DNA from: Pelagomonas calceolata
Taxonomy: Eukaryota
DNA: 64,000 bases
Reading direction: 5' to 3'
Assembly (NCBI GenBank): GCA_918797485.1
Contig: CAKKNE010000003.1
Location: forward strand, 5,146,001 to 5,210,000
In this document: piece after piece, positions 1 through 64,000 of the stretch
Numbering within the stretch: position 1 is the first letter of the stretch
How the letters are laid out: every line of letters begins with the position of its first letter
Made by a program: the position numbers and the translations under genes
Notes under the pieces: model-generated
The model's input: only the letters and a program-made list of their open reading frames with translations
What the model was told of the DNA's origin: nothing
The model's database searches: none

Positions 1-38
1 CGATGCCCCCCCCCTGCCGCCCGCGTCGCGGCCGGCAA

Positions 39-2296
39 ATGCGCCGCGCCGCGTTTAAGGCCTGCGCGATGGCCATCGTCGTCGCCGGCGCCTGCACGGC
101 GAACCTCGCGGCGACCGGTGCGCCGCTGCTGGCGCGGGTCTCCGACGGGCGGGCGCCGTCGTTGGCCGCGGCGGCGGCGAACGCGGCGGCGGGCGATGGC
201 GGGTCGCGCCGGCTCGCCGACGAGGACTGCGGGGAGAAGCGCGGGTGGGGCGTCACGGTCGGCTGCATCGTCGGCGTGCTGTACCTCTTCCTGGCCATCG
301 CGATCATCTGCGACGAGCTCTTCGTGCCGGCGCTCGAGGTCATCGCGGAGAAGTGGGAGCTCAGCGACGACGTGGCGGGCGCAACGCTCATGGCGGCCGG
401 CGGGTCGGCGCCGGAGCTCGCGACGTCGTTCGTGGGCACGTTCAAGCGGTCCGCCGTCGGCTTTGGGACCATCGTCGGCAGCGCGGTCTTCAACGTGCTC
501 TTCGTCATCGGCATGTGCGCAATCTTTACGCCTCCGGAGCTCGCGCCGCTGCAGCTGACGTGGTGGCCGCTGTTCCGCGACTGCTCCTACTACTCGATAA
601 CGCTCGTCACGCTCGGCGCTTTTTTTCGGTGGGGGGGCAAGGGCGAGATCATGTGGTGGGAGGCGCTCATCCAGTTCGTGCTCTACTTCGGCTACGTCGC
701 GCCCCGCGCGAGCATTTCACCGGTCGACCGCGTCGCGTTGGCGGGTTTGTCGTCGTCAGAGGGGCGGGGGAGAGAGAGAAAGGCGGATCGACCGAAGCAA
801 TCCGGCAGGTCTCGTTCATGGCGGTCAACGAGCGCGTCGAGCGGCACGTCAAGACGCGGTGGCTCGGCCTGGCCGCGGACGACGGCGCCGCCGCGCCCGC
901 GGGGACCGACGACACCGACGCGACGACGCGCGAGCGGGCGGAGGACGTCCGCCCCGCGTCGGACGTCGAGATGGACTCGTCGGCGGACTCGGACCGCCGC
1001 CGGCCGCGCGCGCCGTCGCGGCCGGCGAACTTTCGCGCCGGCATCGGCCGCCTCCTCATGGGCCAGTCGGCCGACTTTTTGCTCCAGACCGGCGTCGTCG
1101 CCGTGACGCAGATCGCCGGCGACGTCGACGCGACGTTCGACCAGCTGGACGCGGACCAGTCGGGCGAGCTCGACCTCGACGAGCTCGGCACGCTCCTGGG
1201 CCTGCTCGGCGACGGCGAGGCCGTCGACCCCCAGCGCGTCGACGCGCTGCGCGCCGAGATCGACGGCGACGGCACGGGCACGGTCCGCCGCGACGCGTTC
1301 CGCGTCTGGTACCTCGCGTCGGAGCAGCGCCTGCGCGCCGAGGCGCGACGCCTCTTCGACGAGTTCGACACGGACCGGTCGGGCGACGTCGACCTGGCCG
1401 AGTGCGAGGCGGTGCTGGCGGCGCTCGAGGCGCGCTGGGGCGTCCACGCGCGCTGCGGCTCCGCCGTCGAGCTCCTCGCGCAGATCGCCGGGCCGGGCGC
1501 CGACCGCGCGACGTTCGACGCGTTCCACGCCTGGTACCAGACGTCGATTTTCTACGAGCGCGCGCAGGCCGAGGCCGAGCTCCAGGCCGAGGCCACCAAG
1601 TCCATGTGGCGGACGACGGTCGAGAACGTGCGCGGGTTCGGCGACCTGGATGCGCGCGAGCGCGTCGTGGTCCTGGTGTGTCTGCCGCTCAACGCGGTCC
1701 TGGGCGCGACGGTGCCCGACTGCACCGTGCCGGGCAACGAGAAGTGGTGCTACGCGACGTTCCTCGTCTCGATCGCGTGGATCGGCGCGTTCGCGTGGCT
1801 CATGGTCGAGGGCATCGAGATCATCGGCCGGCAGATCGGCGTGCCCGTGTTCATCATGGCGCTCACGTTCCTCGCGGCCGGCACGCGCGCGCCCGCGCCC
1901 CGGACGCCGCTCTGCGTCGGAGTCGACCTTCGGTCCGCGCGCAGGTCCGTGCCCGATTTACTGTCGTCGGTCGTCGTCGCCAGGCAGGGCAAGGGCGACA
2001 TGGCCGTCTCGTCGTCCATCGGCTCGAACATCTTCGACGTCGCCGTCGGCCTGCCGCTGCCCTGGCTCTGCTACACGATATATTTCCGCGAGCCCGTAAA
2101 GGTGGCGCAGGCCAGCGCCGTTTTCATTTCCGTCGGCATCCTGCTGTTCATGGTGCTCGCGGTCATCTTCTCGATCATGGCGTCGGGCTGGAAGATGTCC
2201 CGCGCGCTCGGCGTCGGGATGTTCGGCCTCTACCTCGTATACGTCGGCCAGGAGATCCTCCGCGCGGCGCTCGCAAATAGGTTCGGCGGGTGCTAG
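39..2296 (+). CDS. K+-dependent Na+/Ca2+ exchanger (NCKX/SLC24 family) with EF-hands; introns 696-808 (GT-AG) and 1885-1944 (GC-AG)
   Basis: Alpha-1 repeat DVAGATLMAAGGSAPELATS...GTIVGSAVFN. Alpha-2 repeat TFLAAGT|SVPDLLSS...GDMAVSSSIGSNIFD is restored by removing 1885-1944. Intron 696-808 joins YFGY to VSFMAVN across frames. EF-hand loops DADQSGELDLDE and DTDRSGDVDLAE. Start could be ATG 3 or 39. Confidence 0.93.
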
Positions 2297-2939
2297 CGAG
2301 CGCGAGCAACTTCACCCCATATATATTAGCGATAGCTAGCTAGTTCTTTTCCCCCAGAGGACCATCCCCGGGTATCTGGAACTTGAACAGAAGAGGAGTA
2401 TCTAAGGAGTGAAGGAGTATCAAGCTGCTTCCCTGTCGCCGAACACCGTGACGGTGACCTAGTCAGGTACTATTCGACAAGTAGAAATTCGGAATTTGTT
2501 ATTTTGCATTTTCGGAAACGGCATTCCCGGGGGATACCATACGCACAAAAATCGGATGGGATAGAAAACATAAAAACTCCCTGAGATTGAAATATTCAAG
2601 TTTCAAGTTTTCGATTTTTAAGTATCTCAGGCTCGTTTGGTAGGATTCGATTGCAAGAATATTCACCAAGTATCGACTTTAACAAGAAATATAGAAATTA
2701 GGTGTCATGGTAGAGATGTATAGTCTATATAATTCTTTTATAATTTAGTATATACGTGGGTCATGAATAGTACCAGTCTATAGTGACAAATTGTCAGCCG
2801 ACGCGGCTTTGGCGCCGCTTTATGCCCTAGCTGGAGTGTCGCCCTTGGGAAGCCAGGGGGCGCAGGGCAAAGACCACTAAGCGGCTGTGAGATGTGGACA
2901 GGTCTTCGCGAGCGTCCTCCGTTATCAACTTCAAAATCA

Positions 2940-4136
2940 TTATTTGATTTGCGTATTTCGCTCAGAACTCAAAGTAGGATGGGGAGGTAGAGATACATGA
3001 GCGTCGCCGCGGAGAACGGCCGCGACGAGGCGCTCGGCGTCGGCTTGTTCGGCGGCGGCTCGGTTGGCGACCACGCGCCGACCGAGGCGACCGCGCACCA
3101 GCGGCGACGGAGCTGGTGCGCGGCGCGCGACGGTCACGCCGACGCCGTCGGGTGCGAGGCGCCGGCGGAGACGCGCCGCGAAGGTCTCGGTAAACGCGTC
3201 CGCCGCCGCGAGCACGGCGGCGTCCTCGGACGCGTCGCCACCGCCGCCGACGACGAAGCCAAATCGACCGCGCCGCCGCGCCGCCATGGCGTCGCCGAAA
3301 CGCCGCGCGAGCTGCGCCGCCGTTCCGCATCGCGCCTCGAGGGCTGCCGCGACGCCGTCGCCCGGCAGGCCGTCGGGCGGTGGCTCGGCGGCATCGATGG
3401 CCGGCGGCGATGTGCCCTCGCCGGTCCCCGCGGGGGCGGTCGCGGATGGCGCGTGGACGAAGACGTCGAGCCGCGCCGACACGTTGGCGCGCGCGAGCTG
3501 TTCGTCCAACGAGCGCACCACGGCCGCGGCGTTGCGACCCAGACCCGGCGCGACCGCCGGCACGCACACTGCGCCGTGGTTCTGCCGCAAGCGCCGGGCG
3601 ACCGCGCGCGCCGCGCCGTCACGCTCCGCGACGACTACGACGCCGTAGCCCCGCGCGGCGAGCGCTTCCGCCGCGGCCGCGCCGAGCGGTGCCTCGCAGC
3701 CGGTGACGAGCGCGTACCGCGGCTCGTCCAGCGGCGTCGCGCGTCGTTCGAGGCTCGCTTCCCGCGCGGCGGCCGCGGCGGCCGCGGCGAGGCCGGCTCC
3801 CGCCGCCGCGCGGACGCAGGCGCGCTGAGCAGGCGCCGGCAGGACCGCCGCTGCTGCGACGGCGGCGGTTCGCGGAGTCACGTGGACGCGGAACCGCTCG
3901 AGACACAGCTGCGAGAAGGTGTAGAGCACCGCGGCCTGGGGGCGGGCGGCCCGGACGGCGGAGAGCAGTGGCGACCGCCGGTAAGTCGCGCGCGCCGCAG
4001 CAAACAACGGACTCCAGGGCCTCGGCGCGCGCGAGTTTTTGATTTTTTTGGGCAGGGGCCCCTTCCTCCCCTGACCTGCGACAGCGGCATCGGAGGACAC
4101 AGCCAGCAGCGCGAAGACCCAGCGCCGTGGCGTCAT
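2940..4136 (-). CDS. Short-chain dehydrogenase/reductase-like protein with N-terminal signal-like segment
   Basis: YALVTGCEAPLGAAAAEALAARGYGVVVVA Rossmann-like start, LDVFVH, ...LAPDGVGVTV. Catalytic YxxxK not evident. A short intron near 3936-3995 is possible. Confidence 0.65.
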   Translation of the reverse strand: MTPRRWVFALLAVSSDAAVAGQGRKGPLPKKIKNSRAPRPWSPLFAAARATYRRSPLLSAVRAARPQAAVLYTFSQLCLERFRVHVTPRTAAVAAAAVLPAPAQRACVRAAAGAGLAAAAAAAAREASLERRATPLDEPRYALVTGCEAPLGAAAAEALAARGYGVVVVAERDGAARAVARRLRQNHGAVCVPAVAPGLGRNAAAVVRSLDEQLARANVSARLDVFVHAPSATAPAGTGEGTSPPAIDAAEPPPDGLPGDGVAAALEARCGTAAQLARRFGDAMAARRRGRFGFVVGGGGDASEDAAVLAAADAFTETFAARLRRRLAPDGVGVTVARRAPAPSPLVRGRLGRRVVANRAAAEQADAERLVAAVLRGDAHVSLPPHPTLSSERNTQIK

Positions 4137-4251
4137 CAGTTAAAACTCAGTAGGAGAACGTTGCGTACAATAGTTTACTTTCCGGTATCAGGAGATGCAC
4201 GTTTGTGCCTTGTCCGTCCAGGTAGGAGCTTACGCTAGCGCTGCGCTTTTA

Positions 4252-4670
4252 CAGTGAGCAGGGAGCGAAAATGGGAATTCCCGGGAGTGGGAATTCCCGG
4301 GAACTCCCGGGAATTCCCGGGGTCCAATTTTTCACTCCCGGGGAGCGAGAACGTATACTGGGAGAAACAGGCAAAACCCGCCAGTTACAGTGGACGCGGC
4401 AGACGCGTAGGCATACGCGTTTTGTACTATGGGCAGGATCTGGCCAAGCAGATGACCCAGGCGCATGTCCTACGGTCCCAAGGTACCCTAGTACGCGCCG
4501 TCCCATTGGAAATGCTTACGAGCTTGTATCTGGGTTCGGGGAGGCTGCCCTGACCCGGCTCCCCCCGGATCTCCCAGATTCCCGGGAATTCCCACCGGGA
4601 GTGGGAGTTCCCGGGAGTTCCCGGGAATTCCCGACCCCTGAGATCTCGCTCCCCGGGAATTGCTCAACTA
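4252..4670. mobile_element. MITE-like element with GGGAATTCCCGGGA subterminal repeat clusters at both ends
   Basis: Palindromic ttcccgggaa clusters at ~4272-4345 and ~4575-4660; short imperfect TIR cagtgagca / tgctcaacta. Confidence 0.55.
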
Positions 4671-4744
4671 TATGCAGCGCTTTTACTGGAATTGGCACTA
4701 CATCTGCCGCGCGGGGGGGCACTGGGGCAGCGGAAGTCGGGCCG

Positions 4745-4845
4745 CTCGTCGTGCAGGCCATTACTGAATTTCAGATGCCGAAAAACAAAACCGCAGTCAG
4801 ACGACTGCTAGGTATGGCCAACCAATACCGAAACCATATATATAG
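4745..4845 (+). mobile_element. Ty3/gypsy pol fragment (RT-RNase H junction)
   Basis: VQAITEFQMPKNKTAVRRLLGMANQYRNHI matches the gypsy AI..xP.P.....VR.FLG.ANYYR.FI motif. Confidence 0.7.
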
Positions 4846-5323
4846 ATCAGTGAAAATCGTTAAAGAATTGGTTACTGATGGATACGCGGTGATGTTGATT
4901 TCAACGGTAAATTAGCTGAAGACCCGGCTTGAGTTCCAGGAAGGGGGAGTGAGGGCAAAAACCCCTAGCACGCGTGCTGTAACGCCATAGCCCCTATCGC
5001 CGGATCTGCGCGCGCATCATCATGATTTACTCGCCTATCAGCACGCTATATCAGCCGGCATGTGCCCGGAGCTGATATTCCCCTATATCCCGTATCTTTC
5101 TGCTTATCCAAGTGGATCAAGCCCGGCGCTAAGTAGGCGCCGTAAAAACACCGGGGTGAACCTAAAGTAAGTTCACTTCACACTAACGCAGCTAGCCTGA
5201 GTACAGCGCGGCGCTACTAGCCTCTGGTACGTACTAAAACCTGAGAAGAGCTCTAGGTGTAGGTAACTATAGGATCATAGCACAATCGTAGCACAATCGC
5301 TGTATCGCGTCCAGGGGGGAAGT

Positions 5324-5532
5324 TAGAGAGAGAAACCCTCTAGCCCTTTCCTACCCTACATATGTATCTCCCACTCTCTAAATTGAGTCTACCGCAGTAT
5401 ACATTGAGGGTCTATCGACGCTACTTTGTAAACCAGTTTATAATTCAACACTCTCGTAGTGGGTTGGCGCCAGTCCTGATAGGGCAGCCAGGACCCTGCT
5501 ACTTTACATAACGCTGCGACATACTCTTGCTA
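5324..5532 (+). mobile_element. LTR-like repeat family A (TAGAGAGAG...CTTGCTA), preceded by a polypurine tract
   Basis: Similar to copies at 15132, 42304 and 56616; ccaggggggaag lies immediately 5'. Confidence 0.7.
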
Positions 5533-5602
5533 TTGTTGTGGGCCGGTTGTTGTGTTGTGGTGTAGCGCCTACCAAGCTCGACCGTAATTAAAGGTTGAAT
5601 AG

Positions 5603-6946
5603 ATGAACCGCAAAATACAGCTTGGGATCTTATCGTGTGCACTTCGCGGTTGCGCGAAGGAGAGTGCGCTAGCTGTATCGGAAAATGACCTTCTAGATCC
5701 ACGGCAAATGGCTGAGTACTGGCGACATTCGAACGCCTGCCTGACAGATGCTGGCGATACAACACGATGTGCGCGGGACGACTGGTTTGCGCTGACACCC
5801 TCTTTGACGTCGTCCAGCGTGGCAAGGTTTTCTGTTTCCCGGGTTGAGCTCGTGGTTGCATATTGTAGTGCGAGTCTCAAGGAGCTGGCGCTGGACATGG
5901 CATTGATCCAAGCAGACCCATATTTGAAGCTGAAAAGAGTTACCATATATAGCAAGTGTGGTGTCACTGTAAACGAGTTATCCGAGATGGCTCGGCAGAC
6001 TGCCACACCAGTTCGTCTGATCCACCTGTCAAACGTGGGAAGATGTGATCACACTTATGCCCATCATTTAGCGACACATTACGACAGGTTCGAAGACACG
6101 GACGTCATCGTCTTTGTCAAGGACTCGCACATTGCACACAGCAGGGGCCGCACCAAGGTTTCCTTGGCACAGCTTGTCCGCCATGCGACGGAGCATCCAG
6201 TCGGGTTTGCGTGTGGGCGATATATGTTTCCAAAGCGGCGTGGTCTACACTTCACAAATGTGGCCGTTTGGCCTGACATGATGTGGATGAAAATGACAGC
6301 ATATAAACATGCCTGGGACCAACACACGCGCCTCAGAGAAAAGGAAATCCAATCAGGTGCAAATGCTTCTGTGATGGACGACACTACTACGGTGTCTTTT
6401 GAGGCACCTGATGCAAACCTAGGTCGATGGATTCTCCGCCTGTTTGTGAGGGCTCTCAACGAGGAGGAGCTTTATGTCAAGGCCAATGCACCGCAATTTG
6501 ACCTAGCCACACTCGTACGATCTCCAGTCGCACGTGTATGCCTTGGTGGCGTCTTTGCTGCAAAGACCGTCAATGTGCGATCTATGCCCCGGGCTCTTTG
6601 GAACCAGCTAGCTCAGATCCTCAGCCGTGGTGACAACATTGAAGAGGGACATTTTGCTGAACGATCTTGGGCAATGCTCCTTTCGCCTCCGCCAACCGAA
6701 GCTGAGCAATCTCATGTTCTTTGCCACCACTTTTGGCGAGGTCGCGCGCCTCATACCCGCGGCATTGTGTCCCCGCATTGTAACTGCCTCAAGCGCTTTT
6801 CCAGAGAAATGGGAAAAGCGTCAACGAGCAGCTGCAACGCGACAAAGGTTAATGCCTTTGATCATCTCGAGGGAGGGAATCGTCTTAACGAGCTTGTTGC
6901 CCGAATCTCACAGATTGCTGCGATGTCACTATCGACTGTCCAATGA
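5603..6946 (+). CDS. DUF3431-like (putative glycan-modifying) protein, intronless and lower GC
   Basis: 447-aa ORF with LSNVGRCDHTYAHHLATHYD...IVFVK and GHFAERSWAMLL motifs typical of DUF3431. Confidence 0.7.
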   Translation: MNRKIQLGILSCALRGCAKESALAVSENDLLDPRQMAEYWRHSNACLTDAGDTTRCARDDWFALTPSLTSSSVARFSVSRVELVVAYCSASLKELALDMALIQADPYLKLKRVTIYSKCGVTVNELSEMARQTATPVRLIHLSNVGRCDHTYAHHLATHYDRFEDTDVIVFVKDSHIAHSRGRTKVSLAQLVRHATEHPVGFACGRYMFPKRRGLHFTNVAVWPDMMWMKMTAYKHAWDQHTRLREKEIQSGANASVMDDTTTVSFEAPDANLGRWILRLFVRALNEEELYVKANAPQFDLATLVRSPVARVCLGGVFAAKTVNVRSMPRALWNQLAQILSRGDNIEEGHFAERSWAMLLSPPPTEAEQSHVLCHHFWRGRAPHTRGIVSPHCNCLKRFSREMGKASTSSCNATKVNAFDHLEGGNRLNELVARISQIAAMSLSTVQ

Positions 6947-7526
6947 CCTTGCCAGCGAGTGACTGGAGCTCACGTCCTGGAGGTCACGACTCACGATCAA
7001 GACTTGGAATCTTATACATGCATGCATGCTGGTGGCCGGGACACTACCGTGGTAGTGGGGCTGAGCCGCCTAAGGCTGACGTTGCGCAGGAGAAAGGCCT
7101 TCTTTAAGAGCAGCAGCGAGCAGGCGTGGGAAGACAGTCATGGTCCATAAAAGTCGTCATGTCTATAGGTCTTTAATAAATCTTGTTGTTTCATGCGTAA
7201 AATGATGTTCCCAAATCTTCATATAATACATTGCGGACTTTTGGGCTCCGAGTCTCCAAGATATTTTCAAGTTTTTCAAGTCACGGTCACACGGTTTAAT
7301 GTGTCATTTATATATCATTTTTATGATTAGAGGTCATTGTCCTATGAGCGCAGCAAATAGGGCTCAATCGACCTCTAAAAATCTTAAACTTAATAAAAGT
7401 GGTGTAAAAACATACTCCGAGTCAACCATAACTACCGGCGTGACTAGTATGATCATCATGATCATGAGGGCCTATGGCGATACCCCCTAGAGATACCCCC
7501 ATTGCACGCATAATTATAATAAAGTC

Positions 7527-8441
7527 CTAGAGTTGTCTGGTGCCCATACTGGCCTTCAGGTACGCGTGGCGAAGCCATTCGACGAAGACGAACATGGTGA
7601 CGGTGTGGCCGCCGCAGCGGATGTAGTAGGGTGGAAACCCGTTCCAGAGCGTGAGGACGCCCCTGGACCGCGCGACGGCTAGGATCGTCTGCCCGGTCGC
7701 TCGGTAGGCAAGCGCGCCGCGCGCGTCCGGCTTCTGGAACGCCATGAGGTTCTTGGCGGTCTCGAACGGCATGGTGACGAGCGAGTAGACGAGGCCGCTC
7801 GTCATCGAGGCGCAGAAGACGTTGCCGTAGGTGCCGCGGGGCACGCCGGCGCGCTCGTCGTAAAATTGCTTCGCCTGGTCGAGCGTGCCGACCTGCGTGA
7901 CGCCCACGAGCATCGCGCGCTGGACGAACGGCGCGGACCCGCGCCAGAAGGCCGCGACGCCCTCGTCGCGCAGGATCCGCAGGGCGGCGTCGGCCGGGCC
8001 CCGGTAGTTGCGGCGCTCTGCGGCGGGCAGCGTCGCGTCGTTCGAGCTGCGGACGAGCGCGACCTCGGCGGGGCACGAGAGCAGCGCCGCGCAGGCGCCC
8101 GACGCAAGGCCGGCCGCGACGCGCTCGGCGGGGCCCACGCGGCGGCGCTCGGCGATGGCGTCGCGGAACGTCTCGAAGAGGCCGAACCGCGACGTCGCGT
8201 AGAAGACCTGCCGCAGGCAGCCGGCCCCGAGGCCGTCGTAGAACGAACGCACGCCGCGCTCGGACGCCGTCCGCGCCGCGAACGAGAGGAATCCGGTCCG
8301 CTGGTAGCCCGGCTGCGAGGCCGCCAGGTTCATGCGCACGGCGGCCGTGTTGAAGGGGTGCACGACCACCCAGCCGAAGACGCCGCCGACCCCCGCCGTC
8401 GCGAACTTGACGGCCCGCGGCACCCCGTCCGTGGATGCCAT
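7527..8441 (-). CDS. Mitochondrial carrier (2-oxoglutarate/malate or dicarboxylate carrier-like)
   Basis: 304 aa with three carrier repeats (HPFNTAAVRM, CPAEVALVR, MPFETAKNLM), LRQVFYATSRFG, and RRNYRG. Confidence 0.92.
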   Translation of the reverse strand: MASTDGVPRAVKFATAGVGGVFGWVVVHPFNTAAVRMNLAASQPGYQRTGFLSFAARTASERGVRSFYDGLGAGCLRQVFYATSRFGLFETFRDAIAERRRVGPAERVAAGLASGACAALLSCPAEVALVRSSNDATLPAAERRNYRGPADAALRILRDEGVAAFWRGSAPFVQRAMLVGVTQVGTLDQAKQFYDERAGVPRGTYGNVFCASMTSGLVYSLVTMPFETAKNLMAFQKPDARGALAYRATGQTILAVARSRGVLTLWNGFPPYYIRCGGHTVTMFVFVEWLRHAYLKASMGTRQL

Positions 8442-8824
8442 GTTTTTTGCACGTGAGGGATACTACAAGGTGGACAGGACAGGCGCCTGTGCTTGCTAGT
8501 GACTTACAGGCCGCTAGCCGCGGGATGTTGGCAAAGTAGCTTGGAGCGGGCGGACGGATAAACCATCGAACAGGCCAAGGCACGTCGCTTGCGACCGGCC
8601 GGCCTCTGTTCGGAGCGAAACCTCACACCACTTGTGTCTGGGTTCTCGGGGGGCAGGGTGAAACAACACCCTATCGCCAATCCCAATAGACACGGTGGCG
8701 AAGCGTTCGGGGTCCGTACTACCTGGGGTGGGTTCAATAAGTGGCTCTCTCTCTCCGCGGGATGGAAACGATCGAATTCCTAAACGCGCGGGAGCCCTGT
8801 AAAAAAGTCACTAGTCTCAAATTG

Positions 8825-9130
8825 ATTAATTGGAAGACCTGAAAAAAGGAACAAGCTCCTAAGAACCTTATCCCTGCTCAATCGGGATACCCAACCGGAG
8901 CTTCGAATTAGCAGTAAGACTCGGATAGCGGCACAACGGATTTTCAATCTCCGGGTAATGATTTGTCCCCCATGACCAAACGACAGCGAGAATCATCAGT
9001 CAACTGCCGTGCGAGAGGGCTTCATATCTATATTACCCAGTGTATCAACCGAAAGCCGCCGGTTTTTTAACAGACATCGCCAGTGCCCGGGCCAGTGATT
9101 GTAAACGAGTCCGAGGGTCTGTTCCGATTC
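8825..9130 (-). mobile_element. Degenerate, internally deleted 3' fragment of the LINE at 16325-17030
   Basis: ggaagacctgaaaaaaggaacaagctcctaagaacc...caacggattttcaatctcc...tcaactgccgtgc aligns with 16356-16528. Confidence 0.7.
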
Positions 9131-9171
9131 AAAAGTACGCACTTAGCGACCCCGGGACTCTCGCCTGGGCG

Positions 9172-12100
9172 CTACGGGGCCTCGTCGTCGTCGAGCTTCC
9201 CGAGGACCTTCAGGATGGGCTCCATCTCGGCCCGGAGGACGCCGGCCTCGGCGTCGCCGGCGACGGCGAGGAGCGTGGCGTACTCGTCGGTGGCCTCGAC
9301 GTGGCGTCTCCCCTTGGCGTACGCGCGCGCGAGCGCGAGCCTCGCGTGCTTTGTGAACCCGCCGAACGGCAGCGCGACGGCGCGCCGCAGCACATCGACG
9401 GCGACGGTGAGCCGGTCGACGGCGGCGAAGGCCACGCCGACGTCCGTCAGCAGGTTGCCGTCGGCGAGTCCCAGCTGCGTCGCGTGCTCGACGCACGCCG
9501 CCGCGCGGTCCACCCTCGCGTCGTCGCCGAGGTCGTACTGCTGCAGGTTCGCCAGCGCGAGGTAGCCCCAGCACGCCGCCGACGCCGGGTCGAGGACGTT
9601 GGCCTCCTCGAGCGCCGTCTCGGCGTCTTTGGGGTTGCCGTCGGCGAGGAGCGCGCGCGCCGCGCCGCGCCACGCGGCCGCGCGCGTCGCGTGCCGGTCG
9701 CACGCGGCGAGGGCGACGTCCCGCGCGTAGTCCGTCTTGCCCGTCGCGGCGCAGAGGTCCGCGACGCGCAGGAAGAGCCAGAGCGGCGGCGGGTCGGGGT
9801 GGGCCGGGTGCTGCAGGATCGCGAGCGCGCTCGCCAGCGCCGCGCCCTCGCGCTCCCCGTCGCCCCGCGCGGCGGCGGCGGCGCCGAGCGCGAGCCACGG
9901 CGCCGCCGCATCGGCGCCCGCGGCGCAGGCGCGCATCGCCGCGGCGGTCGCGCCCGGCGCGTCGCCGGCGTCGGTCGCGGCGCGCGCGTCGAGCGCCCAG
10001 CGGCGGGCGCACTCGTCCGCCGGCGTCCGCGCGGCAAAGAGGTCGCCGGCGCGCGTCGCGCACGCCGCCGCGCGCGCGTCGGCGGCCGCGTGCGCGCCCA
10101 GCGCCTTGCCGACGCAGCCCGGCAGGCCGTGGGCGTCGAGCCACTCCGCCAGGTCCAGGAGGAGCGCGGAGCGCCGCCTCGGCCCCTCCGCGTAGCCCGG
10201 CGGCGGCGCCCAGCCCGCCGTGGCGGGCGCGGCGTCGACGGCGCGTCGCGCCGCCGGCTCGAAGCGCGGGCCGGCCTCGGCGAGGACGAGCGCGCGCAGG
10301 AGCCGCGCGCGGAGGCCGACGGCGCCGCGCGCGGTGGCCGTCGCGCTCGCGAGGACGCCGGCGCTCGCCGCCGCGTCGCCGCGCTCGAGCAGCGCCGCGG
10401 CGTACAGGACCTGCGTCTCCGCGTCGCCGCTCTCGAGCTCGAGCGCGGCGCGGCACGCCGCCGCCGCGTCGGACGCCGTCGCGCCCGCGAGGCGCCTGCC
10501 GGCGCAGCGCGCCAGGGCAAACGCCTTGGCGCGCGCTGCCGCGTGCAGGACCGGCGTCAGCACCTTGGCGTCCCAGGCGCTCAGCACCTTGGCCTTGACG
10601 GCCGCGAAGGCTTCGTCGAGGAGCCGCGCGCACGCGGCCGCGTCGCCCTCGGCCTCGGCGTCGGCCGCTCGCGCCGCGAAGGTCCGGAGCGTCCGGTCCG
10701 CGTCGCGCGCCATGGTCTCGGCGAGGTCGGTCGACGGCGCGTCGGCGCCGTCGCCGTCCGGCGCGAACGGCGACGGCGTCGCCGGCGGCTCCTGCGCCGA
10801 CTCGGCGTCGCGGAAGCGGCGGTTGAGGACCGTCGTCGCGAGGCCAAGCAGGTCCTCGTAGGCCGCCGCCACGAACCGGTCGTAGGCGCCGACCTCGCGC
10901 CAGTCAGCGTTCTGGCCCGGCGCCGGCGGCGGCCTTGCGGCGCGCGCGCGCACGACGCGCTGGACGCACGGCTTGAGGCGCTCCTTGAAGGCGTGGTACG
11001 GCCCGGCCTCGGGGCCCGGCGCGCGCGGCGCGTCGGGGTCGACGCGGCCCGTGTTGAGCGCGTAGAGCCACGTCCGCTCGTCGGCGCCGTCGACCGACGC
11101 GCCGCCCGTCGGATCGCGCGCGACGACGATCCTGGCCATTTCCTCGGCGAGCTCCGCGACCACGTCGCCGACCGCGTCGCGGAATTCGTTGCGGACGTCG
11201 CGCGTCTTCGGCGCGCCCGCGACGGCGTGCGGTTCGAGCTGCGCCACGACGTCGCCGTACGGCGTCTCCGGCGGTGGCGCGGTTATTCCGCCCCGGAGCG
11301 GCGCCGACAGCGTCAAGGCGACCGCGAGCCGCGTTCCGGCGGCGTCGAGCCGCGAGGCGAGCGGCGGCGCCTCGGGCGCGGCGTCCGCGTCCGCCTCCTC
11401 GTCCGCGGCGGCGGCGTCGCCAAGGAACGCCGCGTCGTCGTCGTCGTCGTCGTCAGCAGCAGACGCGAGCTCCGCCTCAGCCGGCGCGGTCGCCGGCGCG
11501 AGGACCGGCTCGGGCGCCGGCGCGACGACGCGCGCCTCGACGACCGCCGTGACCCCCTCTGCGCCACCGTAGAATCCCGCCACGTCCAGCGTCGCCGTGG
11601 CGTCGACCGCGGGCTCCGCGGCCTCCGGCGCGGCGTCGTCCGCCGCGGGGCCGTCGTCGGCCGGCCCCGCTCCTGCGCCGCCGTCGGCGCCGGCGAGCGA
11701 CACGGCGAAGTCGAGGGTCGGCGCGTCGCCCGCCGCCGCCGCGAACGCCTCGCACGCGTCGCGCGGCAGGAACGCCGTCGCTTCGGCCCACGCCGCGCGG
11801 ACGCCGACCGGCGCGACGTCGGGCGGCTCTCCACCGGCGTCCTCGGGTTCGCCGGCGACCGCAGGGTCGTCGGCCGGAGCGGCCGGCGCCGCGTCGCGCG
11901 CGAGCGCCGCGGTCCCGAGGTCGACGGCCGGCGGCGCCGGCGCCCCGCCGGCGAGGCGCAGGGCGAAACGACACGCCGCGAGCGCGGCCTCTGACGCCGC
12001 GTCCAGCTCGCCGGCCGGCGCCCAGCCCGCCGGCGGGTTCGACAGGGACGCCCGGAGCGTCAGCACGCGAGACCCGTCGAGGTAGTCCGCGAGCTCGTCG

Positions 12101-12765
12101 TCGACGGCGAGCGCGACACCGAGCACCGGCCCGGCGGCGGCGTCGGCATCGCCCCCGCCGGCGGCGCTTGGGTCGGCGACGAGCGGCTTCTCGTACTCGA
12201 CGCGCGGCCTGCCGAGCGTGGCGGCGTCGACGACGTCGCGAACGCGCAACCGGCACGCGCCGAGGTCGACGACGGCGGCGCCCTCGCCCTCGCGCGTCTC
12301 CACGCGCACGTCGACGGTCGCTTCAAAGAGGGCGGTCGCCGTCGCCGCGTCCTGCGCCAACGGCGCGCTCGGCACGGCGAGGCCGGCGAAGTCCACCTCG
12401 TGCCGCCCGGGTGCCCAGGCCGCGGGGACCCAACGCGACGTCGCCGGGCCCAGGAACGGCGCGCCGTCGCCCTTTGCGCCGGAGACGCGCACGCGCGCCT
12501 CGAGCGGCGGCGGCGGCGGCGGCTCGGCGGCCTGCTCCGGCGCACCGCCGTCCTCGGGTTCCGGCGTCGGCTCCGGCTCGGGCGGCGCCCACCCGCACGG
12601 GACGACGACGCGGACCGGCACGACGCGGACCTCGCCGGGCGGCGGCGGCGCGGGCGGAGAGTCGGCCGGCGCCTCCCGCGGAACGGGCGCCGCCACCCCG
12701 CCGAAGCAGCGCCGGGCCGCGGCCGCCGTCGCCTCTTCGGACGCTTGGGGCTGCTCGTCGTCCAT
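9172..12765 (-). CDS. CFAP70: CFAP70/TTC18-like TPR cilia-associated protein
   Basis: ~1200-aa ORF with YHAFKERLKPCVQRVVR and a C-terminal TPR array (AETALEEANVLDPASAACWGYLALANL) recalled as CFAP70 features. First good ATG at 12765. Confidence 0.72.
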   Translation of the reverse strand: MDDEQPQASEEATAAAARRCFGGVAAPVPREAPADSPPAPPPPGEVRVVPVRVVVPCGWAPPEPEPTPEPEDGGAPEQAAEPPPPPPLEARVRVSGAKGDGAPFLGPATSRWVPAAWAPGRHEVDFAGLAVPSAPLAQDAATATALFEATVDVRVETREGEGAAVVDLGACRLRVRDVVDAATLGRPRVEYEKPLVADPSAAGGGDADAAAGPVLGVALAVDDELADYLDGSRVLTLRASLSNPPAGWAPAGELDAASEAALAACRFALRLAGGAPAPPAVDLGTAALARDAAPAAPADDPAVAGEPEDAGGEPPDVAPVGVRAAWAEATAFLPRDACEAFAAAAGDAPTLDFAVSLAGADGGAGAGPADDGPAADDAAPEAAEPAVDATATLDVAGFYGGAEGVTAVVEARVVAPAPEPVLAPATAPAEAELASAADDDDDDDAAFLGDAAAADEEADADAAPEAPPLASRLDAAGTRLAVALTLSAPLRGGITAPPPETPYGDVVAQLEPHAVAGAPKTRDVRNEFRDAVGDVVAELAEEMARIVVARDPTGGASVDGADERTWLYALNTGRVDPDAPRAPGPEAGPYHAFKERLKPCVQRVVRARAARPPPAPGQNADWREVGAYDRFVAAAYEDLLGLATTVLNRRFRDAESAQEPPATPSPFAPDGDGADAPSTDLAETMARDADRTLRTFAARAADAEAEGDAAACARLLDEAFAAVKAKVLSAWDAKVLTPVLHAAARAKAFALARCAGRRLAGATASDAAAACRAALELESGDAETQVLYAAALLERGDAAASAGVLASATATARGAVGLRARLLRALVLAEAGPRFEPAARRAVDAAPATAGWAPPPGYAEGPRRRSALLLDLAEWLDAHGLPGCVGKALGAHAAADARAAACATRAGDLFAARTPADECARRWALDARAATDAGDAPGATAAAMRACAAGADAAAPWLALGAAAAARGDGEREGAALASALAILQHPAHPDPPPLWLFLRVADLCAATGKTDYARDVALAACDRHATRAAAWRGAARALLADGNPKDAETALEEANVLDPASAACWGYLALANLQQYDLGDDARVDRAAACVEHATQLGLADGNLLTDVGVAFAAVDRLTVAVDVLRRAVALPFGGFTKHARLALARAYAKGRRHVEATDEYATLLAVAGDAEAGVLRAEMEPILKVLGKLDDDEAP

Positions 12766-13033
12766 GGTGGTCTGGCCGCTTTTTGTGTATGTATCATGTA
12801 TCCACGAGAGGAGCTTGTACCCCCTACACGATTGAGGACTGCCACCCTCTATCGAGCACATCCTCTCAGTTTGACCTTAGGCCTGCGCCCCAAACATTTT
12901 ACGAGCTGATTGACCACGTGCTGTGACGCGCAATTCTAGCGTCATCTAGCCCTTAGTCTCTAGCGTCGCGCTGGACCTCGGCTTAGCTCCAGCCTATACC
13001 AACTGGTGGGGAACGTTGCGAACGAGGTTCGGC

Positions 13034-14215
13034 ATGGCCCGCCCGCCGCCGCCGAACCCCAAGGCCGCCCAGCGCGCGCTGCTCGACGAGCTCATGGGCG
13101 CCGAGCGCGACGTGGATCTGTCTGTGCGCGGACGCAAGAAGTTCTGGGAAGCGGACGTGTGCAAGTTTTACCTCGCGGGCCTGAGCCCGTACAAGGTGCT
13201 GCGCGGCGCGCGCGGCTACGCGGCGCAGGGCTACGACGTCTGGCTCCGCCACGCGTACGCGCACGGCCTCGGCGAGCGACCCGAACACATCGACCTGGAC
13301 GCGTACAAGCTCGACGGAGCGCTCAAGGCGCAGTACGACGCCCTGCCGGCCGCGGAGAAGGCCAAGTACGGCTACGACCGCATGCTGCGCGACTGCCTCG
13401 CGTCGCTCGTCAAGCAGTGCGACCGCCGCGCGGCGCAGACGGCGACGCGGCTCCGCGGCGACGGCGCCGCCGGCGCCGACGCGACCGCGTGCGCGGCCGC
13501 CCTCGCCAAGCTCGAGGACCTCGACGCCAAGATAAAAAATAAATCTGACGAGGCCGAACGGCTCGGCGAGGGCGGCGACGTCGAAGAGTCGATGCGCGCG
13601 CTCGGCGAGGCCGACGCGCTGCGAGCGCGAAGGGCCGAAGTGGAGAAGTCCGTCGCGACGCCGCCCTCGGGCCGCGACGTCGTCGTCTGCGCCGCGACGG
13701 GCGCCGTCATCGAGGCGGCCGCAGCGAACGACGCCGCGTGGATGGCGTCGCACTTCGAGAGCGCCGACTACCAGGGCTGGAAGCAGCTTCGGGAGAAACT
13801 CCGCGCGCTCGACGCGCAGCGCGACGGCGCCGGCCCGCCGCGCCACGCGCCCGGCTACGCGCCGGGCCGCGGCGGCGCCTCGGCCGAGCGCGACCGCCTC
13901 CGATTTGCGGCGCGCGCGGTCCAGCCGCCGCCGCGCCGGCGGCGGTCGCGGTCGCGGTCGCCCGCGCGGCGGCGGCCGCCGCCGCGCCGCGCGTCCGGCT
14001 ACGACCGCTGCCGCTCGCGCGATCGCCGCGGCGCGTACCGCCCGTCGCGGTCGCGGTCGCGCGAGCGTGATCGCCTCCGCGGCCGTGGTTACGACCGGCC
14101 GGCGCGCGACCGAGACCGCGATCGCGCCGCGCGACCGGCCTACCGGTACGCGGCGCCGCGCGAGCTCGAACCCGGCGAAGAGCCGTGCAACGAGTATACT
14201 AGACCCGTAGCCTAG
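13034..14215 (+). CDS. LUC7: LUC7-family U1 snRNP-associated protein with RS-rich tail
   Basis: AQRALLDELMGAERD...DVCKFYLAG, AERLGEGGDVEES, and a C-terminal RSRSRS/RDRDR region. Divergently transcribed from the CFAP70-like gene. Confidence 0.85.
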   Translation: MARPPPPNPKAAQRALLDELMGAERDVDLSVRGRKKFWEADVCKFYLAGLSPYKVLRGARGYAAQGYDVWLRHAYAHGLGERPEHIDLDAYKLDGALKAQYDALPAAEKAKYGYDRMLRDCLASLVKQCDRRAAQTATRLRGDGAAGADATACAAALAKLEDLDAKIKNKSDEAERLGEGGDVEESMRALGEADALRARRAEVEKSVATPPSGRDVVVCAATGAVIEAAAANDAAWMASHFESADYQGWKQLREKLRALDAQRDGAGPPRHAPGYAPGRGGASAERDRLRFAARAVQPPPRRRRSRSRSPARRRPPPRRASGYDRCRSRDRRGAYRPSRSRSRERDRLRGRGYDRPARDRDRDRAARPAYRYAAPRELEPGEEPCNEYTRPVA

Positions 14216-14626
14216 TGCTATCCTCCCGTTGTTCTCGGAGCCCTCCAGGACTTCCTCCACGTCCGAGTCCGAGACTCCGAGTCCAAGTCGCGGTCACGGT
14301 CGGCTCCCGGACACCTGAAATTCGCCCTGCTTCCTCCTTAGGGGCGAAGAGTCTCAATTTTGATTCAGCCAGCTATTCAGCCAGGAAGGTGCCCGCCTGG
14401 CAGGGTCGAAAGCCTGAGTCTGACTTCCGACTCGGAGTCACAACGACCCCCCTCTTACTATCTTGGCCTAATTAACGCTAAACAGTATAGATAGAGACCG
14501 GGGCCGCGACGATTGTCTTTTGCCCTTTTTTAGGCAACGTCACGCGGCCCAGGTGCGCCTATTTAATTATATTATTATTGGGCAGCCCGCACGCTCCATA
14601 ATGTATTATAGTTACTCGAAATTTGA

Positions 14627-15067
14627 ATGCGCACAGCCGTTCTCACGCTGTGCGCGCTCATGCCTGCCGGCGGCCAGGAGATATTCGTCAGGCGATGGGA
14701 CAAGCCTGCGGCCCCACGCACTGACCGCCGGAAGGCACTTTGGAACGAGTTGGGTGATTTGAATTCGTCGCAGTTGCGTCGGCAGGCATATTTCGCGGAG
14801 GTCGCGCTTAACAAGTGCAAACAAGATCGTAAAAAAGCAAAGAACAACCTCGACAAGTGGGGCGAATTGGCCCTTGGATCTAACAGACGATCAGATTGCA
14901 AGAATGAAACCCAAAGACGTAGTATTCGTGCTCATCATTTGAAGGAGTTTACGGACTTTCCGAAAAAGGACGAGAAGGATCCAACGAAGGTATTTACGGA
15001 TATTCATTTCAAGAAGAAATCTGTTGCACATGAAGCCTATCACTTGTCACATGAATTTTGCCAGTGA
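14627..15067 (+). CDS. Hypothetical small protein with signal-like N-terminus (possibly a fragment)
   Basis: 146-aa ORF starting MRTAVLTLCALMPAGG in a lower-GC spacer; no recognised motif. Confidence 0.3.
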   Translation: MRTAVLTLCALMPAGGQEIFVRRWDKPAAPRTDRRKALWNELGDLNSSQLRRQAYFAEVALNKCKQDRKKAKNNLDKWGELALGSNRRSDCKNETQRRSIRAHHLKEFTDFPKKDEKDPTKVFTDIHFKKKSVAHEAYHLSHEFCQ

Positions 15068-15131
15068 ATAGACTGAGTTGATACATTCTCCAGTAGAAAG
15101 GCATCTAATGGACGCTCGCGCCCAGGGGGAG

Positions 15132-15334
15132 TAGAGAGAGAAACCTACTAGCCCTTCCTACCTTAGATATGTATCTCCCACTCTCTAATATTTGAGTCTA
15201 TACAGCGAGTGTCTTTGACGCTACGGTGTAACAACAGTTCACTATAAAACACTCTCGTAGTCAGGTTGGCCCAGCCCTCGGCTGGTGAGCTAGGACCCTG
15301 CTACTTTACATAACGCTGCGACATACTCTTGCTA
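15132..15334 (+). mobile_element. LTR-like repeat family A copy preceded by a PPT (ccagggggag)
   Basis: Near-identical to the reverse complement of 56616-56818. Confidence 0.75.
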
Positions 15335-15422
15335 GGACGCTGGTAGGATTCAAGGTGGACGTCAAGCTGGCTAAAAGTTTTTGCCTCGCATCCTCGAGGC
15401 GGCAGCTGGCGAGATATCTCTG

Positions 15423-16331
15423 ATGCAGCAGCTGGTACGTGCATCATTCGTCCTGAATGTGATCCTGGGGCTAGATCCGCCACAAAGTAACGGTACCGGT
15501 TGCCAACGATTATGGAGCTGTGATCATGGTCCCATGAAGTCTTTGAAGTCTTATCCCGGACATTGTGGGTCGCGCGCGCCGGGGTTTCAATTGGGACGAA
15601 AAAATAGATGGCCCCGGCGTTGCATGATTGAATTTGTTGGGATGGTCGTCAATTGTGTTGACGGCATCGTTCCACCTGTTTCAGCTAATTGCACCAACCT
15701 CGCAGTTGCGGGTTCAGGTTCAGCTTCACTCTCAAAGTATCTGACCGCGGCCCACGCACCCAAATGCAGCAAAGACACAGGTAATTCTAGCTGTGTCCAT
15801 CACCATCACTCGGCGTTTGGAGCAACGGAAGCATTGACACATGGACCTTGCGTTCTCACTACACTGCGTGAGCCAGCAGGGCGGCTTGAATCCGGGTACC
15901 GATATATAGATATGAGGAAGTGGAAGAGAACACATAAACATACGAATAGCACAGTTTCTCGCGATGTGACCTATCTCAAATCCACCTACGACGCAAAACC
16001 CTTTGTAAACCCGTTGTATGGCTTTTTCGGTATACCCCAAACAGCATATTTGGCAGGCCTTACCAAGGGCCTTTGCCACAAGGGTCTGGTGCAACTTCAT
16101 ATTATTTGTACCGAATCTTTGACCAATGAGCTTTCGGATCTCAGCAAAGACCTAGATATTTCTCCAGATGTCCACTTTCCAGCGAACGGACGTTCTGAGG
16201 CTCAAAGTGAAGAATTGGCTAAGCGGTCCAGACTCGAGCCCAAATTGAGGAGCTGGGTAAATAACGAGCTCTATCCCCTTGACAGTTTACTTCATGATAC
16301 TTTCTGCAATGGTCGCGGTATATATAAATAA
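15423..16331 (+). CDS. Sulfotransferase-like protein (Sulfotransfer_2-type), intronless and lower GC
   Basis: Degenerate 5'PSB (VAGSGSASLSKYL), 3'PB motif TTLREPAGRLESGYRY, IPQTAYL, YPLDSLL. Confidence 0.6.
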   Translation: MQQLVRASFVLNVILGLDPPQSNGTGCQRLWSCDHGPMKSLKSYPGHCGSRAPGFQLGRKNRWPRRCMIEFVGMVVNCVDGIVPPVSANCTNLAVAGSGSASLSKYLTAAHAPKCSKDTGNSSCVHHHHSAFGATEALTHGPCVLTTLREPAGRLESGYRYIDMRKWKRTHKHTNSTVSRDVTYLKSTYDAKPFVNPLYGFFGIPQTAYLAGLTKGLCHKGLVQLHIICTESLTNELSDLSKDLDISPDVHFPANGRSEAQSEELAKRSRLEPKLRSWVNNELYPLDSLLHDTFCNGRGIYK

Positions 16332-17030
16332 AAAATAAATAAATAAATAAATTAAGGAAGACCTAAGAAAGGAACAAGCTCCTAGGAGCCTTCTCCCTGC
16401 TCGGTCAGGATGCCCAACCGGGGCCGCGAAATAGCAGTAAGGTATCTATACAACGGATTTTCGATCTCCCGGGGTAACTCGTCCCCCATGGCCAAGCGAC
16501 ATCGGCCCTCATCGGTCAATTGCCGTGCCGGGGGGCAAACCGAGTATAATCTCGCAAGAAATGCCTCCCGTTCTTCCTCAAAGGCCTCGCATTCAAACAA
16601 CGTGTGTTGGATCGTTTCCGATTCACGAGATTCGCAACAAGGGCATTGCGCGTTACGAACAAGCTGCGTTCGGCTGCTCGAACTCCGGAGGTCGTGGCAA
16701 CCCAATCGGAACTTCGTCTTCAATCTCCGCCCTTCCCGAAGAGACCCGGGGCACGTTCTGAGTAAATATTCCGGCAAGCCGAAACGTTCCTTCTCGACCC
16801 AATTGCTCATGTTGCGGAGAGTCGACATTTCCTTGAAGCCATCGGCGAGCTCGGAAACTCGGCGCGATGCGACGAATTCATTGACGAACTTTTTCGCGGC
16901 CGGTTTTTTCAGAGGCCCGGGCCAATTCGCTTCTAACGCCAGATTTTCAAGGAACAAAGCTCCGTTCTTCGACGATCCGCGACCTTTAGAATCATTCATC
17001 AGGCCGTCGTATACGCAGCGAACGAGGAAA
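16325..17030 (-). mobile_element. 5'-truncated non-LTR retrotransposon (LINE) 3' end with (TTTA)n tail
   Basis: ORF 16382-16999 has KFRLGCHDL...CPCCESRESETIQHTLFEC (C-terminal CCHC finger of LINE ORF2); the tail reads aaataaataaataa at 16325-16352. Confidence 0.85.
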
Positions 17031-17159
17031 TATATGATAGAACCACAAATATATCATGAGTAACAAGCCACAGCTGCTACCATCTGCCCAGGTCCTAGGC
17101 ATCCGGCTGGGCCCCCCGGCCCGGCCGGGCGGGCCGAGACTCGACGAGGCCCTCTTAGC

Positions 17160-18150
17160 CGCCCGTCCACGGACGCGTCGCCGCCGCTGTCGAGCGCGCT
17201 CGAACCGTCGTGCGAGGACAAAGAGGAGAAGCGGACCAAGGGGCCGTGGACGCCAGAGGAAGACGTCACGTGCGGTGTCGGTCTCCTTCTCCCTTTGTTT
17301 GTCGGGGCGGGGAGCGCACCTTGCGATGCCCGTAGCAGCTTACGCATGCCCGTCGCGCGCGCGGGCTCTAGGGGGTTTCACGGCGCTCGTGAAGACTTGT
17401 TCCGAACTTCCCACGCCCAGGCCAAGGTCGTGGAACTGGTGCGTGCTCACGGTGCCCGCAAGTGGTCCACCATCGCCTCGCAACTGCCCGGGCGCATCTC
17501 AAAGCAGTGCCGAGAGCGGTGGCACAACCACCATCTCCAAGGAGCCGTGGACGCTGGATGAGGACAAGATCATCCTATCGTCGCACGCCAAGCTCGGGAA
17601 CCGGTGGGCGGAGATCGCGAAGCTATTGCCTGGACGCACGGACAATGCGATAAAGAACCACTGGAACTCCTCAATCAAGCGCAAGTACGAGCGCTTCCTC
17701 GAGGAGGCGATGCAGGAACTCGTCGCGCCACACAACGCGGCCCGAGACGCGGCCCTGGCGGCCAAGCAGGGTCTCGAGGCGGCAGGCGTGCCGATCGGTG
17801 AGCCTCACATGGAGATGCCACTGCCAGACGACGCATACCTTGTCATCTGCCAGTCGATGCGGGCGGCGGCGCACGAGGCACGCAAGGGCGACCCACTCAA
17901 GCCGCCGCAGCCCAAAATCGTGCGCCCCTTCGCGGCCGACCTCGACGACACGCCTCGGTTCCGCCTTGTTGGCGAAAATTTGGAGAAGGCGATCTACGCC
18001 GTCTGCCAGGCACCGAAGAAGAGGAGCTACACCAAGCGGGCCGCAGGTGGCGCGCCCGCCAAGCGTAGGCCGGTGCCTCCCAAGGCAGACCCCGCCGCGC
18101 GGCCGATGCGCGTGTCGATCGTCGGGGCGTCGACGCTGACTGCGGCCGAT
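17160..18150 (+). pseudogene. Decayed inverted paralog of the adjacent MYB gene
   Basis: [12 protein letters not shown]|intron 17265-17420|[11 protein letters not shown]. An 11-nt deletion at ~17532 ([10 protein letters not shown]) shifts the frame; there is no clear start and the C-terminal region is truncated. Confidence 0.75.
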
Positions 18151-18301
18151 CGCGCGCCTCAGGTAATGGCAACCTAGGTCCTAGCCCGGGGCCCGCTCCG
18201 GAGCGACTCAGCCACCAGAGGTCGGTCCCCATCGCGGCGATTCTGCTCGCTGTGTAGCCGTGCGCACTCACTAAAAAGTCCAAGCAAAAAGGGAGGAGGC
18301 C

Positions 18302-20589
18302 CTAGGCGTCGGCGGCGGGGCGCGCGTTCACGGGACGCTCCGCGAGGCGCGTGCGGGTCTTCTTGAACGACGGTTCCGTCGGCGCGGGCGGGCACTTCCC
18401 CTGCGGCGAGCGCGCGGCCTTGAGGACGTCGAGCGAGGCGACGGAGGAGCCGGAGGGCGGCGGCGCCGCGAAGACGTCGTCGGCGCGGACGGCGCCGTCG
18501 AAAGCGGCGTCCGGGAGCGGCTTGGTGTCCGCCGCCGTCGGGGCGCCGCGCCGCTTGAGCGCCGACGGCGTGGCGAAGGCCTCAGGCGGCAGCGCGCGCG
18601 TCGGCGTCGCGCGCCGAAGCGCGGCCGAGGACTGCGGCGGGGCGTCGGAGAGCGCGCTCTGCAACGCCGCGAGCGCGTCGTCGCCGAGGAGCGGCGACAG
18701 GCCCGGCGTCGCCACGTCGGGGCCGCCGGCGGGCGCGCGGCCGGCGACGGGCGTGTCGATGCCCGAGAGCCGCGCCGCGCGCCGCGAGGAGGCGGCGCCG
18801 CGGTCGGCAGTCGCCGCTGGGTGACCGGCGGCGTCGAAGAAGTTCCCGGGGGGCGGCGGCGGCGACCACGCGAGCCCGTCGCCGAGGTCCTCTAGGACGC
18901 CGGGGAAAGGCGGCGAGTGGACGCGGGACGCGCCGCCGCCGTGCGGGAACGGCGACGACATGGAGACGAGCGACCGCGCCGCTTCGGAACCGGTCGGCGA
19001 GACGTCGTCGCGGGCGCCGCTCGGGTCCAGGCGGACGTCGGCCAGGCCCAGGCTGAGGCCCGTGGCCTGCCGCGGCAACCGTCGCCGCGCGCGCCGACCG
19101 CGCCCCCCGGCGAGCGGGTCCGCGGCGCCCTCGTACGGGTCGACGAGCGCGTCGGCGTCGCCGAGCGACGACGCGGCGGAGCCGTAGCTCGTCCGGGGTT
19201 CCGGGCCCTCGGGCTCTAGCATCGACGCGGCAAAGATGCCGGCCGCCGCGTCCAGCTGCGTCGGCGACATCATCGACGGGTCGTCCAGGGCGTACGGCGG
19301 CGGCGAGAGCCGCGGCGACGGCGCGGCGCCACCGAGCGTCGTCGGCGCGCGGCCAGTCGCTTCGTCGCGGAACGGCGGGCCGTCGACCGTGCCCGTCGCG
19401 GCGCCGACGACGGACACGCGCGTCGGCGCGCCGACGACGGACACGCGCGTCGGCCGCGCCTGCGAGGGACGACCCTCATCCCTCACCCTAAGCCCCCGCG
19501 AACCTCGGAGCACCCCGGACGCTTCCCGCGCGGCGCGCGCGCCAGAGCTGCCTTCTGGCCCGTCGTTCGTCGCTTGGAGGACGCCCCGCCCGCGGCCCGC
19601 TTCGTGTAGCTGCGCTTCTTGGGCGCCTGGCAGACGGCGTAGACCGCGGCGTCGAGGTTGTCGCCGACGAGGCGGAACCGCGGCGTGTCGTCGAGGTCGG
19701 TCGAGAACGGCCGCACGACCTTGGCCTGCGGCGGCTTGAGCGCGTCGCCCTTCCGCGCCTCGTGCGCCGACGTCTTTAGCGACGCGCAGACGACGAGGTA
19801 CTGGTCGCTCTCGAGCGGCACCTGCGGGGCGGCGATCGACGGCGCGCACCGGCCCGCGCTCCGGACGCCGGCGGTCGCTTCGACCTGCGGCTCGCCGATC
19901 GGCACGCCCGCCGCCTCGAGCCTGCGGCGAGGAGGGGACGGCGTCGACGCGCCGTCGACGCGCGCGCCGCGGACCGTCGTTTCGGGCGCCGCGTCGGACC
20001 CGCGCTTCGCCGCCAGCGCCGCGTCCCGGGCCGCGGCGTGAAGCACGGCCAGCTCCTCCATCGCCTCCTCGAGGAACCGCTCGTACTTGCGCTTGATCGA
20101 CGAGTTCCAGTGGTTCTTTATCGCGTTGTCGGTCCGCCCCTTCAGCGACTTGGCGATCTCCGCCCATCGATTCCCCAGCCTCGCGTGCGAATGCAGAATT
20201 TCCTTGTCCTCTTTCTCCGTCCACGGGTCCTTCGAGATCGCGGGGTTCAGGTGGTTGTGCCACCGCTCCCGGCACTGCTTGGAGATGCGCCCGGGCAGTT
20301 GCTGAGCTATCGTGGACCACTTTCGGGCGCCGTGCGCGCGCACCAGTTCGATGACTTTGGCCTGGGAGCGGCGCGCGAGGGGTCGGGCGCGCGCGAGCGA
20401 TCGACGGGGGGGCCAAAAATACCGACGCTGCGAGCGGACGTCCTCTTCGGGCGTCCACGGCCCTTTCGTTCTTTTCTCGTCTGCCTCGCGCGGCCTTGCC
20501 GCCGCAGCCGTCGACGACGGCGGCGAGCCGCCGAGCCGCGGCGACGCGCGCGTCGGCGCGCGCGGGGGCGCCGGCGTCGGAATCTCCAT
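18302..20589 (-). CDS. R2R3-type MYB transcription factor; introns 20362-20439, 19922-19999, 19822-19878 and one ending ~19460
   Basis: KGPWTPEED...[27 protein letters not shown]...[26 protein letters not shown]. Intron positions are supported by alignment to the paralog. Confidence 0.92.
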
Positions 20590-21199
20590 CAGCTGTCGCG
20601 TGTGTGTGTTGTCCACGCTGGTACGCGGCGTGAAAAACGCAAAAGTATTTGAGTAGTCGTTGGTCGATGTTTAAAAACAGGTACCGTAGGTACTGTATTA
20701 GAGTACCGTAGGTACCGTACCGTAGGTACCGTAGGTAGGTACCTACGGTACCTCACTCGTACTATAAGTACGAGCTGGCCCAGACCGTGGTCCTCGGGGC
20801 CGTGGACGACATCAAGGCCCAGTTCGCCTGGCAGGAAGCCGCGGAAGCTTCCAACTCCACCGCGTCCGGAGCTGGCAGTCCGCGGCCCCGCGGCCGGCGC
20901 GAATGCAGTGTGCCAGTGCACCTGGAGTGCGAAGAATATACCCTAGTACCCTAGATACGTACCGTTTCCCTAGTCGCTTTACACACGTCAACACAGTAAC
21001 AATGAGTGAACTTATTATTACATCTAGTGCTTATTATATTAACGGGGATTCACCTATGACCTCACTGGCAGTCCGAGTCGCCAATACAGTTGCCATGACC
21101 ACCTCAGGCTTGGCTGTACACACATTGCAGCCCCATATTTTCTTCAGGTTATGGGCCCACAGCCCACGTCGGGACTGGTCAGCAACCCCGTCATCGACA

Positions 21200-21288
21200 C
21201 CCAAGAGACCTAGCTACAGCAGCTGCATTGTGCACTTGCTGCACCCAGCTCATTAGATTCAAGCACATACCAAAGCTAATATCGCTGG
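21200..21288 (+). repeat. ~85-bp dispersed repeat B (also 48879-48975 minus and 51271-51360 plus)
   Basis: gacctagctac.....gctgcattgtgcacttgctgcacccagctcattaga...gcacatacc...taatatcgctg is shared by three loci. Confidence 0.85.
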
Positions 21289-21352
21289 ACCTACGGTACC
21301 GTACCTACCGTAGGTACCGTAGGTACGGTAGGTACGGTACCTACGGTACCTA

Positions 21353-23631
21353 CCGTCTCCGGACGTCTTTAAGTGTAACCTTATGGGTTGCGCGGCCCCG
21401 GCGGCGTTAAAATAAACTGGCAGTGTTTGGTTATCGGCAAGGGGTACCTAGGCCCTCGCGGCGCCAAAAAACGGGGCTGCCGGGTGCCGCGCCGCTGATT
21501 ATACCGGGCTCATTTACTGCTTCCATAGCGATACCCTCTGCGATAGCCTATACGCTTGCGTTAGCGACGTGAACCATCTTCGAGGCATCACATGCGTATG
21601 GGCAGGTAGCGCGGCGCATTTGAGGGTTAGCTACGTGCAGTTTATGTCTTACTCGAACGCGGGCGGCGGCGCGGCCCGAGGGGCTCTACAGACTCTCATC
21701 GCCGCTGGAAAAGTCCCAGTAACCTTTCTTGTTGGGGTCGTTGGCGATGTCGGCCAATGCCTTGGGTAGCTGGTGCGGAATGCGCTTCCAACCCATTGAT
21801 TGGAGGTACTTCTTCTTCGTAATGCGTACTTGGCTATGCTCCTGCTTGCCCTTGCTCCAGCCCTTCAGGCGGATCGTGTCCTTGGCCGCCTCATCCTTGG
21901 ACCAGAAGCAGTCGTCGAGGATCTCCGGGTCCATAGCCCAAAATTCTTCCTCGATGACTTTCCACAGCAAGTCTAATAACTTGTCCTTCGGCATCTGCTC
22001 CTTGAATTCATTGACGCGCTTGCGCACACGGCTGGCCAAGTGCGTCCACACCGCCTGGTCGAGGGCGTTGTGCGAGGGGCAGTGGCCTGCCTGCTTTCGG
22101 AATTTAATTCGGTACGTTTTGGCAGCCTTATCTAAAGTTTTGTGGTTCTCCGTCCGCGACGGAGGCCAAGTATGGTTGTCATAGCCGTGACCGGGTGCCC
22201 CATCTTCTTGTATTTCGATACAGTCCAATCCAGAGTCTTTGAAGTACTTTTGGACGGCTGCCAGGCCACCATTCGTCTGAACCATCATCTCGCAGTACTT
22301 CGCACCATCCATGGAGCAGTCGACCTGGTACTTGTCACCCGCCTTTCTGCTGTAGACTGGCTCTCTAACCATCTTTCCGACTTGTTTCGTGAATCGTTTG
22401 TCTGGTCTCAATGTATAGCCTTCTATGATGCCCTTCTCGTATACTTTCTCCTCCGTCACCCGCCAGATGCCTACCTTGCCGTCTCGCTCCCAGCTCAACC
22501 CATCCTTTGACCGTTTTGGCTGCGAGACCATCGCCATGACCATGATCTTCATGAGGTGGTTCTTGTTTTTGCATCGTTTGTACAGCTCTTTGGCTGGAGG
22601 CTCTTCTTTTTTATGGTATGTGTACTTCTCGTGGTAACCAGGGACAAAGAAGTACTTTTCGTCGACATCTGCGATCTCCTCGAAATTAGCTTGGTAGATG
22701 TATTCGGCATCAGCTAATGCAGCGTCGGCGTGCTTCTGATCCACGATCCTGGGCCGTGGAGTGACGCCATGCGTCTTGAAGTGCTTCTTTTTTATCTTTT
22801 TAACCGTCGTGAGGCCGATGTTGTTACCCTCGCCGTCTTGGACCCCGATGGCGCACACGTCGCGCGTCTTCAAAGCGCGGTTCTTTCTATAAATATCGCG
22901 CGTCTGCTTAATAATCCGGGGGTCGTCGGCCTTGCTCGTCCTCCCCACGTTACCTTAGGATAAATTTCAGTTTAGTCTCCGCTGGGGGCCCATGGGGCCT
23001 GCCGTCGCGGCGCGCGAACCCCCCGTACCGACCCGAACGAGCGGCGCTCTCTCGCGTGGCGTCGACGCAGTCGCTGGGCGACTCTCGGCGGCCGTTGAAG
23101 TGACCAAAGGACGCTGCAGATGTACCTTTTTTTCTCGAGTCTGTGGTTCCGGTAGCTTTTAGTCTCTTTTTGAGGCGCGAGATGGTGGCTTTCGTCGTCT
23201 GATAGTGCTCCAGCACGTCAGCACACGTGCCCGGTAATGCGTTCGCCTTGACCAGCTCGTACTCGCGTAATAGGTTCGCCGCGGCGCAGTTGGTGAGGTT
23301 TGATTTCCTGCCTTTACCATGTTTTAGCTGAAAATACGGGGGCTCTTCGTCCTTGAAGCGATGCTTGTAGAGGCAGATGCTTGGCACGAGGTTCTCGAAC
23401 TTAACGGGGTGCGGAATGTCGCGGCTGCCCGTCGGGCTAAAGAGGGCCTTGCGCTTGACCGAAACAGGCGGCGGCGGTCCCACAAACCGCGGAGAGAGCG
23501 GCGGCACATTGGGGATGAGGCCGCGCACGGCTGCGGCATTCAACAGCATATTTAAAGGCTCCAATTGCGTGCACCGTTGACGCTCGGTACAAAAATCTTT
23601 GAACGGTTACACTTATTCTAGGCCGGAGAGG
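21353..23631 (-). mobile_element. Full-length Tc1/mariner-superfamily DNA transposon (plant/oomycete mariner-like)
   Basis: Imperfect TIRs ccgtctccggacgtctttaagtgtaacc (21353-21380) and revcomp cctctccggcctagaataagtgtaacc (23605-23631), TA on both sides, and an internal transposase. Confidence 0.88.
21686..23564 (-). CDS. Mariner-type DDD transposase, 568 aa after removing intron 22954-23125
   Basis: Splicing gives SRKKG|NVGR. Motifs DVDEKYF, KIMVMAMVSQP, DGKVGIW, IQEDGAPGH and CPSHNALDQ parallel plant-mariner DEKWF/KVMF..VARP/DGKIG/QQDNA..H/SPDLN.LD. Confidence 0.88.
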
Positions 23632-23743
23632 TACGGTACCAGTACCGTAGGTACCTACGGTACTGTGACACAGAGCTGCCCAGGGGAAAGGAAAGGAACG
23701 CGGCAAGATGCTGGCCCGAACCGACAAAGAAGCATAAGGCTAC

Positions 23744-24978
23744 ATGTACGCGTTCGGCAGGCTGTTGTGGCGCGCGCGGGCAGGCTCTCGCCGGACCGTC
23801 GCGGGCTGCCGCCCTCCGCCCGTCGACGCGGATCATGATCTGGAGGAGATTTTGGCGAACAACAAGCGGTGGGTCGCCGCGACGAACGCGGCGGACCCGA
23901 CGTTCTTCCCGAAGTTGGCGGAGGGGCAAAGTCCTCAGTTCCTGTACGTCGGGTGCAGCGACTCGAGGCTCGTGCCGAACGACATGCTGGGGCTCGGTCT
24001 GGGGAATTTGTTCGTCCATCGCAACGTCGCGAATCTGGTCGTGGCGAGCGATTTGAACTTTTTGAGCGTGTTGACGTATGCTGTCGAACACTTGGACGTG
24101 AAACACGTATTAGTGACCGGACACTACGACTGCGGCGGCGTCCGCGCGGCGATGAAGAACCGCGGGCTCGGTGCGTCGTCCGAGTCTGTTTCACCTTCGT
24201 CCGCTAAAAATGAAGTTGAACTTGATGAACTCGATGCGGTCGCACCGATGGCGTCGACGCGGTGCCGCGCCGCCTCGACGCCGTCGACGCGGCCGTCGGA
24301 GAGTCTACCCGTCTCGGGGACAGTTTCGCGACTGCGTCGTTCCACGCAGGTCATTAACTCAGAGCAGAAAATAAACTTGAACTTGACGCCTGGTAGATGG
24401 CGTCTTCGTGAGACCGCAGTGATACGCCGTCGACCAACGCGGCCGTCAGAGAGTCTACGCGTCTCGCGAGAGAGCTGTGGCAGTTGCGCGACGCTGCTCG
24501 ACGGGTCTGCTGGGTCGCGGCGGCGGCGTCGACCCGCGACCGCCATCGCGAGGCCGATACGCCATCGTCCCAGAACTCCGACGCAGGCGTCTTGGACGGG
24601 TGGCTTACAAATATTCGGGACGTCTCTAGGCTCCACAAGGCCGAACTCGAGGCCATCGACGATTTCGAGCAGCGCCACCGGCGTCTTGTGGAATTAAACG
24701 TCGTCGAGCAGTGTTTGAACGTGTACAAAACGGCAGTCGTCCAGAGGAAGCGCCTAGAAACGCACGGCGACCCCGACGTCGCGTTCGCGTACCCGCGCAT
24801 CCACGGCCTCGTCTTTGACCCGGCCGAGGGAATCCTCAAGAAATTACCGATAGACTACACCGAGCAAATCGCCGAGCTCGGGGCCATCTATGACCTTTTC
24901 GACTGGGACCAGGACCACTACATGCTCCGCAAGGCGAGCCGCCTGCCCTCGCGACCGCCACGCGCGACCAAGGAATAG
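23744..24978 (+). CDS. Beta-carbonic anhydrase; intron 24171-24586
   Basis: GQSPQFLYVGCSDSR, FVHRNVAN, GHYDCGG; exon 2 has GWLTNIRDV...LVELNVVEQ...IHGLVFD. Confidence 0.95.
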
Positions 24979-25168
24979 TTTACAGAATTCTCGGCGGCTC
25001 CCCTCTGAACATAAGCAGATCAATACACACGGTAGCATATATAGTCGGCCGTAGAAGTCCGCAAGAAGTTCGGCTGGGGGTCGGAGGGTTGACCACTTCC
25101 ACACAAGGTCACGGTTGACACTGACGCCGGACCCCGGCCTCATGCTCAGACTAGGCTGGCAATCACCC

Positions 25169-25635
25169 TAGGATGCAAATTACCTGAGGGGTTATTGACC
25201 CCTGGCGCCGCCCGCCGGGGTTGTTACTCCGGGTAATTGCCGGTTAGTACGGCCCGGGGTTATTAACCCCAGGATCTTATAGAGGGGTCAGTGCCGGGTC
25301 ACGGTGGGGAGGGGGGGCATGGGCCTGTGACTCAGCTCTAGAGCTCAGGCTGGCGCGGGCCTGGGCCGCGCTGGGCCGCTGGCGGCGACATGCCTTGGTA
25401 CTTGCCTTGGCGTACCTCAGGCTGTACGTAGCCCAAGGCTCGCCCGGCTCAGGCAGCTTGCGCCCATCCGCTCGCCGCCTAGAAGGGTCTTTCCGAGTCG
25501 ATCGCAATCTGACTAAACCGTGACAGGTTTTAGTATCCATAAATACGGCATGGGGTTGACCCGGTATTCACCCGGATCTCTCTCGGGGTGACCAGGGGGT
25601 GATTCGCGGGCAAATGACGGGTAGGCGGCAACCTA
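25169..25635 (-). mobile_element. hAT-like MITE family C, diverged copy
   Basis: The reverse complement shares gagcggatgggcgcaag...cgccaaggcaagtaccaag...cccctctataagatcctgggg with 45864-46249 and ends in ggcaaccta. Confidence 0.75.
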
Positions 25636-25741
25636 GAATTACCCGGCCGAACAACGGGTGAGTTCTAGGTTCTACCTGCGGGCCAGTGGGGCCGTTCATA
25701 GTTGGGCACGGGAGGGGGCGAATAGCGATTATTCACATTAA

Positions 25742-26776
25742 TTACACCATCGCCATGTCGCGAAGCACCGCCTCGTATTCCGTCGTGCGGCGGCCGGCCC
25801 GGTCGCGGACGATGAGGGGTGCGGCGATCGCCTCGTCTCGTCGTCCCGCAGCATGGTCCAGGCGCCGCATGGTCCAGACGCCGAAGAGTGTCGGTTTCCC
25901 GGCGCGACCGACAACGGGGCGGTGCCCAACGACGACCAGCCCCGCCGCCTCGGCTGCCTTTTGGACGCGTCGCAGGTTGACGTGCAGGCCGCCCTCGCAC
26001 ACCACGAAAGTCCCAGTTGGCGCCATGACATCCACCGCCGCCTTGCAGTAGGCCTCGATTCCGCCGCGGAACTCGTAGCGCGCACCGGCGGACTGCTCAC
26101 AAGCGGGGAACGCGCCGAAATTCGTGGTGGCGCCCCCGGCCTCGTCCTGGGTAACGTCAAAGTACGGCGGCGTGCCCGTGACGAGCGTCGCGCCCCTCGC
26201 GCAGGCCGGCGTCGTGCGCAGGTCGCCGTCGAGCACGGCGCACGGCGCGCCGTTGTATGTCACCGAGCGGCGCGCCAAATTTGCCGAGTCTGCCTGCGCC
26301 TCGACGCCCAGCCCATCGTATCGTAGGCCCGCTTCCGTGCATCGCCACGCTACCATCTGAAGCACGGAGCCCACGCCACAGCCCAGGTCGACGTGGGTGA
26401 CCACCCCACCAAGACCTAAGGCGACTTGCGAGGCGACGTGCGCCGTGACGACGTCCTCGGTCGAGTAGCGATGACCTCCAACCCGCTGGAAGACGCGCCA
26501 ACTTCCACACAAACAGCAGAGCTCCTCTCCCGGCCCCGGCTCACCCACGCCCGCCGCGCGCGGTCCGCGGCGCGTCGACGCGCTCGACCGCGGTTGCGTG
26601 ACGCGGCCCGGTTCCGTGGAACGCTGCCTGCCGCGTCTCAGCGCCCCCGAGCCGCCGCACACGCGGCACAGGCCTGTGGCGCCCGCCGCCCGCTTGCGCC
26701 GACCCGCCGCCACGACGCCCGAGCCGCGGCATTTCCAGCAGGGGCCCGTCGCGCCGAAGCCCGGGAGCGGTGCCAT
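25742..26776 (-). CDS. SAM-dependent methyltransferase (TrmN6/YfiC-like) with an N-terminal CxxCxGxG zinc-binding pair
   Basis: GHRYSTED, VDLGCGVGSV, GVEAQ, GDLR, VTGTPPYF, ARYEFRG; CWKCRGSG and CRVCGGSG. Confidence 0.85.
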   Translation of the reverse strand: MAPLPGFGATGPCWKCRGSGVVAAGRRKRAAGATGLCRVCGGSGALRRGRQRSTEPGRVTQPRSSASTRRGPRAAGVGEPGPGEELCCLCGSWRVFQRVGGHRYSTEDVVTAHVASQVALGLGGVVTHVDLGCGVGSVLQMVAWRCTEAGLRYDGLGVEAQADSANLARRSVTYNGAPCAVLDGDLRTTPACARGATLVTGTPPYFDVTQDEAGGATTNFGAFPACEQSAGARYEFRGGIEAYCKAAVDVMAPTGTFVVCEGGLHVNLRRVQKAAEAAGLVVVGHRPVVGRAGKPTLFGVWTMRRLDHAAGRRDEAIAAPLIVRDRAGRRTTEYEAVLRDMAMV

Positions 26777-27103
26777 CCCTTGCAGCAAAGTGCAGGTGGC
26801 AAAAACCAGCTGCGCGATCAAGCGCTGTCACTTCGAAAACCGCGAGCTCTGTAGGCTCGGGGCGCAGCGCCCATCATGTCTTGCTTCGTAGGCACAGGGG
26901 GACGCTTGTCGCGCGAGCAGTACGCGTACGAAAGACCTGAAAAACCCGTCGGCCTGGCGCGCGCGCGCCGCGGTCCGCGGAGGCTAAGTCTACAAATAAG
27001 CAAATAATCATACATCACAAAAAAGAGTACTTTTGCCTTCATCACGCCAAAGTGGTTAAAGCCCTTGGATTTAGCCCGGCCCTAGCGCTGTGGTCCAGAG
27101 ACC

Positions 27104-28135
27104 ATGAGCCGCGAAACCGACGACGCCTTGCGGCAGGCCATCGCCGCGAGCCTGGCGGACCAGGCGTCCCAGGACGCCGACGACGACCTGCGGCAGGCGC
27201 TGGAGGCGTCGAAGCAGGAGACGCCATCGGAGCCGCCAAAGGACATCGACGCGCTGACGGCCCAGGAGCGCGACGCCTTGACGATCGACCAGCTCAACGG
27301 CATCCTCAAAGAAGTGGAGACGACGCAGCCCATGGTGGGCGAGCGGACGGGCGTCCGGGAGGCGCTCGGCGCCGAGTACGCCGACAACCCGCAGAGGGGC
27401 TTTTCCGAGGGCATCGCGAGGCTGGACGAAACGTACGCGTCGCTGCGCCGCGTCCGAAAGGACGGCAACTGCTTTTATCGGGCGTTTCTGTACCGCTACC
27501 TGGAAGAGCTGGTGCAGAGGAATTTTGACGTGCCGCGGCCCCCCACTGGCAGCGGGAGCGCTGGCGGGGGCTGCGCCGAGCTGAGGCGCATCCGAACCGT
27601 CGCGAAGGACTCGAAGGCGGCGCTGTTGAAGGTGGGCTTCGAGGAAATCGTCGTCGACTCGTTCTGGGAGACCTTCTGCGAGCTCCTGGACAATCTCCCG
27701 GAGACGTCGCCCCGAAGGCTCCACGAGCTCATGACCGAGGAGGGCAACGACGTCACTTCCGTCGTCTGGTTCCTGCGCATGCTGACGTCGGGCCGCATCA
27801 AGGCGCACGCCGACCGCTTCGCGCCGTTCATCGGCGACGACTTCGCCGACGTCGAGCGCTTCTGCCAGGTCGAGGTCGAGCCCGTGAACGTGGAGTGCGA
27901 CCAGGTCCAGATCATCGTACTGACCCGCGCGGAAATCAAAATTTTACGGCGGCGCCCGACTCGCGGACTGATTTCCGCCGCGCAGGCGCTGACCGAGGCC
28001 CTCGGCGTGGCCGTCGCCATCGAGTACCTCGACGCGTCCGGCGCGCCGTCGCGCGTCGTCTTTCCCGACGGCGGCGAGCCGTCCGTCACGCTGCTCTACC
28101 GGCCGGGACACTACGATATTCTCTACGACAGGTGA
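27104..28135 (+). CDS. Otubain-like OTU deubiquitinase (peptidase C65) with two UIM-like motifs; intron 27917-27985
   Basis: RRVRKDGNCFYRAF and LLYRPGHYDILY; DDALRQAIAASL and DDDLRQALEAS; splicing restores QII|ALTEAL. Confidence 0.93.
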   Translation: MSRETDDALRQAIAASLADQASQDADDDLRQALEASKQETPSEPPKDIDALTAQERDALTIDQLNGILKEVETTQPMVGERTGVREALGAEYADNPQRGFSEGIARLDETYASLRRVRKDGNCFYRAFLYRYLEELVQRNFDVPRPPTGSGSAGGGCAELRRIRTVAKDSKAALLKVGFEEIVVDSFWETFCELLDNLPETSPRRLHELMTEEGNDVTSVVWFLRMLTSGRIKAHADRFAPFIGDDFADVERFCQVEVEPVNVECDQVQIIVLTRAEIKILRRRPTRGLISAAQALTEALGVAVAIEYLDASGAPSRVVFPDGGEPSVTLLYRPGHYDILYDR

Positions 28136-29029
28136 GGTCTTTTTGGCTGGCTTACTTACGGGAAGTACCAAGTAAATAGTTTAGTGTAACACCGCAATTG
28201 AAATTACTGGCAGTGCAAATAGTTACACAGGCAAAAGGTTACCTGCCCTCAGTCACGGTGACTGGCAGTGCCCACAGTTTCTCTGCCGAGGGCTGGTGCC
28301 AGTGCGTGAGGACAAAAATCCGACGGAGCGTCTGTTCGGGTTTTGGACTTTTAGTACACCACTGATTTCGGGTTTTGGGGGAATCCTGTGGGCTAAAGTG
28401 CCAAGTTTCTGGTCTAAAAGTAGACTAGGCGTAGGCACGTCCCGTACGTTAGAATTGTTTGATAAGAACCATAGTGGCCTGCGAACGTCACCCGCTGCCC
28501 CGTACCGTTAACGGTACGGGGCACACAGGCCCTAGTGAGTTTTGCGCCACTAGCATTTAAGCTGTTTTACGCCGGTCGTCAGAACGCTGTTCTTCGCCGC
28601 TCGCCCTTTCTTTCCGTCCCCGTAAAAACGTTTCTCTCGCTCCCCGCGTTCCGATGAGCACCTTTTCAAGATAGTTTCGCGGCGCGGAGGCGGACGAGGC
28701 CACAGGGCGGCCGCGCCGGTTGAATCCTGTCAATCCCTGTCGAACAGGTCTCCCTGGGGTCGCCTAGGGTCGGTACTATACACGTGCAAGCGCCTACGCC
28801 GCAAGCGCCGCCGCTTCAAGCATTTTTAGTCGATTTCTCTCAGCAGCCCATGAGCACCTTTTCAAAACCATCCGAGCCCACCTTGCCGCGAAACTGCCGC
28901 CGACACTGGCGCCTACGCAGCTGGCGAGTAGCGTGTCGCGTTGCGTTATAGGGTTGGCGAGGTCCTGGCTCACCAGCCAGAGGCTGGGCCAAGCCAACTA
29001 CGAGTGTTGCATAGTAGTAAATTGGTTTA

Positions 29030-30782
29030 CCGCGCTGGGCCGGCGCTCTTAGCGTCGACCTCCCGCCATCGACGCGACGACCAGCTCTCGATGGATGGAC
29101 GGTCACGAGACGAGAGGTGTCGATGGGGCAGGCGAGGCACGGGTGTCGGATCCGCATCGGCGCACCAGCGTGCCTCCTTGTTCGGGTTGTTTCCTTGGTT
29201 CGTGCACCAAGCTTCCCGCTCCTGTCTCCTCTAAAGTTCACTTTACCAGTGCTGATGATGAGGATCTTGCACCCGCCCCTTGGTCAGCACCCAGCGCAAA
29301 TTGATTTCCGGGCCGGCCCCCTTAGCGTCGACCTCCACGCCATCGACGCGACGACTAGCTCGATGGTTTCCACACGGTCACGAGACGAGGGGTAGGTGAG
29401 GCACGGGCAGGGTGTCGGATCCGCATCGGCGCACCAGAGCGTCTCCTTGTTCGGGTTGTTTCCTTGGTTCGTGCACCAAGCCTCGCTCCTGTCTCCTCTA
29501 AAGTTCACTTTACCAGTGCTGATGATGAGGATCTTGCACCCGCCCCCTTGGTCGCAGACCTGTGCAGAAATTGGATTTCCCGGGCCGGCCCCCTTAGCGT
29601 CGACCTCCACGCCATCGACGCGACGACTAGCTCGATGGTTTCCACACGGTCACGAGACGAGAGGTGTCGATTGAGACGTGGGCACGGGTGTCGGATCCGC
29701 ATCGGCGCACTTGCCGCCTCCTTGTTCGGGTTGTTTCCTTGGTTCGTGCACCAAGCTTCCCGCTCCTGTCTCCTCTAAAGTTCACTTTACCAGTGCTGAT
29801 GATGAGGATCTTGCACCCGCCCCTTGGTCGCAGACCTGTGCAGAAATTGGATTTCCCGGGCCGGCGCCCTTAGCGTCGACCTCCACGCCATCGACGCGAC
29901 GACTAGCTCGATGGTTTCCCACGGTCACGAGACGAGGGTGTCGATTGCACGAGGCACGGTGTCGGATCCGCATCGGCGCACCAGAGCGTGCCTCCTTGTT
30001 CGGGTTGTTTCCTTGGTTCGTGCACCAAGCTCGCTCCTGTCTCCTCTAAAGTTCACTTTACCAGTGCTGATGATGAGGATCTTGCACCCGCCCCCTTGGT
30101 CGCAGACACCGTGCAGAAGTTGGATTTCCCGGGCCGGCGCCCTTAGCGCCGACCTCCACGCCATCGACGCGCCACTAGCTCGATGGTTTCCACACGGTCA
30201 CGAGACGAGAGGTGTCGATTGCACGGGCACGGTGTCGGATCCGCATCGGCGCACCAGAGCGTGCCCTTGTTCGGGTTGTTTCCTTGGTTCGTGCACCAAG
30301 CTTCCGCTCCTGTCTCCTCTAAAGTTCACTTTACCAGTGCTGATGATGAGGATCTTGCACCCGCCCCCTTGGTCGCAGACCGTGCAGAAATTGATTTCCG
30401 GGCCGGCGCCCTTAAAGCCGACCTCCACGCCATCGACGCGACGACTAGCTCGATGGTTTCCACACGGTCACGAGACGAGAGGTGTTGATTGAGACGTGGG
30501 CACGGGTGTCGGATCCGCATCGGCGCACCAGAGCGTCTCCTTGTTCGGGTTGTTTCCTTGGTTCGTGCACCAAGCCTCGCTCCTGTCTCCTCTAAAGTTC
30601 ACTTTACCAGTGCTGATGATGAGGATCTTGCACCCGCCCCCTTGGTCGCAGACCTGTGCAGAAATTGGATTTCCCGGGCCGGCGCCCTTAGCGTCGACCT
30701 CCACGCCATCGACGCGACGACTAGCTCGATGGTTTCCACACGGTCACGAGACGAGAGGTGTCGATTGAGACGTGGGCACGGG
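29030..30782 (-). repeat. Tandem array of ~6.3 units of ~276 bp (intron plus 177-nt exon)
   Basis: ggtcacgagac recurs at ~29101, 29376, 29648, 29923, 30196, 30466 and 30742. Confidence 0.92.
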
Positions 30783-33700
30783 CGCCGCGACTGGAGCGGC
30801 TTCCGGCGCAGCGGTAGGCTTCAGCGTTGGCGACGGCACGGGGACCACGCTGGGCGCGGGCGTCGGCCGCGGCGTCGGCGTCGGTGTCGGTTTGGGCGTC
30901 GGCTGCGGAACCGGCCGCGGCGTTGGACCGGGCGTCGGTCGCTGCGTCGGCATCCAACAGTCGCTATTTCCGTCCTTTTGGCCAACGCCGCACGACGTCG
31001 ACTCGCACGGGGCGACGTCAAACGCGCCGTCCAGGTTCACGTCGTCGTCCACGCACCAGCCGAGGTCCTGGTCGAAGGCATAGGCCAGACAGAACATCAA
31101 ATGCATATCTCTGACGTTTTCGACGTTCCAGGCGCTGATGTCCTGGTTAAACGAGAACGCTTCGTGGAACATCATGCCCATCTCATTGACGTTGTCGACG
31201 CTCCAGCCGCCAATATTCTGATTGAACGACGAGGCGCCCAAGAACATCCCGTACATCCTCGTTACGCCGGAGGTGTCCCACGCGCCGATGTCCTGGTCGA
31301 AGGCAGAGGCGGAGTTGAACATGGAGTTCATGCTTTTGACACCGGAGGTGTCCCACGCGCCGATGTCCTGGTCGAACGACGAGGCACTGCTGAACATGGA
31401 GTCCATGTGCATGACGCTGTGGACCGCCCAACCACCGATGTCTTGATTAAAAGACGAGGCATAGTAGAACATGGAATACATCGTCGTGACGCCAGAGGTG
31501 TCCCACGCGCCGATGTCCTGGTCGAAGGCCGAGGCCCACTTGAACATGAAGGCCATCGTAGTGACGCCGGAGGTGTCCCACGCGCCGATGTCCTGGTCGA
31601 AGGCCGAGGCACTGCTGAACATGGAATACATGGATCTGACGCCCGAGGTGTCCCATGCGCTGATGTCCTGGTCGAAGGCCGAGGCACTGCTGAACATCCC
31701 GCTCATGCTCGCGACGTTGTGGACCGCCCAACCACTGATGTCCTGGTTAAACGCTGAGGCACCGCTGAACATCCAGCTCATGCTCGTTACGCTTTGGACT
31801 GCCCAATCACCGAGGTCCTGGTCGAAGGCCGAGGCATAGTAGAACATGTAGTCCATCGTAGTGACGCCGGAGGTGTCCCACGCGCCGATGTCCTGGTCGA
31901 AGGCCGAGGCACTGCTGAACATGGAATACATGGATCTGACGCCCGAGGTGTCCCATGCGCTGATGTCCTGGTCGAAGGCCGAGGCATAGTAGAACATGAA
32001 GGCCATCGTAGTGACGCCGGAGGTGTCCCACGCGCCGATGTCCTGGTCGAAGGCAGAGGCGCGGTCGAACATGGAATACATGGATCTGACGCCCGAGGTG
32101 TCCCACGCACCGATGTCTTGATTAAAAGACGAGGCGTCGCTGAACATGAAGTCCATCGTTGTGACGCCAGAGGTGTCCCACTCACTGATGTCCTCGTTGA
32201 AGGACGCAGCGGCCGAGTTGCATCCTCTAGAAGAGTAGTAAGACGAGCCGCAAAACAAATACGACATGTCCGTCAACCCTGAGGTCTCCCACGTCGAAAT
32301 ATGGCCGTACGTCGCCTCGGCGGCCGTCGCGTTTGCGAGCCACGCGGCGACTGCCGTTCTGATGTTGAAGCGGTCCATGGCGTAGCCTGTCTTGCTGGGC
32401 GCGGGCGTCGTCGGCGTCGATGTCGGTTGCGGCGTCGGGCGCTTGCTGGGCGCGGGCGTCGGCCGCGGCGTCGGCGTCGACGTCGGTTGCGGCGTCGGGC
32501 GCTTGCTGGGCGCGGGCGTCGGCCGCGGCGTCGGCGTCAACGTCGGTTGCGGCGTCGGGCTTGAAGTGGGATTCGGCGTTGGGCGCGCAGTCGGCGCGCA
32601 GGCGTCGCCCTGCAGGACGCCGCACGACGTCGACGCGCACGGGGTTATGTAGAACGCGTTGTCCAGGTCCACGCCGTCGTCCAGGCACCAACCGAGGTCC
32701 TGGTCGAAGGCCGAGGCATAGTAGAACATGTAGTACATCCTTGTGACGCCCGAGGTGTCCCACGCGCCGATGTCCTGGTTAAAGGCCGAGGCATAGTAGA
32801 ACATGAAGGCCATCGTAGTGACGCCGGAGGTGTCCCACGCGCCGATGTCCTGGTCGAAGGCCGAGGCGCGGTTGAACATGGAATACATGGATCTGACGCC
32901 CGAGGTGTCCCATGCGCTGATGTCCTGGTCGAAGGCCGAGGCGTAGCTGAACATGAACTCCATCGTCGTGACGCCCGAGGTGTCCCACGCGCCGAGGTCC
33001 TCATTGAATGATGATTTTTGTGAGAACAACGATTTCATGTCCGTCACGCCCCCAGTCTCCCACGTCGAGATGTGCCCGTAGGTCGCCTCGGCTGCCGTCG
33101 CGTTGTCGAACCACGCATTGATGGCCCATCTAATTTTCCAGTTGACCATGACGTTGCCCGAGGGCGGGAATTCACAGTCGCCCCACTTCACGCCGCAATA
33201 CGTCGACTCGCACGGGGTGTTAAAGAACATGTCCAGCATTTCCACGCCGTCGTCCACGCACCAGCCGAGGTCCTGGTCGAAGGCCGAGGCGTAGTAGAAC
33301 ATCTGGTACATCGACGTGACGCTGGAGGTGTCCCACGCGCCGATGTCCTGGTCGAAGGCCGAGGCGTAGCTGAACATGGAATACATGGATCTGACGCCAG
33401 AGGTGTCCCATGCGCCGATGTCCTGGTCGAAGGCCGAGGCGTAGCTGAACATGAATTCCATGCTCGTTACGCCCGAGGTGTCCCATGCGCTGATGTCCTC
33501 GTTAAAGGACGCCGCGGCCGAGTTGTAGTAGTCGCACCACGAGTTCGCGCAAAACAACCACGACATGTCCGTCACCCCGCCAGTCGCCCACGTCGAGATG
33601 TGGCCGTACGCCGCCTCGGCGGCCGTCGCGTCCGTGAGCCACGCGGTGACGGCGGTTCGAATGCTACTGTCACCCATCGAGCCACCGCACCGTAGTAAAG

Positions 33701-35306
33701 CCCTGTTGCCGACGCCGCACGACGTCGACTCGCAGAGGACGCCGCCGTTGAACGCGCCGAGGAGGTCCACATCGTCGTCCACACACCAGCCGAGGTCCTG
33801 GTCGAAGGCCGAGGCGCTTTGGAACATGTAGGCCATGGATCTGACGCCCGAGGTGTCCCACGCGCCGATGTCCTGGTTGAAGGCCGAGGCAGAGTAGAAC
33901 ATGGAGCTCATCGACGTCACGCCGGAGGTGTCCCACGCGCCGATGTCCTGGTCGAAGGCCGAGGCGCGGTCGAACATGGAGGTCATGGATCTGACGCCCG
34001 AGGTGTCCCACGCGCCGATGTCCTGGTCGAAGGCCGAGGCGCGGTCGAACATGGAGCTCATCGACGTCACGCCGGAGGTGTCCCACGCGCCGATGTCCTG
34101 GTCGAAGGCCGAGGCGCTTTGGAACATGTAGGCCATGGATCTGACGCCCGAGGTGTCCCACGCACCGATGTCTTGATTAAAAGACGAGGCGTCGCTGAAC
34201 ATGGAATACATCGTCGTGACGCCAGAGGTGTCCCACTCACTGATGTCCTCGTTGAAGGACGCAGCGGCCGAGTTGCATCCTCTAGAAGAGTAGTAAGACG
34301 AGCCGCAAAACAAATACGACATGTCCGTCAACCCTGAGGTCTCCCACGTCGAAATATGGCCGTACGTCGCCTCGGCGGCCGTCGCGTCCGCGAGCCACGC
34401 TGCGACTGCCGTTCTGATGTTGAAGCGGTCCATGGCGTAGCCTGTCGGGCGCGGCGTCGGGCCAGGCGTCGGCTGTCGTGTCGGCGCACAACCGCCCTCC
34501 ACTTTCGTGACGCCGCACGACAATGACGAAAAAGACTCGCACGGGGTGTTAAAGAACATGTCCAGCATTTCCACGCCGTCGTCCACGCACCAGCCGAGGT
34601 CCTGGTCGAAGGACGAGGCAGCGGTGAACATCCTTAACATCGTCGTAACGTTAGAGGTGTCCCATGCGCCGATGTCCTGGTCGAAGGCCGACGCGTAAAA
34701 GAACATGTTCTCCATGCTCGTTACGCCCGAGGTGTCCCACGCGCCAATGTCCTCGTTAAAGGACTCCGCGGCCGAGTTGTAGTAGTCGCACCACGAGTGC
34801 GCGCAAAATAACTCCTTCATGTCCGTCACCCCGCCAGTCGCCCACGTCGAGATGTGGCCGTACGTCGCCTCTGCTGCCGCCGCGTCGTCGAACCAGGCGG
34901 TAACGGCCATTTTTATGTTGCTGTCGGTCATGACGTAGCCGAGCTTGCGCCGCGTCATGGACGCATTCGCCGGTCCGAAGGGCCGAGCGGCCGCGAGGTG
35001 CGGCGAAAAGGCCAGCAGCGCGCGGAGGACCCGCACGCGCGCCGCGGAGCTGCCGTGCGTCGGCAGCGCCGAGCAGGACAAAAAGGCGCCGAATGCGACA
35101 GCACCAGCAGCGCCCCCCGCCGACGGCCGCCAGCCGCCGTCCGTTCTGTAGTTGCGCGTCGTCGGCTTGATTTTTTCTTTGCTTTGCGCTGCCGCAGGCG
35201 TCGTGGTCGCGCCAGTGGTCGTTCGCAGCAGCCGGGAGGGGGCAGCCACGATTACGAGGGCGAGTAGGGAGGCAGCCCAGGACTTGTGGTAGCGCCGCGG
35301 CGGCAT
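30477..35306 (-). CDS. Large DUF285/BspA-like 25-aa-repeat surface protein with PT linkers; probably spliced into the tandem Cys exons
   Basis: Many [25 protein letters not shown] repeats in five capped modules, with PTPxPT linkers. The ORF stop at 30744 falls inside a predicted intron 30654-30752. Confidence 0.88.
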
Positions 35307-35704
35307 CGTTTCGTGCTCCGCTGGCGGGCTGGGGCGTCTCGGGTGTTAGGGTGGTAGCGCTCTCTTGGGCCGAGAGCGCGCGTTGATTAATTATTGCACT
35401 AGTGGATACCGAGCTATATATCGCTCTCTTACCAGGAGGATGGCGATGGAAGGCCAACCCGCAGCATGCCGAGGTTTGTAGAAGCTCCCCAGGAGTGGTG
35501 GTTGGGGGTAGTGGTAGTGGGGTAACCCCCCCCCCCCCAATAAATATTTATTTATTATTTATTTATTTATTTATTAGGAAGTCGCCGGGCGACCGTTGTT
35601 TGAATGCGGACTGTGGCCGGCCGAAGTCCTGGGTGCAAGTCGGCTCATGCGGCGGCGTCGGGTATTGCAGACTTAATTTGCAGTGCGTGCGTCCCGAACA
35701 ACGC

Positions 35705-35795
35705 TTAGGTTGAGGTTAGGATTCGGTCCGAGTAAGGGTTAGGGTTAGGATGAGACTAGGGTTAGGGTTAGGGTTGGGCGAGAGTCGGGTTAGAG
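35705..35795 (+). repeat. Degenerate interstitial telomere-like (TTAGGG)n tract
   Basis: agggttagggttagga and tagggttagggttagggttggg. Confidence 0.7.
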
Positions 35796-36277
35796 CGGGT
35801 CCGAAACGGTCCTAGTGTCGGCGGCAGTTTCGCGGCAAGGTGGGCTCGGATGGTTTTGAAAAGGTGCTCATCGGAACGCGGGGAGCGAGAGAAACGCTTT
35901 TACAGGGACGGAAAGGACGAGCGGCGAAGAACAGCGTTCTGACAAGCGGCGAAAAACAGCTTAAATGCTAGTGGCGCAAAACTCACTAGGGCCTGTGTGA
36001 CCCGTACCGTTAACGGTACGGGTCACCGCAGTTCATTTATTTCACTCAGGCCCGGGCTAGTAAATAGAAGATCCCATGATTTATTTATAATCTCCGAGTC
36101 GGTGTCACTGGCATGTGATAATCACTGGCATGATTACTTGGCCGGGGCCTGTTTAACCTCACCCCGAACCCATGTACACTGAGTGGTACGAGCCTCATAG
36201 CAACAGGACCGCCTTGCTAGTGTCTTACATGCGCTAGCGCGCGTCGAGGGCCAACATTCGCCCGTGAGACTGCCAAA

Positions 36278-37720
36278 ATGCGCCGCCGCCTGGTGTGCGC
36301 GTGCATCTGGTTGTCGCGCCTCGCCGCGGCCTGGCGGAGTGGCGCGGTGGACACGTCGCGGTGGGAGTTCTACGCGCGGCAGCCAGTCCTCCGCGGCGCG
36401 CGCCTCGGCGTCGGCGCGTGCCGCGCGGCCGCCGCGGAGTGGCGCGCGCGGCGGCTCGCGCGGCGCGCAAAGGGCGACGCCGCGGCGCGCGTCCGCCGCC
36501 GCGCGGCGCGGCGCGTCGCCGACCTGCTCGTGGAGCTCGGCCCGACGTACGTCAAGCTCGGCCAGATCGCGTCGTGCCGGCGGGAACTCGTGGACACGGA
36601 GTGGGCGCCGCCGCTCCAGCGGCTCCAGGACCAGGTGCCGGCGTTCCCGGGCGGCGAGGCGGAGCTGCGGCGGCGCTTGGGAAGGCGGTTCGAAGAACGA
36701 TTCGAGGCGGTCGACGGGGCGCCCGTCGCGGCGGCGAGCCTCGGGCAGGTGCACCTCGCGACGCTCCGCGACGGGAGGCGCGTCGCCGTGAAGGTCCAGC
36801 GCCCGAACCTGAAGGCGATCTACGACAAGGACGTGGCGCTGCTCCGTACGATTTTCAAAGCGCTCGACCGCTTCAAGGTCTCCGTCGGCGTCGACCAGGC
36901 CTGGGGCGCGATCTTCGACGACGCCGCGGATCTGCTCTACCGCGAAATCGACTACCGCTGCGAGGCCGCGCACGCGCGCGAGTTCGCCGAGAACTTCCGG
37001 GACGCGCCGTGGGTGACGACGCCCGAAATCTTCGACGACCTCAGCACGGAGCACGTGCTCACGATGGCGTACGTGCCCGGCGTCTCGCTCAAGGACGTCG
37101 CCGCCATCGAGGCGGACCCGTCGCTCGACGCCAAGTCGCTCGCCCGGAACCTGGCGAGGTGCTACCTGCTCCAGTTCTGCAGGCACGGCTTCTTCAACAC
37201 GGACCCGCACGCGGGCAACCTCGCCGCGGACGCGGCGATCCCGAAGGGCCGGCTCATCGTCTACGACTTCGGGCAGGCCGCGCGGCTCGACGAAAACGAG
37301 CGCGCCGGCGCGTTGATGCTGCTCGAGGCGCTCCTCGACGAGGACGCGGAGCTGTGCGTCGACGCCTTCTCCACGATGGGCGTGCTCAAGGAGGGCTACG
37401 ACCGAGAGGCCATCGTCGCGACCGTCGCCGACAACTTCAGAGCCGGCCGCGTCGCGACGGGCAAGGGGGCGGCGCGGCGGGGGGCGACCGCCGCCGCCGG
37501 GCCGCCCCCTGCGGCGGACGGCGCCGCGGCCGATTTTCGGCTGCCCGCGACGCTCGCGTTCGTGAGCCGCGCCCTGTCGCAGATGCAGGGCGTCGGCGAG
37601 GCCCTCGACCCGGCCTTTGAGTTCGTCGGCGCGGTCGCGCCGCACGTGCCCGAGGCCAAGGGCGGCGCGAAGTACGCCGAGGACCGGCTCCGGCGGGCGT
37701 TCGGTCTGGCCGCTCGGTAG
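36278..37720 (+). CDS. ABC1/UbiB (ABC1K) atypical kinase
   Basis: LGPTYVKLGQ, LQDQVP, AAASLGQVH, VAVKVQRP, EIDY, GFFNTDPHAGN, YDFG. Confidence 0.95.
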   Translation: MRRRLVCACIWLSRLAAAWRSGAVDTSRWEFYARQPVLRGARLGVGACRAAAAEWRARRLARRAKGDAAARVRRRAARRVADLLVELGPTYVKLGQIASCRRELVDTEWAPPLQRLQDQVPAFPGGEAELRRRLGRRFEERFEAVDGAPVAAASLGQVHLATLRDGRRVAVKVQRPNLKAIYDKDVALLRTIFKALDRFKVSVGVDQAWGAIFDDAADLLYREIDYRCEAAHAREFAENFRDAPWVTTPEIFDDLSTEHVLTMAYVPGVSLKDVAAIEADPSLDAKSLARNLARCYLLQFCRHGFFNTDPHAGNLAADAAIPKGRLIVYDFGQAARLDENERAGALMLLEALLDEDAELCVDAFSTMGVLKEGYDREAIVATVADNFRAGRVATGKGAARRGATAAAGPPPAADGAAADFRLPATLAFVSRALSQMQGVGEALDPAFEFVGAVAPHVPEAKGGAKYAEDRLRRAFGLAAR

Positions 37721-38225
37721 CAGAGAAATAAAGGAGGTCGGACTTTACTATTCGGGCGGGGGGTAGCCGGAAAGTCTGTTTTCAAGAGCCATCCGCCTAG
37801 GCCTATGTATCTACTAGCTAGATGAACTAGCATGTCCTCCGAGTCCCGGGCCGGCCCCGGGCCGTCCTCACTGGCTTATTAAGCCCTAGAGAGCCCTCCC
37901 ACCTGGGCCGAGGAGTATATTTATTTTGACTTTTAACACCAGAACGGCAGCTCTTCTTCTCGATCGCCACCCTGCGCTGTGATGTGGACCACTGTGTCCT
38001 CCGTCCTCGATTTCTGATTTCAAGTTATCTACTAGTATATGTCACGGTTATTATTTACTTCAAGTTCTAGTTCTAGTAGCCTTTGCGCGATGGTGGAAAG
38101 GAAAAGGACATACACCAAGCCTCTAGAGGCCTCCTCCCTGCGCGGCCAGGATACCCAGCCTGCGCTTAAAAAGAGACGTCAAGACGATACTGATACTATC
38201 GCAAATTTTATAATTATTTAAAAAA

Positions 38226-38646
38226 TTACTCCTCCAGGTTGATCTGCGACCCGAAGCGCCCGTAGAGCACGCCCTTGAGCTCCTTCTGACGCGCCTCCAT
38301 GGCACCGACGCGCTCGTCGAGCGCGTCGAGCTCGGCCTGGACGGCCGCCTGTTCCGCCTCGCAGTGCGCCGTCGCGACGTCCTCGGAGACGTCGACGAAC
38401 GCCTCGCCGCCGAGCATGAGCTGGACCTGCGCGCGCGCGCCGTCGTGTCGCCGGGGCCGCCGCGCGACGCGGGATGCAGACGTCGTCGCCGTCGCCCATG
38501 GCGAGCTCCGTCGTCGCGTCGTCGACTTCCTCGAGGCGCTTCTGCAGCAGCGCCCGTTCCTCCCGCAGCTCCCGCGCGTGGGCGTTGAGGCGGCCGAATT
38601 CGTTGATAAGCACCTGGTCTTCCCGGCGCACTTCGGCGGCGCTCAT
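38226..38646 (-). CDS. PFDN4: Prefoldin subunit 4; intron 38427-38481
   Basis: EVRREDQVLINEFGRLN...GEAF...LKGVLYGRFGSQINLEE; 121 aa after splicing. Confidence 0.93.
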
Positions 38647-38929
38647 TGCCTTTTCAATCACCACCTCTCGTGCTGATAGGTTGTTGGGAAGCAACCTCCT
38701 TCACGACAGCCGCTCAATGTGCAACGCCTTCAACGGGGAGTTGCGAGTAGGAGCGGTAGCGCACGGCTTTTATGATCAATTTTTCCTGGTCGTGGCTAGC
38801 GGCGTAAGACACTAGCAAGCAGGTACCATACCTACGGTACCGTACAAAGCCGCACTTTATTAAGCGGGTACAACAAGCTGGGGTACCAAAATCCCTTTAG
38901 TAGCGCGTCACAAGACCAAAAGCAAAGCC

Positions 38930-40594
38930 ATGCCGGACAAGGGCACCGTCGTGCCCCTGCCGCCGACGGCGAAGCGCCTCGAGGAGGCGAAGACACTCGA
39001 GACCCCGCAGAGCTTCGTGCCGGGCACGAGCGTGAGCGCCGGCCAGTCGTGGCAGGCGGCGGGCCCCGCGCGCAAGATGATGCCGGTGGGCGTGGTGGGC
39101 GCGCTGGGCGCCAGCTACACCGTCTTCGAAAAAAATTGGACGTGCGGCGAGTGCCACACGGAGAACTACGCGAGCAAGCCGCGGTGCCTGCGCTGCCGCG
39201 CGCGCAAGCCCGCCGGCGGCGGCGGCGTCGTGAGCGGCGGCGCCGCGCCCGCGTCGCGCGACGGCGGCGGCGGCGGCGACGCGAACGTCCCCGTGCACGG
39301 CGAGTGGAAGGAGGTCTTCGACGACGCCTCGAAGCAGCTCTACTACGCCAACGGCGCGACGGGCGAGACGCGCTGGGACCGGCCCCTGGAGATGGGCCCG
39401 ACCCCGCACGCGAGCGGCTGGTTCGGGCGCGGCGCCGCGGGCTCCAAGGCGGCGGCGGGCTACGAGGCGAACGACGTCGAATATTTGAAACGCCCGGCGC
39501 GGCAGCAGGTCGACTACGTCGCGTCGAAGAACACGGTGCTCGAGGGCGCCTACGAGTACAACCTCTGGTGGGGCAAGTACCTGGGGGAGCACTGGGGCGA
39601 CAAGACGCGGGAGCCGGCCGAGACGCGGTGCGTCTTGGCCACGGACGCGGGCCGGACTAAGGCGGACGGCGCGCGCGGCGCCGCCGCCTTCTGCCTCTTC
39701 TTCGCGCGCGGGTCGTGCGGCCACGGGTCGAACTGCCGCTACTTCCACAGGATCCCGGTCCGGAAAGACCTGGACCGGCTCGCCCGGGACGAGCAGCGCG
39801 ACGTCTTCGGGCGCGAGCGGCACCGGGATTTCAGGGACGACATGACGGGCGTCGGCGCGCTCATGAAGCCGTGCAGGACGCTCTACGTCGGGTCGCTGCT
39901 CAAAGCCGAGTACGCCGACCCGATGGCGCTCGAAGAAGCGCTCTGGCGGAACTTCGGCGAGTGGGGCGAAGTGGAAAATATCAACCTGATCAGCCGCCTC
40001 TCGATCGCCTTCGTGCGCTACCGCTACCGCGCGCACGCCGAATTCGCCTTCATGGCCATGGCCAATAATCATTTGGACCACGGCGAAAACCTGAACGTGC
40101 GCTGGGCGCACGACGACCCGAACCCGGTCGCGCACGACGCGGCCGCGCGCGCCGACGCCGACGCGTTGGTCGAGATGCTGAAAGCGAAGGGCGCCGCCGT
40201 GGATGGCGGGGAGGTCGTGGCCGACGCGCCCCTGGACTACGCCGCGCCGCCGCCGAAGCGCGCCAAGTCGGAGGACGCCGGCGCCGCGTACCCAGACACG
40301 GACGCCCAGTACGCGGACGCGGCCCGGGCGTGGACGGCGGTGCCCGTCCCGGGCGAGCCCTCCCGGACCTACTGGTGGAACGAGGCGACGGGCGAGACGT
40401 CGGCCGCGAAGCCCGCGGTCGTCGCCGACGCGGCCTGCGACGCCGCGAACGCCGCGCTCGACGCCGCCGACGCCGCCGCCGCCGCCGGGTCGGTCCCGGG
40501 CTGGGCCGAGGCCACGGACGAAGTGTCGGGGCGCAGGTACTTCTACCACGCCGCGACGCGGCAAACGGCCTGGGAGCGGCCGACGGCGAGGTAA
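38930..40594 (+). CDS. CWC2: Cwc2/RBM22-like splicing factor with added RanBP2 zinc finger and three WW domains
   Basis: YNLWWGKY, DAGRTKAD, FCLFFARGSCGHGSNCRYFHRIP, DVFGRERH, RTLYVG, AEFAFMAMAN, LNVRWAHDDPNP. Confidence 0.9.
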   Translation: MPDKGTVVPLPPTAKRLEEAKTLETPQSFVPGTSVSAGQSWQAAGPARKMMPVGVVGALGASYTVFEKNWTCGECHTENYASKPRCLRCRARKPAGGGGVVSGGAAPASRDGGGGGDANVPVHGEWKEVFDDASKQLYYANGATGETRWDRPLEMGPTPHASGWFGRGAAGSKAAAGYEANDVEYLKRPARQQVDYVASKNTVLEGAYEYNLWWGKYLGEHWGDKTREPAETRCVLATDAGRTKADGARGAAAFCLFFARGSCGHGSNCRYFHRIPVRKDLDRLARDEQRDVFGRERHRDFRDDMTGVGALMKPCRTLYVGSLLKAEYADPMALEEALWRNFGEWGEVENINLISRLSIAFVRYRYRAHAEFAFMAMANNHLDHGENLNVRWAHDDPNPVAHDAAARADADALVEMLKAKGAAVDGGEVVADAPLDYAAPPPKRAKSEDAGAAYPDTDAQYADAARAWTAVPVPGEPSRTYWWNEATGETSAAKPAVVADAACDAANAALDAADAAAAAGSVPGWAEATDEVSGRRYFYHAATRQTAWERPTAR

Positions 40595-40612
40595 AATCAT
40601 TTAGGAGCTCTC

Positions 40613-42079
40613 CTAGAGCGAGTCGTACTCGAGGAACCGCACGCGGTTCGCCGACGTCGGGTGCGTCGCGACGTACGCGTCGACGAACCGCCGGACGTCG
40701 GCGAGGACGCGGGCCTCGTCGACGGCGAAGGCGTCGACCTCGACGGCGAGCTTGTGGTTGCCGCCCTTGATGAGGACAACGCCGAGGACGCGCGCGACGG
40801 CGAGCGGCCGCGGCTCCGCGCCGGCGTCGAGCGCCGCGTCCGCGTCCGCGCGCGCGAGGCCGGGCAGGAAGACGTCCCAGCGGTCGCCGTCGGCGCGGTT
40901 GCGGAAGCCGAGGACCTCGCCGTAGGGCACGCCGGAGCCCCACGCGCCGCCCTCGCCGCGCGCCTCGACGACGCAGCGGCAGCGGCCGTTCTCCGCGATG
41001 TTGACCATGGCCTCGAGCGACCGGAACGGCTCGCCCGCCGCGCGCGCGTCGCCGGCGGGCGCCGCGGCCGCCGCGCCGAAGCGGCCGAGCTCGTTCGGCG
41101 GCGGGAGTGCCGGCGCCGGCGCCGGCCTCGTCGCCGCCGCGGGCGGCGCCGCGCGCCGCGCGACGCGCGCGGCGCGGCGCACGTCGAGGCGGTCGCCGGG
41201 GTCGCGCCGCAGGAGCCCCACGAGCACCTCGACGAGCCAGCCGTGGCGGAACAGCAGCCCGTCGCTCCTCGCGTTCGTCTCCGTCAAGAACGAGCTAAAG
41301 TCGGCGAAGACGTCGTCGACCCGCGCGCGGACGGCGTCGCGGTCGGAGAAGAGGCCCGCGCGCCAGTTCGCCGCGGCGGCGAACGGCGACGCGCGCTCGC
41401 GCCGCAGGAGCATCGCGCAGCAGACGCCGACGGACCACGCGTCCATGCGGAGGAGCGCCTTCAGGTTGCTCTGGACGAGCGCGGCGCCGAGCGTCTCGGG
41501 GGCGTTGAACGCCCACGTCTCGGGCAGGCTGAACGGCCGCCGCGTCGCGACGAGCTTCGGGCCTGCGCCCGCGCCGACGACCTTGAGCCGCGGCGCGCCG
41601 CCGCCGCCGCCGTCGGAGCCGACGCGGACGCACTCGCCGTTGAGGCCGAGGTGCGGCAGGCCGCGCTCGTGCAGGAAGCACGTCGCGTCGAGCAGGTCGC
41701 GGATCGGCCGCAGCGTGGCGTCGTCGGTCGCGTTCCGACGCCCCTGCGCGTCGAGCGCCGAGAGCGGCGGGTACGCCGCGTCGAACGCGTGCAGGTAGCG
41801 CACGCTGGTCGCGCCGTCTGCGGCCGTCGCCTGGGCCGTGAAGCTCCGCCGGTAGACGCCGCGCAGCCCCGCGGGCGCCGCCTCGGGCGCGTCCGCGGCG
41901 AAGCACGCCGCGTACTCGCGCCGCTCCTCGGCCCAGACCGCCGCGTCCTCCGCCTCGAGGATCAGGTCGCCGGGGTCTGGCGCCCAGGCGGCGGCCGCCG
42001 GCGGCCGCCGCGACGGTGCCAGAGGTCTCGCTGGGCGCGCGGCGCCGAGCAGCCAGGCACAGAGGCTTCGCCGGCGCAT
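40613..42079 (-). CDS. Degenerate protein-kinase-like domain fused to a family I inorganic pyrophosphatase-like domain
   Basis: FLHERGLPHLGLNGECV, FNAPE, MDAWSVG, LLRRDPGDR; C-terminal PYGEVLGFRNRADGDRWDVFLPG...VLGVV...NHKLAV. Confidence 0.65.
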   Translation of the reverse strand: MRRRSLCAWLLGAARPARPLAPSRRPPAAAAWAPDPGDLILEAEDAAVWAEERREYAACFAADAPEAAPAGLRGVYRRSFTAQATAADGATSVRYLHAFDAAYPPLSALDAQGRRNATDDATLRPIRDLLDATCFLHERGLPHLGLNGECVRVGSDGGGGGAPRLKVVGAGAGPKLVATRRPFSLPETWAFNAPETLGAALVQSNLKALLRMDAWSVGVCCAMLLRRERASPFAAAANWRAGLFSDRDAVRARVDDVFADFSSFLTETNARSDGLLFRHGWLVEVLVGLLRRDPGDRLDVRRAARVARRAAPPAAATRPAPAPALPPPNELGRFGAAAAAPAGDARAAGEPFRSLEAMVNIAENGRCRCVVEARGEGGAWGSGVPYGEVLGFRNRADGDRWDVFLPGLARADADAALDAGAEPRPLAVARVLGVVLIKGGNHKLAVEVDAFAVDEARVLADVRRFVDAYVATHPTSANRVRFLEYDSL

Positions 42080-42303
42080 GGCCAAAACGCGTAGCTGTAG
42101 GGATTTTAACTGCGTAGCGTCCACAGCGTATTAGCTATAGAGCTACCCCCTGGCCTTGCTAGTGCCTTACACGCCGCTAGCCTAAAGGAGAGATGTTCTG
42201 TCTTTTCCTTTATTTCTAACCAAGACTTCGGAAGATCCGAACCAGACTTCGCTGCCCACGCTGATACGGTACCGTGGTACCTACGGTACCGTACCGTAGG
42301 TAC

Positions 42304-42800
42304 TAGAGAGAGAGAAACCTACTACTAGTACTACTAGTAGCCCTTCCTACCCTAGATTTGTATCTCCCACTCTCTAAATTTGGAGTCTATACAGCGAGTG
42401 TCTTTGACGCTACGGTGTAACAACAATTTACTATAAAACACTCTCGTAGTTAGGTTGGCCCAGCCTGAGCCCTCGGCTGCAATGGAAATACACGTCTAGT
42501 AGGATCCCAAGGTTCAACTGAGACGTATCCAAGCACAACCCGTACTTGTATTACCCGCCTAGGCTACTTCCCATCCTAGGGTACTCCGATATCCCCTTAG
42601 TAGGGGGAAGTCGCCTCTCACTCCTAACTATTATCATCCTGAGTCACCTTAAATTGACGGACGTAATTCCCCGTCACAAACCCCATCAAACATGGGAGAA
42701 ACTATTTCGTTAGACGACTACACTACGCTGCCGGGGAAGTCCGGAGCTACACACTCTATTTCCCTATGCATCGCATCGGCTGGTGAGCTAGGAACCCTGA
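42304..42800 (+). mobile_element. LTR-like family A copy interrupted by a solo LTR
   Basis: Family A sequence breaks at ccctcggc and resumes as tggtgagctagga after 42780. Confidence 0.8.
42478..42775. mobile_element. Solo LTR (298 bp)
   Basis: TGCAATG...CATCGCA termini with a 5-bp TSD TCGGC (42473-42477 and 42776-42780); the empty site is visible in the 15132 copy. Confidence 0.88.
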
Positions 42801-43003
42801 AGTGTGCAAGCACCTTATCTCTCTCAAGCCAACTGAAAATAGCTATGTTCCGAGATTAGCGAAACTCTATGATGTGTCGAAGGCAAATCAGAACTACCTT
42901 AGAACATTTAATATTTTCAAAGACTCAGAGGTGAATACCGTAGGTACGGTACCAGTACCTACGGTACCGGTAAAAAAATAAGCCAAAAGGGCTGCCCGTC
43001 GCC

Positions 43004-44162
43004 ATGCTGCGGCGTCTCGTGGCGTTCGCGGCGTGGGGGGTCGGGGGTCGTGCTGGATCGTCGCCTCGCCCGCGCTTCGCGTCCATGTGCATCGCGGCGC
43101 CGTCGCTGGCGCCGAAGGAGCGCGAGGCGCTGGCGCGGCGCTGCGCGCTGCATGCGTGCTCGCTGAGCCTGACGACGGCGCCGCGCGACCCGCCTCTCGT
43201 GCTCGTGTCGGGCCTCGCCGCGCACCAGGTCGGCTTCTTTTGTGGAGAGCAATTAACAGTGTGACACGTACTTCCGTAGGTCGCGGCGATCGAGCGCGCG
43301 GGCGCGGAGACCGTCGAATCACCAGGTCTGCCGCCCTGGAACGCGAGCGGCGACGTGTGGCGGCGGCGGCCGCCGGCCCTGGCGGCGTCGAAGGAACCGG
43401 CGCGGCTCTACACGTACCACAAGCTACACGCCTGGGACCCCAGGGTCGTAAAAGGTGCGCCGCGCGTCGCATTTGTGGATGCTGATGCCATCTACGTGCG
43501 GAACGCGTCGGCGCTGCTCGAGATCGAACCGCCGAGCGCGTTCTACCTCCGGGACGCGTGCCGCCCGCCGAACATCCCGTGGCACCGCTGGGACCCGGGC
43601 ATAGAAATCGACGGCGAGCCCGTGCCCAAGGCGCGCGCCTACTGGAACACGGGCGTCGTCGTCTACGAGCCCGACGCGACCGTCGCGCGCGACCTCTGGC
43701 GCCTCTACGCGACCGGGGACTTCGCGAGTTTCGACCCGAGCCGAATGTCTACGGGCAACGGGGTAGGGCGCCTCGGCTCGCGAACGAGCGCCGACCGACG
43801 CAGGCCTCGACCCCGACCAGTACGTCTGCGAGGGCGACCTGCTTCAGACCTACTACTGGCGGCGCTGGCGCGGGTCGCGGCCGCACGTCCTCAACGCCGC
43901 CTGGAATTTTAGGGGGTACAAGTGCTCGTACGCGGACGTCGCCGACGCGTCCCGGGTCCGCGTCGTCCACAAGGAGGAGCGCCGCGCGATCACGCTCATC
44001 TTCGACGCCTGCGAGCACGTCCGCGCGCCCCCACGCGGCGCGCGGCCCAGGTTCCTGGAGGAGCTCGTCTCGGCGCTCGACGTCGGCGCGTGCCGCTCGC
44101 CGGCCGCGGCGGCCGCGCTCAGGCGGACCTGTCCCGACCAGGCGCAGGGTGGCGTTGGGTAA
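43004..44162 (+). CDS. Glycosyltransferase family 8-like; introns 43229-43279 and ~43755-43803 (GC-AG)
   Basis: YHKLHAW, FVDAD (DxD), YWNTGVVV, EGDLLQTYY...LNAAWNF...VVH. Confidence 0.72.
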
Positions 44163-44781
44163 GGCCTGTTGTGTTTTAACAGTGTTTACATAGTACGCTG
44201 CCGACCCGGAGGATTCTTCGAGTTCGCCTAACCATGGGGCGCCGAATCAAGATCCCGGCCGTATTGCTCGAATTAAGCTGGTTTACGAGCCTGAGGCCGG
44301 GCACTGGGCCCGATTAAACCGGCTATGTTAGGATCTGACAATTCTGCGAGCTCGTAGTGGAACGCGAACGTCGCGCCAGTCGCGTTTCGTGGCGCGGTGC
44401 ACAATGCTTTTGGCACTCCATCACAAACCGCCTGGGGTTCAATTTCTGAACAAACGATTTCCGACTCGGGATTTTGTTTCAAAAGTCAAATCGACCTTGA
44501 TCTCCCCTCTGAGCTTCGGGGCAAAATTCAAAACATGGCACTGGCAGGCCAAGATACCTCCCTAGTAAACAATGTCGGAGGCTCCGAGCGTCCTTAGGAT
44601 ACGTCTACCCGGGCCAACGTTCCCAGCCCGGTCGCCTTCACTCCGATAGTATCGTATTGAAGCTCTGCTCAGATTCAACGCTTCGGTTTGGCATTGCCAC
44701 GAGCCCGGCCGAGTCTTCGACTCGCGTCGCGCGATAGCATGGAGCTACAGCCCACAATGTTCCACCTCTTCATCTGCGTCC

Positions 44782-45336
44782 TCAATCGCGGCCGAGGCTC
44801 TCCGCGGCGGTCGCATCGCCCGCGGGCCAGCAGCCCGGATCGCCGACGCGCCACCGTCGGTCCAACGATGCGGCGTCGCAGTCGAAGATCACTTTGCCGA
44901 GCTTCGCGTTGACGACGTTGTGTCTGCGCACGGGGTTGCGGCGTGACGTCAAGGGGGGCGGCGGACGCCGGCGCGCCGACTGGCGACAGGCCCACGCGGC
45001 GAACGCGGCGCGCGAGCTGAGGTCGGGCGGCGCGGCGGCGACTGCGACGCGGAAGTCCGCGCGGCAGTGCTCGCACGGGTACGACGCCGCGAGGCCGCGC
45101 ACGAGGTCCGCCGCGCCGGCCCGATCCGCGGCGCTCGGCGTCTCGGGGAAGTAAGCGGCCGTGGTGTGCAGCAGCGCCCACGTTGCGCGGCCGAGCTCGT
45201 CGCGGTCCACGGGACACGCGCGCGGAGCCTCCTCCGCCGCGGACGCAGACGAGGACGACGCGCGCAGCGCTTTGCTGAACAGGTCAAGCTTCGAGCCGCA
45301 CACCGGGTTGGCGCAATCGAGCGGTTTCGCCGACAT
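44782..45336 (-). CDS. ERV1: Erv1/ALR FAD-linked sulfhydryl oxidase; intron 44924-44980
   Basis: CPVDRDELGRATWALLHTTAAYFP, YPCEHC, WACRQ|HNVVNAKLGKVIFDC, RW. Confidence 0.93.
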   Translation of the reverse strand: MSAKPLDCANPVCGSKLDLFSKALRASSSSASAAEEAPRACPVDRDELGRATWALLHTTAAYFPETPSAADRAGAADLVRGLAASYPCEHCRADFRVAVAAAPPDLSSRAAFAAWACRQSARRRPPPPLTSRRNPVRRHNVVNAKLGKVIFDCDAASLDRRWRVGDPGCWPAGDATAAESLGRD

Positions 45337-45595
45337 TTACAGCGACCAGCGGAGAGAGAGAGAGAGGCCCACCTCGTAGTAGAGTCAATTCGGGTTTCGG
45401 GGCGCCTAGAGCTCTATAGAGTGACGGGGGAGCTATCCCCCGCGAGCGTGTACGTAAGCTTGCTGCCGGTCGTAGAAGCGTGCGTCGTCGTCGCCGCCCG
45501 GGCGCGTTGGTGAAGTCCGGGTTGCCGCCGACGAGCCGGAGGCCGTCGATCTTGACACGCACTCGCGATGTACTTTTATCAAAAGGGGGACTCGG

Positions 45596-45715
45596 AGTGC
45601 GATAAATAGCCTGAGGGCGAAACACCCCCCCTATCATCCTATACCCTTCTATATACACTTACATCCGAGTCACACACAACACGCAACGCGTAATAAACAC
45701 CGTAAAACCAAAACT
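45596..45715. repeat. ~110-bp dispersed repeat D (inverted copy at ~51367-51470)
   Basis: atcctatacccttctatatacacttacatc matches the reverse complement of gatgtaagtgtatatagaagggtataggat. Confidence 0.75.
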
Positions 45716-45863
45716 ACTCAGTGTATTTTAAGGTAGCTCCTCGGCAGACTATCTCAACCGCCGTACTCCCAAAGGTGCGTACTCCTCAGGCTTTGGTCTT
45801 GCATTATTCGCAGCACTGCCGTGCTCCTAGGCGACGTAGGCGTACCACGTCCTACTCAGGCTC

Positions 45864-46249
45864 TAGGTTGCCATTAACCGGTTAATAACCGGTTATTTAC
45901 CTATTATTACCCCTCGAAGGGGATCCGGGGTGAATAACCCGCTCAATAACCCGACGGGTTTTCGACTAAACCCGTCTAGTGAGATTAGAGAAAGACACCT
46001 CCGGACGAGCGGATGGGCGCAAGCAGCCCGTTGGGCTTTTTGGATACGTACAGGTGCGCCAAGGCAAGTACCAAGTCATGTGGCCCGGCGCGGCCCAGGC
46101 CCGCGCCAGTGGCCCGTGAGGCCCCCTCCCCTACCCCTCTATAAGATCCTCAGGCTGAGGTAAATCTCCCGTACTGACCGGTAATTACCCGGGTTATTAA
46201 CCCCGGGCGGCGCCAGGGGTAAATAACCCCTCAGGTAAATGGCAACCTA
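45864..46249 (+). mobile_element. hAT-like MITE family C (TIR TAGGTTGCCA...TGGCAACCTA)
   Basis: 10-bp TIR and subterminal aataaccc repeats; highly similar to 60876-61255. A possible 8-bp TSD gtcctact (45849 and 46251) is offset by a few bases on the left. Confidence 0.85.
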
Positions 46250-46494
46250 GGTCCTACTGGTAGTATTCTTTTTTACATGACCATGGCCAAATAACCTGTG
46301 CACTAAACTAATAGTAATAATTACAAGTGTTGTACGCGCGGCGCATGGCAAATCAAAATCAAACGCCGAGGCGCATATAACGTCGGGCGAGTTCGTAGCG
46401 AGGCTGCCGTGGCGTCGCCGAGCCCGAAGATGTACACAGGACGGTGGGCGCGCAGGTCATGGCAACGAGGCGCGCCCGGCGAGGTCGAGCGACG

Positions 46495-48192
46495 TCAGGG
46501 GCGCGACGAGGCCGTTCGTACGGCAGGCCCGCGAAGGGCGACGGTGTCGACGACGACGCGCGGCGCGCGGCCGCGGAGGGATCCGAGTGCGAGCCGTGGT
46601 CCCAGCGAAGGGCTCTCGCGCGCGGACGTGTCGTCGGGCGGCGAGGTCGCGCGAGGCTCGGATTCGGCGTTGTTCTCGCGCATCGGTGGCGAGGGGGCCG
46701 CCGCGTACGCCGGGACCGCGCCGTAGTCGCCGACAAGCGAGCCGAACGGTGCCGGCGCGCAACGCGCGGGTTGGTCGCGGTACGCGTCGCTCGGCGCCCG
46801 CGCGCCGGGTGCCTTCAGCTTTGGGTTCACGCGCGCCGGCGCCGCGGAGGCGGCCCCGGCCGGAAGGGGCAACGGCGACGCGGCGTCGCCGTCGGATGGC
46901 GAATGCGCCATCTGCGGCGGCCGCGCGAAAGGCTTATTCTTTCCTTCTTTGTGCTTTTGGTCGTCCTGCGCTTCTCCGCGGACATGGTCCGGCCCGCTGC
47001 GGACGGCCCGTTCGTCGACGTCGGCGGCCCTCGTCGTGCCGACGTCGGTGACGCTCGCAGCGTCGCCGTCGCCGCCGCTCCGATTGGCGATCAGCTTGGT
47101 CTGGATCGCGGCGGCGAACGTCGCCCAGAGCTGCGCTTCACCGCGCGCGGCCTCTGCGACGGCGTCGCGCGCGGCGGCCGCGGTGCTGGCCGCGGTGACC
47201 CGCAGTGCGTCGACAACGACAGGTCGTGCCACGTCGAGCCGGGGCGCGATAGCGGCCAGCGACGCCTCGACGCGCGCGCGCACTGGCGCCGCCGTCCGCG
47301 GGTCCGCCAGCGCTCGGACGAGCGCGTCGACGGCCCCGGCCACAACGAGCGGCGCGACGACGGCCGCGGCGCCGTCGTCGTCGGCGAGGCCAGATGCGCG
47401 CGGACCCGTCGCAAGAGCGCTATCTGCGGCGTCGCAGAGGGCGACGATGGCTGCCGCGGGCGCGGCGGCGTCGCCGCGCGCGGCGTCCGCGGCGGCGAGG
47501 GCGAAGAGGGGCGCGCGCCAGGAGCTGCCATTTGCGCGGCCGACGGCGCCGAGGAGCGCCGCAAAAGCTTCGCGCGCGGCGGCGCCCCGCGGCGCGCGCG
47601 CGCGCGGCGTCCAGTCCGCCGCGCCGTTCGCGCCGATCGCGAGGGCTCCGGCGGCGAGCAGCTCGGCGGCCACGCGGCACGCGGCATCGGGGTCGCGCGC
47701 GAGCGCGGCGAGCGCGCAGGCAGCGTCGGCCTTGGCGTCGGCCGCGGGCGCGTCCTCGCCGCGGCGGATGGCGCAGTCGGCCAAGGCGGCGACGGCGCCG
47801 CAACTAACGATAGCGAGCACAGCGGCCGGCGACGCCGCGGCGGCGCAGCAGACGCGGCGCAGCGCCGCCGCCGCGTGGCCCTGCGCGGGCCGGAGCCGTC
47901 CGGGCGGCGCGCGCAGCGCCGGGACGAGCAAGTCGAGCCATCCGTCGGCGACGACGCGTACCGCGCGGCGGCCGGCGGGCGCTTCGCCGTCGTCCCCGCG
48001 ACCGGCGCAGAGCGCCTCGACGGCGAGCGCCGCGCGGCGCACGGCTGAAACGAACGCAAGCTGCTCCTCGGCGGTCGCCTCGCGCGCGGCGCCCGGCCCG
48101 GCGTCGACGCGGAGCTCGAGACGCCGCGCGTCGGCGCGCGACGCGCGCAGCGCCGCGCTGTTCTTCGCCAGCGCGGTGCACGAGCGCGTCAT
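46495..48192 (-). CDS. Uncharacterised Ala-rich protein, possibly ARM/HEAT-like
   Basis: Long ORF with host-like codon usage; AIVSCGAVAALA, ELLAAGAL and LVVAGAVDALVRAL resemble ARM helices. The 3' structure is uncertain. Confidence 0.5.
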   Translation of the reverse strand: MTRSCTALAKNSAALRASRADARRLELRVDAGPGAAREATAEEQLAFVSAVRRAALAVEALCAGRGDDGEAPAGRRAVRVVADGWLDLLVPALRAPPGRLRPAQGHAAAALRRVCCAAAASPAAVLAIVSCGAVAALADCAIRRGEDAPAADAKADAACALAALARDPDAACRVAAELLAAGALAIGANGAADWTPRARAPRGAAAREAFAALLGAVGRANGSSWRAPLFALAAADAARGDAAAPAAAIVALCDAADSALATGPRASGLADDDGAAAVVAPLVVAGAVDALVRALADPRTAAPVRARVEASLAAIAPRLDVARPVVVDALRVTAASTAAAARDAVAEAARGEAQLWATFAAAIQTKLIANRSGGDGDAASVTDVGTTRAADVDERAVRSGPDHVRGEAQDDQKHKEGKNKPFARPPQMAHSPSDGDAASPLPLPAGAASAAPARVNPKLKAPGARAPSDAYRDQPARCAPAPFGSLVGDYGAVPAYAAAPSPPMRENNAESEPRATSPPDDTSARESPSLGPRLALGSLRGRAPRVVVDTVALRGPAVRTASSRP

Positions 48193-49220
48193 TCGTCCTT
48201 GTGGCTGCGAGAGTGTCACGGCTGCCCCATGGTAAATTAGGTCATTATGGCACGGTACCTACTGCGGTACGGTACCGTATTCACTAGGCCTACTCTATCC
48301 GGGTATTTAACCAAGATAAGTGAGACTAGGATAGTGAAGCTAAGATAAAAATTTGGGAGATTTATAAGTGGAAAAGAGGCCGTTGCCACAACGGGCACCA
48401 ACCCCATCAACGCCACGATCAGCCTTACATAGGTTCGGGACAGCCCTTGGGTCTCTTATTAAAGCTCCTTCTGCAAACAGAGGGCTGTTGACCCCTCTCA
48501 TCACGGGCGCCGCGGGATTGCAACGATCCACCAATTGGATTCAAAGGTCGAACAAGAAGTTCCGGGGAAAACCCCACCTTTAGGGGAATTACCATAAGCC
48601 CCTTTGGCAGTGCCTGAGCTAAATTGGTAGGACAATTTAACTCGTCAACAAATCATACAGATTCGCAACAGGTCGAACAGGACGTACATGCTAGGGAACT
48701 AATCCCAGCTTAGGAATATAAATTCCAGCTCCATAACTGCCAAAGGCTGCTGGGGTTAATACCCGGAGCATCATAGACGTAAATACAAGGATACGTGGCC
48801 ATATCATAGCAGGTACCTACGGTACCGTAGGTATGGTACTAGAGAGAGAAACCTACTAGCCCTTCCTACCCTAGATATTTCAGCGATATTAGCTTCGGTA
48901 TGTGCTTGTGTCTAATGAGCTTGGTGCAGCAAGTGCACAATGCAGCTGTTGTAGCTAGGTCTTCAGCGATATTATGCATCCGAGTCCCGCGCCGCGGCGG
49001 TCGCCGAGGGGCAGTATTCAATCTGTTTTTCTTATGATAAGGCCACTCCCCTACGCCCCAAGGGCCACTCCGGCCACATGTGAAATTCTTGCTAACGGAA
49101 GTAGACATCTGGCGCTAGGCTGGCTAGTCTAGGCGGTTACTTACCTACGGTACCGTACAAATCGGAGGGCCTGAAAAAAATTATTAAAAAAAAAAGTACC
49201 AGCACGAACAACAACGAGAG

Positions 49221-49898
49221 ATGCGTGACGAGGACGACCACGGAGGCCCCGACGACGAAGATGGGCTGCTCGGCCAAAACGCCGGCGGCGCGGCGCCCGG
49301 CTACTGCGCGTGCCTGAGCGTGGCCTACTACAGGCCCTACTTCGACGTCGACACGGACGAGGTCGCGGCGCGGCTGCGCGCGGCACTCTTCTTTTGCAAC
49401 GAGCCGTTCGGCGCAACGCTGCGCGGCAAGCCCGACGCGTACGGACCGTGGTGGGTCGCGACGACGCTGGTCTTCGCCGTCGCCGTCACGTCGCACGTCC
49501 GCGGCCTGCTCGGCGCCGAGGCGGGCGTAATTTACGAATTCGACTTCTCGGCCGTTACGTTCGCCGCCGCGACGATCTACGGCTACGTGGCGCTCGCCGC
49601 CGCGACGAACTGGGCCTTCCTGAACTACAGCCTGAAAGTCCACCAGCGACCGCTCGCGTGCCTCTGCGTCGTCGGCTACTCGCTCGTGCCGTACCTCGCC
49701 GCGGCGCCGGCCTGCGCGCTGCCCTACCTCGCGTGGCCCGCCGTCCTCGCCGCGTGCGCCGCGCAGTCGCTCTTCGCGCTCAAGGCCGCGCGGCCCGCCG
49801 TCGAGCCGCACCCGCGCGAGAAGGTCCTCGCCTTCGCCGGCGCGACCTGTGCGCTGAACGCGGGCCTCGCGTTCCTGCTCAAGGTCTACCTGTACTAG
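49221..49898 (+). CDS. Yip1-domain Golgi membrane protein (YIPF1/2-like)
   Basis: YYRPYFDVDTDEVAARL, PDAYGPWWVATTLVF, IYGY, CVVGYSL. Confidence 0.9.
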   Translation: MRDEDDHGGPDDEDGLLGQNAGGAAPGYCACLSVAYYRPYFDVDTDEVAARLRAALFFCNEPFGATLRGKPDAYGPWWVATTLVFAVAVTSHVRGLLGAEAGVIYEFDFSAVTFAAATIYGYVALAAATNWAFLNYSLKVHQRPLACLCVVGYSLVPYLAAAPACALPYLAWPAVLAACAAQSLFALKAARPAVEPHPREKVLAFAGATCALNAGLAFLLKVYLY

Positions 49899-50276
49899 CC
49901 CGCGGGCTCTCCGTGCGGTGTTTTGCGGTCTGGGCGGGCTGGACTCGGAAGTAGAATTTGCTAGTGTACCCTCTCATCCGGGGCCCGGGGCCTCTCACTC
50001 CCGCCGAAGAAGAAGAAGAAGAGGCTCTCCCAGACTCGGGCGCCACGGAGGCCTTTAGAGGTGTCGTCACGGTGTCATGTCACAGTGGTGTCGCGGTCAC
50101 CGTGACGGTCGCGGTGCGCTTTTAAAATGAGTTCACTTTAGTGCCGCCCGGCGGCCCGGCGGTATTAGGTGCAGTACTCTTGCGCCTCAGGCTTTGGCGA
50201 CGCCACTGGCAGGGAGGTCCCGGCCCGGGCCCCAAAGGTAAAGGAGGATGGTGGAGGCGAGGTGGGATGAGTCACT

Positions 50277-51184
50277 CAGAATTGGAATAAAGGAGATTAA
50301 GAGGGAGAAGGAAGTATCCTAAGATACAGGCCACTAGTAGCCTCTGATATCTACTAGAACCTGAGAGGAGCTCTAGATAAGGTAACTACAGTATCATAGC
50401 ACACTGCCGATACTCTTTTGGATAATTTATTTGCCCGGCGTTATAAGTTGCCCCTCTGTACAGTGCATTCCGGGAGCCGCGCGGATATGTCCTTCGGCCG
50501 CTACGTTTAAACAGTAGGTCTCGGCGACCAACTATGGTGAATTCTGAATTTTGGGGATCATTTATTTATACACCTTTCCTTGAAGACACCTCCCCCATGC
50601 CGAGCGCGTGTGGGGGCGCGGGAACGTGGAATAAATTTAATTATTTAATATTTGCATATTAGACTCGCTAGCGAGGGCGAAGCTTCCGATGCTAGTGGTC
50701 CGGGGGGGGCGAACGCAGCCCCAGTGCAGCCATTCCGAGATGCATCTGAAAGTAGATCCAGCTCCAGCAAAAAACGCACACAGCCGAACGACTGCAAACA
50801 GGGCGCCCGATGACCCACTGGGTATGTGACTTCGAGGAGAGACGACTAATATGGATCATCGAAAGCAGTGAAGCTGCCCCAGCGCCGCAATACCAGAAGG
50901 TCTTTTCGCTAGGGTACCATGGGCTCAATCGTCATGGGGGGACCCCCGAAGCTCAAAACCGTCGTGGTACCTCGCCATAAGTCCGCGTGGGGCGCCCCAC
51001 GAATAACCTACTAGCATTCCTTAGATTCCTTGTTGGGTATACGTTTATGGTGAGTCGACCCCTATGATACTGTAGCCACCTTTATCTAGAGCTCCTCTCA
51101 GGTCCTAGTAGATATCAGAGGCTAGTGGCCTGTATCTTAGGATACTTCCTTCTCCCTCTTAATCTCTCCTTTATTCCAACTCTG
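50277..51184. repeat. ~123-bp inverted repeat pair (50277-50399 / 51062-51184) around a 660-bp spacer
   Basis: ttggaataaaggagattaagagggagaaggaagtatcctaagatacaggccactag...tatcatag is mirrored at 51062-51184; a related sequence lies at ~5215-5285. Confidence 0.85.
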
Positions 51185-51658
51185 TCTTCTCAGGGTTGAG
51201 GGGGTTCCCACACTCTCTCACGCCGTTTCAGTGAGAGTTCTTCCTGTTGGCATCTCCGTGTCACATTGACACCCGAGAGACCTAGCTACCACAGCTGCAT
51301 TGTGCACTTGCTGCACCCAGCTCATTAGACACCAGCACATACCGAAGATAATATCGCTGCAGTCACGGTTTTGATTTTACGATGTTACTACGCGTGGCGT
51401 GTTGAAGGGTGATGTAAGTGTATATAGAAGGGTATAGGATGGGGGGGGGATTTCGCCCTATTTATCGCAAGGCAGGCGTCGAGCCTCGTTCCGTTCAAGT
51501 TATCTTACTAGGGGTGGGCATCTCGACCAGCAACCGAGCGAGGGTGCTGAGGGGGGTCAGCTGTGAGTCTCTAGAGTGAGTAGGTCTTTGTCTCACCCCG
51601 AGTCATCATATTTACGCGAGAGGATCAGCACGGCCGCCGCCAAAACCATTTTTCCCTG

Positions 51659-52687
51659 ATGTTTGAGAGCAATTTGGCCAAATTTTATCTTGGCGTGCTC
51701 CTTCTGCTGGCCAGCAGCGGCATGGACGGGGCCTACCTTGATTCAACAATTTCCAATGGCACGTCGCATCCGATGAGAGCATCTTGCAGCGCTCTCGCGT
51801 TAAATTCGTCACATGACCATATCGACAGATATGGACAATTTGCCTCCGGCTGCTGCATATCTGAGCAGTATGACTTTGCATACATGAGGGCGGCACAAAA
51901 AATGGCGGGGACCACCGTTCAAAAGTCATATTTGCTGCCTTCTTTCTGCGATGTACTGTTCAATTCACACGGTCACGGGCAGCGGCTTTTTGGAGGAGCC
52001 GTTATACCGACGGGATGTGAGAGTTACCTACAGCAGCATGGTTTTCTTGACTGCACATGCAACACGACCATACAGCGACTGTCAACCATCGGGAGCACCT
52101 TCATAAACGTGCGCAATCCGTTTGCCAGGTTCATTTCTATCTACAAGTATGTCCTTCAAAATTGGAGTGTCCGGCATAAAAACCAAAAATATGTCGGCAT
52201 TTCGAAATTCCTTGAACTCTTTTCGGGTCCCAAAAGATTCACTGTCGACATTTTCTTTGATCATGAGGCTGGCTCTGGACATTGGTATTCGCAGATGTTA
52301 CACGTGTTTTCCATATGTAAATATCTACCAAACACAGCCCTCATTCCTCTGGAACCCGATGTGTTGCAGAATTTGGCCCCTGTTGTGCAGTCAATAAATT
52401 CTAGGCGAAACCCCGAGTTGCCGGCGATGATGGATCCCCAAAAATATTCATCGCGTAACCGCATGTCATATGCATGTCCTTGGCAATGCTATTATGAGCT
52501 TTGCCAGAAACCCTGTTTTGATTTTGTTTCGAAGCAATATGACCTCGACATCATGGCGCTCGACAGCATAGGTATCTATCCAGCTCCACACACAGTTGCG
52601 GATCTCTGGTTGGATTCGCAGGATTTGAATGCTTCCTGGTTGACCATCCCCAACAGGACACGAGCTTGTTTGCAGGTGTGCCAGTGA
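51659..52687 (+). CDS. Sulfotransferase-like protein (Sulfotransfer_2-type), intronless and low GC
   Basis: Signal-anchor N-terminus, QKMAGTTV (5'PSB), VRNPFARFISIYKY (3'PB), HWYSQ, YDLDI. Confidence 0.75.
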   Translation: MFESNLAKFYLGVLLLLASSGMDGAYLDSTISNGTSHPMRASCSALALNSSHDHIDRYGQFASGCCISEQYDFAYMRAAQKMAGTTVQKSYLLPSFCDVLFNSHGHGQRLFGGAVIPTGCESYLQQHGFLDCTCNTTIQRLSTIGSTFINVRNPFARFISIYKYVLQNWSVRHKNQKYVGISKFLELFSGPKRFTVDIFFDHEAGSGHWYSQMLHVFSICKYLPNTALIPLEPDVLQNLAPVVQSINSRRNPELPAMMDPQKYSSRNRMSYACPWQCYYELCQKPCFDFVSKQYDLDIMALDSIGIYPAPHTVADLWLDSQDLNASWLTIPNRTRACLQVCQ

Positions 52688-53239
52688 TTTTTATTCATTT
52701 TAGCTAAAATGCCGGCGGTGATAGAGCACACGGTGGCCTCATTTTGCGGTCGGAGAACGGATTTTTCTTGAGATCCCCCTTGGACGACGATTGCGCGCGA
52801 TGCGTTCCACCAGGACGCCCACCCGAGACAGACACGGCGCCGCAACTCAAGAACATTGCCCCGATGCATACATGAGGGAGCATACAGCAATCTTTCAAGA
52901 TGCTTCCAGGGCTGCTGCCATCCGCCGTCGGCGACCAGTCCCTGGGCAGTAAACTGCTGCAGGAAATAAGTAGGGTGCGGTGGTATACCGACCCTCTGCA
53001 ACGGTGTGAGTGAGTTTGGCGTAAGTGACCCCCCGTGTACACGGCACATGGGGCCAATGTGGAAACCGCCACGTAAAGGTGGGACTAGGCGAGGAGAGTA
53101 AGAAGGGGCTCAAGGGGCCTAGTGTAGTACTAGGGGGTATATTCTTCGCACTCCCCCTGGACCTTGATATGGTTTAGTTTTTCTCTTTCTTTCAGTTCAT
53201 AGAGTAGAGCTTCTGTGTCTACTCTATATTGTGAACTAT

Positions 53240-53541
53240 ACCGAGCTTCGGCGGCGGGAGGCCGGCGGCGGAACGCGCGTGGCGCCCGGACGCGTCCCCT
53301 CCGGGTAGGGAGTCGCTATCCCGCGGCGGCCCCCGATGCGCCCCCGTCGCGGGACTGAGATTCCGGCGTCCGGCCTGCTCCCCCCTCGCCGTCGTCGCCT
53401 CCGAGCCAACACTCGGGGCGACGGCGTACGTGGGCGGGGGCGGGGCGGGCGTTCGGTCACACAGACCCCGCGGCGGCCGGGTAGCTAGGCGGCCTAGCTC
53501 TAAGCAAAGCAAATAAATAAATAAATAAATAAATAAATAAA
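53240..53541 (+). mobile_element. GC-rich retroposon-like 3' end with (TAAA)n tail, interrupting a hAT ORF
   Basis: aaataaataa tract at 53511-53541 truncates the BED-finger-like reading frame. Confidence 0.5.
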
Positions 53542-53899
53542 TGACCCTGCTCCAGAACTGGCCATCGCAATAATTGCACTCCCAGCCCTGGATTTTTACC
53601 GTGAGGCCGCCCTCCTTTTCGACCACTTTGTGCGCTGCCGTCGTATGTTTGTCCCACGCGGCGTCCGCCTTCGGCATATTGAACGCAGGGGCAGCTCTTT
53701 ACTGGCCGCCGCTCCCTGTCCCATTGATTGTCATGATTGATTTTGAGTCTAGTGTCTATCATCTAGGGCATCGGGGGAGAGGGCGGCTTTTGGCGGCGTT
53801 TAAAGTACCGGGTTATTGACCGGGTTATTTACCCCAGATCCCCTCCGAGGAGTAATAATAGGTAAATTACCGGTTATTAACCGGTTAATGCCAACCTAG
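53542..53899 (-). mobile_element. 5' end of a hAT-like parent of MITE family C with a BED-finger-like ORF start
   Basis: Terminal ~90 bp match the family C 5' end; ORF MPKADAAWDKHT...WECNYCDGQF. Confidence 0.65.
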
Positions 53900-54330
53900 T
53901 TCTGGGGTCAAGAGGCTTGGGTTTTTAACTTTAAAGTTTGTTGAACCCGGGCCTTTCCCCCCCCCGCCCGGGTGGTGAAACGGGTTTTATTGAAACGATA
54001 GGCTTAGTAGGATTTGGACCGGCGTGACGCGCGCCCGGGCCGGCGCGCGGCGGCCTCAGGCTCGCCAGGCTGCGGGAGCTCAGCCCCAGGGCTGTAAACT
54101 TGAAGAGATCAAAGCCGCGCCCAGGACGCCTCCTGTCTATAGGAATCCGGCCCAGCCAGACCTTTCTAGGGTCCCTCCTCCTACCAAGGCAGAGGTACCG
54201 TACCTACGCCTCTGCCTCGCGATGCGTCCTGCCTCGCGCCGGCCGGACAAATAATATCATCAGTTGCGGCACAGCTCGCTCGCGGTCCTCTATAAAAAAC
54301 CAACAAACCGCGCCGGCCAAATAATAACAC

Positions 54331-56439
54331 ATGGCGGCGAAATTCGGCGTCAAGAACCGGGCGCCGGCGGCGATCCAGATCACCGCGGAGCAGCTGCTGC
54401 GCGAGGCGCACGACCGCGGCGGCGGGTCGGCGTCGGGCCACGCGCGGCGCCAGCGGTCGCAGATCACGGACCCCGACGAGCTGCGCGAGTACCGCATGAC
54501 GCAGCGCAAGGGCTTCGAGGACGCGATCCGCATGAACCGCGTGCACCTCGGCAACTACGTCAAGTACGCCAAGTGGGAGGAGGCGCAGGAGGCGTTCGAG
54601 CGCGCGCGGAGCGTCTTCGAGCGCGCGCTCGACGTCGACCACCGGTCGCAGTCGCTCTGGCTCAAGTACGCGGAGATGGAGATGCGGAACAAGTTCGTGA
54701 ACCACGCGCGCAACGTCTGGGACCGCGCGACGGCGATCCTGCCGCGCGTCGACCAGTTCTGGTACAAGTACACGTTCATGGAGGAGATGGTCGAGAACCA
54801 CGCCGCGTGCCGCGCCGTCTTCGAGCGGTGGATGGCGTGGGAGCCCGACGACCGCGCGTGGCACGCGTACGCGGCGTTCGAGGAGCGGCGCGGCGACGCG
54901 CGGCGCGCGCGCGCCGTGCTCGAGCGCTTCGTCGCGTGCCACCCGCGCCTCCCGTCGTACCTGAAGTACGCGCGGTGGGAGGAGAGGCAGCAGCAGCCGA
55001 CGCTCGCGCGCGACGCCTACGAGCGCGCGCTCCGCGAGCTCGGGCAGTGGGAGTTCGAGGCCGGCGAGGAGGCCGCGCTCTACCGCGCGTTCGCGCGCTT
55101 CGAGGAGCGGCAGCGCGAGCACGGCCGCGCGCGCGCCATCCTCGTCCACGCGTGCGCGACGCTCGACCGCGACGCGCACGCGGACGTCCACGCCGACCTG
55201 CTCGCCTTCGAGAAGAAGCACGGCGCCGTCGACGCCGTCGAGCGGCAGGTCGCCGAGCAGCGGCGGAGCGACTACGAGGCGCGCGTGCGCGACCACCCGC
55301 GCGACTACGACGCGTGGTTCGACCTCCTCCGCCTCGAGGAGGCGCGCTTCCGCGCGACCGGCGACGCGGGGCGGTGCCGCGCCGCGTACGCGCGCGCGTG
55401 CGCCCAGGCGCCGCCGGTGGCGGAGAAGCGGTACTGGCGGCGCTACGTCTACCTGTGGCTGGGCCGCGCCGCGTTCGAGGAGGTCGACGTGGGCGACGTC
55501 GCCGCGGCTCGCGCGGCGCTCCGGGCCGCGCTCGACGTCGTCCCCCACGCGGCGTTCACGTTCGCCAAGCTCTGGCTCGCGGCGGCGGACCTCGAGGTCC
55601 GCGCGAAGGACCTCGGCGCCGCGCGCCGGCTCCTGGGCGAGGCGCTCGGCCGCTGCCGGCGCCACGCCAAGGCGAAGCTGTACCGCGGCTACGCGAGCCT
55701 GGAACGGCGCCTCGGCGAGGTGGACCGGTGCCGCCGCGTCTACGGCGCGTGGGTCGAGGCGGCGCCGGCGCGCGCGGCCGCGTGGACCGCGCTCGCCGAC
55801 CTCGAGCGCGCCGTCGGCGAGACGTCGCGCGCGCGCGCGGTCCTCGAGCTCGCGGTGGCGCGGCCCGACCTCGACCGGCCCGAGGCGGCGTGGAAGAGCT
55901 ACGTCGACCTCGAGACGCGCCTCGAGGCGCACCCCGAGGAGGACGACGCCGCCGACGCCGGCGGCGCGGGGGAAAACGCCGTCGCGGCGCTCTACGAGCG
56001 GCTCCTCGAGCGCACGCGCCACGTCAAGGTCTGGCTGGCGTACGCGTCGTACGAGGCCGCGGCGCCGGGCGAGGCGGCGCCGCGGCGCGCGAACGCGCGG
56101 CGCGTCTACGAGCGAGCGCACGACGCGCTGCGCGACGCCGCCGACGACGACCGCGTCGCGCTCCTCGACGCGTGGCGCGCCTTTGAGGCCGCCGCGGCGC
56201 GCGCCGGCGACGCGCCGGCGCACCTCGACGCCGTGGAGGCCAAGCTCCCGCGCAAGGTCAAGCGCAAGCGCCCGCGCGCCGACGACCCCGACGCGTCGGA
56301 AGAGTACTACGCCTTCGTCTTCCCCGACGACGCGCGAAAGCCCGTCAACCTCAAGATCCTCGAGATGGCGAAGCAGTGGAAGCGCGCCGAGACGGCGCGC
56401 GCCGGCGGCGACTCGGCCGCGACGGGCGGGGCGACCTAA
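54331..56439 (+). CDS. CRNKL1: Crooked-neck/Clf1/SYF3 HAT-repeat splicing factor
   Basis: VKNRAPAAIQITAEQLLREA, ERARSVFERALDVDHR, HARNVWDRA, EKRYWRRYVYLW, FTFAKLW, EEYYAFVFPDD...LKILEMAKQWK. Confidence 0.96.
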   Translation: MAAKFGVKNRAPAAIQITAEQLLREAHDRGGGSASGHARRQRSQITDPDELREYRMTQRKGFEDAIRMNRVHLGNYVKYAKWEEAQEAFERARSVFERALDVDHRSQSLWLKYAEMEMRNKFVNHARNVWDRATAILPRVDQFWYKYTFMEEMVENHAACRAVFERWMAWEPDDRAWHAYAAFEERRGDARRARAVLERFVACHPRLPSYLKYARWEERQQQPTLARDAYERALRELGQWEFEAGEEAALYRAFARFEERQREHGRARAILVHACATLDRDAHADVHADLLAFEKKHGAVDAVERQVAEQRRSDYEARVRDHPRDYDAWFDLLRLEEARFRATGDAGRCRAAYARACAQAPPVAEKRYWRRYVYLWLGRAAFEEVDVGDVAAARAALRAALDVVPHAAFTFAKLWLAAADLEVRAKDLGAARRLLGEALGRCRRHAKAKLYRGYASLERRLGEVDRCRRVYGAWVEAAPARAAAWTALADLERAVGETSRARAVLELAVARPDLDRPEAAWKSYVDLETRLEAHPEEDDAADAGGAGENAVAALYERLLERTRHVKVWLAYASYEAAAPGEAAPRRANARRVYERAHDALRDAADDDRVALLDAWRAFEAAAARAGDAPAHLDAVEAKLPRKVKRKRPRADDPDASEEYYAFVFPDDARKPVNLKILEMAKQWKRAETARAGGDSAATGGAT

Positions 56440-56615
56440 CTTCAAGCAGCAGGATCGTAACGATCTCCACTAACGGCCCGGCCCGCCCGGGCGGGCTTCG
56501 ATGATGGGGAACTAGAAGCCGGGGATAACCTCATACCTTCAGGGGATTGCCAAAGACACGTCCAAAGACCCGTTTAGACGCACGAGCTTGTCACGGTATA
56601 AATACAAGGGGATAC

Positions 56616-56818
56616 TAGCAAGAGTATGTCGCAGCGTTATGTAAAGTAGCAGGGTGTTAGCTAACCAGCCGAGGGCTGGCTAGACCTGACTACGAGAGTG
56701 TTTTATAGTGAACTGTTGTTACACCGTAGTGCTTTTGACACTCGATGTATAGACTCAAATATTAGAGAGTGAGGGATACATATCTAGGGTAGGAAGGGCT
56801 AGTAGGTTTCTCTCTCTA
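56616..56818 (-). mobile_element. Solo LTR-like family A copy, 203 bp, with 5-bp TSD GATAC
   Basis: gatac|tagcaagag...ctctctcta|gatac. Confidence 0.85.
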
Positions 56819-56949
56819 GATACGTTACCGTAGGTACCGTAGGTATCATATCAGGTACCAGCTTGTACTACTGCGGTAAAGCTCATACGAATCGGAGTGG
56901 AAATCCGGCTCGGGGCTGCTAGCGCTGGTAGAGGTCGCCCTTTTTTTAG

Positions 56950-58029
56950 ATGACGGGCCGGTTCGGGGCTGCTCTCGCGCTCGTCACCGCGGCCGCGCGC
57001 CGCGACTGTCGCTGCGAGGACCTGGCGCTCGCGCGGCGCGCCCCGGTGCCGCGGCGCGTGGTCGTGCCGGCGGCGTTCGCGTCGCGGAACCTCTCGAGCC
57101 AGGTCGCGCTGCTCAAAGTGCCCGAGACGGGGTCGTCGACGGCGGCGAACGTCTTCGCCGAGCTCGCCGCGAAGTTCAAGCGGCCGGCCTGGGTGTCGAT
57201 GCGGCCCGGCGAGTTCGAGCGCGTCGTCGCGGCGCCGGCGCGGACCGCGCCGAAGTGGGCGCTCGGCCACCGCGGCTGGGGGCCGTGGCTCCGCGACCAC
57301 TTCGACGAGCGTGTCGTTGATCTCGCAACGACGGCGCGCGCGCCCGCGGCCCGCCTCGCGTCGAGCGCCGAGAAGCGGCTCCTGCGCGGCGAGCCCGCCG
57401 ACTGCGAGCGGGGCGCCGGCGTCGCGCTCAAGTTCTGGGGCGTCGACGCACAAAAGGGCCCGGCGGCCGGCGCGCGCCACTTCCTCAAGGTCTTCGACGA
57501 CGTCGTCGTCACCGAGCGCTACAACGAGTCGCTCGTCGCGCTCGCGCTCCGCCGCCGCCTCCAGCTCGGCGACGTCCTCCCGCCGCTCGCCAAGTACCAC
57601 GGTGGCGGCGGGCGCGCGGGGGCGGCGGCGCGGACGCCGACGCGAGCCGAGGCGGTGCGGCGCTGCGCGGCGACGGCGCGCAGCGGCTCCGCCGAGCTGG
57701 CCGTCGAGCGCGCGATCCACGCCGCCGCGTCGGCGCGGCTCGACGCGACGCTCGGCGAGCTCCGCGAACGCGGCGTCGACGTCGACGCGCTCCTCGCGGC
57801 CTTTGCCGAGCACCTCCACGCCGCCATGACGTCGGGCGCGCGCCACGTCGCCAAGGCGCTCGGGCGGCCGACGTCGCCGGCGACCGGTGCCGACACGCTC
57901 ATTATGAGCCTCTGCTTCCGCCGCTGCGCCATCGCGGCGCTCGATCGCGCGGTCGTGCTCGAGTATCCCGGACCCGAGGCGCCGCGCGCCGGGCGCGCCC
58001 GTGGCTGGCTCCGGCGCGGCGCCGACTAG
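56950..58029 (+). CDS. Galactose-3-O-sulfotransferase-like protein
   Basis: LLKVPETGSSTAANV, TTARAPAARLAS, FDDVVVTERYNESLVAL. Confidence 0.72.
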   Translation: MTGRFGAALALVTAAARRDCRCEDLALARRAPVPRRVVVPAAFASRNLSSQVALLKVPETGSSTAANVFAELAAKFKRPAWVSMRPGEFERVVAAPARTAPKWALGHRGWGPWLRDHFDERVVDLATTARAPAARLASSAEKRLLRGEPADCERGAGVALKFWGVDAQKGPAAGARHFLKVFDDVVVTERYNESLVALALRRRLQLGDVLPPLAKYHGGGGRAGAAARTPTRAEAVRRCAATARSGSAELAVERAIHAAASARLDATLGELRERGVDVDALLAAFAEHLHAAMTSGARHVAKALGRPTSPATGADTLIMSLCFRRCAIAALDRAVVLEYPGPEAPRAGRARGWLRRGAD

Positions 58030-58408
58030 AAGCTGCTACTAACAGGATCTACACCGAGAAGAATCAGGCCCTACTAGTAGACCGGCTCGACTGCCCACTG
58101 GCAAGTGTGGGCCCCAACGAGTTCCGCGGTGCAGCCGGGCAGCCGGGGCACGGCGACCATCTCGGCGGCCCATTGAGTACTATGGGCTGACCCGATGCAT
58201 TTTGCGTCGCGCCGGCGTTGAAATGCCGAGGAATCTGATTGGTCACTGACACGGTGGCGAGAGCCTTGGAGATGCCAGGTCACATCCGCCCTCGCCGGGA
58301 ATTTTTGAAGTGATTCGAGCTTGGTTTCGGGCCGGGATCTCGGATCTCCCTACTAGTAGTCATCTCGCCAACGCACCGAGTTGGAGCTAAATTTAAATAC
58401 TACTAAAC

Positions 58409-59616
58409 TCAGCTGGCGATACTCACCTTGGGTACGGTGCGGGCGGCCTCGGAGCCGAGACCGTCCCAGGCAAACCCCGGTACGTAATCGACGCGCAGGA
58501 GGCTCGGATCCCAGACGGCACGGAGCGAGGCGCAAAACGAGCCCGGCGGTGTCGCGCGGCCGGCGGCTGCGGCGACGCCGGAAAAGAAGGTTCGCTCGTC
58601 GCGCGCCGAGATGTCGCTGCCCCAGGATTGGATCGACGTGTGCGTGTTGATCTCACCGCGGGTCACGAGGCCCTCGAAGGGCGTCCCGTTGTACGTGAAG
58701 CGACAGGAGCCGTGAGACTGGAGCTCCTTGGAGACCTGCCACTGGTCCGTCTGCAGCGTGATGAGCGTCTCGTCGCAGGCGATGCCAAGGATGCGCGCCG
58801 CCGCCGCGCGCGGTATGATGAGACCCGCGTCGTTTCTGCCGAGGCGATAAGACGCGTACTTCCGCGCTGCGTGCTCGGGCCGCTCGAGCCGGAGCACGAG
58901 CGCCTCGAGCGCCCGGCCAAAATCGTCGCCGATTTCTACCTGTGTAGTAATCTAAATTTCACGGCGCGTTGTTTCCTCCACGCCATCGACGCGACACCAG
59001 CACGGCCGCGTCGTCGCCGAGAAATGACTTAGAGTGAAGAATGATCGGGTGCACCCGACACACCGGTTGATTTCCACACAGTCCGCGAACGTCGTCGTTG
59101 AGCAGCATGCCGTAGTCGGCGTCGGCCACCAGGACTTGGACCAGGAACCGAAGGTACGTGAGGAACCACGCGATCTGGCCGTAGCTCAGCCGCCACTCGC
59201 ACCGGAGGCCGAGCGCGTCGTAGTGCCGGACCATGTCCGCTAGCGGGCGAGCCTTTGACGTCGCGTTCAGCACGCGCAGATAGGGGTGCGCGCGGCGCTG
59301 CGCCTGGACCCAGGCGTTGCGCTCGACGTGCGATCGGAGCGTCGCGACGGACCACAGCATGCGCCCGCGCCGCCGACACGCGTGATCGCCTCGAAGTCGG
59401 CCTCGTCAAAGTCCAGGCGTCGCGCCCACTCGGTCTGGAGCGCCGGCGTCGTGCGGTAGCTGGCGCCGCCCATGCTCTTGGCGACCGCGAGCCCGCATTC
59501 GACGATGCGACTCTCCGCAAAATGTCCATCAACCAAGTCGCCTTCGTGGACCCCGGGATCGGCGGCGCCGCGCCCACCGACGCGACGACGACCAGCGCGC
59601 ACGACAGCCGCAGCAT
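58409..59616 (-). CDS. Glycosyltransferase family 25-like protein; introner-like intron 58940-59090; 5' exons unresolved
   Basis: LSYGQIAWFLTY...MLLNDD|VEIGDDF...GLIIPRAAAARIL...TDQW. The 5' part needs two frame changes I could not explain. Confidence 0.55.
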
Positions 59617-60003
59617 CTTGTGTGTGTGGGGCTGCCAACAATCGAACGAGGCGCCGCTTACCGTAGGTACTGCTGGTACCATGGTACGATTACCGTGGTG
59701 GCAGTATACCGAGGTACGAGCTTGTAGTACTATTGCGGTAGTGACCCCTAGTGGTCACGGTGCCCCCGGCGACCGCCAGATCACAATAATAGCTGCATGG
59801 TGCATTTACTACATTCCCAGGCTGCACATACCAATACATACCAACTCAAAGACTAATCATAGAGAATATCGCGGAACTGAAGCCTATGCGCTAGCGAGGC
59901 TCGGTGCGCAGGGCTCCGGAGGTGAGGTTTGGTCCTCAGAACTACTTTAGACACTCAGAACCTGCAGAGACGTCCCTCTCGATCTTAACTTCATTGCAAA
60001 GTC

Positions 60004-60616
60004 ATGCCGAAGTTCCTCGCATTCACCCTCTTTTCGGTCGCGGCGGCGATGTCCCCAAAGGCGCTCGCGGCGAGGCGCTGCGTCCTATCTTTGGGGCAGG
60101 CACCCTTTCACTCGGTGCCAACAACTTCAATCGGCTCCGGGTAAACGTTCCCGCTCGCAGCGGGGGGCGAGGGCACGGGGGGGGCTGTCGGGGCAGGAGA
60201 GAGGGCGGACCGCGCCTGACGCCCCCGGCCACGCACGCGCACCGTCGCAGGTTCGCGGCGGCGGTGCCGTCGGTCCCATCACCGAGGACTTTGGCATGGG
60301 TCTGAGTCGCACGCTCGCTGGCGTTTCGATCGGTTCTGCTGTTCTTGAGAAGTACGCCGGCGCGGCCTCGACGACGCTCTCGTCGGCAGTCAGCGGCGAC
60401 GTCTTCACGACGAACGCCGCCATCGTCTTTGCGTCGTACGTGACGGGCATCATCGCCGGCGACCACTTCAAGGCCGTCGACGTCGCCGCGTCGCTCTGGA
60501 TTGCGTCTGTTGTCCTCAAGCTCAAAGACGCCGGCGTCGACGCGGACTCGATCCAGAGCAACATCGTCAACATCGCCGTCGCCGCGGTCATGGGTGTCGT
60601 CGCCTTTACCGATTAG
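60004..60616 (+). CDS. Small hydrophobic protein with signal-like start; probable intron 60141-60250
   Basis: MPKFLAFTLFSVAAA; exon 2 reads VRGGGAVGP...hydrophobic helices to the stop at 60616. Exon 1 framing has an unresolved shift. Confidence 0.45.
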
Positions 60617-60875
60617 GCTCCGCGGCGGACCCCCCGAGCCGGCGCGCCGCCCTCAAGCTACGCCCCCCCCCCCGGTGCCCGCTCGCGGGGCCCTCGCCCC
60701 GTGTTAACGAATGATGCGAGCCTGAGACATACTCGAGTTCCCTTAGAGAGTTCCCTGTGAAGCTGGGTGTGTACGCTAGCTGGCTCGCAGCTTTCCTGGA
60801 ACCTTGAGCCTTGCGGCTAGTTCTAGAACTTGATACCGAACCGTGACTTGATTTGCCAGTGTACTGAGTCCGTGC

Positions 60876-61255
60876 TAGGTTGCCACTTACCTGTTAATTA
60901 CCCGTTATTAACCTATAATTACCCCTCGGAGGGGGTCCGGGGTTAATAACCCGCTCAATAACCCGACAGGTTTCGACTAAACCCGTGTGAGATTAGCGAA
61001 AGACCCTCCGGGCGAGCGGATGGGCGCAAGCAGCCTGTTGAGCTTTTGGATACGTACAGGTGCGCCAAGGCAAGTACCAAGTCATGTGGCCCGGCGCGGC
61101 CCAGGCCCGCGCCAGTGGCCCGTGAGGCCCCCTCCCCCGGGCCTACCCCTCTATAAGATCCTGGGGTTAATAACCCGTACTAACGGGTAATTACCCGGGT
61201 TACTGACCCCGGGCCGCGATTGGGGTTAATAACCCCTGGGGTAAGTGGCAACCTA
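60876..61255 (+). mobile_element. hAT-like MITE family C copy
   Basis: taggttgcca...tggcaaccta; internal sequence nearly identical to 45864-46249. Confidence 0.85.
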
Positions 61256-61470
61256 GGTAGTACGGTACTAGTACTAGTAGTACTAGAAACTTGAAGTTAT
61301 TATGAAGTTATTATTTATTTATTTATTGGCGGAACAGGGGCTCTGCGGACACTGGCAAATTCTAACTCGGTGTTTGGTGAATGTAGCCCCTTGTCGGCAC
61401 TGCTGCATTGCGGGCTTCAATTGGCATTGCGAGGGACGCACATAAACACCACGGCGCGGGACGATCGTGA

Positions 61471-63489
61471 TCACTCCCACGCGCCATCGTCGTCGTTGTT
61501 TGTGTCCGCTTCCGAAGGCTCCGAATCCTGCTCGTCGTCGTCGTCGTCGCCGTCGGTCGTCGCCCCCCAACTTGCCTCGTCAACGGCTCGTTCTTCCTTC
61601 AGATTTTCCGCGACAATATGGGCGGCCTCCGCTTCATTTTCAGCCTCCTCGGTCTCGGCGCCAGCGGCGCGTTCCGCCTCGGTGCGCTCTGCCTCAGCCT
61701 TGGCGACGCGGCGTTCCTCGGCCGCTCTTCGCTCTGCCTCGGCGCGTTCAGCTTCCAATCGTTCAGCTTCGAGACGGGTTGCCTCCTCGGTGGCGAGTCG
61801 TTCGGTCTCCAAACGCTTGGTTTCGTTGGCAACGTGCCGTGCGGCGGCTTCGCGAGCTTTGGCCTCGGCGAGCCGCTTCGCCCCTTCTTTCGCCGCAGCT
61901 ACGTGTTCCGCTTCGACGCGCTTGGCTTCCAGATGCTCCGTTTCGAGTCTCTTCGCCTCCCGCCGGTCTGCTTCTAAACGCCCAGCCTCAAGCCGGGCCC
62001 CTTCGGCAGCGGCGCGCTCGGCCTGCTCGGCAGCGTTGCGCTCGACCTCTGCCCGCTCGGCAGCGATGCGGGCCAATTTCTCTGCCTCTTTTGCAGCGAT
62101 AGCATTGGACTTGGCTAGTTCTGTGGCGGCGATATCCTCTGACCGCGACGGTTTTGCGTTAAACGGCGGAATCTCGGCGATGGCCTCTGACCGCGACGGC
62201 TTTGCGTTAAACGGAGGAATCTCGGCGATGGCATCCGGTCGCGACGCATTAAACGGAGGAATCTCGGCGATGGCCTCTGATCGCGACGGCTTTGCATTAA
62301 ACGGCGGAATCTCGGCGATGGCCTCTGATCGCGACGGCTTTGCGTTAAACGGAGGAATCTCGGCGATGGCCTCTGATCGCGATGGCTTTGCATTAAACGG
62401 AGGAATCTCGGCAATAGCCCTCGGTCGCAACGCATTAAACGGAGGAATCTCGGCGACGGCCTCTGACCGCGACGGCTTTGCATTAAACGGTGGCGTTGCG
62501 GCGATGGCCTCCGGTCGCGACGCATTAAACGGCGGAATCTCGGCGACGGCCTCCGGTTGCACAGACACCGCTGGGCTCGCCGTCTGGCCGCCTTGGGGCC
62601 GGAGGTCCTCGGCCACAGCCACGCGCGTCGGCCGCCGACTGCCAGTCGCCTCGTCTTGATCGTCGCGTCCGATGCCGGCGCGCGCTCGTCGAAACTCTGC
62701 GTCGAGTCGCCGCTTCTTGGCCTCCGCCGCGCGCGTGCGTTTCGCGCGGACACGCTCGTCTTTTTTCTTCTTCTTGGCGTCTCGGAGCGAGACAAGACGC
62801 GCGGCTTCGCGCGCAGCGTCGCCCGCCAAGGCACAGTCGCTTCGCTGCGCGTTGTCGTCGCGCCGCCGCCGAGCCGCAGAGACAGGTCGAGCGGGCATGC
62901 CTCTGCCGCCATACGCCGCCTCGACGCGAGCGTCCCGTGCGCGAGGCGGCAACTTCGCCTGCGCGCGCCGCCCCGACGAAGCGGCGCCTGACGCCGGTGG
63001 TGACGCGCTGCCGCAGGCGAACCGGAGCAGGCGTGCCGCCTCGGCGTACGCGCGCTCGACGCGAGCGGTCTCGGCGGCGACGTCCGCGTCACGGAGCGTG
63101 CCTTCGAGTCCCACGCGCGCGGTCGCTTGCCGACGGAGCCGTCGCTCGACCGCCGCGACCCGGCCGTGCGCGCCGGCCAGCGCCTCGACGGCGACGCGCC
63201 GATTTTCTGCGGAGCCCCCCATTTGAGCTGGGGGGGCAGCGGCGGAGGTGCGCGCGATCGCGCCGCGGCGGCACCTGTTCAGATCGTTCACGACGAGCTC
63301 GAGTTCCCGCGTGCGCAGCTCGAGGTTCGCCTCGAAGGCGCGTTTCACCTTGCGTAGACGCGCGTGCTCGCGCCGCTGCTCCTCGAGCGCGTCGCGCGCC
63401 TCCGCGAGGCGCAGTCGGAGTTCGTCCGCAGCCTCGGCGGCCGACCTGGCCGGGGCCCAGCAGGCCCGCGCCCGGAATGGAGGCGCCAT
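61471..63489 (-). CDS. Coiled-coil/low-complexity protein with nine tandem EAIAEIPPFNA(KP)SRS repeats
   Basis: 672-aa ATG-started ORF; N-terminal heptad-like region, 48/42-bp repeats at ~62135-62555, and an E/A/R-rich helical tail. Confidence 0.6.
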   Translation of the reverse strand: MAPPFRARACWAPARSAAEAADELRLRLAEARDALEEQRREHARLRKVKRAFEANLELRTRELELVVNDLNRCRRGAIARTSAAAPPAQMGGSAENRRVAVEALAGAHGRVAAVERRLRRQATARVGLEGTLRDADVAAETARVERAYAEAARLLRFACGSASPPASGAASSGRRAQAKLPPRARDARVEAAYGGRGMPARPVSAARRRRDDNAQRSDCALAGDAAREAARLVSLRDAKKKKKDERVRAKRTRAAEAKKRRLDAEFRRARAGIGRDDQDEATGSRRPTRVAVAEDLRPQGGQTASPAVSVQPEAVAEIPPFNASRPEAIAATPPFNAKPSRSEAVAEIPPFNALRPRAIAEIPPFNAKPSRSEAIAEIPPFNAKPSRSEAIAEIPPFNAKPSRSEAIAEIPPFNASRPDAIAEIPPFNAKPSRSEAIAEIPPFNAKPSRSEDIAATELAKSNAIAAKEAEKLARIAAERAEVERNAAEQAERAAAEGARLEAGRLEADRREAKRLETEHLEAKRVEAEHVAAAKEGAKRLAEAKAREAAARHVANETKRLETERLATEEATRLEAERLEAERAEAERRAAEERRVAKAEAERTEAERAAGAETEEAENEAEAAHIVAENLKEERAVDEASWGATTDGDDDDDEQDSEPSEADTNNDDDGAWE

Positions 63490-64000
63490 GCTGCCCTTAT
63501 CACTGCCGCATGAGTCGAAAACCCGCTTTTGAATTGGCGTGCCACGCGCCTCAAAGTCTTAATGGTCCCTCTGGTGCATGGTACCACATGGGGGGTAAAC
63601 ATGGGGTGGGTACCAGGCTATGTTTACCCCGCAGATGTATGTCCGGTTTTGGTGTTTTAGAGGCGGGTGCCAGTGCGACCCAGCGGGTGCACCGCCACCA
63701 GCACCGCCCCGGGGGCCGAGGCACGCCCCCATGACGGCCTCGCATGCCAAGTTTCAGCGGCAACGGTGCTCGGGAAGGGCAGCCACGGTCGGCGGTTCCA
63801 TTCGACGATCGACGCCCCGCGGCCCCCTCTCGGCGAATTTGTCACTAATCGCGGCACAGGGTCTCAGGATAGGATTCGGAGGAACTTTGCTATGGGCGGG
63901 TGACAAATTAGCTGAGTAGATTTTCATCCATTCGTTCCCGAACACGGTCGCGAACGGGGGCACTACGGCTCACTTCCCGGCGGTTTTCGCTGGAACCAAA

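Follow-up and report, generated by a model that had tools for sequence, protein, structure and literature searches.

The DNA examined comprised a 64-kb window, the whole stretch of the Pelagomonas calceolata contig that was analysed, together with array loci from metagenomes (at least 122 loci listed). The arrays are built of CCG, GG, CC and CGG units separated by TA, and such units are present in all ten intervals that the original prediction had placed close upstream of predicted gene starts. The window holds 12 array blocks spread over only seven intergenic regions, five divergent and two tandem in the annotation of this analysis, and several of the blocks look like a single array broken up by later insertions. 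The features are listed below, with the strand where one is assigned.

20679..20753, array upstream of MYB, with 12 core units and 93 bp from the core chain to the ATG
21290..21352, array left of the element, with 13 units the longest in the window
21353..23631, minus strand, IS630/Tc1/mariner transposon of 2,279 bp with TA on both sides, sitting inside an array
21353..21380, plus strand, terminal repeat on the transposase 3' side, ending ACGG in the transposase sense
21686..22945, minus strand, catalytic part of the transposase (D86-D241-D289, DD47D)
22950..23549, minus strand, N-terminal transposase ORF, 199 aa
23605..23631, minus strand, terminal repeat on the transposase 5' side, beginning CCT
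23632..23662, array right of the element and upstream of carbonic anhydrase (CA), 174 bp from the core chain to the ATG
38822..38845, array in the PFDN4/CWC2 divergent gap, 86 bp from the CWC2 ATG and 183 bp from that of PFDN4
42265..42303, array upstream of the 42079 ORF (putative kinase-like), 199 bp to the ATG
42935..42972, array upstream of the 43004 ORF (putative GT8-like), 38 bp to the ATG
48253..48280, array upstream of the 48192 ORF, 76 bp to the ATG
48812..48833, array in the middle of the gap between the 48192 ORF and Yip1
49138..49158, array upstream of Yip1, 64 bp to the ATG
54194..54207, minimal array of only two half units upstream of CRNKL1, 125 bp to the ATG
56821..56860, array in a tandem gap upstream of the 56950 ORF (putative sulfotransferase-like), 105 bp to the start of that ORF and 387 bp to the upstream stop
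59659..59735, array upstream of a putative GT25-like gene, 42 bp from the core chain to the ATG

Pfam matches back MYB, CA, PFDN4 (below cut-off), CWC2 (Torus/WW), Yip1 and CRNKL1; the kinase, GT8, sulfotransferase and GT25 names are putative labels carried over from the original prediction. The arrays at 21290..21352 and 48812..48833 are additional to those predicted, and neither lies within 250 bp of a start. Those at 42265 and 42935 share one intergenic region, with inserted repeats between them. The gap that holds the CRNKL1 array may also be divergent.

The transposon at 21353-23631 has imperfect and unequal terminal inverted repeats of about 27 bp, the ACGG end being one base longer than the CCT end, and these ends read CC and CCG ahead of the shared inner repeat. 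It splits a CC-TA-CGG unit at its central TA: the array on the left of the element terminates in CC-TA, the left half of that scar, and the array on its right opens with TA-CGG, the right half. The transposase gave a profile match to Sleeping Beauty SB100X (E 4e-7) and a fold match to Mos1 (E 3e-7, probability 1.0), with 11-15% identity to both proteins, while a Pfam search of it matched no family. A DDD/E transposase with an RNase H-like mariner fold and TA-flanked terminal inverted repeats are thus both present, as in members of the ITm group. D86, D241 and D289 are kept at 90% or more in 21 relatives, and among 167 relatives with a parsable motif the catalytic spacing lies between 35 and 55 in 123 and equals 39 in only five. 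Sense RNA covers the N-terminal ORF from about 23597 to about 22970; over the catalytic part the RNA is mainly antisense, from about 21373 to 22945. Only one full copy of the element was seen, and its end sequences are known from that copy. In culture run X3 the element reached a depth of about 2,400 against 340-660 for its flanks, and in two wild metagenomes 8-11 against 47-73, contig depth not being equal to copy number. The high-depth X3 contig terminates at 23633, that is, at the element end plus TA. In none of the runs did a contig show the two flanks of 21353-23631 cleanly joined with a footprint between them; in X4, one contig omits 21288-23640, with a short side of only 26 bases. MITEs with the ends of the element were absent from the window and the at least 122 listed loci, where three short, chance-like matches were found. 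In viral contigs, none of 28 pattern matches to the transposase was confirmed as a relative, and no 20-bp array match appeared.

The first three and last four bases of the element together read CCTACGG, which is the array unit. The whole unit with both flanking TAs, TA-CCTACGG-TA, occurs 21 times in the window, always inside arrays, and never in 100 dinucleotide shuffles. Forms trimmed by one base accompany it, CCACGG (29 outside, among the matches listed, and two in the window) and CCGAGG (two outside, among the matches listed, and one in the window); from these two forms it follows that the middle T and A of the unit belong to the ends of the element. The arrays hence have the make-up of a transposon footprint, TA, element-end bases and TA, and the predicted footprint origin gains a source: the resident element is likely the maker of the scars.

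We consider it highly probable that the arrays are stacked excision scars of a TA-targeting IS630/Tc1/mariner family, clustered at promoters through open DNA and self-made targets. Excision would leave element-derived overhangs of 3 nt (CCT) and 4 nt (ACGG), and end joining would mostly retain both, giving TA-CCTACGG-TA, with one occasionally trimmed. Each cycle would lengthen the array by 9 bp and supply two more TAs, one from duplication of the target and a new one at the centre of the scar. Later insertions would land in these scar TAs and the scars would nest like brackets, so that arrays grow in place and log the orientation and nesting of past events. The clustering at promoters would likely come from the open DNA that the transposase can reach at such sites and from the new targets that the scars supply; the least secure step is the proposed seed preference for the nucleosome-free core promoter. 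Lossless joining of two non-complementary overhangs is unusual as a main outcome, which counts against this mechanism.

The position of the arrays relative to genes is markedly asymmetric. In the window an array lies within 250 bp upstream at 11 of 28 gene starts and within the same distance downstream at none of 28 stops (Fisher p 2.9e-4), at near-equal densities of non-array TA per 250 bp (14.0 at starts, 13.2 at stops). Ten of the 12 arrays are near a start, compared with 31% of 1,125 intergenic TA sites (p 2.9e-4), and none of the 12 blocks overlaps a segment marked as coding by a codon model that was trained on the window, as had been predicted. Outside the window, 80 of the at least 122 metagenome loci have long flanks; dropping 26 that carry only the 3-unit query, three duplicates and six many-array loci left 45, of which 27 have repeats or genes in common with the window. 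Among the matches listed, these 45 gave 29 starts and three stops within 250 bp, against 529 and 557 for control TA sites. The 5' excess therefore persists in both sets at controlled TA density. The original prediction that the transposon targets promoters is borne out as to this bias; that targeting, instead of survival, produces it is our inference. It is unlikely that insertions fall everywhere and selection or drift retains only those at promoters. Array-free coding DNA is what selection would give, but the absence of arrays at 28 stops of equal TA density and the 29 to three ratio outside (45 loci, among the matches listed) are not readily explained by it. Gaps of the 3' and convergent kind still hold members of a different MITE family with TA flanks, so such gaps tolerate insertions, and a whole scar adds 9 bp with a stop in only one of six frames, yet none is found in genes.

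The proximity of arrays to gene starts could also mean that they work as promoter elements, as palindromes that bind factors or keep nucleosomes away, either co-opted from scars or independent of them, a reading to which we give the same low probability. RNA 5' ends of CA pile up at 23664 and 23671, 2-9 bp from its array, those of PFDN4 lie at 38785-38786, about 36 bp away, and an ATG lies within 100 bp of the array in 17 of the 45 outside loci (among the matches listed). However, 17 of the 28 window starts have no array, and the GT25-like promoter occurs as four alleles (the window and, from wild samples, L006, L014 and L027) with different array units between shared flanks, so that at the one promoter compared the array sequence is not conserved. 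The expression of array-bearing genes ranges from strong to barely detectable: the array-bearing CRNKL1, kinase-like and 48192 ORFs have read depths of 1-13, whereas the array-less Erv1 and the 51659 ORF reach about 60 and about 200. Because orthologous alleles differ and array-less genes are expressed, the proposed co-option of the scars as promoter elements finds no support here, and the scars are probably near-neutral passengers. Loci L093, L096, L012 and L017, considered as orthologues of window arrays, proved to be copies of neighbouring repeats.

The order of units within the arrays bears on how each scar arose. Junctions in the window read CC>CGG or CCG>GG in 21 of 45 cases and the reverse in six (p <=1e-5), and the same order holds in 70 outside loci among the matches listed (265 of 578 junctions; 140 of 371 outside the query motif, versus 77). 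The 7-bp unit might instead record two separate events, one leaving a 2-nt scar (CC) and the other a 3-nt scar (CGG), with oriented re-insertion stacking them, since lone CC/GG and CCG/CGG units do occur and the element ends read CC and CCG. This is quite improbable: the fixed order is strong, CC>CC was found at only one of 45 window junctions, and CCACGG and CCGAGG fit a single joint of 3+4 bases.

Nesting, as expected of stacked excision scars, was found in 19 pairs, against 5.0 or 7.2 expected, a number reached in none of 3,000 shuffles; in the window alone p is 0.08 under the stricter null. The main chain of the MYB array consists of fully balanced nested pairs, [][[][]](). A scarcity of forbidden junctions was discarded as proof of nesting (four against 6.3-6.7, p 0.14-0.22, with whole scars shuffled as units); under the same shuffling the window has none against 0.7-1.0. 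Unpaired units amount to 144 of 736 outside (among the matches listed) and 11 of 59 in the window. In nine many-array loci the units do not pair in this way (adjacent pairs number 24 for 397 units, among the matches listed); these loci were treated as belonging to another organism or element. Other spacers, CCGCAG (29), CAAGCTGG (12) and CCAGCAAG (11), all among the matches listed, need other, unseen elements, which counts against the main model. Successive whole scars fall as 24, 20 and 21 into three orientation classes not inflated by the query, with no bias to one orientation. A 9-bp minisatellite grown by replication slippage, or tails moved by a neighbouring repeat, is very improbable: same-orientation runs exist and a repeat of about 210 bp and others often adjoin arrays, but head-to-tail copies of a single orientation, the mark of such a minisatellite, are not what the arrays show, orientation switches being as common as repeats, the scars nest, the unit matches the element's ends, alleles differ between unique flanks, and the 210-bp repeat is array-less at 5305 and 15116 and adjoins arrays at either of its ends.

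The motifs DEKxF, QxDxAxxH and SPxxNxxD of the Pelagomonas transposase resemble, we assume, those of PlantMar transposases. Its spacing is DD47D instead of the DD39D of the PlantMar family (PMC7325037). For Stowaway/PlantMar elements (Osmar5, Ppmar2, 14T32 and the Triticeae beta-amylase intron), excerpts of three papers describe a retained TA duplication, footprints of 1-4 nt of the element ends on one or both sides and, once, re-insertion at a TA beside an earlier footprint (PMC1925063, PMC9632168, PMC4561436). All three traits are shared by the Pelagomonas arrays, although, within those excerpts, the plant cases comprise one or two events per site. Pelagomonas differs in that many promoters carry stacks, the largest of about 20 units, that the prevailing form is a whole scar creating a new TA, that the scars nest, and that unequal ends make orientation legible. 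Mos1 and Sleeping Beauty have symmetric ends, unlike the unequal ones of the Pelagomonas element. Fold, catalytic core, TA target and element-derived footprints are common to all three, the Mos1 and Sleeping Beauty footprints being at most 3 nt in the excerpted part of PMC9632168. Excerpts of PMC3579700 state that Tc1/mariner MITEs peak in promoter regions and that Hermes, a hAT element, prefers nucleosome-free regions in yeast. Hermes is a DNA transposon that gathers in open DNA close to the starts of genes, as proposed in Pelagomonas, but it belongs to another superfamily with another footprint type and, in those excerpts, was measured on new insertions, whereas the arrays are residues only. 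Introner elements, which reshape the same pelagophyte genomes, likewise derive from DNA transposons according to the excerpted text of PMC9481584; as described there they remain in genes as introns, while the Pelagomonas scars are post-excision residues in promoters.

Once excised, a DNA transposon usually leaves nothing to see, and hence it is difficult to measure how fast such elements turn over and which targets they choose in the course of evolution. In Pelagomonas every exit appears to leave behind a 9-bp mark that can be counted and that is oriented and nested. If true genome-wide, transposon flux could be read from a natural record of events, wild populations could be typed with a fast allelic marker, and the arrays would offer both a clear example of positive feedback through target sites and a ready way to test whether core-promoter junk turns regulatory. 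A more speculative extension, only slightly less doubtful than the first two alternatives weighed above, is that the element writes its own landing pads: each exit would mint a core-promoter TA, an alga that is among the most abundant in the ocean would carry at thousands of its promoters a growing log of past jumps in orientation-coded, nested form, and the pads would be a safe harbour that draws insertions off genes and now help hold the start site open. In the seven promoter regions of the 64 kb, about 35 events were tallied (24 pairs and 11 single units), against one resident copy.

The window, with a GC content of 64%, is gene-dense eukaryotic DNA whose intergenic gaps are packed with repeats. 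Chains of TA-separated CCG, GG, CC and CGG units, read as stacked transposon excision scars, are present in all ten intervals where the original prediction had placed such arrays, and the unit TACCTACGGTA occurs 21 times in the window against none in 100 shuffles. A systematic scan with a threshold of at least two units gave 12 blocks; the ten arrays listed originally stood, but two, at 21292-21352 and 48814-48833, had been overlooked. As claimed, the arrays are absent from coding sequence (0 of 12 blocks overlap predicted coding sequence) and cluster at gene starts: among 29 window genes, annotated by combining ORFs and Pfam hits with a codon model and the strand of the RNA, arrays lie within 250 bp of 11 of 28 starts versus 0 of 28 stops (Fisher p 2.9e-4). 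The supply of non-array TAs is equal at starts and stops (14.0 vs 13.2), and 10 of the 12 blocks are start-proximal, whereas the share among 1,125 intergenic TAs is 31%. Just seven intergenic regions hold the 12 blocks, and each has a start-proximal array (start vs stop p 0.008, approximate). Ends of polyA RNA reads, taken as approximate starts, put 5' ends at 23664 and 23671 for carbonic anhydrase, 2-9 bp beyond its array, and at 38785-38786 for PFDN4, whose array lies about 36 bp away. Some arrays are transcribed, long arrays from other loci being found in RNA reads seen at window position 20737.

A 16-bp array motif used as query returned at least 122 metagenome loci, 80 of them with long flanks. 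Of these 80, 26 had no more than the bare query, 6 had many arrays and 3 were duplicates, and these were dropped. The 45 retained loci are non-redundant and carry at least four units; 27 have repeats or genes in common with the window, and many of those near 50% GC may derive from the chromosome regions of low GC that PMC9481584 describes for Pelagomonas calceolata. Within 250 bp of their arrays there are 29 gene heads versus 3 tails, and within 100 bp 17 versus 0, while 3,472 non-array intergenic TAs from the same loci, treated with the same caller, gave 529 versus 557 and 197 versus 270. Pfam matches were obtained for 20 of 134 scanned flanking ORFs, 18 oriented away from the array and 2, at 600-800 bp, toward it. 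The prediction would have lost its ground had starts shown no enrichment after control for TA density; it passed this test twice, because the start excess holds against the TA controls in the window and in the 45 outside loci. Nine loci of 41-56% GC (L011, L016, L029, L040, L061, L063, L065, L095 and L119) are rich in TA-CC-TA/TA-GG-TA chains that break the pairing rule; these may be scars left by a different element in a different organism.

A segment of 2,279 bp, flanked by TA and bounded by imperfect 27-bp inverted repeats, separates the array at 21292-21352 from that at 23632-23662. In transposase sense this element starts with CCT and finishes with ACGG, which joined give CCTACGG, the array unit, or CCGTAGG in reverse. 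We infer overhang lengths and a repair route by which excision would leave 3- and 4-nt element-derived ends, joined into CCTACGG; for plant mariners, footprints of 1-4 nt at both ends are reported in PMC9632168, PMC1925063 and PMC4561436. Two independent scars, one of CC and one of CGG, would follow each other in either order. Window junctions, however, read CC>CGG or CCG>GG in 21 of 45 cases and the opposite way in 6 (p at most 1e-5). For 70 outside loci the counts are 265 of 578 junctions, or 140 of 371 once those within the query motif are set aside, versus 77 in reverse. Among 102 loci, forms short by a single base occur as CCACGG, in 29 cases outside and 2 within the window, and as CCGAGG, in 2 and 1 respectively; a 3+4 joint that had been trimmed at one side would look like this. 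Other spacers, CCGCAG, CAAGCTGG and CCAGCAAG, likely come from sister families sharing the same sites.

A whole scar contains a new TA at its middle, and later insertions would re-use it, producing nested scars. With CC..CGG written as ( ) and CCG..GG as [ ], the chain at 20704 reads [][[][]](), and the element itself is inserted, as CC-TA-[element]-TA-CGG, at the TA in the middle of an older scar. When whole scars were shuffled as units, nested pairs outside numbered 19 versus 5.0 or 7.2 expected (0 of 3,000 shuffles) and in the window 3 versus 0.4 or 1.2 (p 0.002 and 0.08). The deficit of junctions forbidden by strict nesting was not significant (4 vs 6.3-6.7 expected), and about one fifth of units are unpaired, which counts against nesting. 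Slippage as the origin of the arrays is disfavoured, since successive whole scars occur in either orientation about equally (24, 20 and 21 in classes not inflated by the query). The turnover of arrays can be read at one promoter: three metagenome contigs orthologous to the GT25-like promoter, 89-93% identical to the window, have flanks and the first CCG unit in common, and arrays that differ from the window's, that of locus L027 also differing from the other orthologues'. Therefore, arrays here grow in place and independently.

The transposon had been proposed to target promoters. The start bias stands, but access-based targeting is only its likeliest cause: access during integration would best explain the position, because 3' TA supply is equal and 3' ends also retain another family of TA-flanked MITEs, whose terminal repeat is GGTTGCCA. 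Most of its members occupy convergent or 3' gaps, a placement contrary to that of the arrays:

45866-46255, MITE
60878-61255, MITE
25171-25635, MITE
18168, single end
53890, single end

An explanation by access is argued for plant MITEs and Hermes in PMC3579700, and feedback through newly made TAs would then deepen the promoter bias. Co-option of the scars as promoter elements, also proposed, is improbable: expression of the window genes bears no sign of array dependence, Erv1 and the 51659 ORF being well expressed without an array and several array-bearing genes barely covered by RNA reads.

The minus strand of the element encodes a transposase with conserved D86, D241 and D289 (DD47D), whose profile matches Sleeping Beauty (E 4e-7) and whose predicted model (pLDDT 78) matches Mos1 (E 3e-7). 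By eye, protein P0002, labelled Pelagomonas calceolata by its source, equals it letter for letter, except for a stretch spliced out in the record, which makes this pelagophyte alga the most probable host; relatives of the transposase in marine assemblies are 93-98% identical. The clade is large (4,976 proteins at E 0.001), with a catalytic spacing of 35-55 in 123 of 167 parsed members. Hence, although it works like PlantMar, the window transposase lies outside the DD39D spacing by which PlantMar is defined in PMC7325037. In culture run X3 the contig depth, which is not copy number, was about 2,400 over the element and 340-660 over its flanks; the wild runs X4 and X13 had 8-11 over the element against 47-73 beside it. 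One contig breaks off where the element, with its TA, ends. As far as depth can stand for copies, these values point to several copies in the culture and to an element that is rare in the wild. Transcripts over the element converge: sense reads, from about 23597, end near 22970 within the predicted intron of P0002 and cover the N-terminal ORF only, and the catalytic part is spanned by antisense reads between about 21373 and 22945. The pattern looks like self-restraint or silencing; the reads may stem from any copy.

Published work already covers excision footprints, a preference for promoters and a single case of re-insertion next to a footprint. A full-text search, with subscription papers mostly outside its scope, found no description of nested genome-wide footprint stacks, of a target-making footprint or of these arrays, which are unmentioned in the accessible parts of two pelagophyte genome papers (PMC9481584 and a bioRxiv paper); the searchable supplements of PMC9481584 gave no match to footprint or mariner. 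The arrays are real and largely explained, and extend known mariner footprints in a new form.

Neighbouring repeats and paralogues in the window are as follows:

5305-5532, 15116-15334, 42334-42468, 56616-56818 and part at 48840, TA-bounded repeat of about 210 bp, no evident terminal repeats
17056-18177 vs 18302-20589, partial MYB paralogue in inverted orientation, identity about 80%
29000-30780, tandem repeat (roughly 290 bp) on the DUF285 gene's 3' side
28493-28669 and 35856-36028, inverted repeat pair flanking the DUF285 gene, each with a perfect palindrome of 28-30 bp

The repeat of about 210 bp adjoins arrays, at either end, in many outside loci. The ORFs at 51659-52687 (+) and 53219-53677 (-), of lower GC and situated among repeats, are array-less and well transcribed, with 5' ends near 51518 and 53733. 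The repeat pair around the DUF285 gene could be the ends of a single mobile unit.

Follow-up and report, generated by a model that had tools for sequence, protein, structure and literature searches.

The window, meaning the whole 64-kb stretch of Pelagomonas calceolata DNA that was analysed, has a GC content of 64%; the available part of the genome paper gives 63% for the genome (PMC9481584). It contains a Tc1/mariner element bordered on both sides by arrays of TA dinucleotides and short spacers (Table 1). The right array stops just short of the transcript start of a carbonic anhydrase gene (23664-23671), so that the transcript begins 2-9 bp past the array. A minus-strand open reading frame of 1520 amino acids (30744-35306) carries 11 DUF285 stretches.

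Table 1. Coordinates of features in the window, and of sites in related loci where a locus name precedes the position
Feature	Position	Strand	Basis or remark
Tc1/mariner element, 2279 bp, CCGT...AGG ends	21353..23631	-	between two TAs
Left terminal inverted repeat, 28 bp, CCGT then CTCCGG	21353..21380	+	alignment of both ends
Right terminal inverted repeat, CCT then CTCCGG, 27 bp against 28 at the left	23605..23631	-	alignment
Transposase, catalytic part	21686..22953	-	D96, D249, D297 of 420-aa ORF
Catalytic codons	D96 22661-22663, D249 22202-22204, D297 22058-22060	-	
Predicted GT-AG intron, 172 bp	22954..23125	-	prediction
Transposase, N-terminal part	23126..23549	-	transcribed, transcript end near 22970-23022
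Abundant transcript antisense to catalytic ORF	21366..22975	+	starts inside left terminal repeat; raw RNA reads
Carbonic anhydrase gene	23664..24697	+	Pfam Pro_CA, E 2.3e-30
Left array (putative scars)	21292..21352	none	)R F( R( F( )F F( )F )R )F )R R( )R R(; matched 5, mismatched 0, depth 3
Balanced block, nested three deep	21297..21334	none	collapses to one TA
Putative CC opening half-scar around element	21349..21350	none	closer is CGG at 23634-23636
Left TA target-site duplication	21351..21352	none	21351 is also where other copies join
Right TA duplication and right array	23632..23662	none	)R, CCAG, F( )F, R( )R
Second array, 540 bp upstream	20682..20750	none	20704-20750 perfectly balanced: 5 pairs, depth 2
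Further array	42278..42302	none	sequence parse
Nine other arrays	starts 38829, 42936, 42956, 48268, 48814, 49142, 54196, 56826, 59659	none	
199-bp repeat	15134-15332, 56616-56816, 5324-5532, 42363-42466		TA both sides, terminal repeats weak or absent
Sites of further TA-anchored words	5390, 23638, 42323; L022:1247; L075:15214; L049:2065		
Sites of 6-bp words	21103, 45608, 45785, 61136; L042:17691; L103:134; L125:438 and 468; L052:1480 and 1621; L049:2044; L060:3479		

The element has the hallmarks of the Tc1/mariner superfamily. A TA is duplicated at 21351-21352 and 23632-23633, with other copies joining at the same TA, the ends are imperfect repeats of 28 and 27 bp, and the encoded protein is a DD(E/D) transposase of the Mos1/Sleeping Beauty fold. 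Removal of the predicted intron opens a reading frame of 564 amino acids. D96, D249 and D297, numbered on the 420-aa ORF, are invariant across all 17 aligned sequences. A profile search matched the transposase to Sleeping Beauty (E 3.6e-5) and its predicted structure (pLDDT 79.5) had Mos1 as top match (E 9.5e-9), while Pfam gave no match at E 0.001. The motifs presumably resemble those of plant mariners. The second and third D are separated by 47 residues, a spacing that differs among homologues, compared with 39 in the DD39D plant mariners, so the element lies outside that class by spacing. A P. calceolata transposase homologue agrees with the translation of the window except for the gene model. 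In all four DNA-type runs the element has about 4-5 times the contig depth of its flanks, a rough sign of roughly 4-5 near-identical copies. Other copies start at TA|CCGT and end at AGG|TA in different flanks, and the left flank of one of them is without an array. These copies also led to the rejection of an alternative delimitation, in which a CTCCGG...CCGGAG element was inserted in an existing T^A, since it gives no TA duplication and CCGT and AGG travel with the element into other flanks. Small elements with CCGT/AGG ends were not found in the sequence screened, with an insensitive screen that also missed the known element. No excision joint or empty allele of the element site was found in eight runs; one joint, 21188-23642, was rejected as an empty site because 39 other letters lie between its halves, one side has 21-letter support and it matches another repeat copy.

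The transcripts over the element converge. With RNA strand calibrated on the neighbouring plus-strand carbonic anhydrase gene, sense RNA (22970-23597, minus strand) stops within the predicted intron in three raw RNA runs of one sample, meeting the plus-strand transcript that ends at 22975; a self-limiting control of the transposase is possible. No splice joint for the transposase intron was seen in these three runs of one sample, in which antisense RNA is dominant, so the element is at most a candidate for present activity and may be silenced in that sample. Two end points of wild RNA contigs (X17), 22956 and 23127, are close to those of the predicted intron, where missing cover is not evidence. 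Both borders of the predicted intron carry the same bases, AAG|GTA, a feature that brings to mind the transposon-derived introns of pelagophytes.

The left array divides exactly into 14 TA dinucleotides and 13 spacers, as the earlier note had proposed, and its last TA directly precedes the left end of the element, CCGTCTCCGG. The spacers run CGG CCG CC CCG GG CCG GG CGG GG CGG CC CGG CC. A similar array had been described at the right end; it exists, with one different spacer, CCAG, among the expected ones. In the whole window 14 arrays have at least two spacers, including the one at 20682-20750 and 9 more that were missing from the earlier note. One hundred first-order Markov copies of the window held six two-spacer arrays altogether and none longer, so the arrays are not due to chance. 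Lone spacers, by comparison, number 12 in the window, about as many as chance would give (12.7 expected).

The order of the spacers had been called irregular, and it turns out to be that of matched brackets. If CCG and GG are taken as the opening and closing signs of one orientation, written F( and )F, and CC and CGG as those of the other, R( and )R, then CCG closes with GG and CC closes with CGG. A single rule would write the spacers, by which TA is converted to TA-CCGTAGG-TA or its reverse complement. All 24 pairs in the window are matched, 21 of 21 adjacent and 3 of 3 non-adjacent, and none of 200,000 within-array shuffles was as well matched.

The rule was followed beyond the window in a metagenome collection scanned with a pairing-neutral pattern, which gave at least 130 stretches and from which 132 loci were fetched. 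Fifty-six of the 132 are linked to the window by repeats common to both, with the arrays masked; one of them, L078, overlaps L077 and was left out of pair counts, unit counts and gain comparisons, leaving 55. In the window and these 55 loci together, 196 of 202 pairs among the matches listed are matched over 107 de-duplicated arrays (184 of 190 adjacent, with 6 mismatched, and 12 of 12 non-adjacent). Of 112 linked arrays among the matches listed, 56 are fully balanced within the four-token parse, and in the unbalanced cases inspected the pairing is interrupted by point changes, by other words or by inserted repeats. Because the search seed forces an alternation of three-base and two-base spacers, palindromic junctions and arrays free of seeds were tested separately. 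Palindromic junctions, which such alternation cannot force, are allowed in 54 cases and forbidden in 6 among the matches listed, the forbidden ones being CCG-TA-CGG (2) and CC-TA-GG (4). In the 59 seed-free arrays, 62 of 66 opener-closer neighbours among the matches listed are matched, and of the 38 two-spacer arrays 29 read exactly TACCGTAGGTA or its reverse complement. An excess of same-orientation neighbours (82 vs 54) was discarded as an effect of the search seed, being gone in the arrays without seeds (13 same, 20 opposite).

The 76 unlinked loci show that the bracket test can fail. Pooled, they have 100 matched and 55 mismatched pairs among the matches listed, which indicates that token-rich DNA need not be bracketed. 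Most of the mismatches come from 8 token-dense loci chosen by eye, and the remaining loci have 71 matched pairs vs 2. L024, L048, L051 and L120 are dense in GGTA/TACC tokens with no bracket pairing (16 matched and 41 mismatched in L051); they are a different repeat system from other organisms. L012, L015, L017, L083, L090 and L108 obey the rule with no mismatch, nested pairs included, and may come from other strains or related algae. Nine viral loci had simple repeats only.

The unit CCGTAGG consists of the first four and the last three bases of the element, whose ends are unequal by one base near the tip. When all 49 combinations of i left and j right end bases were scored, 4+3 was the dominant long product, with 21 instances in the window and 214 in the linked loci (seeds included). 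The 4+2 product is minor (2 and 15), 3+3 occurs once in the window and not in the linked loci, and 4+4 in neither; all the linked-locus counts are among the matches listed. AGG, which is the actual right end of 3 nt, is seldom a spacer (6 times in the window). The element itself is placed in the central TA of a CC...CGG pair. The 9-bp unit, the seven end bases with one duplicated TA, thus has the form of an excision footprint, namely TA, terminal element bases and TA.

Whole units are also gained between homologous sequences. A TA in the 199-bp repeat is plain in L117, L125, L093 and L081 and holds the 9-bp unit in L099 and L055. One unit separates the alleles L093 and L125, which share 93% identity over 600 bp; it is again at a single homologous TA and in the orientation opposite to that of the neighbouring unit. 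L067 and L127 differ by one unit, for which a tandem copy is possible, and by one CCGTGG-TA. Gains of the 9-bp word number 3 among 119 indel contexts of 3-40 bp, and 2 of the 3 are not tandem duplications; few as they are, these gains take the predicted form. Of 18 sites in a scan anchored on both sides with a strict flank filter, 13 were identical and 5 had substitutions or changes of an unrelated kind, so that no 9-bp gain was recovered; the filter is probably the explanation.

Since the unit nests and equals the end bases of the element, each unit is likely an insertion/excision scar. We consider it highly probable that the arrays consist of one nesting 9-bp unit, matching the mariner's 4+3 end bases plus the duplicated TA, and that each unit likely records one such event. 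The writer would be this mariner family, either the element at 21353-23631 or non-autonomous relatives with the same ends. The earlier note had read the arrays as a cumulative record of transposition at hotspots, with every TA plus 2-3 nt as one scar. The footprint origin and the record are upheld. The small unit is not, as lone spacers are near chance in the window and the 9-bp unit makes up most two-spacer arrays, and one event writes two spacers with bases of both ends. The predicted footprint accordingly becomes TACCGTAGGTA instead of TACCTA or TACCGTA, and gains between alleles, which had been anticipated, occur as whole units at TA but of 9 bp instead of 4-5 bp. An order arising from independent tokens predicts that half of the neighbours are mismatched, which is far from the 62 of 66 matched in the seed-free set. 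The argument that the arrays are not a slippage microsatellite holds, as orientations are mixed and nested where slippage would give head-to-tail copies and gains that copy a neighbour. In simple simulations on the 59 seed-free arrays, the log-likelihood was -299 for nesting, -346 for independent tokens and -432 for slippage with point flips, the worst fit.

Insertion of Tc1/mariner elements duplicates TA, and on excision the non-transferred strand is cut inside each end, leaving 3' overhangs on the flanks. These overhangs are derived from the element ends, according to the available parts of two papers (PMC4423477, PMC4378557). In P. calceolata both cuts would fall at one register relative to the inner motif (T^CTCCGG), so that the left end, with its extra base, would yield 4 nt and the right end 3 nt. 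Host end joining would then fill in and keep both non-complementary overhangs untrimmed. The T and A meeting at the junction would form a new TA, and it is this junction that would allow scars to nest; one target would become three, so that each cycle adds 9 bp and two targets. Later insertions would favour the scar TAs, through local hopping or open promoter chromatin, and nested arrays would build up. By this parse, the balanced block 21297-21334 would represent four insertion/excision cycles starting from one TA. Once the element is taken out in silico, 8 matched pairs and one CCAG word can be collapsed at the focal locus; one pair, with GA in place of its first TA, and a single unmatched CGG remain, which suggests about 10 past visits in addition to the present one. 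The window as a whole holds 26 putative events over 14 sites among 1773 TAs, a window density of about 0.4 events per kb. A simple urn model puts the re-hitting of scar TAs at about 30-100-fold above average, and local hopping, open promoter chromatin or selection against insertions elsewhere could be behind such reuse.

Published data bear on this mechanism in both directions. The available part of a study of Pol mu reports that it joins non-complementary 3' overhangs and that the mammalian enzyme is less efficient with overhangs of more than 2 nt (PMC2396419). In favour of the mechanism, the P. calceolata annotation, as far as the available text describes it, has a Ku70-domain gene and Pol X genes, one best matching human Pol mu (PMC9481584). 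Rice excisions are mostly messy, with 8 of 94 perfect in the available part of that report (PMC4423477). From the limit on Pol mu and the rice excisions, a uniform 4+3 fill-in is not expected. Furthermore, the roughly 4-5 element copies are few for 26 events in 64 kb, which counts against the mechanism. So do the lack of an excision joint or empty allele in the eight runs, the 6 mismatched adjacent pairs, the half of the linked arrays that are not fully balanced, the leftover CGG at the focal locus and the array-free left flank of one copy. The bolder form of the proposal is that the mariner builds its own landing pads, end asymmetry and whole-overhang repair together turning one TA into three and drawing later jumps to harmless places used before, and that the non-coding genome of this alga, among the most common eukaryotes of the ocean, is a parseable tape of thousands of transpositions, with their order and orientation kept, written in parallel by several superfamilies, each with a fixed scar word; we put it forward as tentative, and rather doubtful as a whole.

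The strongest of the other explanations is that a few true scars seed the arrays, which then grow mostly by slippage or hairpin template switching, the 9-bp unit being copied in either orientation. The strong clustering of units leaves room for such local copying, with another token within 100 bp of 207 of 214 units (a seed-biased count among the matches listed). The focal array folds as a DNA hairpin of -20.8 kcal/mol (a raw value, without a shuffle control), the gain between L127 and L067 is compatible with tandem duplication, and a nested model with 20% tandem duplication fits equally well (-298.4 vs -299.0). Against this, neighbours in the seed-free arrays show no excess of the same orientation, all the non-adjacent brackets among the matches listed are matched, and two of the gains are not copies of a neighbour. 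Moreover, three solitary units have no token within 100 bp, in 367,518 bases where 0.05 such 11-mers are expected, and unrelated words (CCGCAG, CCAGCTTG and CTAG) are likewise gained exactly at TA with TA duplication. Growth mainly by local copying is therefore judged improbable.

That the scars come from an unrelated family whose ends are CCGT and AGG, the mariner having merely landed in one scar, is less probable still. Its appeal lies in the low copy number of the mariner, the lack of spliced mRNA in the three raw RNA runs and the presence in the window of other elements that start with CCGTA (48275 region). The 4+3 word, on the other hand, fits the one-base asymmetry of the mariner's own ends exactly, while symmetric CCGT or CCT ends would yield CCG-TA-CGG or CC-TA-GG, the rare forbidden pairs. 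We give as little weight to the explanation that selection has kept and multiplied the motif as a promoter element, with no scar involved. The right array does end just before a transcript start, and most window arrays have flanks with a lower GC content than the window mean. Selection for a binding motif leaves the nesting, the TA duplication and the match to transposon ends unexplained, and L052, which is 94% identical to the right flank (23671-26907), carries a different array and has a different repeat in place of the mariner's right end. A secondary regulatory role of the arrays is possible. The independent 4-5-bp scar of one element end for each TA plus CC, GG, CCG or CGG has next to no chance of being correct. 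It has in its favour that every spacer matches 2-3 nt of an element end or of its complement, that singles exceed expectation 1.6-fold in the seed-free set (159 vs 97-100) and that four single-token 4-bp indels occur among the indel contexts. Yet it is contradicted by the pairing statistics (15.8 matched and 15.4 mismatched pairs simulated, 62 and 4 observed), the four indels are artefacts at the ends of alignments between different insertion sites, and AGG spacers are uncommon.

Several known systems resemble the proposed nesting scar in part, as far as the available portions of the cited papers describe them. Plant mariners leave 1-4 nt of both ends (PMC9632168, PMC1925063). In the Stowaway MITE/Osmar5 system, whose Osmar5 footprints are cited here second hand, TA is duplicated and 1-4 bp of both ends are retained (TACTCC...AGTA, TACT...AGTA); the TACT...AGTA footprint forms a central TA, as does the P. 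calceolata unit, and in a Triticeae beta-amylase intron repeated insertion at one site has left elements enclosed by older footprints (PMC1925063). Footprints and reinsertion into footprints are thus already known. The Stowaway footprints are varied and come from one locus with one level of reuse (PMC1925063), whereas here one 4+3 scar dominates, nesting reaches a depth of 3-4 with up to 13 spacers, and events occur at about 0.4 per kb. Sleeping Beauty and Mos1 share the superfamily and fold, the staggered cuts, the 3' overhangs and the end joining. Their scar is TA, 3 nt and TA, with overhangs paired, 5 bp gained and no new TA (10.1101/659086, PMC4378557), and the eight listed Sleeping Beauty footprints are all 7 bp or shorter (10.1101/659086), whereas in P. 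calceolata both overhangs appear to be kept end to end with a gain of 9 bp. The ACAGT pentanucleotide of Trichoplax is also an abundant short repeat near gene starts (PMC2871265), but its 5-bp unit has no inner TA and stacks only side by side, while the units here nest and the source transposase lies inside an array; the word 'footprint' is absent from the main text of that paper as available (PMC2871265). Natural excision sites in rice were likewise read by comparing homologous loci and are mostly deletions with filler DNA (PMC4423477), in contrast to the apparently near-stereotyped repair here. In a literature search with subscription journals mostly outside its scope, no uniform, self-nesting and target-regenerating scar matched to its source element turned up, and the available part of the P. 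calceolata genome paper does not mention the motif (PMC9481584). Relative to the literature searched, what appears new is the self-nesting scar matched to its source element.

The excision half of cut-and-paste transposition is normally invisible, since the scars of lost elements are too short and varied to count. A stereotyped scar allows its copies to be counted and oriented and, where they nest, put in order. If the scar reading is true, TA-rich repeats would be a readable log of past jumps, and sequence alone, in cultures or in the wild, would make it possible to measure the lifetime rate of transposition, the reuse of targets, local hopping and the fidelity of end joining. It would also show how a class of short repeats beside promoters can arise other than by slippage, and suggest a natural self-extending DNA recorder that gains 9 bp and two new write sites with every event.

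Other short words behave in comparable ways (sites in Table 1). Among the 119 indel contexts between homologous sequences, 33 are of 6 bp, with fixed words between 2-bp duplications other than TA: CT-CAGG-CT (8), GT-CACG-GT (3), CC-CGGG-CC (2) and AT-CATG-AT (2). These look like both-end scars of other transposon superfamilies; if so, retention of whole overhangs would be a trait of host repair. Further TA-anchored words, gained whole or strongly enriched, are CCGCAG (28 vs 0.8 expected), CCGTGG (17), CCGCAGG (7), CCAG (20), CCAGCTTG and CTAG. The CTAG word also creates a central TA and may be a second nesting system. The 199-bp repeat was rejected as a source of the scars, as its ends read GAGAG...CTTGC between TAs; arrays are frequent at the ends of this repeat.

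What the first reader, a model, noticed from the sequence alone, without database searches (positions are those of the whole stretch)
28492..36029. Cargo-carrying TIR element moving a DUF285 surface-protein gene
Seen: ~210-bp inverted repeats bound a 7530-bp segment that begins TG, ends CA and is flanked by CCGC on both sides. The interior holds only the DUF285 gene and its tandem exon array, with no transposase. Inference: a non-autonomous pack-type element. TG..CA ends with a 4-bp TSD resemble retroviral-integrase-type DNA transposons such as Ginger. It could explain amplification of a bacterial-type repeat gene family in this alga.
Basis: partly seen in the sequence, partly recalled or inferred. 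Interest (0 to 1): 0.85.

Follow-up and report, generated by a model that had tools for sequence, protein, structure and literature searches.

The report
Algal hairpin-ended transposon carrying DUF285 gene
A 7.5-kb stretch of an alga's genome holding a whole repeat-protein (DUF285) gene lies between the two hairpin-tipped ends of a widespread, likely jumping DNA family, and other copies of that family share near-identical DNA with a giant virus's DUF285 gene, so the family likely shuffles such genes, although its cutting enzyme was not found.

Summary
Observation confirmed. The element is 28496-36025 (7530 bp), TG...CA, with CCGC on both sides and 212-bp inverted ends (96% alike). It holds an intact 1520-codon DUF285 gene, a 273-bp array and no transposase. 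The ends belong to a dispersed family: 123 distinct ends in marine metagenomes, and 6 of 8 loci with paired ends show a 4-bp duplication (chance 0.65%). (1) Each end starts with a perfect 28-bp palindrome whose arms co-vary (r2 0.96) independently of the DNA just inside. (2) Longer family ends run into a different, virus-type DUF285 gene; 134 of 136 bases, non-coding flank included, match a giant-virus bin. The window's own cargo is host-type and lacks that piece. Best reading: a non-autonomous Pack-type DNA transposon, likely served by an integrase-type enzyme that was not found. It is not a Ginger by end motif or target preference. Not shown: an empty site, a second copy of this cargo, splicing of the array, or that the family amplified DUF285 genes. 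It is a new variant of a known kind and a testable candidate vehicle for the reported alga-virus traffic of DUF285 genes.

The parts
28492..28495 (.). Left copy of the 4-bp target-site duplication (CCGC)
   Evidence: 4-bp duplications at 6 of 8 other paired loci
28496..28523 (+). Left cap: perfect 28-bp palindrome, TG...CA, TTAA centre, C/G type at positions 3/26
   Evidence: folds as a 12-bp stem with a 4-base loop
28496..28907 (+). Left terminal inverted repeat (212 family positions), interrupted by an insert
28670..28849 (.). 180-bp piece of another dispersed repeat inside the left end, between two copies of a 16-mer (28654-28669, 28850-28865)
   Evidence: other copies skip it (joint 28653-28850); 70-74% matches in 5 other loci
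29037..30782 (-). 273-bp x 6.4 tandem array; first unit reads as a 126-nt GT...AG intron-like part (30779-30654, with an in-frame stop) plus a 150-nt open exon-like part (30653-30504); later units carry small indels; splicing untested
   Evidence: no Rfam match
30744..35306 (-). Cargo: intact 1520-codon host-type DUF285 repeat-protein ORF, hydrophobic N-terminus, Pro/Thr linkers, internal module duplications at about 90% identity
   Evidence: (GC 62.5%, GC3 84.5%)
35707..36025 (-). Right family end, 319 bp; the outer 212 bp (35814-36025) pair with the left end; the inner part has telomere-like CCCTAA repeats
35998..36025 (-). Right cap: perfect 28-bp palindrome, A/T type at positions 3/26
36026..36029 (.). 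Right copy of the 4-bp target-site duplication (CCGC)

Best explanation
The 7530-bp segment lies between two ends of a dispersed repeat family and a shared 4-bp duplication, and is likely one non-autonomous Pack-type DNA transposon copy that holds a captured host-type DUF285 gene. Shown: family ends sit at more than 120 unrelated flanks, paired ends usually share a 4-bp duplication, a 68-bp copy made only of two caps carries one, and other copies hold unrelated cargo, including virus-type DUF285 DNA nearly identical to a giant virus. Inferred: a DDE enzyme of the retroviral-integrase type, encoded elsewhere, binds the palindromic caps, cuts at TG...CA and inserts with a 4-base stagger. Inferred: cargo enters by repair copying or by joint use of the outer ends of two neighbouring copies. 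Inferred: the caps are kept symmetric by one arm being copied from the other. Whether this gene jumped here with the ends or was copied in after an empty copy landed is open.
For: Ends and duplication exact. 123 distinct metagenome ends, flanks without a shared motif. 4-bp duplications at L043 (inner pair), L048, L049, L086, L116, L117, that is 6 of 8 paired loci, against 0.65% by chance. Copies of 51 to 1579 bp with different interiors. One end-plus-helicase-fragment derivative sits at two different flanks. The element lies in the short gap between an otubain and an ABC1-kinase ORF. Neither window end has its own partner end in the window. The two ends are 96% alike, like random family ends (mean 96.8%), and 5 of their 8 substitutions are family polymorphisms, which fits an origin from two copies.
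Against: No transposase or integrase was found: 0 of 55 window ORFs and 0 of 90 ORFs tested inside metagenome ends (90 of 124 candidates). No empty site in the six runs laid. No second copy of this cargo among the 120 listed homologues (best 64% coverage, at most 58% identity). Two paired loci (L008, L054) and the outer pairing of L043 lack a duplication, and the L049 duplication lies in a TC run. Other inverted pairs in this window bracket genes without a duplication. Most metagenome loci are short-read contigs that break or may misjoin at the ends (46 of 83 ends in L001-L078 have under 330 bases inside).
Confidence: 0.65

Rival explanations
1. The family is the defective offspring of a virus-associated, self-replicating element (Polinton-like-virus or transpoviron type) with hairpin-derived ends, a primase-helicase and a resident virus-type DUF285 gene; the window copy is a deletion or capture derivative of it.
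For: 15 of 123 ends match the giant-virus segment and 9 reach into its DUF285 coding part (two of the 15 are the two ends of one locus). L019 and L056 join an end to an SF3-helicase fragment 92% identical to a 733-aa primase-helicase. L011 has a further high-copy zinc-ribbon ORF with a weak GIY-YIG lead. Cap arms co-vary as hairpin copying would give. TVpol-S3H fusions and 4-6-bp duplications are described for Polinton-like viruses (PMC12220804, passages).
Against: No capsid, packaging ATPase or integrase next to any end tested. The helicase fragment is internal, 146 aa, and joined to an unrelated fragment, as captured cargo would be. The virus bin lacks the cap, rve, the helicase and the L011 protein. 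The cap is absent from the viral collection. The polymerase-A-like motifs in the helicase's N-half were read by eye; Pfam did not call them and the fold was unusable (pLDDT 40.5).
Confidence: 0.2
2. An empty or shorter copy landed here first and made the CCGC duplication; the DUF285 gene was then copied into it by double-strand-gap repair and has never transposed. This is a variant of the best explanation and overlaps with it.
For: Single-copy Pack-TIRs in animals mostly arise by transposition-independent gap filling (PMC8277862, abstract). No second copy of this cargo was found. Three private substitutions and a 180-bp insert in the ends suggest some age.
Against: The two caps are of different types and 5 of 8 end differences are family polymorphisms, easier to explain by two source copies, though one parent with unequal ends is possible.
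Confidence: 0.3
3. Two independent, truncated insertions happen to face each other around a resident DUF285 gene, and the CCGC match is chance; nothing was carried.
For: Pairs without duplication exist (L008, L054). The family also inserts into DUF285 genes (2 of 123 outer flanks). This genome has other inverted repeat pairs round host genes. An earlier scan note (e1-5599087, unchecked) read a repeat-bracketed DUF285 gene in a giant virus as a hot spot, not a transposon.
Against: Needs a 0.65-1.3% coincidence and the loss of both inner partner ends.
Confidence: 0.08

Closest known systems
Pack-TYPE transposons of plants (Pack-MULE, Pack-CACTA; PMC8903248, abstract seen) and Pack-TIRs of animals (PMC8277862, abstract seen)
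   Same: Non-autonomous, TIR-bounded, flanked by a target duplication, carrying host coding DNA; many short relatives share the ends.
   Different: Here the cargo is a whole 4.6-kb ORF; the superfamily is unassigned; the tips are perfect 28-bp palindromes; some copies hold DNA shared with a giant virus; the host is a stramenopile alga.
Ginger1 and Ginger2/Tdd (Bao et al. 2010, PMC2836005, passages seen)
   Same: TG...CA ends, 4-bp duplication, TIR of 40-270 bp.
   Different: Ginger ends read TGTNR and prefer CCGG/CCGT (Ginger1) or RTATAY (Ginger2) targets; these ends read TGCCC/TGACC and show no target preference. No integrase was found to compare.
Polinton-like viruses and transpovirons (PMC12220804, passages seen; PMC5499653 and PMC7031253, search listing only)
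   Same: TIRs of hundreds of bases, short duplications, link to giant viruses, an SF3 primase-helicase fragment beside two family ends.
   Different: No capsid module or integrase beside any end tested; 68-bp copies carry their own duplication; the window copy has no viral gene.
Transposons shared by algae and their giant viruses, such as ESvi-1B/ESv-2 of Ectocarpus and EsV-1 (Bao and Jurka 2013, PMC3627910, passages seen)
   Same: Mobile-element DNA found in both an alga and a large DNA virus, with variable passenger genes.
   Different: Those carry IS4 or Mariner transposases and Fanzor; here only the subterminal piece and a DUF285 gene are shared, and the virus bin has no element ends.

Membership tests
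Pack-type TIR transposon | Terminal inverted repeats shared with a dispersed family | tested here: met
   212-bp ends, 123 distinct family ends
Pack-type TIR transposon | Target-site duplication of fixed length | tested here: met
   4 bp here and at 6 of 8 paired loci; chance 0.65%
Pack-type TIR transposon | No transposase; interior is host-type coding DNA | tested here: met
   Only DUF285 by Pfam; repeat motifs and GC like those of named pelagophyte proteins
Pack-type TIR transposon | Parent locus of the cargo, or an empty site, identified | tested here: inconclusive
   No genome held; no empty allele displayed in six runs, lists cut
Ginger1 / Ginger2 | 4-bp duplication and 40-270-bp TIR | tested here: met
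Ginger1 / Ginger2 | TGTNR termini | tested here: not met
   Ends read TGCCC or TGACC in 130 of 131 matches; definition
Ginger1 / Ginger2 | Target preference CCGG/CCGT or RTATAY | tested here: not met
   Flank 4-mers are spread over many words; no position is dominated by one base
Ginger1 / Ginger2 | Gypsy-integrase-like transposase in an autonomous partner | tested here: inconclusive
   None among 55 window ORFs and 90 of 124 candidate ORFs inside metagenome ends; master copy not assembled in the loci held
piggyBac / TTAA-targeting transposons | TTAA is the duplicated target, with unrelated host DNA outside it | tested here: not met
   The 12 bases outside the central TTAA are near-invariant in all ends and the duplication lies outside them; TTAA targeting recalled
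Polinton-like virus / transpoviron | Capsid and packaging module, or a complete replicase, between the ends | tested here: not met
   None in the window copy; only a 146-aa helicase fragment beside two metagenome ends
Polinton-like virus / transpoviron | A full-length master with these ends and replication genes | not testable with these tools
   No host genome; contigs encoding P0001 or P0165 could not be fetched

The most novel reading that the evidence does not exclude
A hairpin-capped mobile-element family of pelagophyte algae, descended from a giant-virus-associated self-replicating element, is the vehicle that carries DUF285 genes between these algae and their giant viruses and, with the same ends, relocates whole host DUF285 genes such as this one.
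Probability: 0.2. Interest if true: 0.85.

Novelty: new variant of a known kind. Interest (0 to 1): 0.6.

Why it matters
DUF285 genes are expanded both in pelagophyte algae (75 genes in Pelagomonas calceolata; bioRxiv 10.64898/2026.09.29.755320, passages) and in their giant viruses (38 in AaV; PMC10720644, passages), and are described as in flux between host and virus (bioRxiv 10.1101/2024.10.30.620910, passages). The passages read name no vehicle. This family offers a concrete candidate with a searchable 28-bp tag: one scan of a long-read genome would give copy number, cargo and the missing enzyme. The symmetric caps that vary independently of the adjoining DNA also point to an end-renewal step not described for Ginger in the passages read. 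If the enzyme proves to be an ordinary DDE transposase and the viral piece a single capture, the finding shrinks to a well-documented algal Pack-type family.

Tried and rejected
No whole genome is held, so genome-wide copy number, cargo census and the partner search could not be done; metagenome records could not be searched beyond the fetched loci. Cap pattern in viral contigs: 0. Cap core in prokaryote genomes: 2 matches in unrelated bacteria, not followed up and taken as chance palindromes. A 16-base inner motif gave 16 viral stretches, none aligning to the family end. Relatives of the helicase or of the L011 protein in viral contigs: none. The virus bin holds no L049 DNA. Folding the 733-aa helicase failed (pLDDT 40.5), so no fold search was run. 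The L049 ORF has 24 relatives and no Pfam family, so it is not shown to be a transposase remnant. Empty site: contigs of X1 and X3 run from the left flank 28 bases into the cap, those of X2 and X4 from 29 bases inside the right cap into the flank; this is under the tool's 31-base bridging rule, and one run may be the window's source. The X4 left contig stops at 28448. An X11 contig matches 36084-36196 with 140 other letters before it, but X13 holds several variants of the same stretch, so it is likely a small repeat and was not counted. The array is no known RNA family, and its 50-aa exon-like peptide has no significant match. TTAA as the true target was rejected. Sequence and place look-ups of earlier scan notes found nothing on this family.

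Full report
1. Observation. CCGC lies at 28492-28495 and 36026-36029, and the 7530 bases between begin TG and end CA. The ends align over 212 positions with 8 substitutions. The left end also has 4 extra bases and a 180-bp insert from another repeat, between two copies of a 16-mer. Inside are a 1520-codon ORF at 30744-35306 (-), Pfam DUF285 only above cut-off, and a 273-bp array of 6.4 copies. The segment sits between an otubain ORF and an ABC1-kinase ORF. None of 55 window ORFs scanned is a transposase. The host is inferred to be a pelagophyte alga: named Aureococcus and Pelagomonas proteins share the cargo's repeat and cap motifs.

2. The ends are a dispersed family. The 122 loci delivered hold 123 distinct ends. 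Their outer flanks share no motif. Eight loci have inward-facing pairs (L055 repeats L054). Six have a 4-bp duplication: L043 inner pair (212 bp), L048 (52), L049 (1579; in a TC run, so 2, 4 or 6 fit), L086 (51), L116 (164), L117 (68). L008 and L054 have none, nor has the outer pairing of L043. Random pairs of flanks match in 100 of 15,500 cases. Contigs of sequencing runs pile up on the end at many times the depth of the flank, which shows repetition but is no copy number.

3. The caps. Each end starts with a perfect 28-bp palindrome, TGCCCCGTACCGTTAACGGTACGGGGCA on the left and TGACCCGTACCGTTAACGGTACGGGTCA on the right. My pattern fixed positions 7-25 and 27-34, so symmetry there is partly selected; positions 1-6 and 26 were free. 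Among 125 ends (123 plus the window's two) positions 3 and 26 change together (r2 0.957; 29 A/T, 1 A/G), and only 4 asymmetric pairs occur in positions 1-6. Position 26 is unlinked to position 35 (r2 0.02) and to positions 42-43 (Fisher p 0.81, 103 ends), while 35 and 42-43 are tightly linked (p 7e-15). So the cap behaves as a symmetric module that is renewed or exchanged apart from the adjoining DNA (inference). Template-switch correction of near-palindromes (recalled) or hairpin-primed copying would both give this; an old two-type polymorphism kept across species is also possible. L117, two caps and 12 bases, has its own duplication, so the cap region likely suffices in cis.

4. What other copies carry. 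Longer ends continue for about 460 bases and run into the 3' end of a DUF285 gene. A motif from this region found one viral contig, L125, in a giant-virus bin of 271 kb with an NCLDV capsid gene (G001). L011 positions 368-503 inside the end match L125 4846-4981 at 134 of 136 bases, and 87% over 267. This covers the last codons of a complete 274-aa viral DUF285 gene and about 85 non-coding bases behind it. 15 of 123 ends hit this viral segment (two are the two ends of L054), 9 reach its coding part, and 12 of the 47 ends with at least 330 bases inside hit it. The repeats are of a distinct type (FNQPL, ending HAPWY) shared by four viral loci; the window's cargo has none of these and 29 FxQD repeats, like named pelagophyte proteins. 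The window copy has no nucleotide match to L125. The bin lacks the cap, rve and the other cargo proteins, and a second motif found only the same contig. Direction is unresolved. The coding type is spread over viral paralogues, which suggests a viral source. The shared flank is 46% GC in a 39% contig and lies behind only one paralogue, which suggests an algal source for that piece. A misjoin in the one viral contig is not excluded. Other cargo: L019 and L056 share an end plus an SF3-helicase fragment at two different flanks, 92% identical to a 733-aa primase-helicase; L011 has a zinc-ribbon ORF with 62 homologues, clusters up to 532 members, and only a weak GIY-YIG lead; L049 has a 249-aa orphan between 185-bp repeats. 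Pfam found no transposase in 90 of 124 candidate ORFs inside the ends; the 34 left out were duplicates or overlapped evident host genes.

5. The array. The ORF's stop lies inside the first array unit. That unit reads as a 126-nt GT...AG part with the stop in frame, then a 150-nt open part. The GT...AG part has a motif found in 5 other loci. Later units carry 1-3-base indels that may be assembly errors. An exon array is plausible and untested.

6. Other samples. Twenty runs hold the left flank or part of it. Contigs of X1 and X3 run unchanged from the left flank into the cap, those of X2 and X4 from the right cap into the flank; they reach only 28-29 bases into the element, under the 31-base rule. 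No loose end showing the opposite flank was displayed, but 160 and 162 rows were cut. No empty site is shown.

7. Mechanism. Shown: family, TG...CA ends, 4-bp duplication, varied cargo, no enzyme inside. Inferred: a DDE enzyme in trans, because IS3, IS481, Ginger and LTR integrases give TG...CA ends and 3-6-bp duplications (PMC2836005 and PMC10045372, passages). Inferred: capture by gap repair or by joint use of two neighbouring copies, the routes named for Pack elements (PMC8277862 abstract; PMC8903248 abstract and section titles). The window's ends differ like two random family ends and mostly at family polymorphisms, which leans to two source copies. I put 0.65 on one non-autonomous Pack-type unit, 0.2 on a virus-like master and 0.08 on two chance insertions.

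8. Comparison. It works like a Pack-type TIR element and meets three of the four features tested. It is not filed as Ginger: TGTNR ends and target preference are not met, and no integrase was found. It is not filed as a Polinton-like virus: the copy has no capsid or replicase. Transposons shared by algae and giant viruses are known (PMC3627910, passages), as are DUF285 expansions in AaV (PMC10720644 and PMC5917014, passages) and an AaV-derived DUF285 region in one Aureococcus strain. Six searches listed no paper that, by title or the passages read, describes this family. The library lacks most subscription papers, and no repeat database could be searched, so it may be catalogued as an unclassified repeat.

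9. Verdict. A real element and a new variant of a known kind. Interest 0.6.

Noticed in passing
window, e.g. 20681-21349, 23633-23663, 42266-42297, 48252-49156: The 7-mer GTACCGT occurs 39 times against 6.7 expected, clustered between ORFs; each cap of the element holds it twice. It may be a host-wide binding motif.
   Followed up: partly
window 48881-51359, 45863-53899, 50277-51184: Other inverted repeat pairs bracket host genes (a Yip1 gene among them) or enclose 908 bp, with no matching duplication at the tips inspected; dispersed repeat copies rather than cargo elements.
   Followed up: partly
window 17416-20366: The longest inverted matches of the window (about 80%) are two Myb-domain genes in opposite orientation.
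   Followed up: partly
L011 1107-2342: A 425-434-aa zinc-ribbon protein family, very numerous in marine metagenomes and unnamed; P0214 joins its C-half to an unrelated N-half.
   Followed up: partly
P0002, P0017, P0014 and P0182, P0219, P0181: Contigs of about 5.8-6.0 kb recur for both the primase-helicase family and the L011 protein family; an untested hint that both may lie on one small element.
   Followed up: no
L090 and L091, outer flanks: A partial cap lies directly outside a full cap, as if a copy had inserted near the centre of another cap, or an assembly slip.
   Followed up: no
window 62127-62553: A tandem array with 48- and 138-bp periods inside long ORFs without a Pfam family.
   Followed up: no
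window 51584-52687 and 5603-6946: Lower-GC ORFs of 367 and 447 codons without a Pfam family, among dispersed repeats.
   Followed up: no

What the first reader, a model, noticed from the sequence alone, without database searches (positions are those of the whole stretch)
28496..28523. Perfect 28-bp terminal palindromes with a compensatory base-pair change
Seen: the left end is tgCcccgtaccgttaacggtacgggGca (28496-28523) and the right end is tgAcccgtaccgttaacggtacgggTca (35998-36025). They differ at two positions that pair with each other (C-G versus A-T), so both remain perfect palindromes. Inference: symmetry is either selected or regenerated by hairpin/fold-back copying of each end, hinting at an unusual end-processing mechanism.
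Basis: partly seen in the sequence, partly recalled or inferred. Interest (0 to 1): 0.78.

Follow-up and report, generated by a model that had tools for sequence, protein, structure and literature searches.

The report
Hairpin-ended mobile element of marine alga
The two perfect 28-base palindromes are the outer tips of a widespread mobile DNA family in a marine pelagophyte alga, and their paired letters change together across about a hundred insertion sites, which suggests each tip is likely rebuilt from a folded-back hairpin when the element moves, as proposed for some integrated protist viruses.

Summary
Observation confirmed. The palindromes (28496-28523, 35998-36025) cap ~170-bp terminal inverted repeats of a 7,530-bp element with TG..CA ends and a 4-bp target duplication. 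Its one recognisable gene is a DUF285/PARCEL repeat protein. Marine metagenomes gave 118 distinct ends. Of 93 intact ends, 78 were C3/G26, 15 A3/T26 and none mixed; a wider scan found 1 mixed in 101. Positions 3 and 26 stay coupled while position 26 is unlinked from inner repeat sites. Private mutations are uncompensated at background rate, so symmetry is not kept in the chromosome. 13 of 16 clean truncations start at the palindrome axis. Best reading (0.6): each end is remade from a hairpin during mobilisation, then inserted by a retroviral-type integrase supplied in trans. A 2026 preprint proposes this for palindrome-ended endogenous virophages and Polinton-like viruses. One metagenome locus has a broken integrase of that type and a Zn-ribbon/GIY-YIG-like gene inward of an end, but the link is unproven and no capsid was found. 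Only one compensated pair exists, so selection plus a single template switch remains possible. New variant of a known kind.

The parts
28492..28495 (.). left copy of the 4-bp target-site duplication (CCGC)
   Evidence: 4-bp duplications also flank two other two-ended copies (L027 212-bp copy CAAC; L109 114-bp copy CTCG)
28496..28523 (.). left terminal 28-bp perfect palindrome, C3/G26 type, TG..CA, TTAA at the axis
   Evidence: majority type, 78 of 93 intact ends
28496..28669 (+). left terminal inverted repeat (about 170 bp, 93.6% identical to the right one)
28847..28907 (+). second subterminal block matching 35814-35874, separated from the first block by about 180 bp of other sequence
29037..30782 (.). 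tandem array of 6.4 copies of a 273-bp unit; the DUF285 ORF ends inside the last unit
30744..35306 (-). cargo ORF of 1520 aa with DUF285/PARCEL repeats; host-like codon use (GC3 0.84); no transposase, integrase or capsid domain
   Evidence: PF03382, 12 stretches; TIGR02167
35707..35815 (+). degenerate telomere-like TTAGGG tract in the right subterminal region, shared with other family copies (L020, L079, L105, L002)
35856..36025 (-). right terminal inverted repeat
35998..36025 (.). right terminal 28-bp perfect palindrome, A3/T26 type
   Evidence: minority type, 15 of 93 intact ends
36026..36029 (.). right copy of the 4-bp target-site duplication (CCGC)

Best explanation
The palindromes are the tips of a non-autonomous mobile element with long inverted repeats and a 4-bp target duplication, and they are likely rebuilt from a hairpin each time the element moves, before a retroviral-type integrase, presumably supplied by a virophage- or Polinton-like parent, would insert it. 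Shown: the element limits, TG..CA ends, the 4-bp duplication, two palindrome types that are nearly never mixed, no upkeep of symmetry after insertion, and breaks concentrated at the axis. Inferred steps: (1) out of the chromosome, each end folds back or is closed as a hairpin whose tip is the central TTAA, and the hairpin primes copying; (2) the 14-nt arms are then the two strands of one duplex, so one fixed mutation appears at both positions 3 and 26; (3) a nick 14 nt from the tip, unfolding and fill-in give back a 28-bp palindrome ending in CA-3', in the manner of parvovirus terminal resolution (recalled); (4) the integrase joins the CA ends with a 4-nt stagger. Each end is treated on its own, which is why the window element has one end of each type. 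The nicking enzyme is unknown; a Zn-ribbon/GIY-YIG-like protein found inward of one end is only a candidate.
For: Coupling: 78 C/G, 15 A/T, 0 mixed of 93 intact ends, collected with a search word lying outside the palindrome. Position 26 is unlinked from inner sites (26-74 r2 0.01, 26-109 r2 0.00) while 3-26 r2 is 0.93, its single mixed row being a truncated end, L113. The T26 type sits on 4 different inner haplotypes in 4 readable cases, and 2 of these plus a third close one also occur with G26. So plain linkage by descent is a weak explanation. Private changes are uncompensated at background rate, so symmetry is set at insertion. 13 of 16 clean truncations begin at positions 11-15 (binomial p about 1e-7, post hoc window). 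4 of those 13 are joined to element-related sequence, against 4 of 93 intact ends (Fisher p 0.0075). 4-bp duplications flank 3 of 4 copies with two intact ends, within the 3-5 bp reported for endogenous virophages (PMC8547959, passage). Virus-like genes lie inward of ends. L066 holds an internally deleted integrase whose N-terminal part is 100% identical to a full-length 613/667-aa protein with an intact D-D-E triad; its predicted fold best matches foamy-virus, MELD-virus and mavirus integrases. L066 also holds a Zn-ribbon protein with a GIY-YIG/T5orf172-like C-terminal part. L050 holds an FkbM-like methyltransferase (below cut-off). The integrase-bearing low-GC segment of L066 shares about 95 bp at 97-99% with sequence lying between two element ends in L079. 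Precedent: palindromes inside TIRs next to the duplication in Halocafeteria virophages and PLVs, with a hairpin-priming model (10.64898/2026.07.28.741278, section 7).
Against: Only one compensated pair was found, so it may be a single event. Recurrent changes at positions 6, 12 and 20 are never compensated. One mixed A3/G26 end exists (L024:8111, 10 nt from a contig end). Some inner pairs keep linkage (74-122 r2 0.49, 123-186 r2 0.71). Short-read metagenome assembly can mis-phase sites across a repeat, which would fake the loss of linkage between 26 and the inner sites. Crossovers may also be rare so near the end of homology. Short palindromes are fragile in chromosomes (PMC12686595, PMC5737083, abstract starts only), which could explain axis breaks with no free hairpin form. 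The L066 integrase is broken, lies about 6 kb from the end in a scrambled locus, was found in no other held locus, and is essentially uncovered by contigs of four runs of the organism that best matches the window. No capsid, packaging ATPase or replicase was found in 69 inward ORFs (Pfam only; 69 picked from 335). L032 has two intact ends and no 4-bp duplication. No hairpin-ended molecule was observed.
Confidence: 0.6

Rival explanations
1. The element is an ordinary cut-and-paste integrase transposon (Ginger2/TDD-like, recalled) whose enzyme binds the palindrome as a symmetric double-stranded site. The A/T type arose once, by a mutation plus a quasi-palindrome template switch (recalled mechanism), and mixed ends are filtered out because they cannot transpose. 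Axis breaks come from cruciform cutting in the chromosome.
For: TG..CA ends and 4-bp duplication. Only one compensated pair, and the rest of the palindrome is invariant apart from decay. Short inverted repeats are known mutation hotspots (abstract starts). L024 and L038 show arm-to-arm slips within the palindrome, so template switching there does happen.
Against: Dead mixed ends made by conversion between chromosomal copies should be visible, yet 0 of 93 (1 of 101) were seen while position 26 is unlinked from inner sites. Axis-truncated ends are enriched for joins to element-related DNA. Inward genes look virus-like.
Confidence: 0.28
2. The 28-bp palindrome is the target of a protelomerase or tyrosine recombinase that cuts around the axis, releasing the element as a hairpin-capped line or a circle and leaving a solo palindrome behind.
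For: Perfect symmetry and size fit telomere-resolvase sites (recalled). Breaks cluster at the axis. One palindrome lacks the inner repeat (L002:3794).
Against: Exact 4-bp duplications outside the palindrome point to a DDE integrase. No solo palindrome flanked by a duplication was found in the 121 loci plus the window, although those loci were selected by the inner repeat. No such enzyme was found among 69 inward ORFs.
Confidence: 0.07
3. The true ends are at the central TTAA (piggyBac- or Kolobok-like), or the palindromes are assembly fold-backs.
For: TTAA lies at the axis, and some ends start there.
Against: The outer arm is the same at 93 independent sites and the duplication lies outside it. 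Independent runs carry the left junction unchanged.
Confidence: 0.03

Closest known systems
Endogenous virophages (subtypes 1, 2, 5, 6) and PLV subtype 4 of Halocafeteria seosinensis with terminal palindromic repeats (bioRxiv 10.64898/2026.07.28.741278; I read the abstract, sections 7 and 10 and keyword passages; figures and supplements not seen)
   Same: Palindrome inside the terminal inverted repeat directly next to the target duplication; stramenopile host; association with retroviral-type integrases; proposed hairpin priming; the paper also mentions fragmented copies that keep repeats and duplications.
   Different: 28 bp here against 52 nt in subtype 5. The copies here are capsid-less (114 bp to 7.5 kb) and carry DUF285/PARCEL cargo. 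The host is a pelagophyte alga. The main text has no hit for 'compensat' or 'covar', so the coupling test and the axis-break pattern appear to be new evidence.
EMALE endogenous mavirus-like elements of Cafeteria (PMC8547959, keyword passages) and PLVs/Polintons generally (PMC12220804, keyword passages)
   Same: Long inverted repeats; integrase-made duplication of 3-5 bp in EMALEs; Zn-ribbon/GIY-YIG fusion genes are typical of this network (PMC3671162, keyword passages).
   Different: No terminal palindrome is mentioned in the two endogenous-virus papers (0 hits). PLV duplications are typically 5-6 bp. No morphogenesis genes were found here. The domain order in L066 (Zn ribbon first) is the reverse of that in mavirus MV06.
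Parvovirus rolling-hairpin terminal resolution (recalled)
   Same: Logic of hairpin priming, nick opposite the hairpin, unfolding and copying.
   Different: No HUH Rep protein was found. The arms are only 14 nt with no flip/flop asymmetry, and insertion leaves an integrase-type duplication.
Ginger2/TDD-type integrase DNA transposons and Pack-type non-autonomous elements (recalled)
   Same: TG..CA ends, 4-bp duplication, gene cargo between inverted repeats.
   Different: Terminal perfect palindromes are not a feature I recall for them. One search returned only a Kolobok paper.

Membership tests
Palindrome-ended endogenous virophage/PLV | terminal inverted repeats of hundreds of bp | tested here: met
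   about 170 bp at 93.6%, plus a further 60-bp block
Palindrome-ended endogenous virophage/PLV | palindrome inside the repeat, adjacent to the target duplication | tested here: met
Palindrome-ended endogenous virophage/PLV | short integrase-type target duplication | tested here: met
   4 bp in 3 of 4 copies with two intact ends; EMALEs 3-5 bp; PLVs usually 5-6 bp
Palindrome-ended endogenous virophage/PLV | RVE integrase encoded by the element | tested here: inconclusive
   absent from the window element; a broken copy about 6 kb inward of an end in L066, with intact natural homologues; essentially uncovered by contigs of four best-matching runs
Palindrome-ended endogenous virophage/PLV | major/minor capsid, packaging ATPase, protease | tested here: not met
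   none in the window element or in 69 inward ORFs; Pfam may miss PLV capsids, so the parent remains open
Palindrome-ended endogenous virophage/PLV | replication gene (pPolB or primase-helicase) | tested here: not met
   none found
Palindrome-ended endogenous virophage/PLV | free hairpin-ended replicating form | not testable with these tools
   the runs laid were contigs only
Ginger2/TDD-like integrase transposon | TG..CA ends with 4-bp duplication (recalled feature) | tested here: met
Ginger2/TDD-like integrase transposon | single integrase ORF between the repeats, in the Ginger clade | tested here: inconclusive
   no complete autonomous copy found; no tree built; best folds are MELD, foamy and mavirus integrases
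piggyBac/Kolobok | TTAA duplication at the element ends | tested here: not met
   TTAA is internal; flanks are unbiased
Helitron/Helentron | no target duplication, one subterminal hairpin, Rep-helicase (recalled) | tested here: not met
   4-bp duplications and hairpins at both ends; no Rep-helicase hit
Protelomerase/tyrosine-recombinase site | solo palindrome footprints and a cognate enzyme | tested here: inconclusive
   no solo site with a duplication in held loci, but these were chosen by the inner repeat

The most novel reading that the evidence does not exclude
A capsid-less, hairpin-replicating class of cargo elements descended from virophages or Polinton-like viruses. They copy themselves outside the chromosome by parvovirus-like terminal resolution, insert with a retroviral-type integrase, and shuttle DUF285/PARCEL surface-repeat genes between giant viruses and one of the ocean's abundant algae. 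The 3/26 coupling would be the first sequence-level sign that the two arms are the two strands of one duplex.
Probability: 0.35. Interest if true: 0.82.

Novelty: new variant of a known kind. Interest (0 to 1): 0.62.

Why it matters
How virophages and Polinton-like viruses that lack a protein-primed polymerase replicate their ends is open; hairpin priming was proposed in 2026 from anatomy alone. This family supplies about a hundred natural ends, a two-allele marker inside the hairpin, and mini-copies of 114-212 bp, so the model can be tested directly: a single mismatch should come back corrected. DUF285 lies within 2.5 kb inward of 7 of 39 readable ends and outward of 0 of 55. DUF285 genes are reported to be in flux between a pelagophyte and its giant virus (10.1101/2024.10.30.620910, passages), so the family may be a vehicle for that flux.

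Tried and rejected
No whole genome is held, so copy number, empty sites and the autonomous copy could not be sought genome-wide. Viral contigs: 0 hits for the 22-nt core. The one hit of the inner 16-mer lies in a tailed-phage gene with no further match. The integrase and the GIY-like domain found no relatives in viral contigs. Records behind the metagenome loci could not be searched further. The fold of the Zn-ribbon/GIY-like protein was unusable (pLDDT 42.8); that label rests on language-model neighbours scoring 0.92-0.94, with the family on only 14-23% of members. L066:3402-4607 had no usable hit. PHROGs gave nothing useful. Rfam gave 0 matches over the element. Earlier scan notes: nothing. 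Contig depth was not used as copy number. Lack of cover of the L066 integrase in four runs is not proof of absence. Eight complex ends (L024, L036, L038, L049, L055, L064, L071, L099) and one contig-end row (L061) were set aside from the truncation count; three axis ends (L091, L104, L120) were assigned by eye because of extra changes. Paper searches showed no description of this family in their listings; subscription papers, Repbase and bioRxiv supplements were not visible, and the Halocafeteria supplements may hold similar end comparisons.

Full report
Observation. None of 100 block shuffles of the window gave a perfect palindrome above 24 nt. Each folds as a 12-bp stem with a TTAA loop. Contigs of 3 of 4 public runs carry the left junction unchanged, and loose ends of mixed sequence begin at 28495/28496, so this is the boundary of a repeated element.

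The element. The palindromes are the outer 28 bp of inverted repeats of about 170 bp at 93.6% identity. They enclose 7,530 bp, begin TG and end CA, and are flanked by CCGC on both sides. Inside are a 273-bp tandem array, a 1520-aa DUF285/PARCEL ORF and a degenerate TTAGGG tract near the right end. No transposase, integrase, polymerase or capsid was found in it, so it is non-autonomous. The flanking kinase's best named homologues are from Aureococcus (58%) and other Pelagophyceae. The window is 64.0% GC and the end occurs in many marine metagenomes. A Pelagomonas-like host is my inference; the P. calceolata genome paper gives 63% GC and TTAGGG telomeres (10.1101/2021.10.25.465678, passages).

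Other copies. I scanned metagenome contigs with a 20-mer just inside the palindrome, so that the palindrome was free to vary. With the window these gave 129 ends, 118 distinct by flank: 93 intact, 24 altered, 1 cut by a contig end. The 93 intact ends are 78 C3/G26 and 15 A3/T26, none mixed. A scan for any 28-mer within 4 mismatches gave 101 ends: 82 C/G, 17 A/T, 1 A/G (L024, next to a contig end) and 1 disrupted by an insertion. The copies share descent, so the Fisher value of 1e-17 is not a real probability; this is one compensated pair. Three of four copies with two intact ends have an exact 4-bp duplication (window, L027, L109); L032 has none.

Is the coupling more than linkage? Position 26 is unlinked from inner sites 48-96 bp away (r2 0.00-0.12), whereas 3-26 has r2 0.93, its one mixed row being the truncated end L113. 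The T26 type lies on four different inner haplotypes in four readable cases. Against this, some inner pairs keep linkage (74-122 r2 0.49; 123-186 r2 0.71), short-read assembly can mis-phase across repeats, and exchanges may be rare so near the end of homology. Private changes in the palindrome are all uncompensated, 15 in 2604 bases, against 8 in 1512 in the next 18 inner bases. Symmetry is therefore not maintained in the chromosome; it is set or filtered when the element moves.

Breaks at the axis. Of 16 ends whose outer part is cleanly replaced, 13 start at positions 11-15 (p about 1e-7 against a uniform spread; window chosen after seeing the data; 8 complex ends set aside). Four of the 13 are joined to element-related DNA, against 4 of 93 intact ends (p 0.0075). 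This fits molecules that end at the hairpin tip. It also fits cutting of chromosomal cruciforms, since short inverted repeats are reported as mutation hotspots (abstract starts only).

The likely parent. DUF285 lies within 2.5 kb inward of 7 of 39 readable ends and outward of 0 of 55; several of these genes are low in GC. Locus L066 has, inward of an axis-truncated end, a Zn-ribbon protein with a GIY-YIG/T5orf172-like tail (weak, and the fold failed) and then a low-GC segment with an internally deleted integrase. Its N-terminal part is identical to a full-length protein in a 98-member cluster. The family keeps D161, D243 and E283, and its predicted fold (pLDDT 77.7) best matches foamy-virus, MELD-virus and mavirus integrases. 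That segment shares about 95 bp at 97-99% with DNA between two ends in L079. Zn-ribbon/GIY-YIG fusions are typical of virophages and Polintons (PMC3671162, passages). The link is not proven: the locus is scrambled, the gene occurs in no other held locus, contigs of four best-matching runs barely touch it, and no capsid or replicase was seen in the 69 of 335 inward ORFs that I scanned.

Mechanism. Most likely (0.6) the mobilised element has hairpin ends with the tip at TTAA. The arms are then two strands of one duplex, so a fixed mutation shows at both paired positions. A nick 14 nt from the tip, unfolding and fill-in would restore a 28-bp palindrome ending in CA, which an integrase would join with a 4-nt stagger. 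These steps are inferred; the ends, duplication, coupling, decay and breaks are shown. The main rival (0.28) is a symmetric binding site of a cut-and-paste integrase, with one template-switch event and selection against mixed ends. A protelomerase or recombinase site (0.07) and TTAA-ended or artefactual readings (0.03) fit worse.

Comparison and novelty. A July 2026 preprint reports palindromes inside the terminal repeats, next to the duplication, in several endogenous virophage and PLV subtypes of Halocafeteria, tied to non-pPolB replication genes and certain integrases, and proposes hairpin priming without experimental test (10.64898/2026.07.28.741278, sections 7 and 10). The present element works like those ends but fails membership on capsid and replicase, so I file it as a capsid-less, cargo-carrying variant and not as a virophage. 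What appears new is the population test of coupling (no hit for 'compensat' or 'covar' in that text; 0 papers held all five terms), the axis-break pattern, and the tie to DUF285 genes, which are reported to move between a pelagophyte and its giant virus. Supplements and subscription papers were not seen. Interest 0.62.

Noticed in passing
window 20679-20752, 21289-21356, 23640-23665, 42265-42324, 48812-48858: Intergenic clusters of GTACCGT/ACGGTAC units, including a perfect 26-bp palindrome at 23640-23665, share their 7-mer with the core of the terminal palindrome.
   Followed up: no
window 45863-46262, 60875-61267, 53809-53899, 25167-25417: A second, unrelated small element family of about 400 bp with CTAGG ends and internal short palindromes.
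   Followed up: partly
window 5305-5532, 15116-15335, 42334-42465, 48840-48878, 56615-56818: A third dispersed non-coding repeat of about 200 bp, often next to the GTACCGT clusters.
   Followed up: no
window 29037-30782: The 273-bp tandem array inside the element overlaps the 3' end of the DUF285 ORF, as if that gene end had been amplified.
   Followed up: partly
L024:7964-8000 and L038 end: Two independent ends show the same arm-to-arm slip at the GTAC repeated in both arms, duplicating part of the palindrome.
   Followed up: partly
L105, L112, L099, L024, L027, L079: Ends occur in tandem in the same direction, some inserted inside another copy's inverted repeat.
   Followed up: partly
L066:5572-6867 (-): The Zn-ribbon/GIY-like gene heads very large, variable protein clusters (532, 109, 96, 85 and 71 members), and contigs of three best-matching runs cover it.
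   Followed up: partly
L005:997-1044 and L079 upstream of 1458: Two different ORFs share a near-identical 110-bp upstream region, a possible reused promoter of the parent element.
   Followed up: no
L050:275-1993 (+): Low-GC FkbM-like methyltransferase ORF 2-3.7 kb inward of an end, beside DUF285 sequence.
   Followed up: partly
window 17416-18065 and 19571-20366: Inverted duplication of a Myb-domain coding region at about 80% identity.
   Followed up: no
window 62127-62553: 48-bp tandem array (9.3 copies) inside a long ORF without Pfam match.
   Followed up: no
L129, L138, L140, L151, L160: Prokaryote genomes hold 40-50-nt perfect palindromes around the same 16-nt core, unrelated to this inverted repeat.
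   Followed up: no

Follow-up and report, generated by a model that had tools for sequence, protein, structure and literature searches.

The classical idea of modularisation holds that intron gain is followed by tandem duplication and yields a shufflable module. Introners, reportedly treated also by Huff et al. in 2016, are mostly described as neutral or costly insertions, and the usefulness of new introns for proteins is an open question. According to the available text of PMC9481584 on P. calceolata and, for the general model, of 10.1101/2022.06.06.494994 and PMC11282704, pelagophyte introners carry terminal inverted repeats (TIRs), a GT or GC donor and an AG acceptor, and the intron of the array described here is built in the same way. 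It differs from the introners in the available part of PMC9481584 in that the array copy has 90 nt, its target site duplication (TSD) is degenerate, and it has been multiplied in tandem with an exon rather than dispersed. The filters of Gozashti et al., in the available description, discard introns whose similarity extends into exons, so introner/exon arrays would be missed.

Exon/intron arrays have been described in several other systems, which are compared here in the portions of each source that were available. The LRR arrays of 90-bp exons in Tetrahymena (PMC6564038) likewise have units of one length and phase and a variable number of exons, and unequal crossing-over has been proposed for them; they are in phase 2, encode LRRs, occur in thousands of genes and have a LINE-like element beside the units, whereas the present array is in phase 0, encodes a non-LRR Cys module, occurs at few loci and contains a DNA-transposon-derived intron. 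The ROCO LRR and NB-ARC TPR arrays of Ectocarpus (PMC3341825) resemble it in belonging to a stramenopile and in having one repeat per exon of the same length in variable number, but they encode intracellular receptors, and their exons are divergent and some of them inverted; the authors stated that what they observed gives no support to a part played by transposable elements. The bacterial Periscope proteins (PMC8201768) are surface proteins with tandem, near-identical folded domains whose number varies by intragenic recombination; they have a C-terminal wall anchor and no introns, whereas no anchor was seen here, and, with one module folded in the present work, the comparison does not extend to the rod shape of the array. 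DUF285 (PF03382) itself has been described in pelagophytes and their giant virus (PMC10720644; 10.1101/2024.10.30.620910; 10.64898/2026.09.29.755320), with 75 DUF285 genes in Pelagomonas calceolata (10.64898/2026.09.29.755320). The family is abundant and its function is given as unknown, low light, nitrate limitation and host–virus exchange having been linked to it, and the available text of these three sources mentions neither an exon array nor a Cys-module tail for DUF285 proteins. No report of an introner repeated together with its exon was found in the open-access literature, subscription papers being outside the scope, and a term search of the available part of PMC12130899 returned nothing on it. 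Exon/intron arrays and P. calceolata introners are both known; judged by the open-access literature, the introner as the repeated intron of an array is what is new.

The stretch analysed (64,000 nt of P. calceolata DNA, hereafter the window; GC ≈ 0.63, eukaryotic) contains a DUF285 open reading frame (ORF) that continues into such an array (Table 1). TRF placed the tandem repeat at 29037–30782, with a period of 273 and 6.4 copies, and on the minus strand the units start at 30752, 30476, 30206, 29933, 29658, 29386 and 29111. Unit 1 has 276 nt, divided into a 99-nt phase-0 GT-AG intron and an exon of 177 nt whose two ends are both in phase 0. An earlier note on this DNA had counted about six repeats of the pair; six full units of 270–276 nt are written in the window, and what follows as the seventh is a partial intron of 75 nt. 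The frame of the DUF285 ORF stays open until a stop at 30744–30746, the leader of intron 1 holding an in-frame stop when the intron is retained, and the order that had been read from the letters (DUF285 ORF, 99-nt phase-0 intron hiding the stop, 177-nt exon for 59 residues) agrees with both the translation and the splice reads. The repeat begins 30 nt within the upstream exon, the last bases of which match those of the module exon; at the sole mismatch (30486), the upstream letter is the one read in DNA contig sets X1 and X3 and in more than 90% of RNA reads. Consecutive exons of the same length lie between introns of the same phase and are spliced in series, as in a symmetric exon/intron array. 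The upstream ORF scored 1,024 bits against Pfam DUF285 in 11 stretches (gathering cut-off 25), and its Kyte-Doolittle 19-mer maximum was 1.66 at residue 9 and 0.95 elsewhere.

Table 1 Features of the DUF285 gene, its exon/intron array and the flanking repeats (positions in the window)
Feature	Position	Strand	Basis or remarks
DUF285 ORF, 1,518 codons	30753..35306	-	Pfam and hydropathy; signal-peptide-like hydrophobic N-terminus, Pro/Thr linkers
Pro/Thr linker end, 30 nt, first repeated bases of the array	30753..30782	-	As written, agrees with the last bases of exon 1 at 29/30 positions
Intron 1, 99 nt, phase 0	30654..30752	-	9-nt TSD-derived leader (GT donor) and 90-nt introner with TIRs, ending in AG acceptor
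Exon 1, 177 nt, 59-aa module	30477..30653	-	≈ 44-aa 4-Cys core and Pro/Thr linker
Units 2–6, intron and exon each	29112..30476	-	Indels best read as assembly errors; a few intron substitutions real
Partial seventh intron, without acceptor, as written	29037..29111	-	29005–29100 without DNA contig coverage
3' end in RNA: partial intron joined 29309 to 28867, transcripts ending near 28829	28829..29309	-	RNA reads
Second family member, 142-nt element and 9-nt GT leader, putative intron	58940..59090	-	Sequence comparison
Left arm of long inverted repeat	28493..28907 (28493–28669 and 28847–28907)	.	High-copy family, terminal TTAA-centred palindrome
Right arm of that inverted repeat, lying upstream of the DUF285 gene	35814..36028	.	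Sequence comparison

Splicing was followed in the raw reads of two poly(A) RNA runs from a single sample (X21 and X22; ≈ 6% of each run was sampled) against a reference of one unit plus 480 nt of the upstream ORF, with the DNA contig sets X1 and X3 compared alongside; the marine metatranscriptome rows X15–X20 (share < 0.2) were excluded from the RNA evidence. Run X21 yielded 7,239 exon-to-exon reads and 1,259 reads that skip the 99 nt of the intron (together ≈ 8,500), and run X22 yielded 3,417 and 631 (together ≈ 4,050), while neither joint was listed in X1 or X3. At least one of the intron-skipping reads in each run has 75 letters on its shorter side and therefore extends past 30782 into upstream-specific sequence. 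Nearly all array reads have the sense of minus-strand RNA, and the plus-strand control gene shows the opposite. These junction reads bear out the proposal that the transposon-family intron is spliced, and in both runs they contradict transcripts that would end at the 30744 stop without splicing at 30752/30654. Exon-into-intron reads numbered 1,537 (X21) and 594 (X22); at 30722, 1,568 of 2,110 X21 reads carry the letter seen in the window only in the last, partial intron, so most of them are probably 3' ends. The acceptor end is covered by ≈ 406 X21 reads, and retention is ≈ 4.6%. Exon skipping is invisible to short reads because the exons are near-identical. Circular RNA was considered for the reads that go back 177 nt and set aside: such reads are indistinguishable from tandem splicing, circles fail to explain the deep piece at the 3' end, and the libraries are poly(A).

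The family to which the intron belongs was characterised by a scan of metagenome contigs with the 26-nt introner core, which gave at least 120 loci; 67 of those listed, with both ends and distinct right flanks, were kept, and 53 that were truncated, duplicated or had an end missing were set aside. The TIR of the family, CTGTGTGGAAA/TTTCCACACAG, has 11 nt, and its TSD of 8 nt is, among these listed matches, exact at 27/67 loci and has at most one mismatch at 47/67; none of the 67 loci gave an exact TSD match at the remaining lengths between 3 and 12 nt. The left TSD copy starts with GT or GC at 45 of the 67. Lengths range from 73 to 210 nt with a cluster at 200–204 (67 loci among the matches listed), and the commonest full length, ≈ 203 nt, gives ≈ 211 nt with the 8-nt TSD, which accords with the intron peak near 210 bp reported for P. 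calceolata together with 956 putative introners (PMC9481584, available text); the TIR letters of the family were not found in the text files, as available, of the supplement to that paper. The array intron departs from the family TIR at 1 of 11 positions on the left and 2 of 11 on the right, and it is a 90-nt shortened derivative preceded by a 9-nt leader that, read by eye, differs from the first 8 nt of the next exon by a single-base insertion and one substitution. The acceptor lies within the element and the donor comes from the TSD, as has been described in the available text of 10.1101/2022.06.06.494994. A TIR and core in common with the intron at 58940–59090 had been noticed before, and the comparison returned a common 31-nt core (90%) in addition to the TIR. 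Moreover, the TIR/TSD family and the splicing agree with the earlier view of a transposon-made intron amplified with its exon into symmetric phase-0 units. In the otubain gene, the segment 27925–27985 looks like a short fragment of this introner family and ends in CAG.

We consider it probable that an introner entered a pelagophyte DUF285 gene where a Pro/Thr linker meets the 4-Cys domain, and that unequal crossing-over between linkers multiplied the intron together with the exon. We infer the following order of events. An introner would have landed at the boundary between the linker and the 4-Cys domain; a crossover between the flanking Pro/Thr linkers, with the linker end in Table 1 as the likely substrate, would have duplicated intron, domain and linker; later unequal exchange would have expanded and homogenised the units; and the old 3' end would have been lost when sequence was deleted or inserted at the adjacent repeat arm, the broken last intron being kept as stop and 3' UTR. 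Because one phase-0 intron would have lain within the duplicated stretch of 177 coding nt, every copy would be a symmetric exon, and because the units are near-identical, their number could change by further unequal exchange. Linker recombination accounts for the array better than transposition does, since the repeat extends 30 nt back into the upstream exon and all units have the same, already degenerate TSD, and separate transposition of each intron is unlikely, since the copies have a common deletion, the same degenerate TSD and repeated exons. The suggestion of the earlier note that intron and exon were amplified together is kept in this reading, with the mechanism adjusted from transposition to recombination in the linkers.

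Positions C2, C8, W28, C29, W42 and C43 are invariant across three aligned cores of the module. AlphaFold2 (8 sequences) predicted for the single module a small alpha/beta core of the order strand-strand-helix-strand (three strands, one helix), with a mean pLDDT of 76.7 and a pTM of 0.53, and disulfide bonding is suggested by the Cys pattern and the likely secreted context. The HMM and structure search advised for the 59-aa 4-Cys module returned no named family or fold: there was no match under E 0.18 in Pfam (the module is neither LRR nor TPR), none under E 0.49 among PDB sequences, none in the Atlas, and none for the fold (best Foldseek E 1.1 in PDB and 0.094 among viral structures; best VIA-align Z 3.4). 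These blank searches do not amount to a new fold. Among JGI metagenome contigs none of 127 pattern matches was confirmed as the module, and a search of viral contigs did not find it either.

True relatives of the module are few and mostly unnamed proteins, and it is conserved at the protein level in unrelated contexts. The 64 proteins from the first homologue search (untrimmed alignment), mostly Pro/Thr-repeat, were dropped as low-complexity matches, and so were two of the five candidate homologues (P0002 and P0004), which are short repeat matches without the Cys pattern. P0001 is the public gene model CAH0372759.1, named at NCBI as a 'partial' protein of P. calceolata; it matches the window frame in the array at 111/119 residues and reads through introns. 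The linker of P0073 and P0080 runs unbroken into the module and introner-like residues appear, in the protein letters, only later, so both look genomic and empty at the site; P0075, P0076, P0078 and P0082, which are gene-caller products, are also continuous from linker to module. P0072 and P0077 have introner-like residues in their protein letters before the module only, and P0003 (53% identical) has them before the module and ends PL-VS-stop like the array. In these predicted protein sequences the relatives seem to present three states at the same site, namely no intron, one intron and introns on both sides. P0073 has a signal-like start and another Cys-rich domain, and P0072 has further Cys/Trp domains downstream of the module; both are unnamed Cys/Trp-rich proteins with further small domains ending TLWC or TIWC beside it, and proteins of this type possibly form a wider family of secreted modules.

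The ratio of unit to unique-flank depth in DNA contigs, a rough proxy in which loci are pooled, was 10.9–11.4 in X3, 20.5–23.3 in X1 and 9.6–18 in the shallow X11, and the entry segment (30753–30870) has 2.3 times the unique depth in both X1 and X3, so that part of the reads may come from a second locus. There seem to be more than six units per genome (≈ 11 or 22), in one collapsed array or at two or more loci. For the copy-number change to which the units had been thought suited, the difference between ≈ 11 (X3, X11) and ≈ 21–23 (X1) is suggestive only. At the RNA level, the depth of the array relative to upstream bins was 111–474x in X21 and 98–347x in X22, far above what 6, 11 or 22 copies would give, and the 3' end region reached ≈ 500–1,570 against 30–130 upstream. 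The control gene, an expressed otubain (Peptidase C65) gene with UIM motifs at 27086–28135, showed RNA that increased 1.5–1.8-fold with each kb in the 3' direction. For one transcript class to fit, ≈ 24–79 units and a 3' bias of 1.15–1.9-fold per kb are needed; the bias of the control gene leads to ≈ 27–44 units for a single transcript, above every DNA run examined, none of the runs compared being known to come from the RNA sample.

The 3' end of the array as written in the window differs from the form in RNA. The joint between 29309 and 28867, carried by 499 reads, has the non-canonical ends CC..TC and is not a splice; P0001 has the same junction, which was not listed in the X1, X3 or X11 DNA contigs. 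A transcript end near 28829 was represented by 106 molecules and a loose end at 30675 by 849 (X21) and 281 (X22) reads, and the 61–137 RNA reads on 29010–29034 show several differences from the window. The last intron is without an acceptor in either form, and in both its first codons give a stop.

An RNA excess of ≈ 100–470-fold over the upstream bins, with the deep 3' end region, could also arise if most array RNA were initiated within the array or transcribed from a different, truncated locus borne by the inverted-repeat element, with a short poly-module transcript or protein separate from DUF285. Such a source, which we regard as rather improbable, would be in line with the RNA 3' junction that is unlike the window and unlisted in X1, X3 and X11, with the 2.3x depth of the entry segment, and with the RNA exon variants at 30501 and 30605, which occur in no window unit; yet no well-supported loose end with other upstream sequence was found at the exon start, where the consensus is the exon end with an agreement of 0.88 and 0.95 (the check covers the well-supported ends, 561 and 476 weaker ones lying outside it), no start site was listed in the unit at a threshold of a fifth of local depth, and the numbers are matched by a longer array with ordinary 3' bias.

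With the array read through from the DUF285 ORF, as the linker-recombination reading has it, the predicted product would comprise a signal peptide, DUF285 solenoids, n modules and no membrane anchor, with a computed length of ≈ 1,870 residues for 6 units and 2,820 for 22. No hydrophobic 19-mer above 0.95 was found outside the N-terminus, with 0.87 across the exon joints, and hence no C-terminal anchor. The product is likely to be secreted or surface-associated, its signal being read from hydropathy, with a multivalent tail of variable length, and a binding or coating role outside the cell is our best guess. It is conceivable, if doubtful, that the array serves as a dial of length or valency (≈ 11, 22 and perhaps 30–40 units by culture, tunable by exon skipping), seeded by an introner, passing through three stages and belonging to a DUF285 protein in an inverted-repeat element.

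The whole DUF285 gene lies between the two inverted arms, which match over 177 nt at 93% and 61 nt at 98%. The sequences outside them have only a weak likeness of 8–9 nt with no clear TSD, and the arms may be two independent insertions of a common repeat, as opposed to capture in one Pack-type TIR element. On its outer side the arm repeat terminates in a 28-nt palindrome with TTAA at its centre; at 28496 six X3 contigs continue into different flanks, which marks where the arm family ends, and degenerate telomere-like TTAGGG repeats (35726–35790) lie directly inside the right arm, upstream of the gene. Elsewhere in the window there are another long inverted repeat (17416–18065 with 19571–20366, ≈ 80% identity, around 1.5 kb), an inverted pair at 50277–50399 and 51062–51184, and a dispersed repeat of ≈ 200 nt (5305–5532, 15132–15335, 42275–42479, 48814–48878 and 56615–56848), which often adjoins palindromic repeats of the GTACCGTAGGTAC type and has left a damaged piece at 28961–29015. 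A second tandem array (62127–62553) has a period of 48, ≈ 9 copies and higher-order periods of 90, 138 and 186. A methyltransferase-like ORF (25742–26827; weak Pfam match) and an ABC1 atypical kinase (36221–37720) were also recorded.

The array might instead be a satellite-like amplification, of recent date and neutral to selection, at the broken terminus of a gene copy carried by a transposon, and spliced only because every unit has retained functional splice sites. Its intron and exon are alike near-identical (one 243-nt contig at 11x unique depth in X3), the original 3' end of the gene is lost in the repeat arm, a search of JGI metagenome contigs did not find the exon, and the neighbourhood is rich in repeats, as would be expected of such an origin. 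We nevertheless hold it to be improbable in view of the conservation of the module at the protein level in unrelated contexts, the same both-sided arrangement that P0003 suggests at 53% identity, and the open frame in the reads with high expression.

As written, units 2–6 differ from unit 1 by 5–13 substitutions and 4–9 indel events each, recurring at the same places, all five have indels, and units 2, 3 and 6 are without an intact acceptor. With unit 1 as the reference, no indel reached 3% of reads in the two RNA runs or occurred in the X1 and X3 contigs; with unit 6 as the reference, 12,921 of 13,051 reads differ at 29169, 3,678 of 3,714 are without the base at 29129, and ≈ 99% of exon reads differ towards unit 1, with X1, X3 and X11 contigs agreeing where they cover it. 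The check is direct for unit 6 and indirect for units 2–5. The distal indels, for which decay and assembly error had both been offered in the earlier note, are best read as assembly errors, because the reads and DNA contigs are without them, and the pattern points to uncorrected long-read consensus error. Largely refuted already, and very improbable, is the opposite reading of the distal units as cassettes in decay or in alternative use, with frameshifts and broken acceptors of their own, which takes the lost acceptors and the indels throughout units 2–6 at face value but is opposed by their absence from RNA reads and X1/X3 contigs, by the shift of unit 6 towards unit 1 and by the recurrence of the differences at the same few places in independent units. 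A few differences are real: the substitutions at 30684 (as in units 5 and 6) and 30722 are present in RNA and X1 and not in X3, and the RNA exon variants comprise a silent one at 30501 (28%; 3,681/13,036 reads) and Lys17Glu at 30605 (34%; 4,890/14,303 reads), whose absence from X1 and X3 proves nothing because contigs drop variants. In the DUF285 ORF, the letters at 30820 and 30835 differ from all DNA contigs compared and from ≈ 90% of RNA reads, and they are probable assembly errors in the 2.3-copy entry segment.

The assembly and the public model CAH0372759.1 thus misrepresent a highly transcribed locus, the array of which delimits a small 4-Cys domain without a name. Every boundary of this repeated, extracellular-type domain is marked by an intron of a transposon family, and relatives seem to keep earlier stages, which makes the route from intron gain through duplication to a shufflable module testable in one culturable and abundant ocean alga. 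The array probably catches a jumping intron in the course of making a protein domain into a building block that can be repeated.
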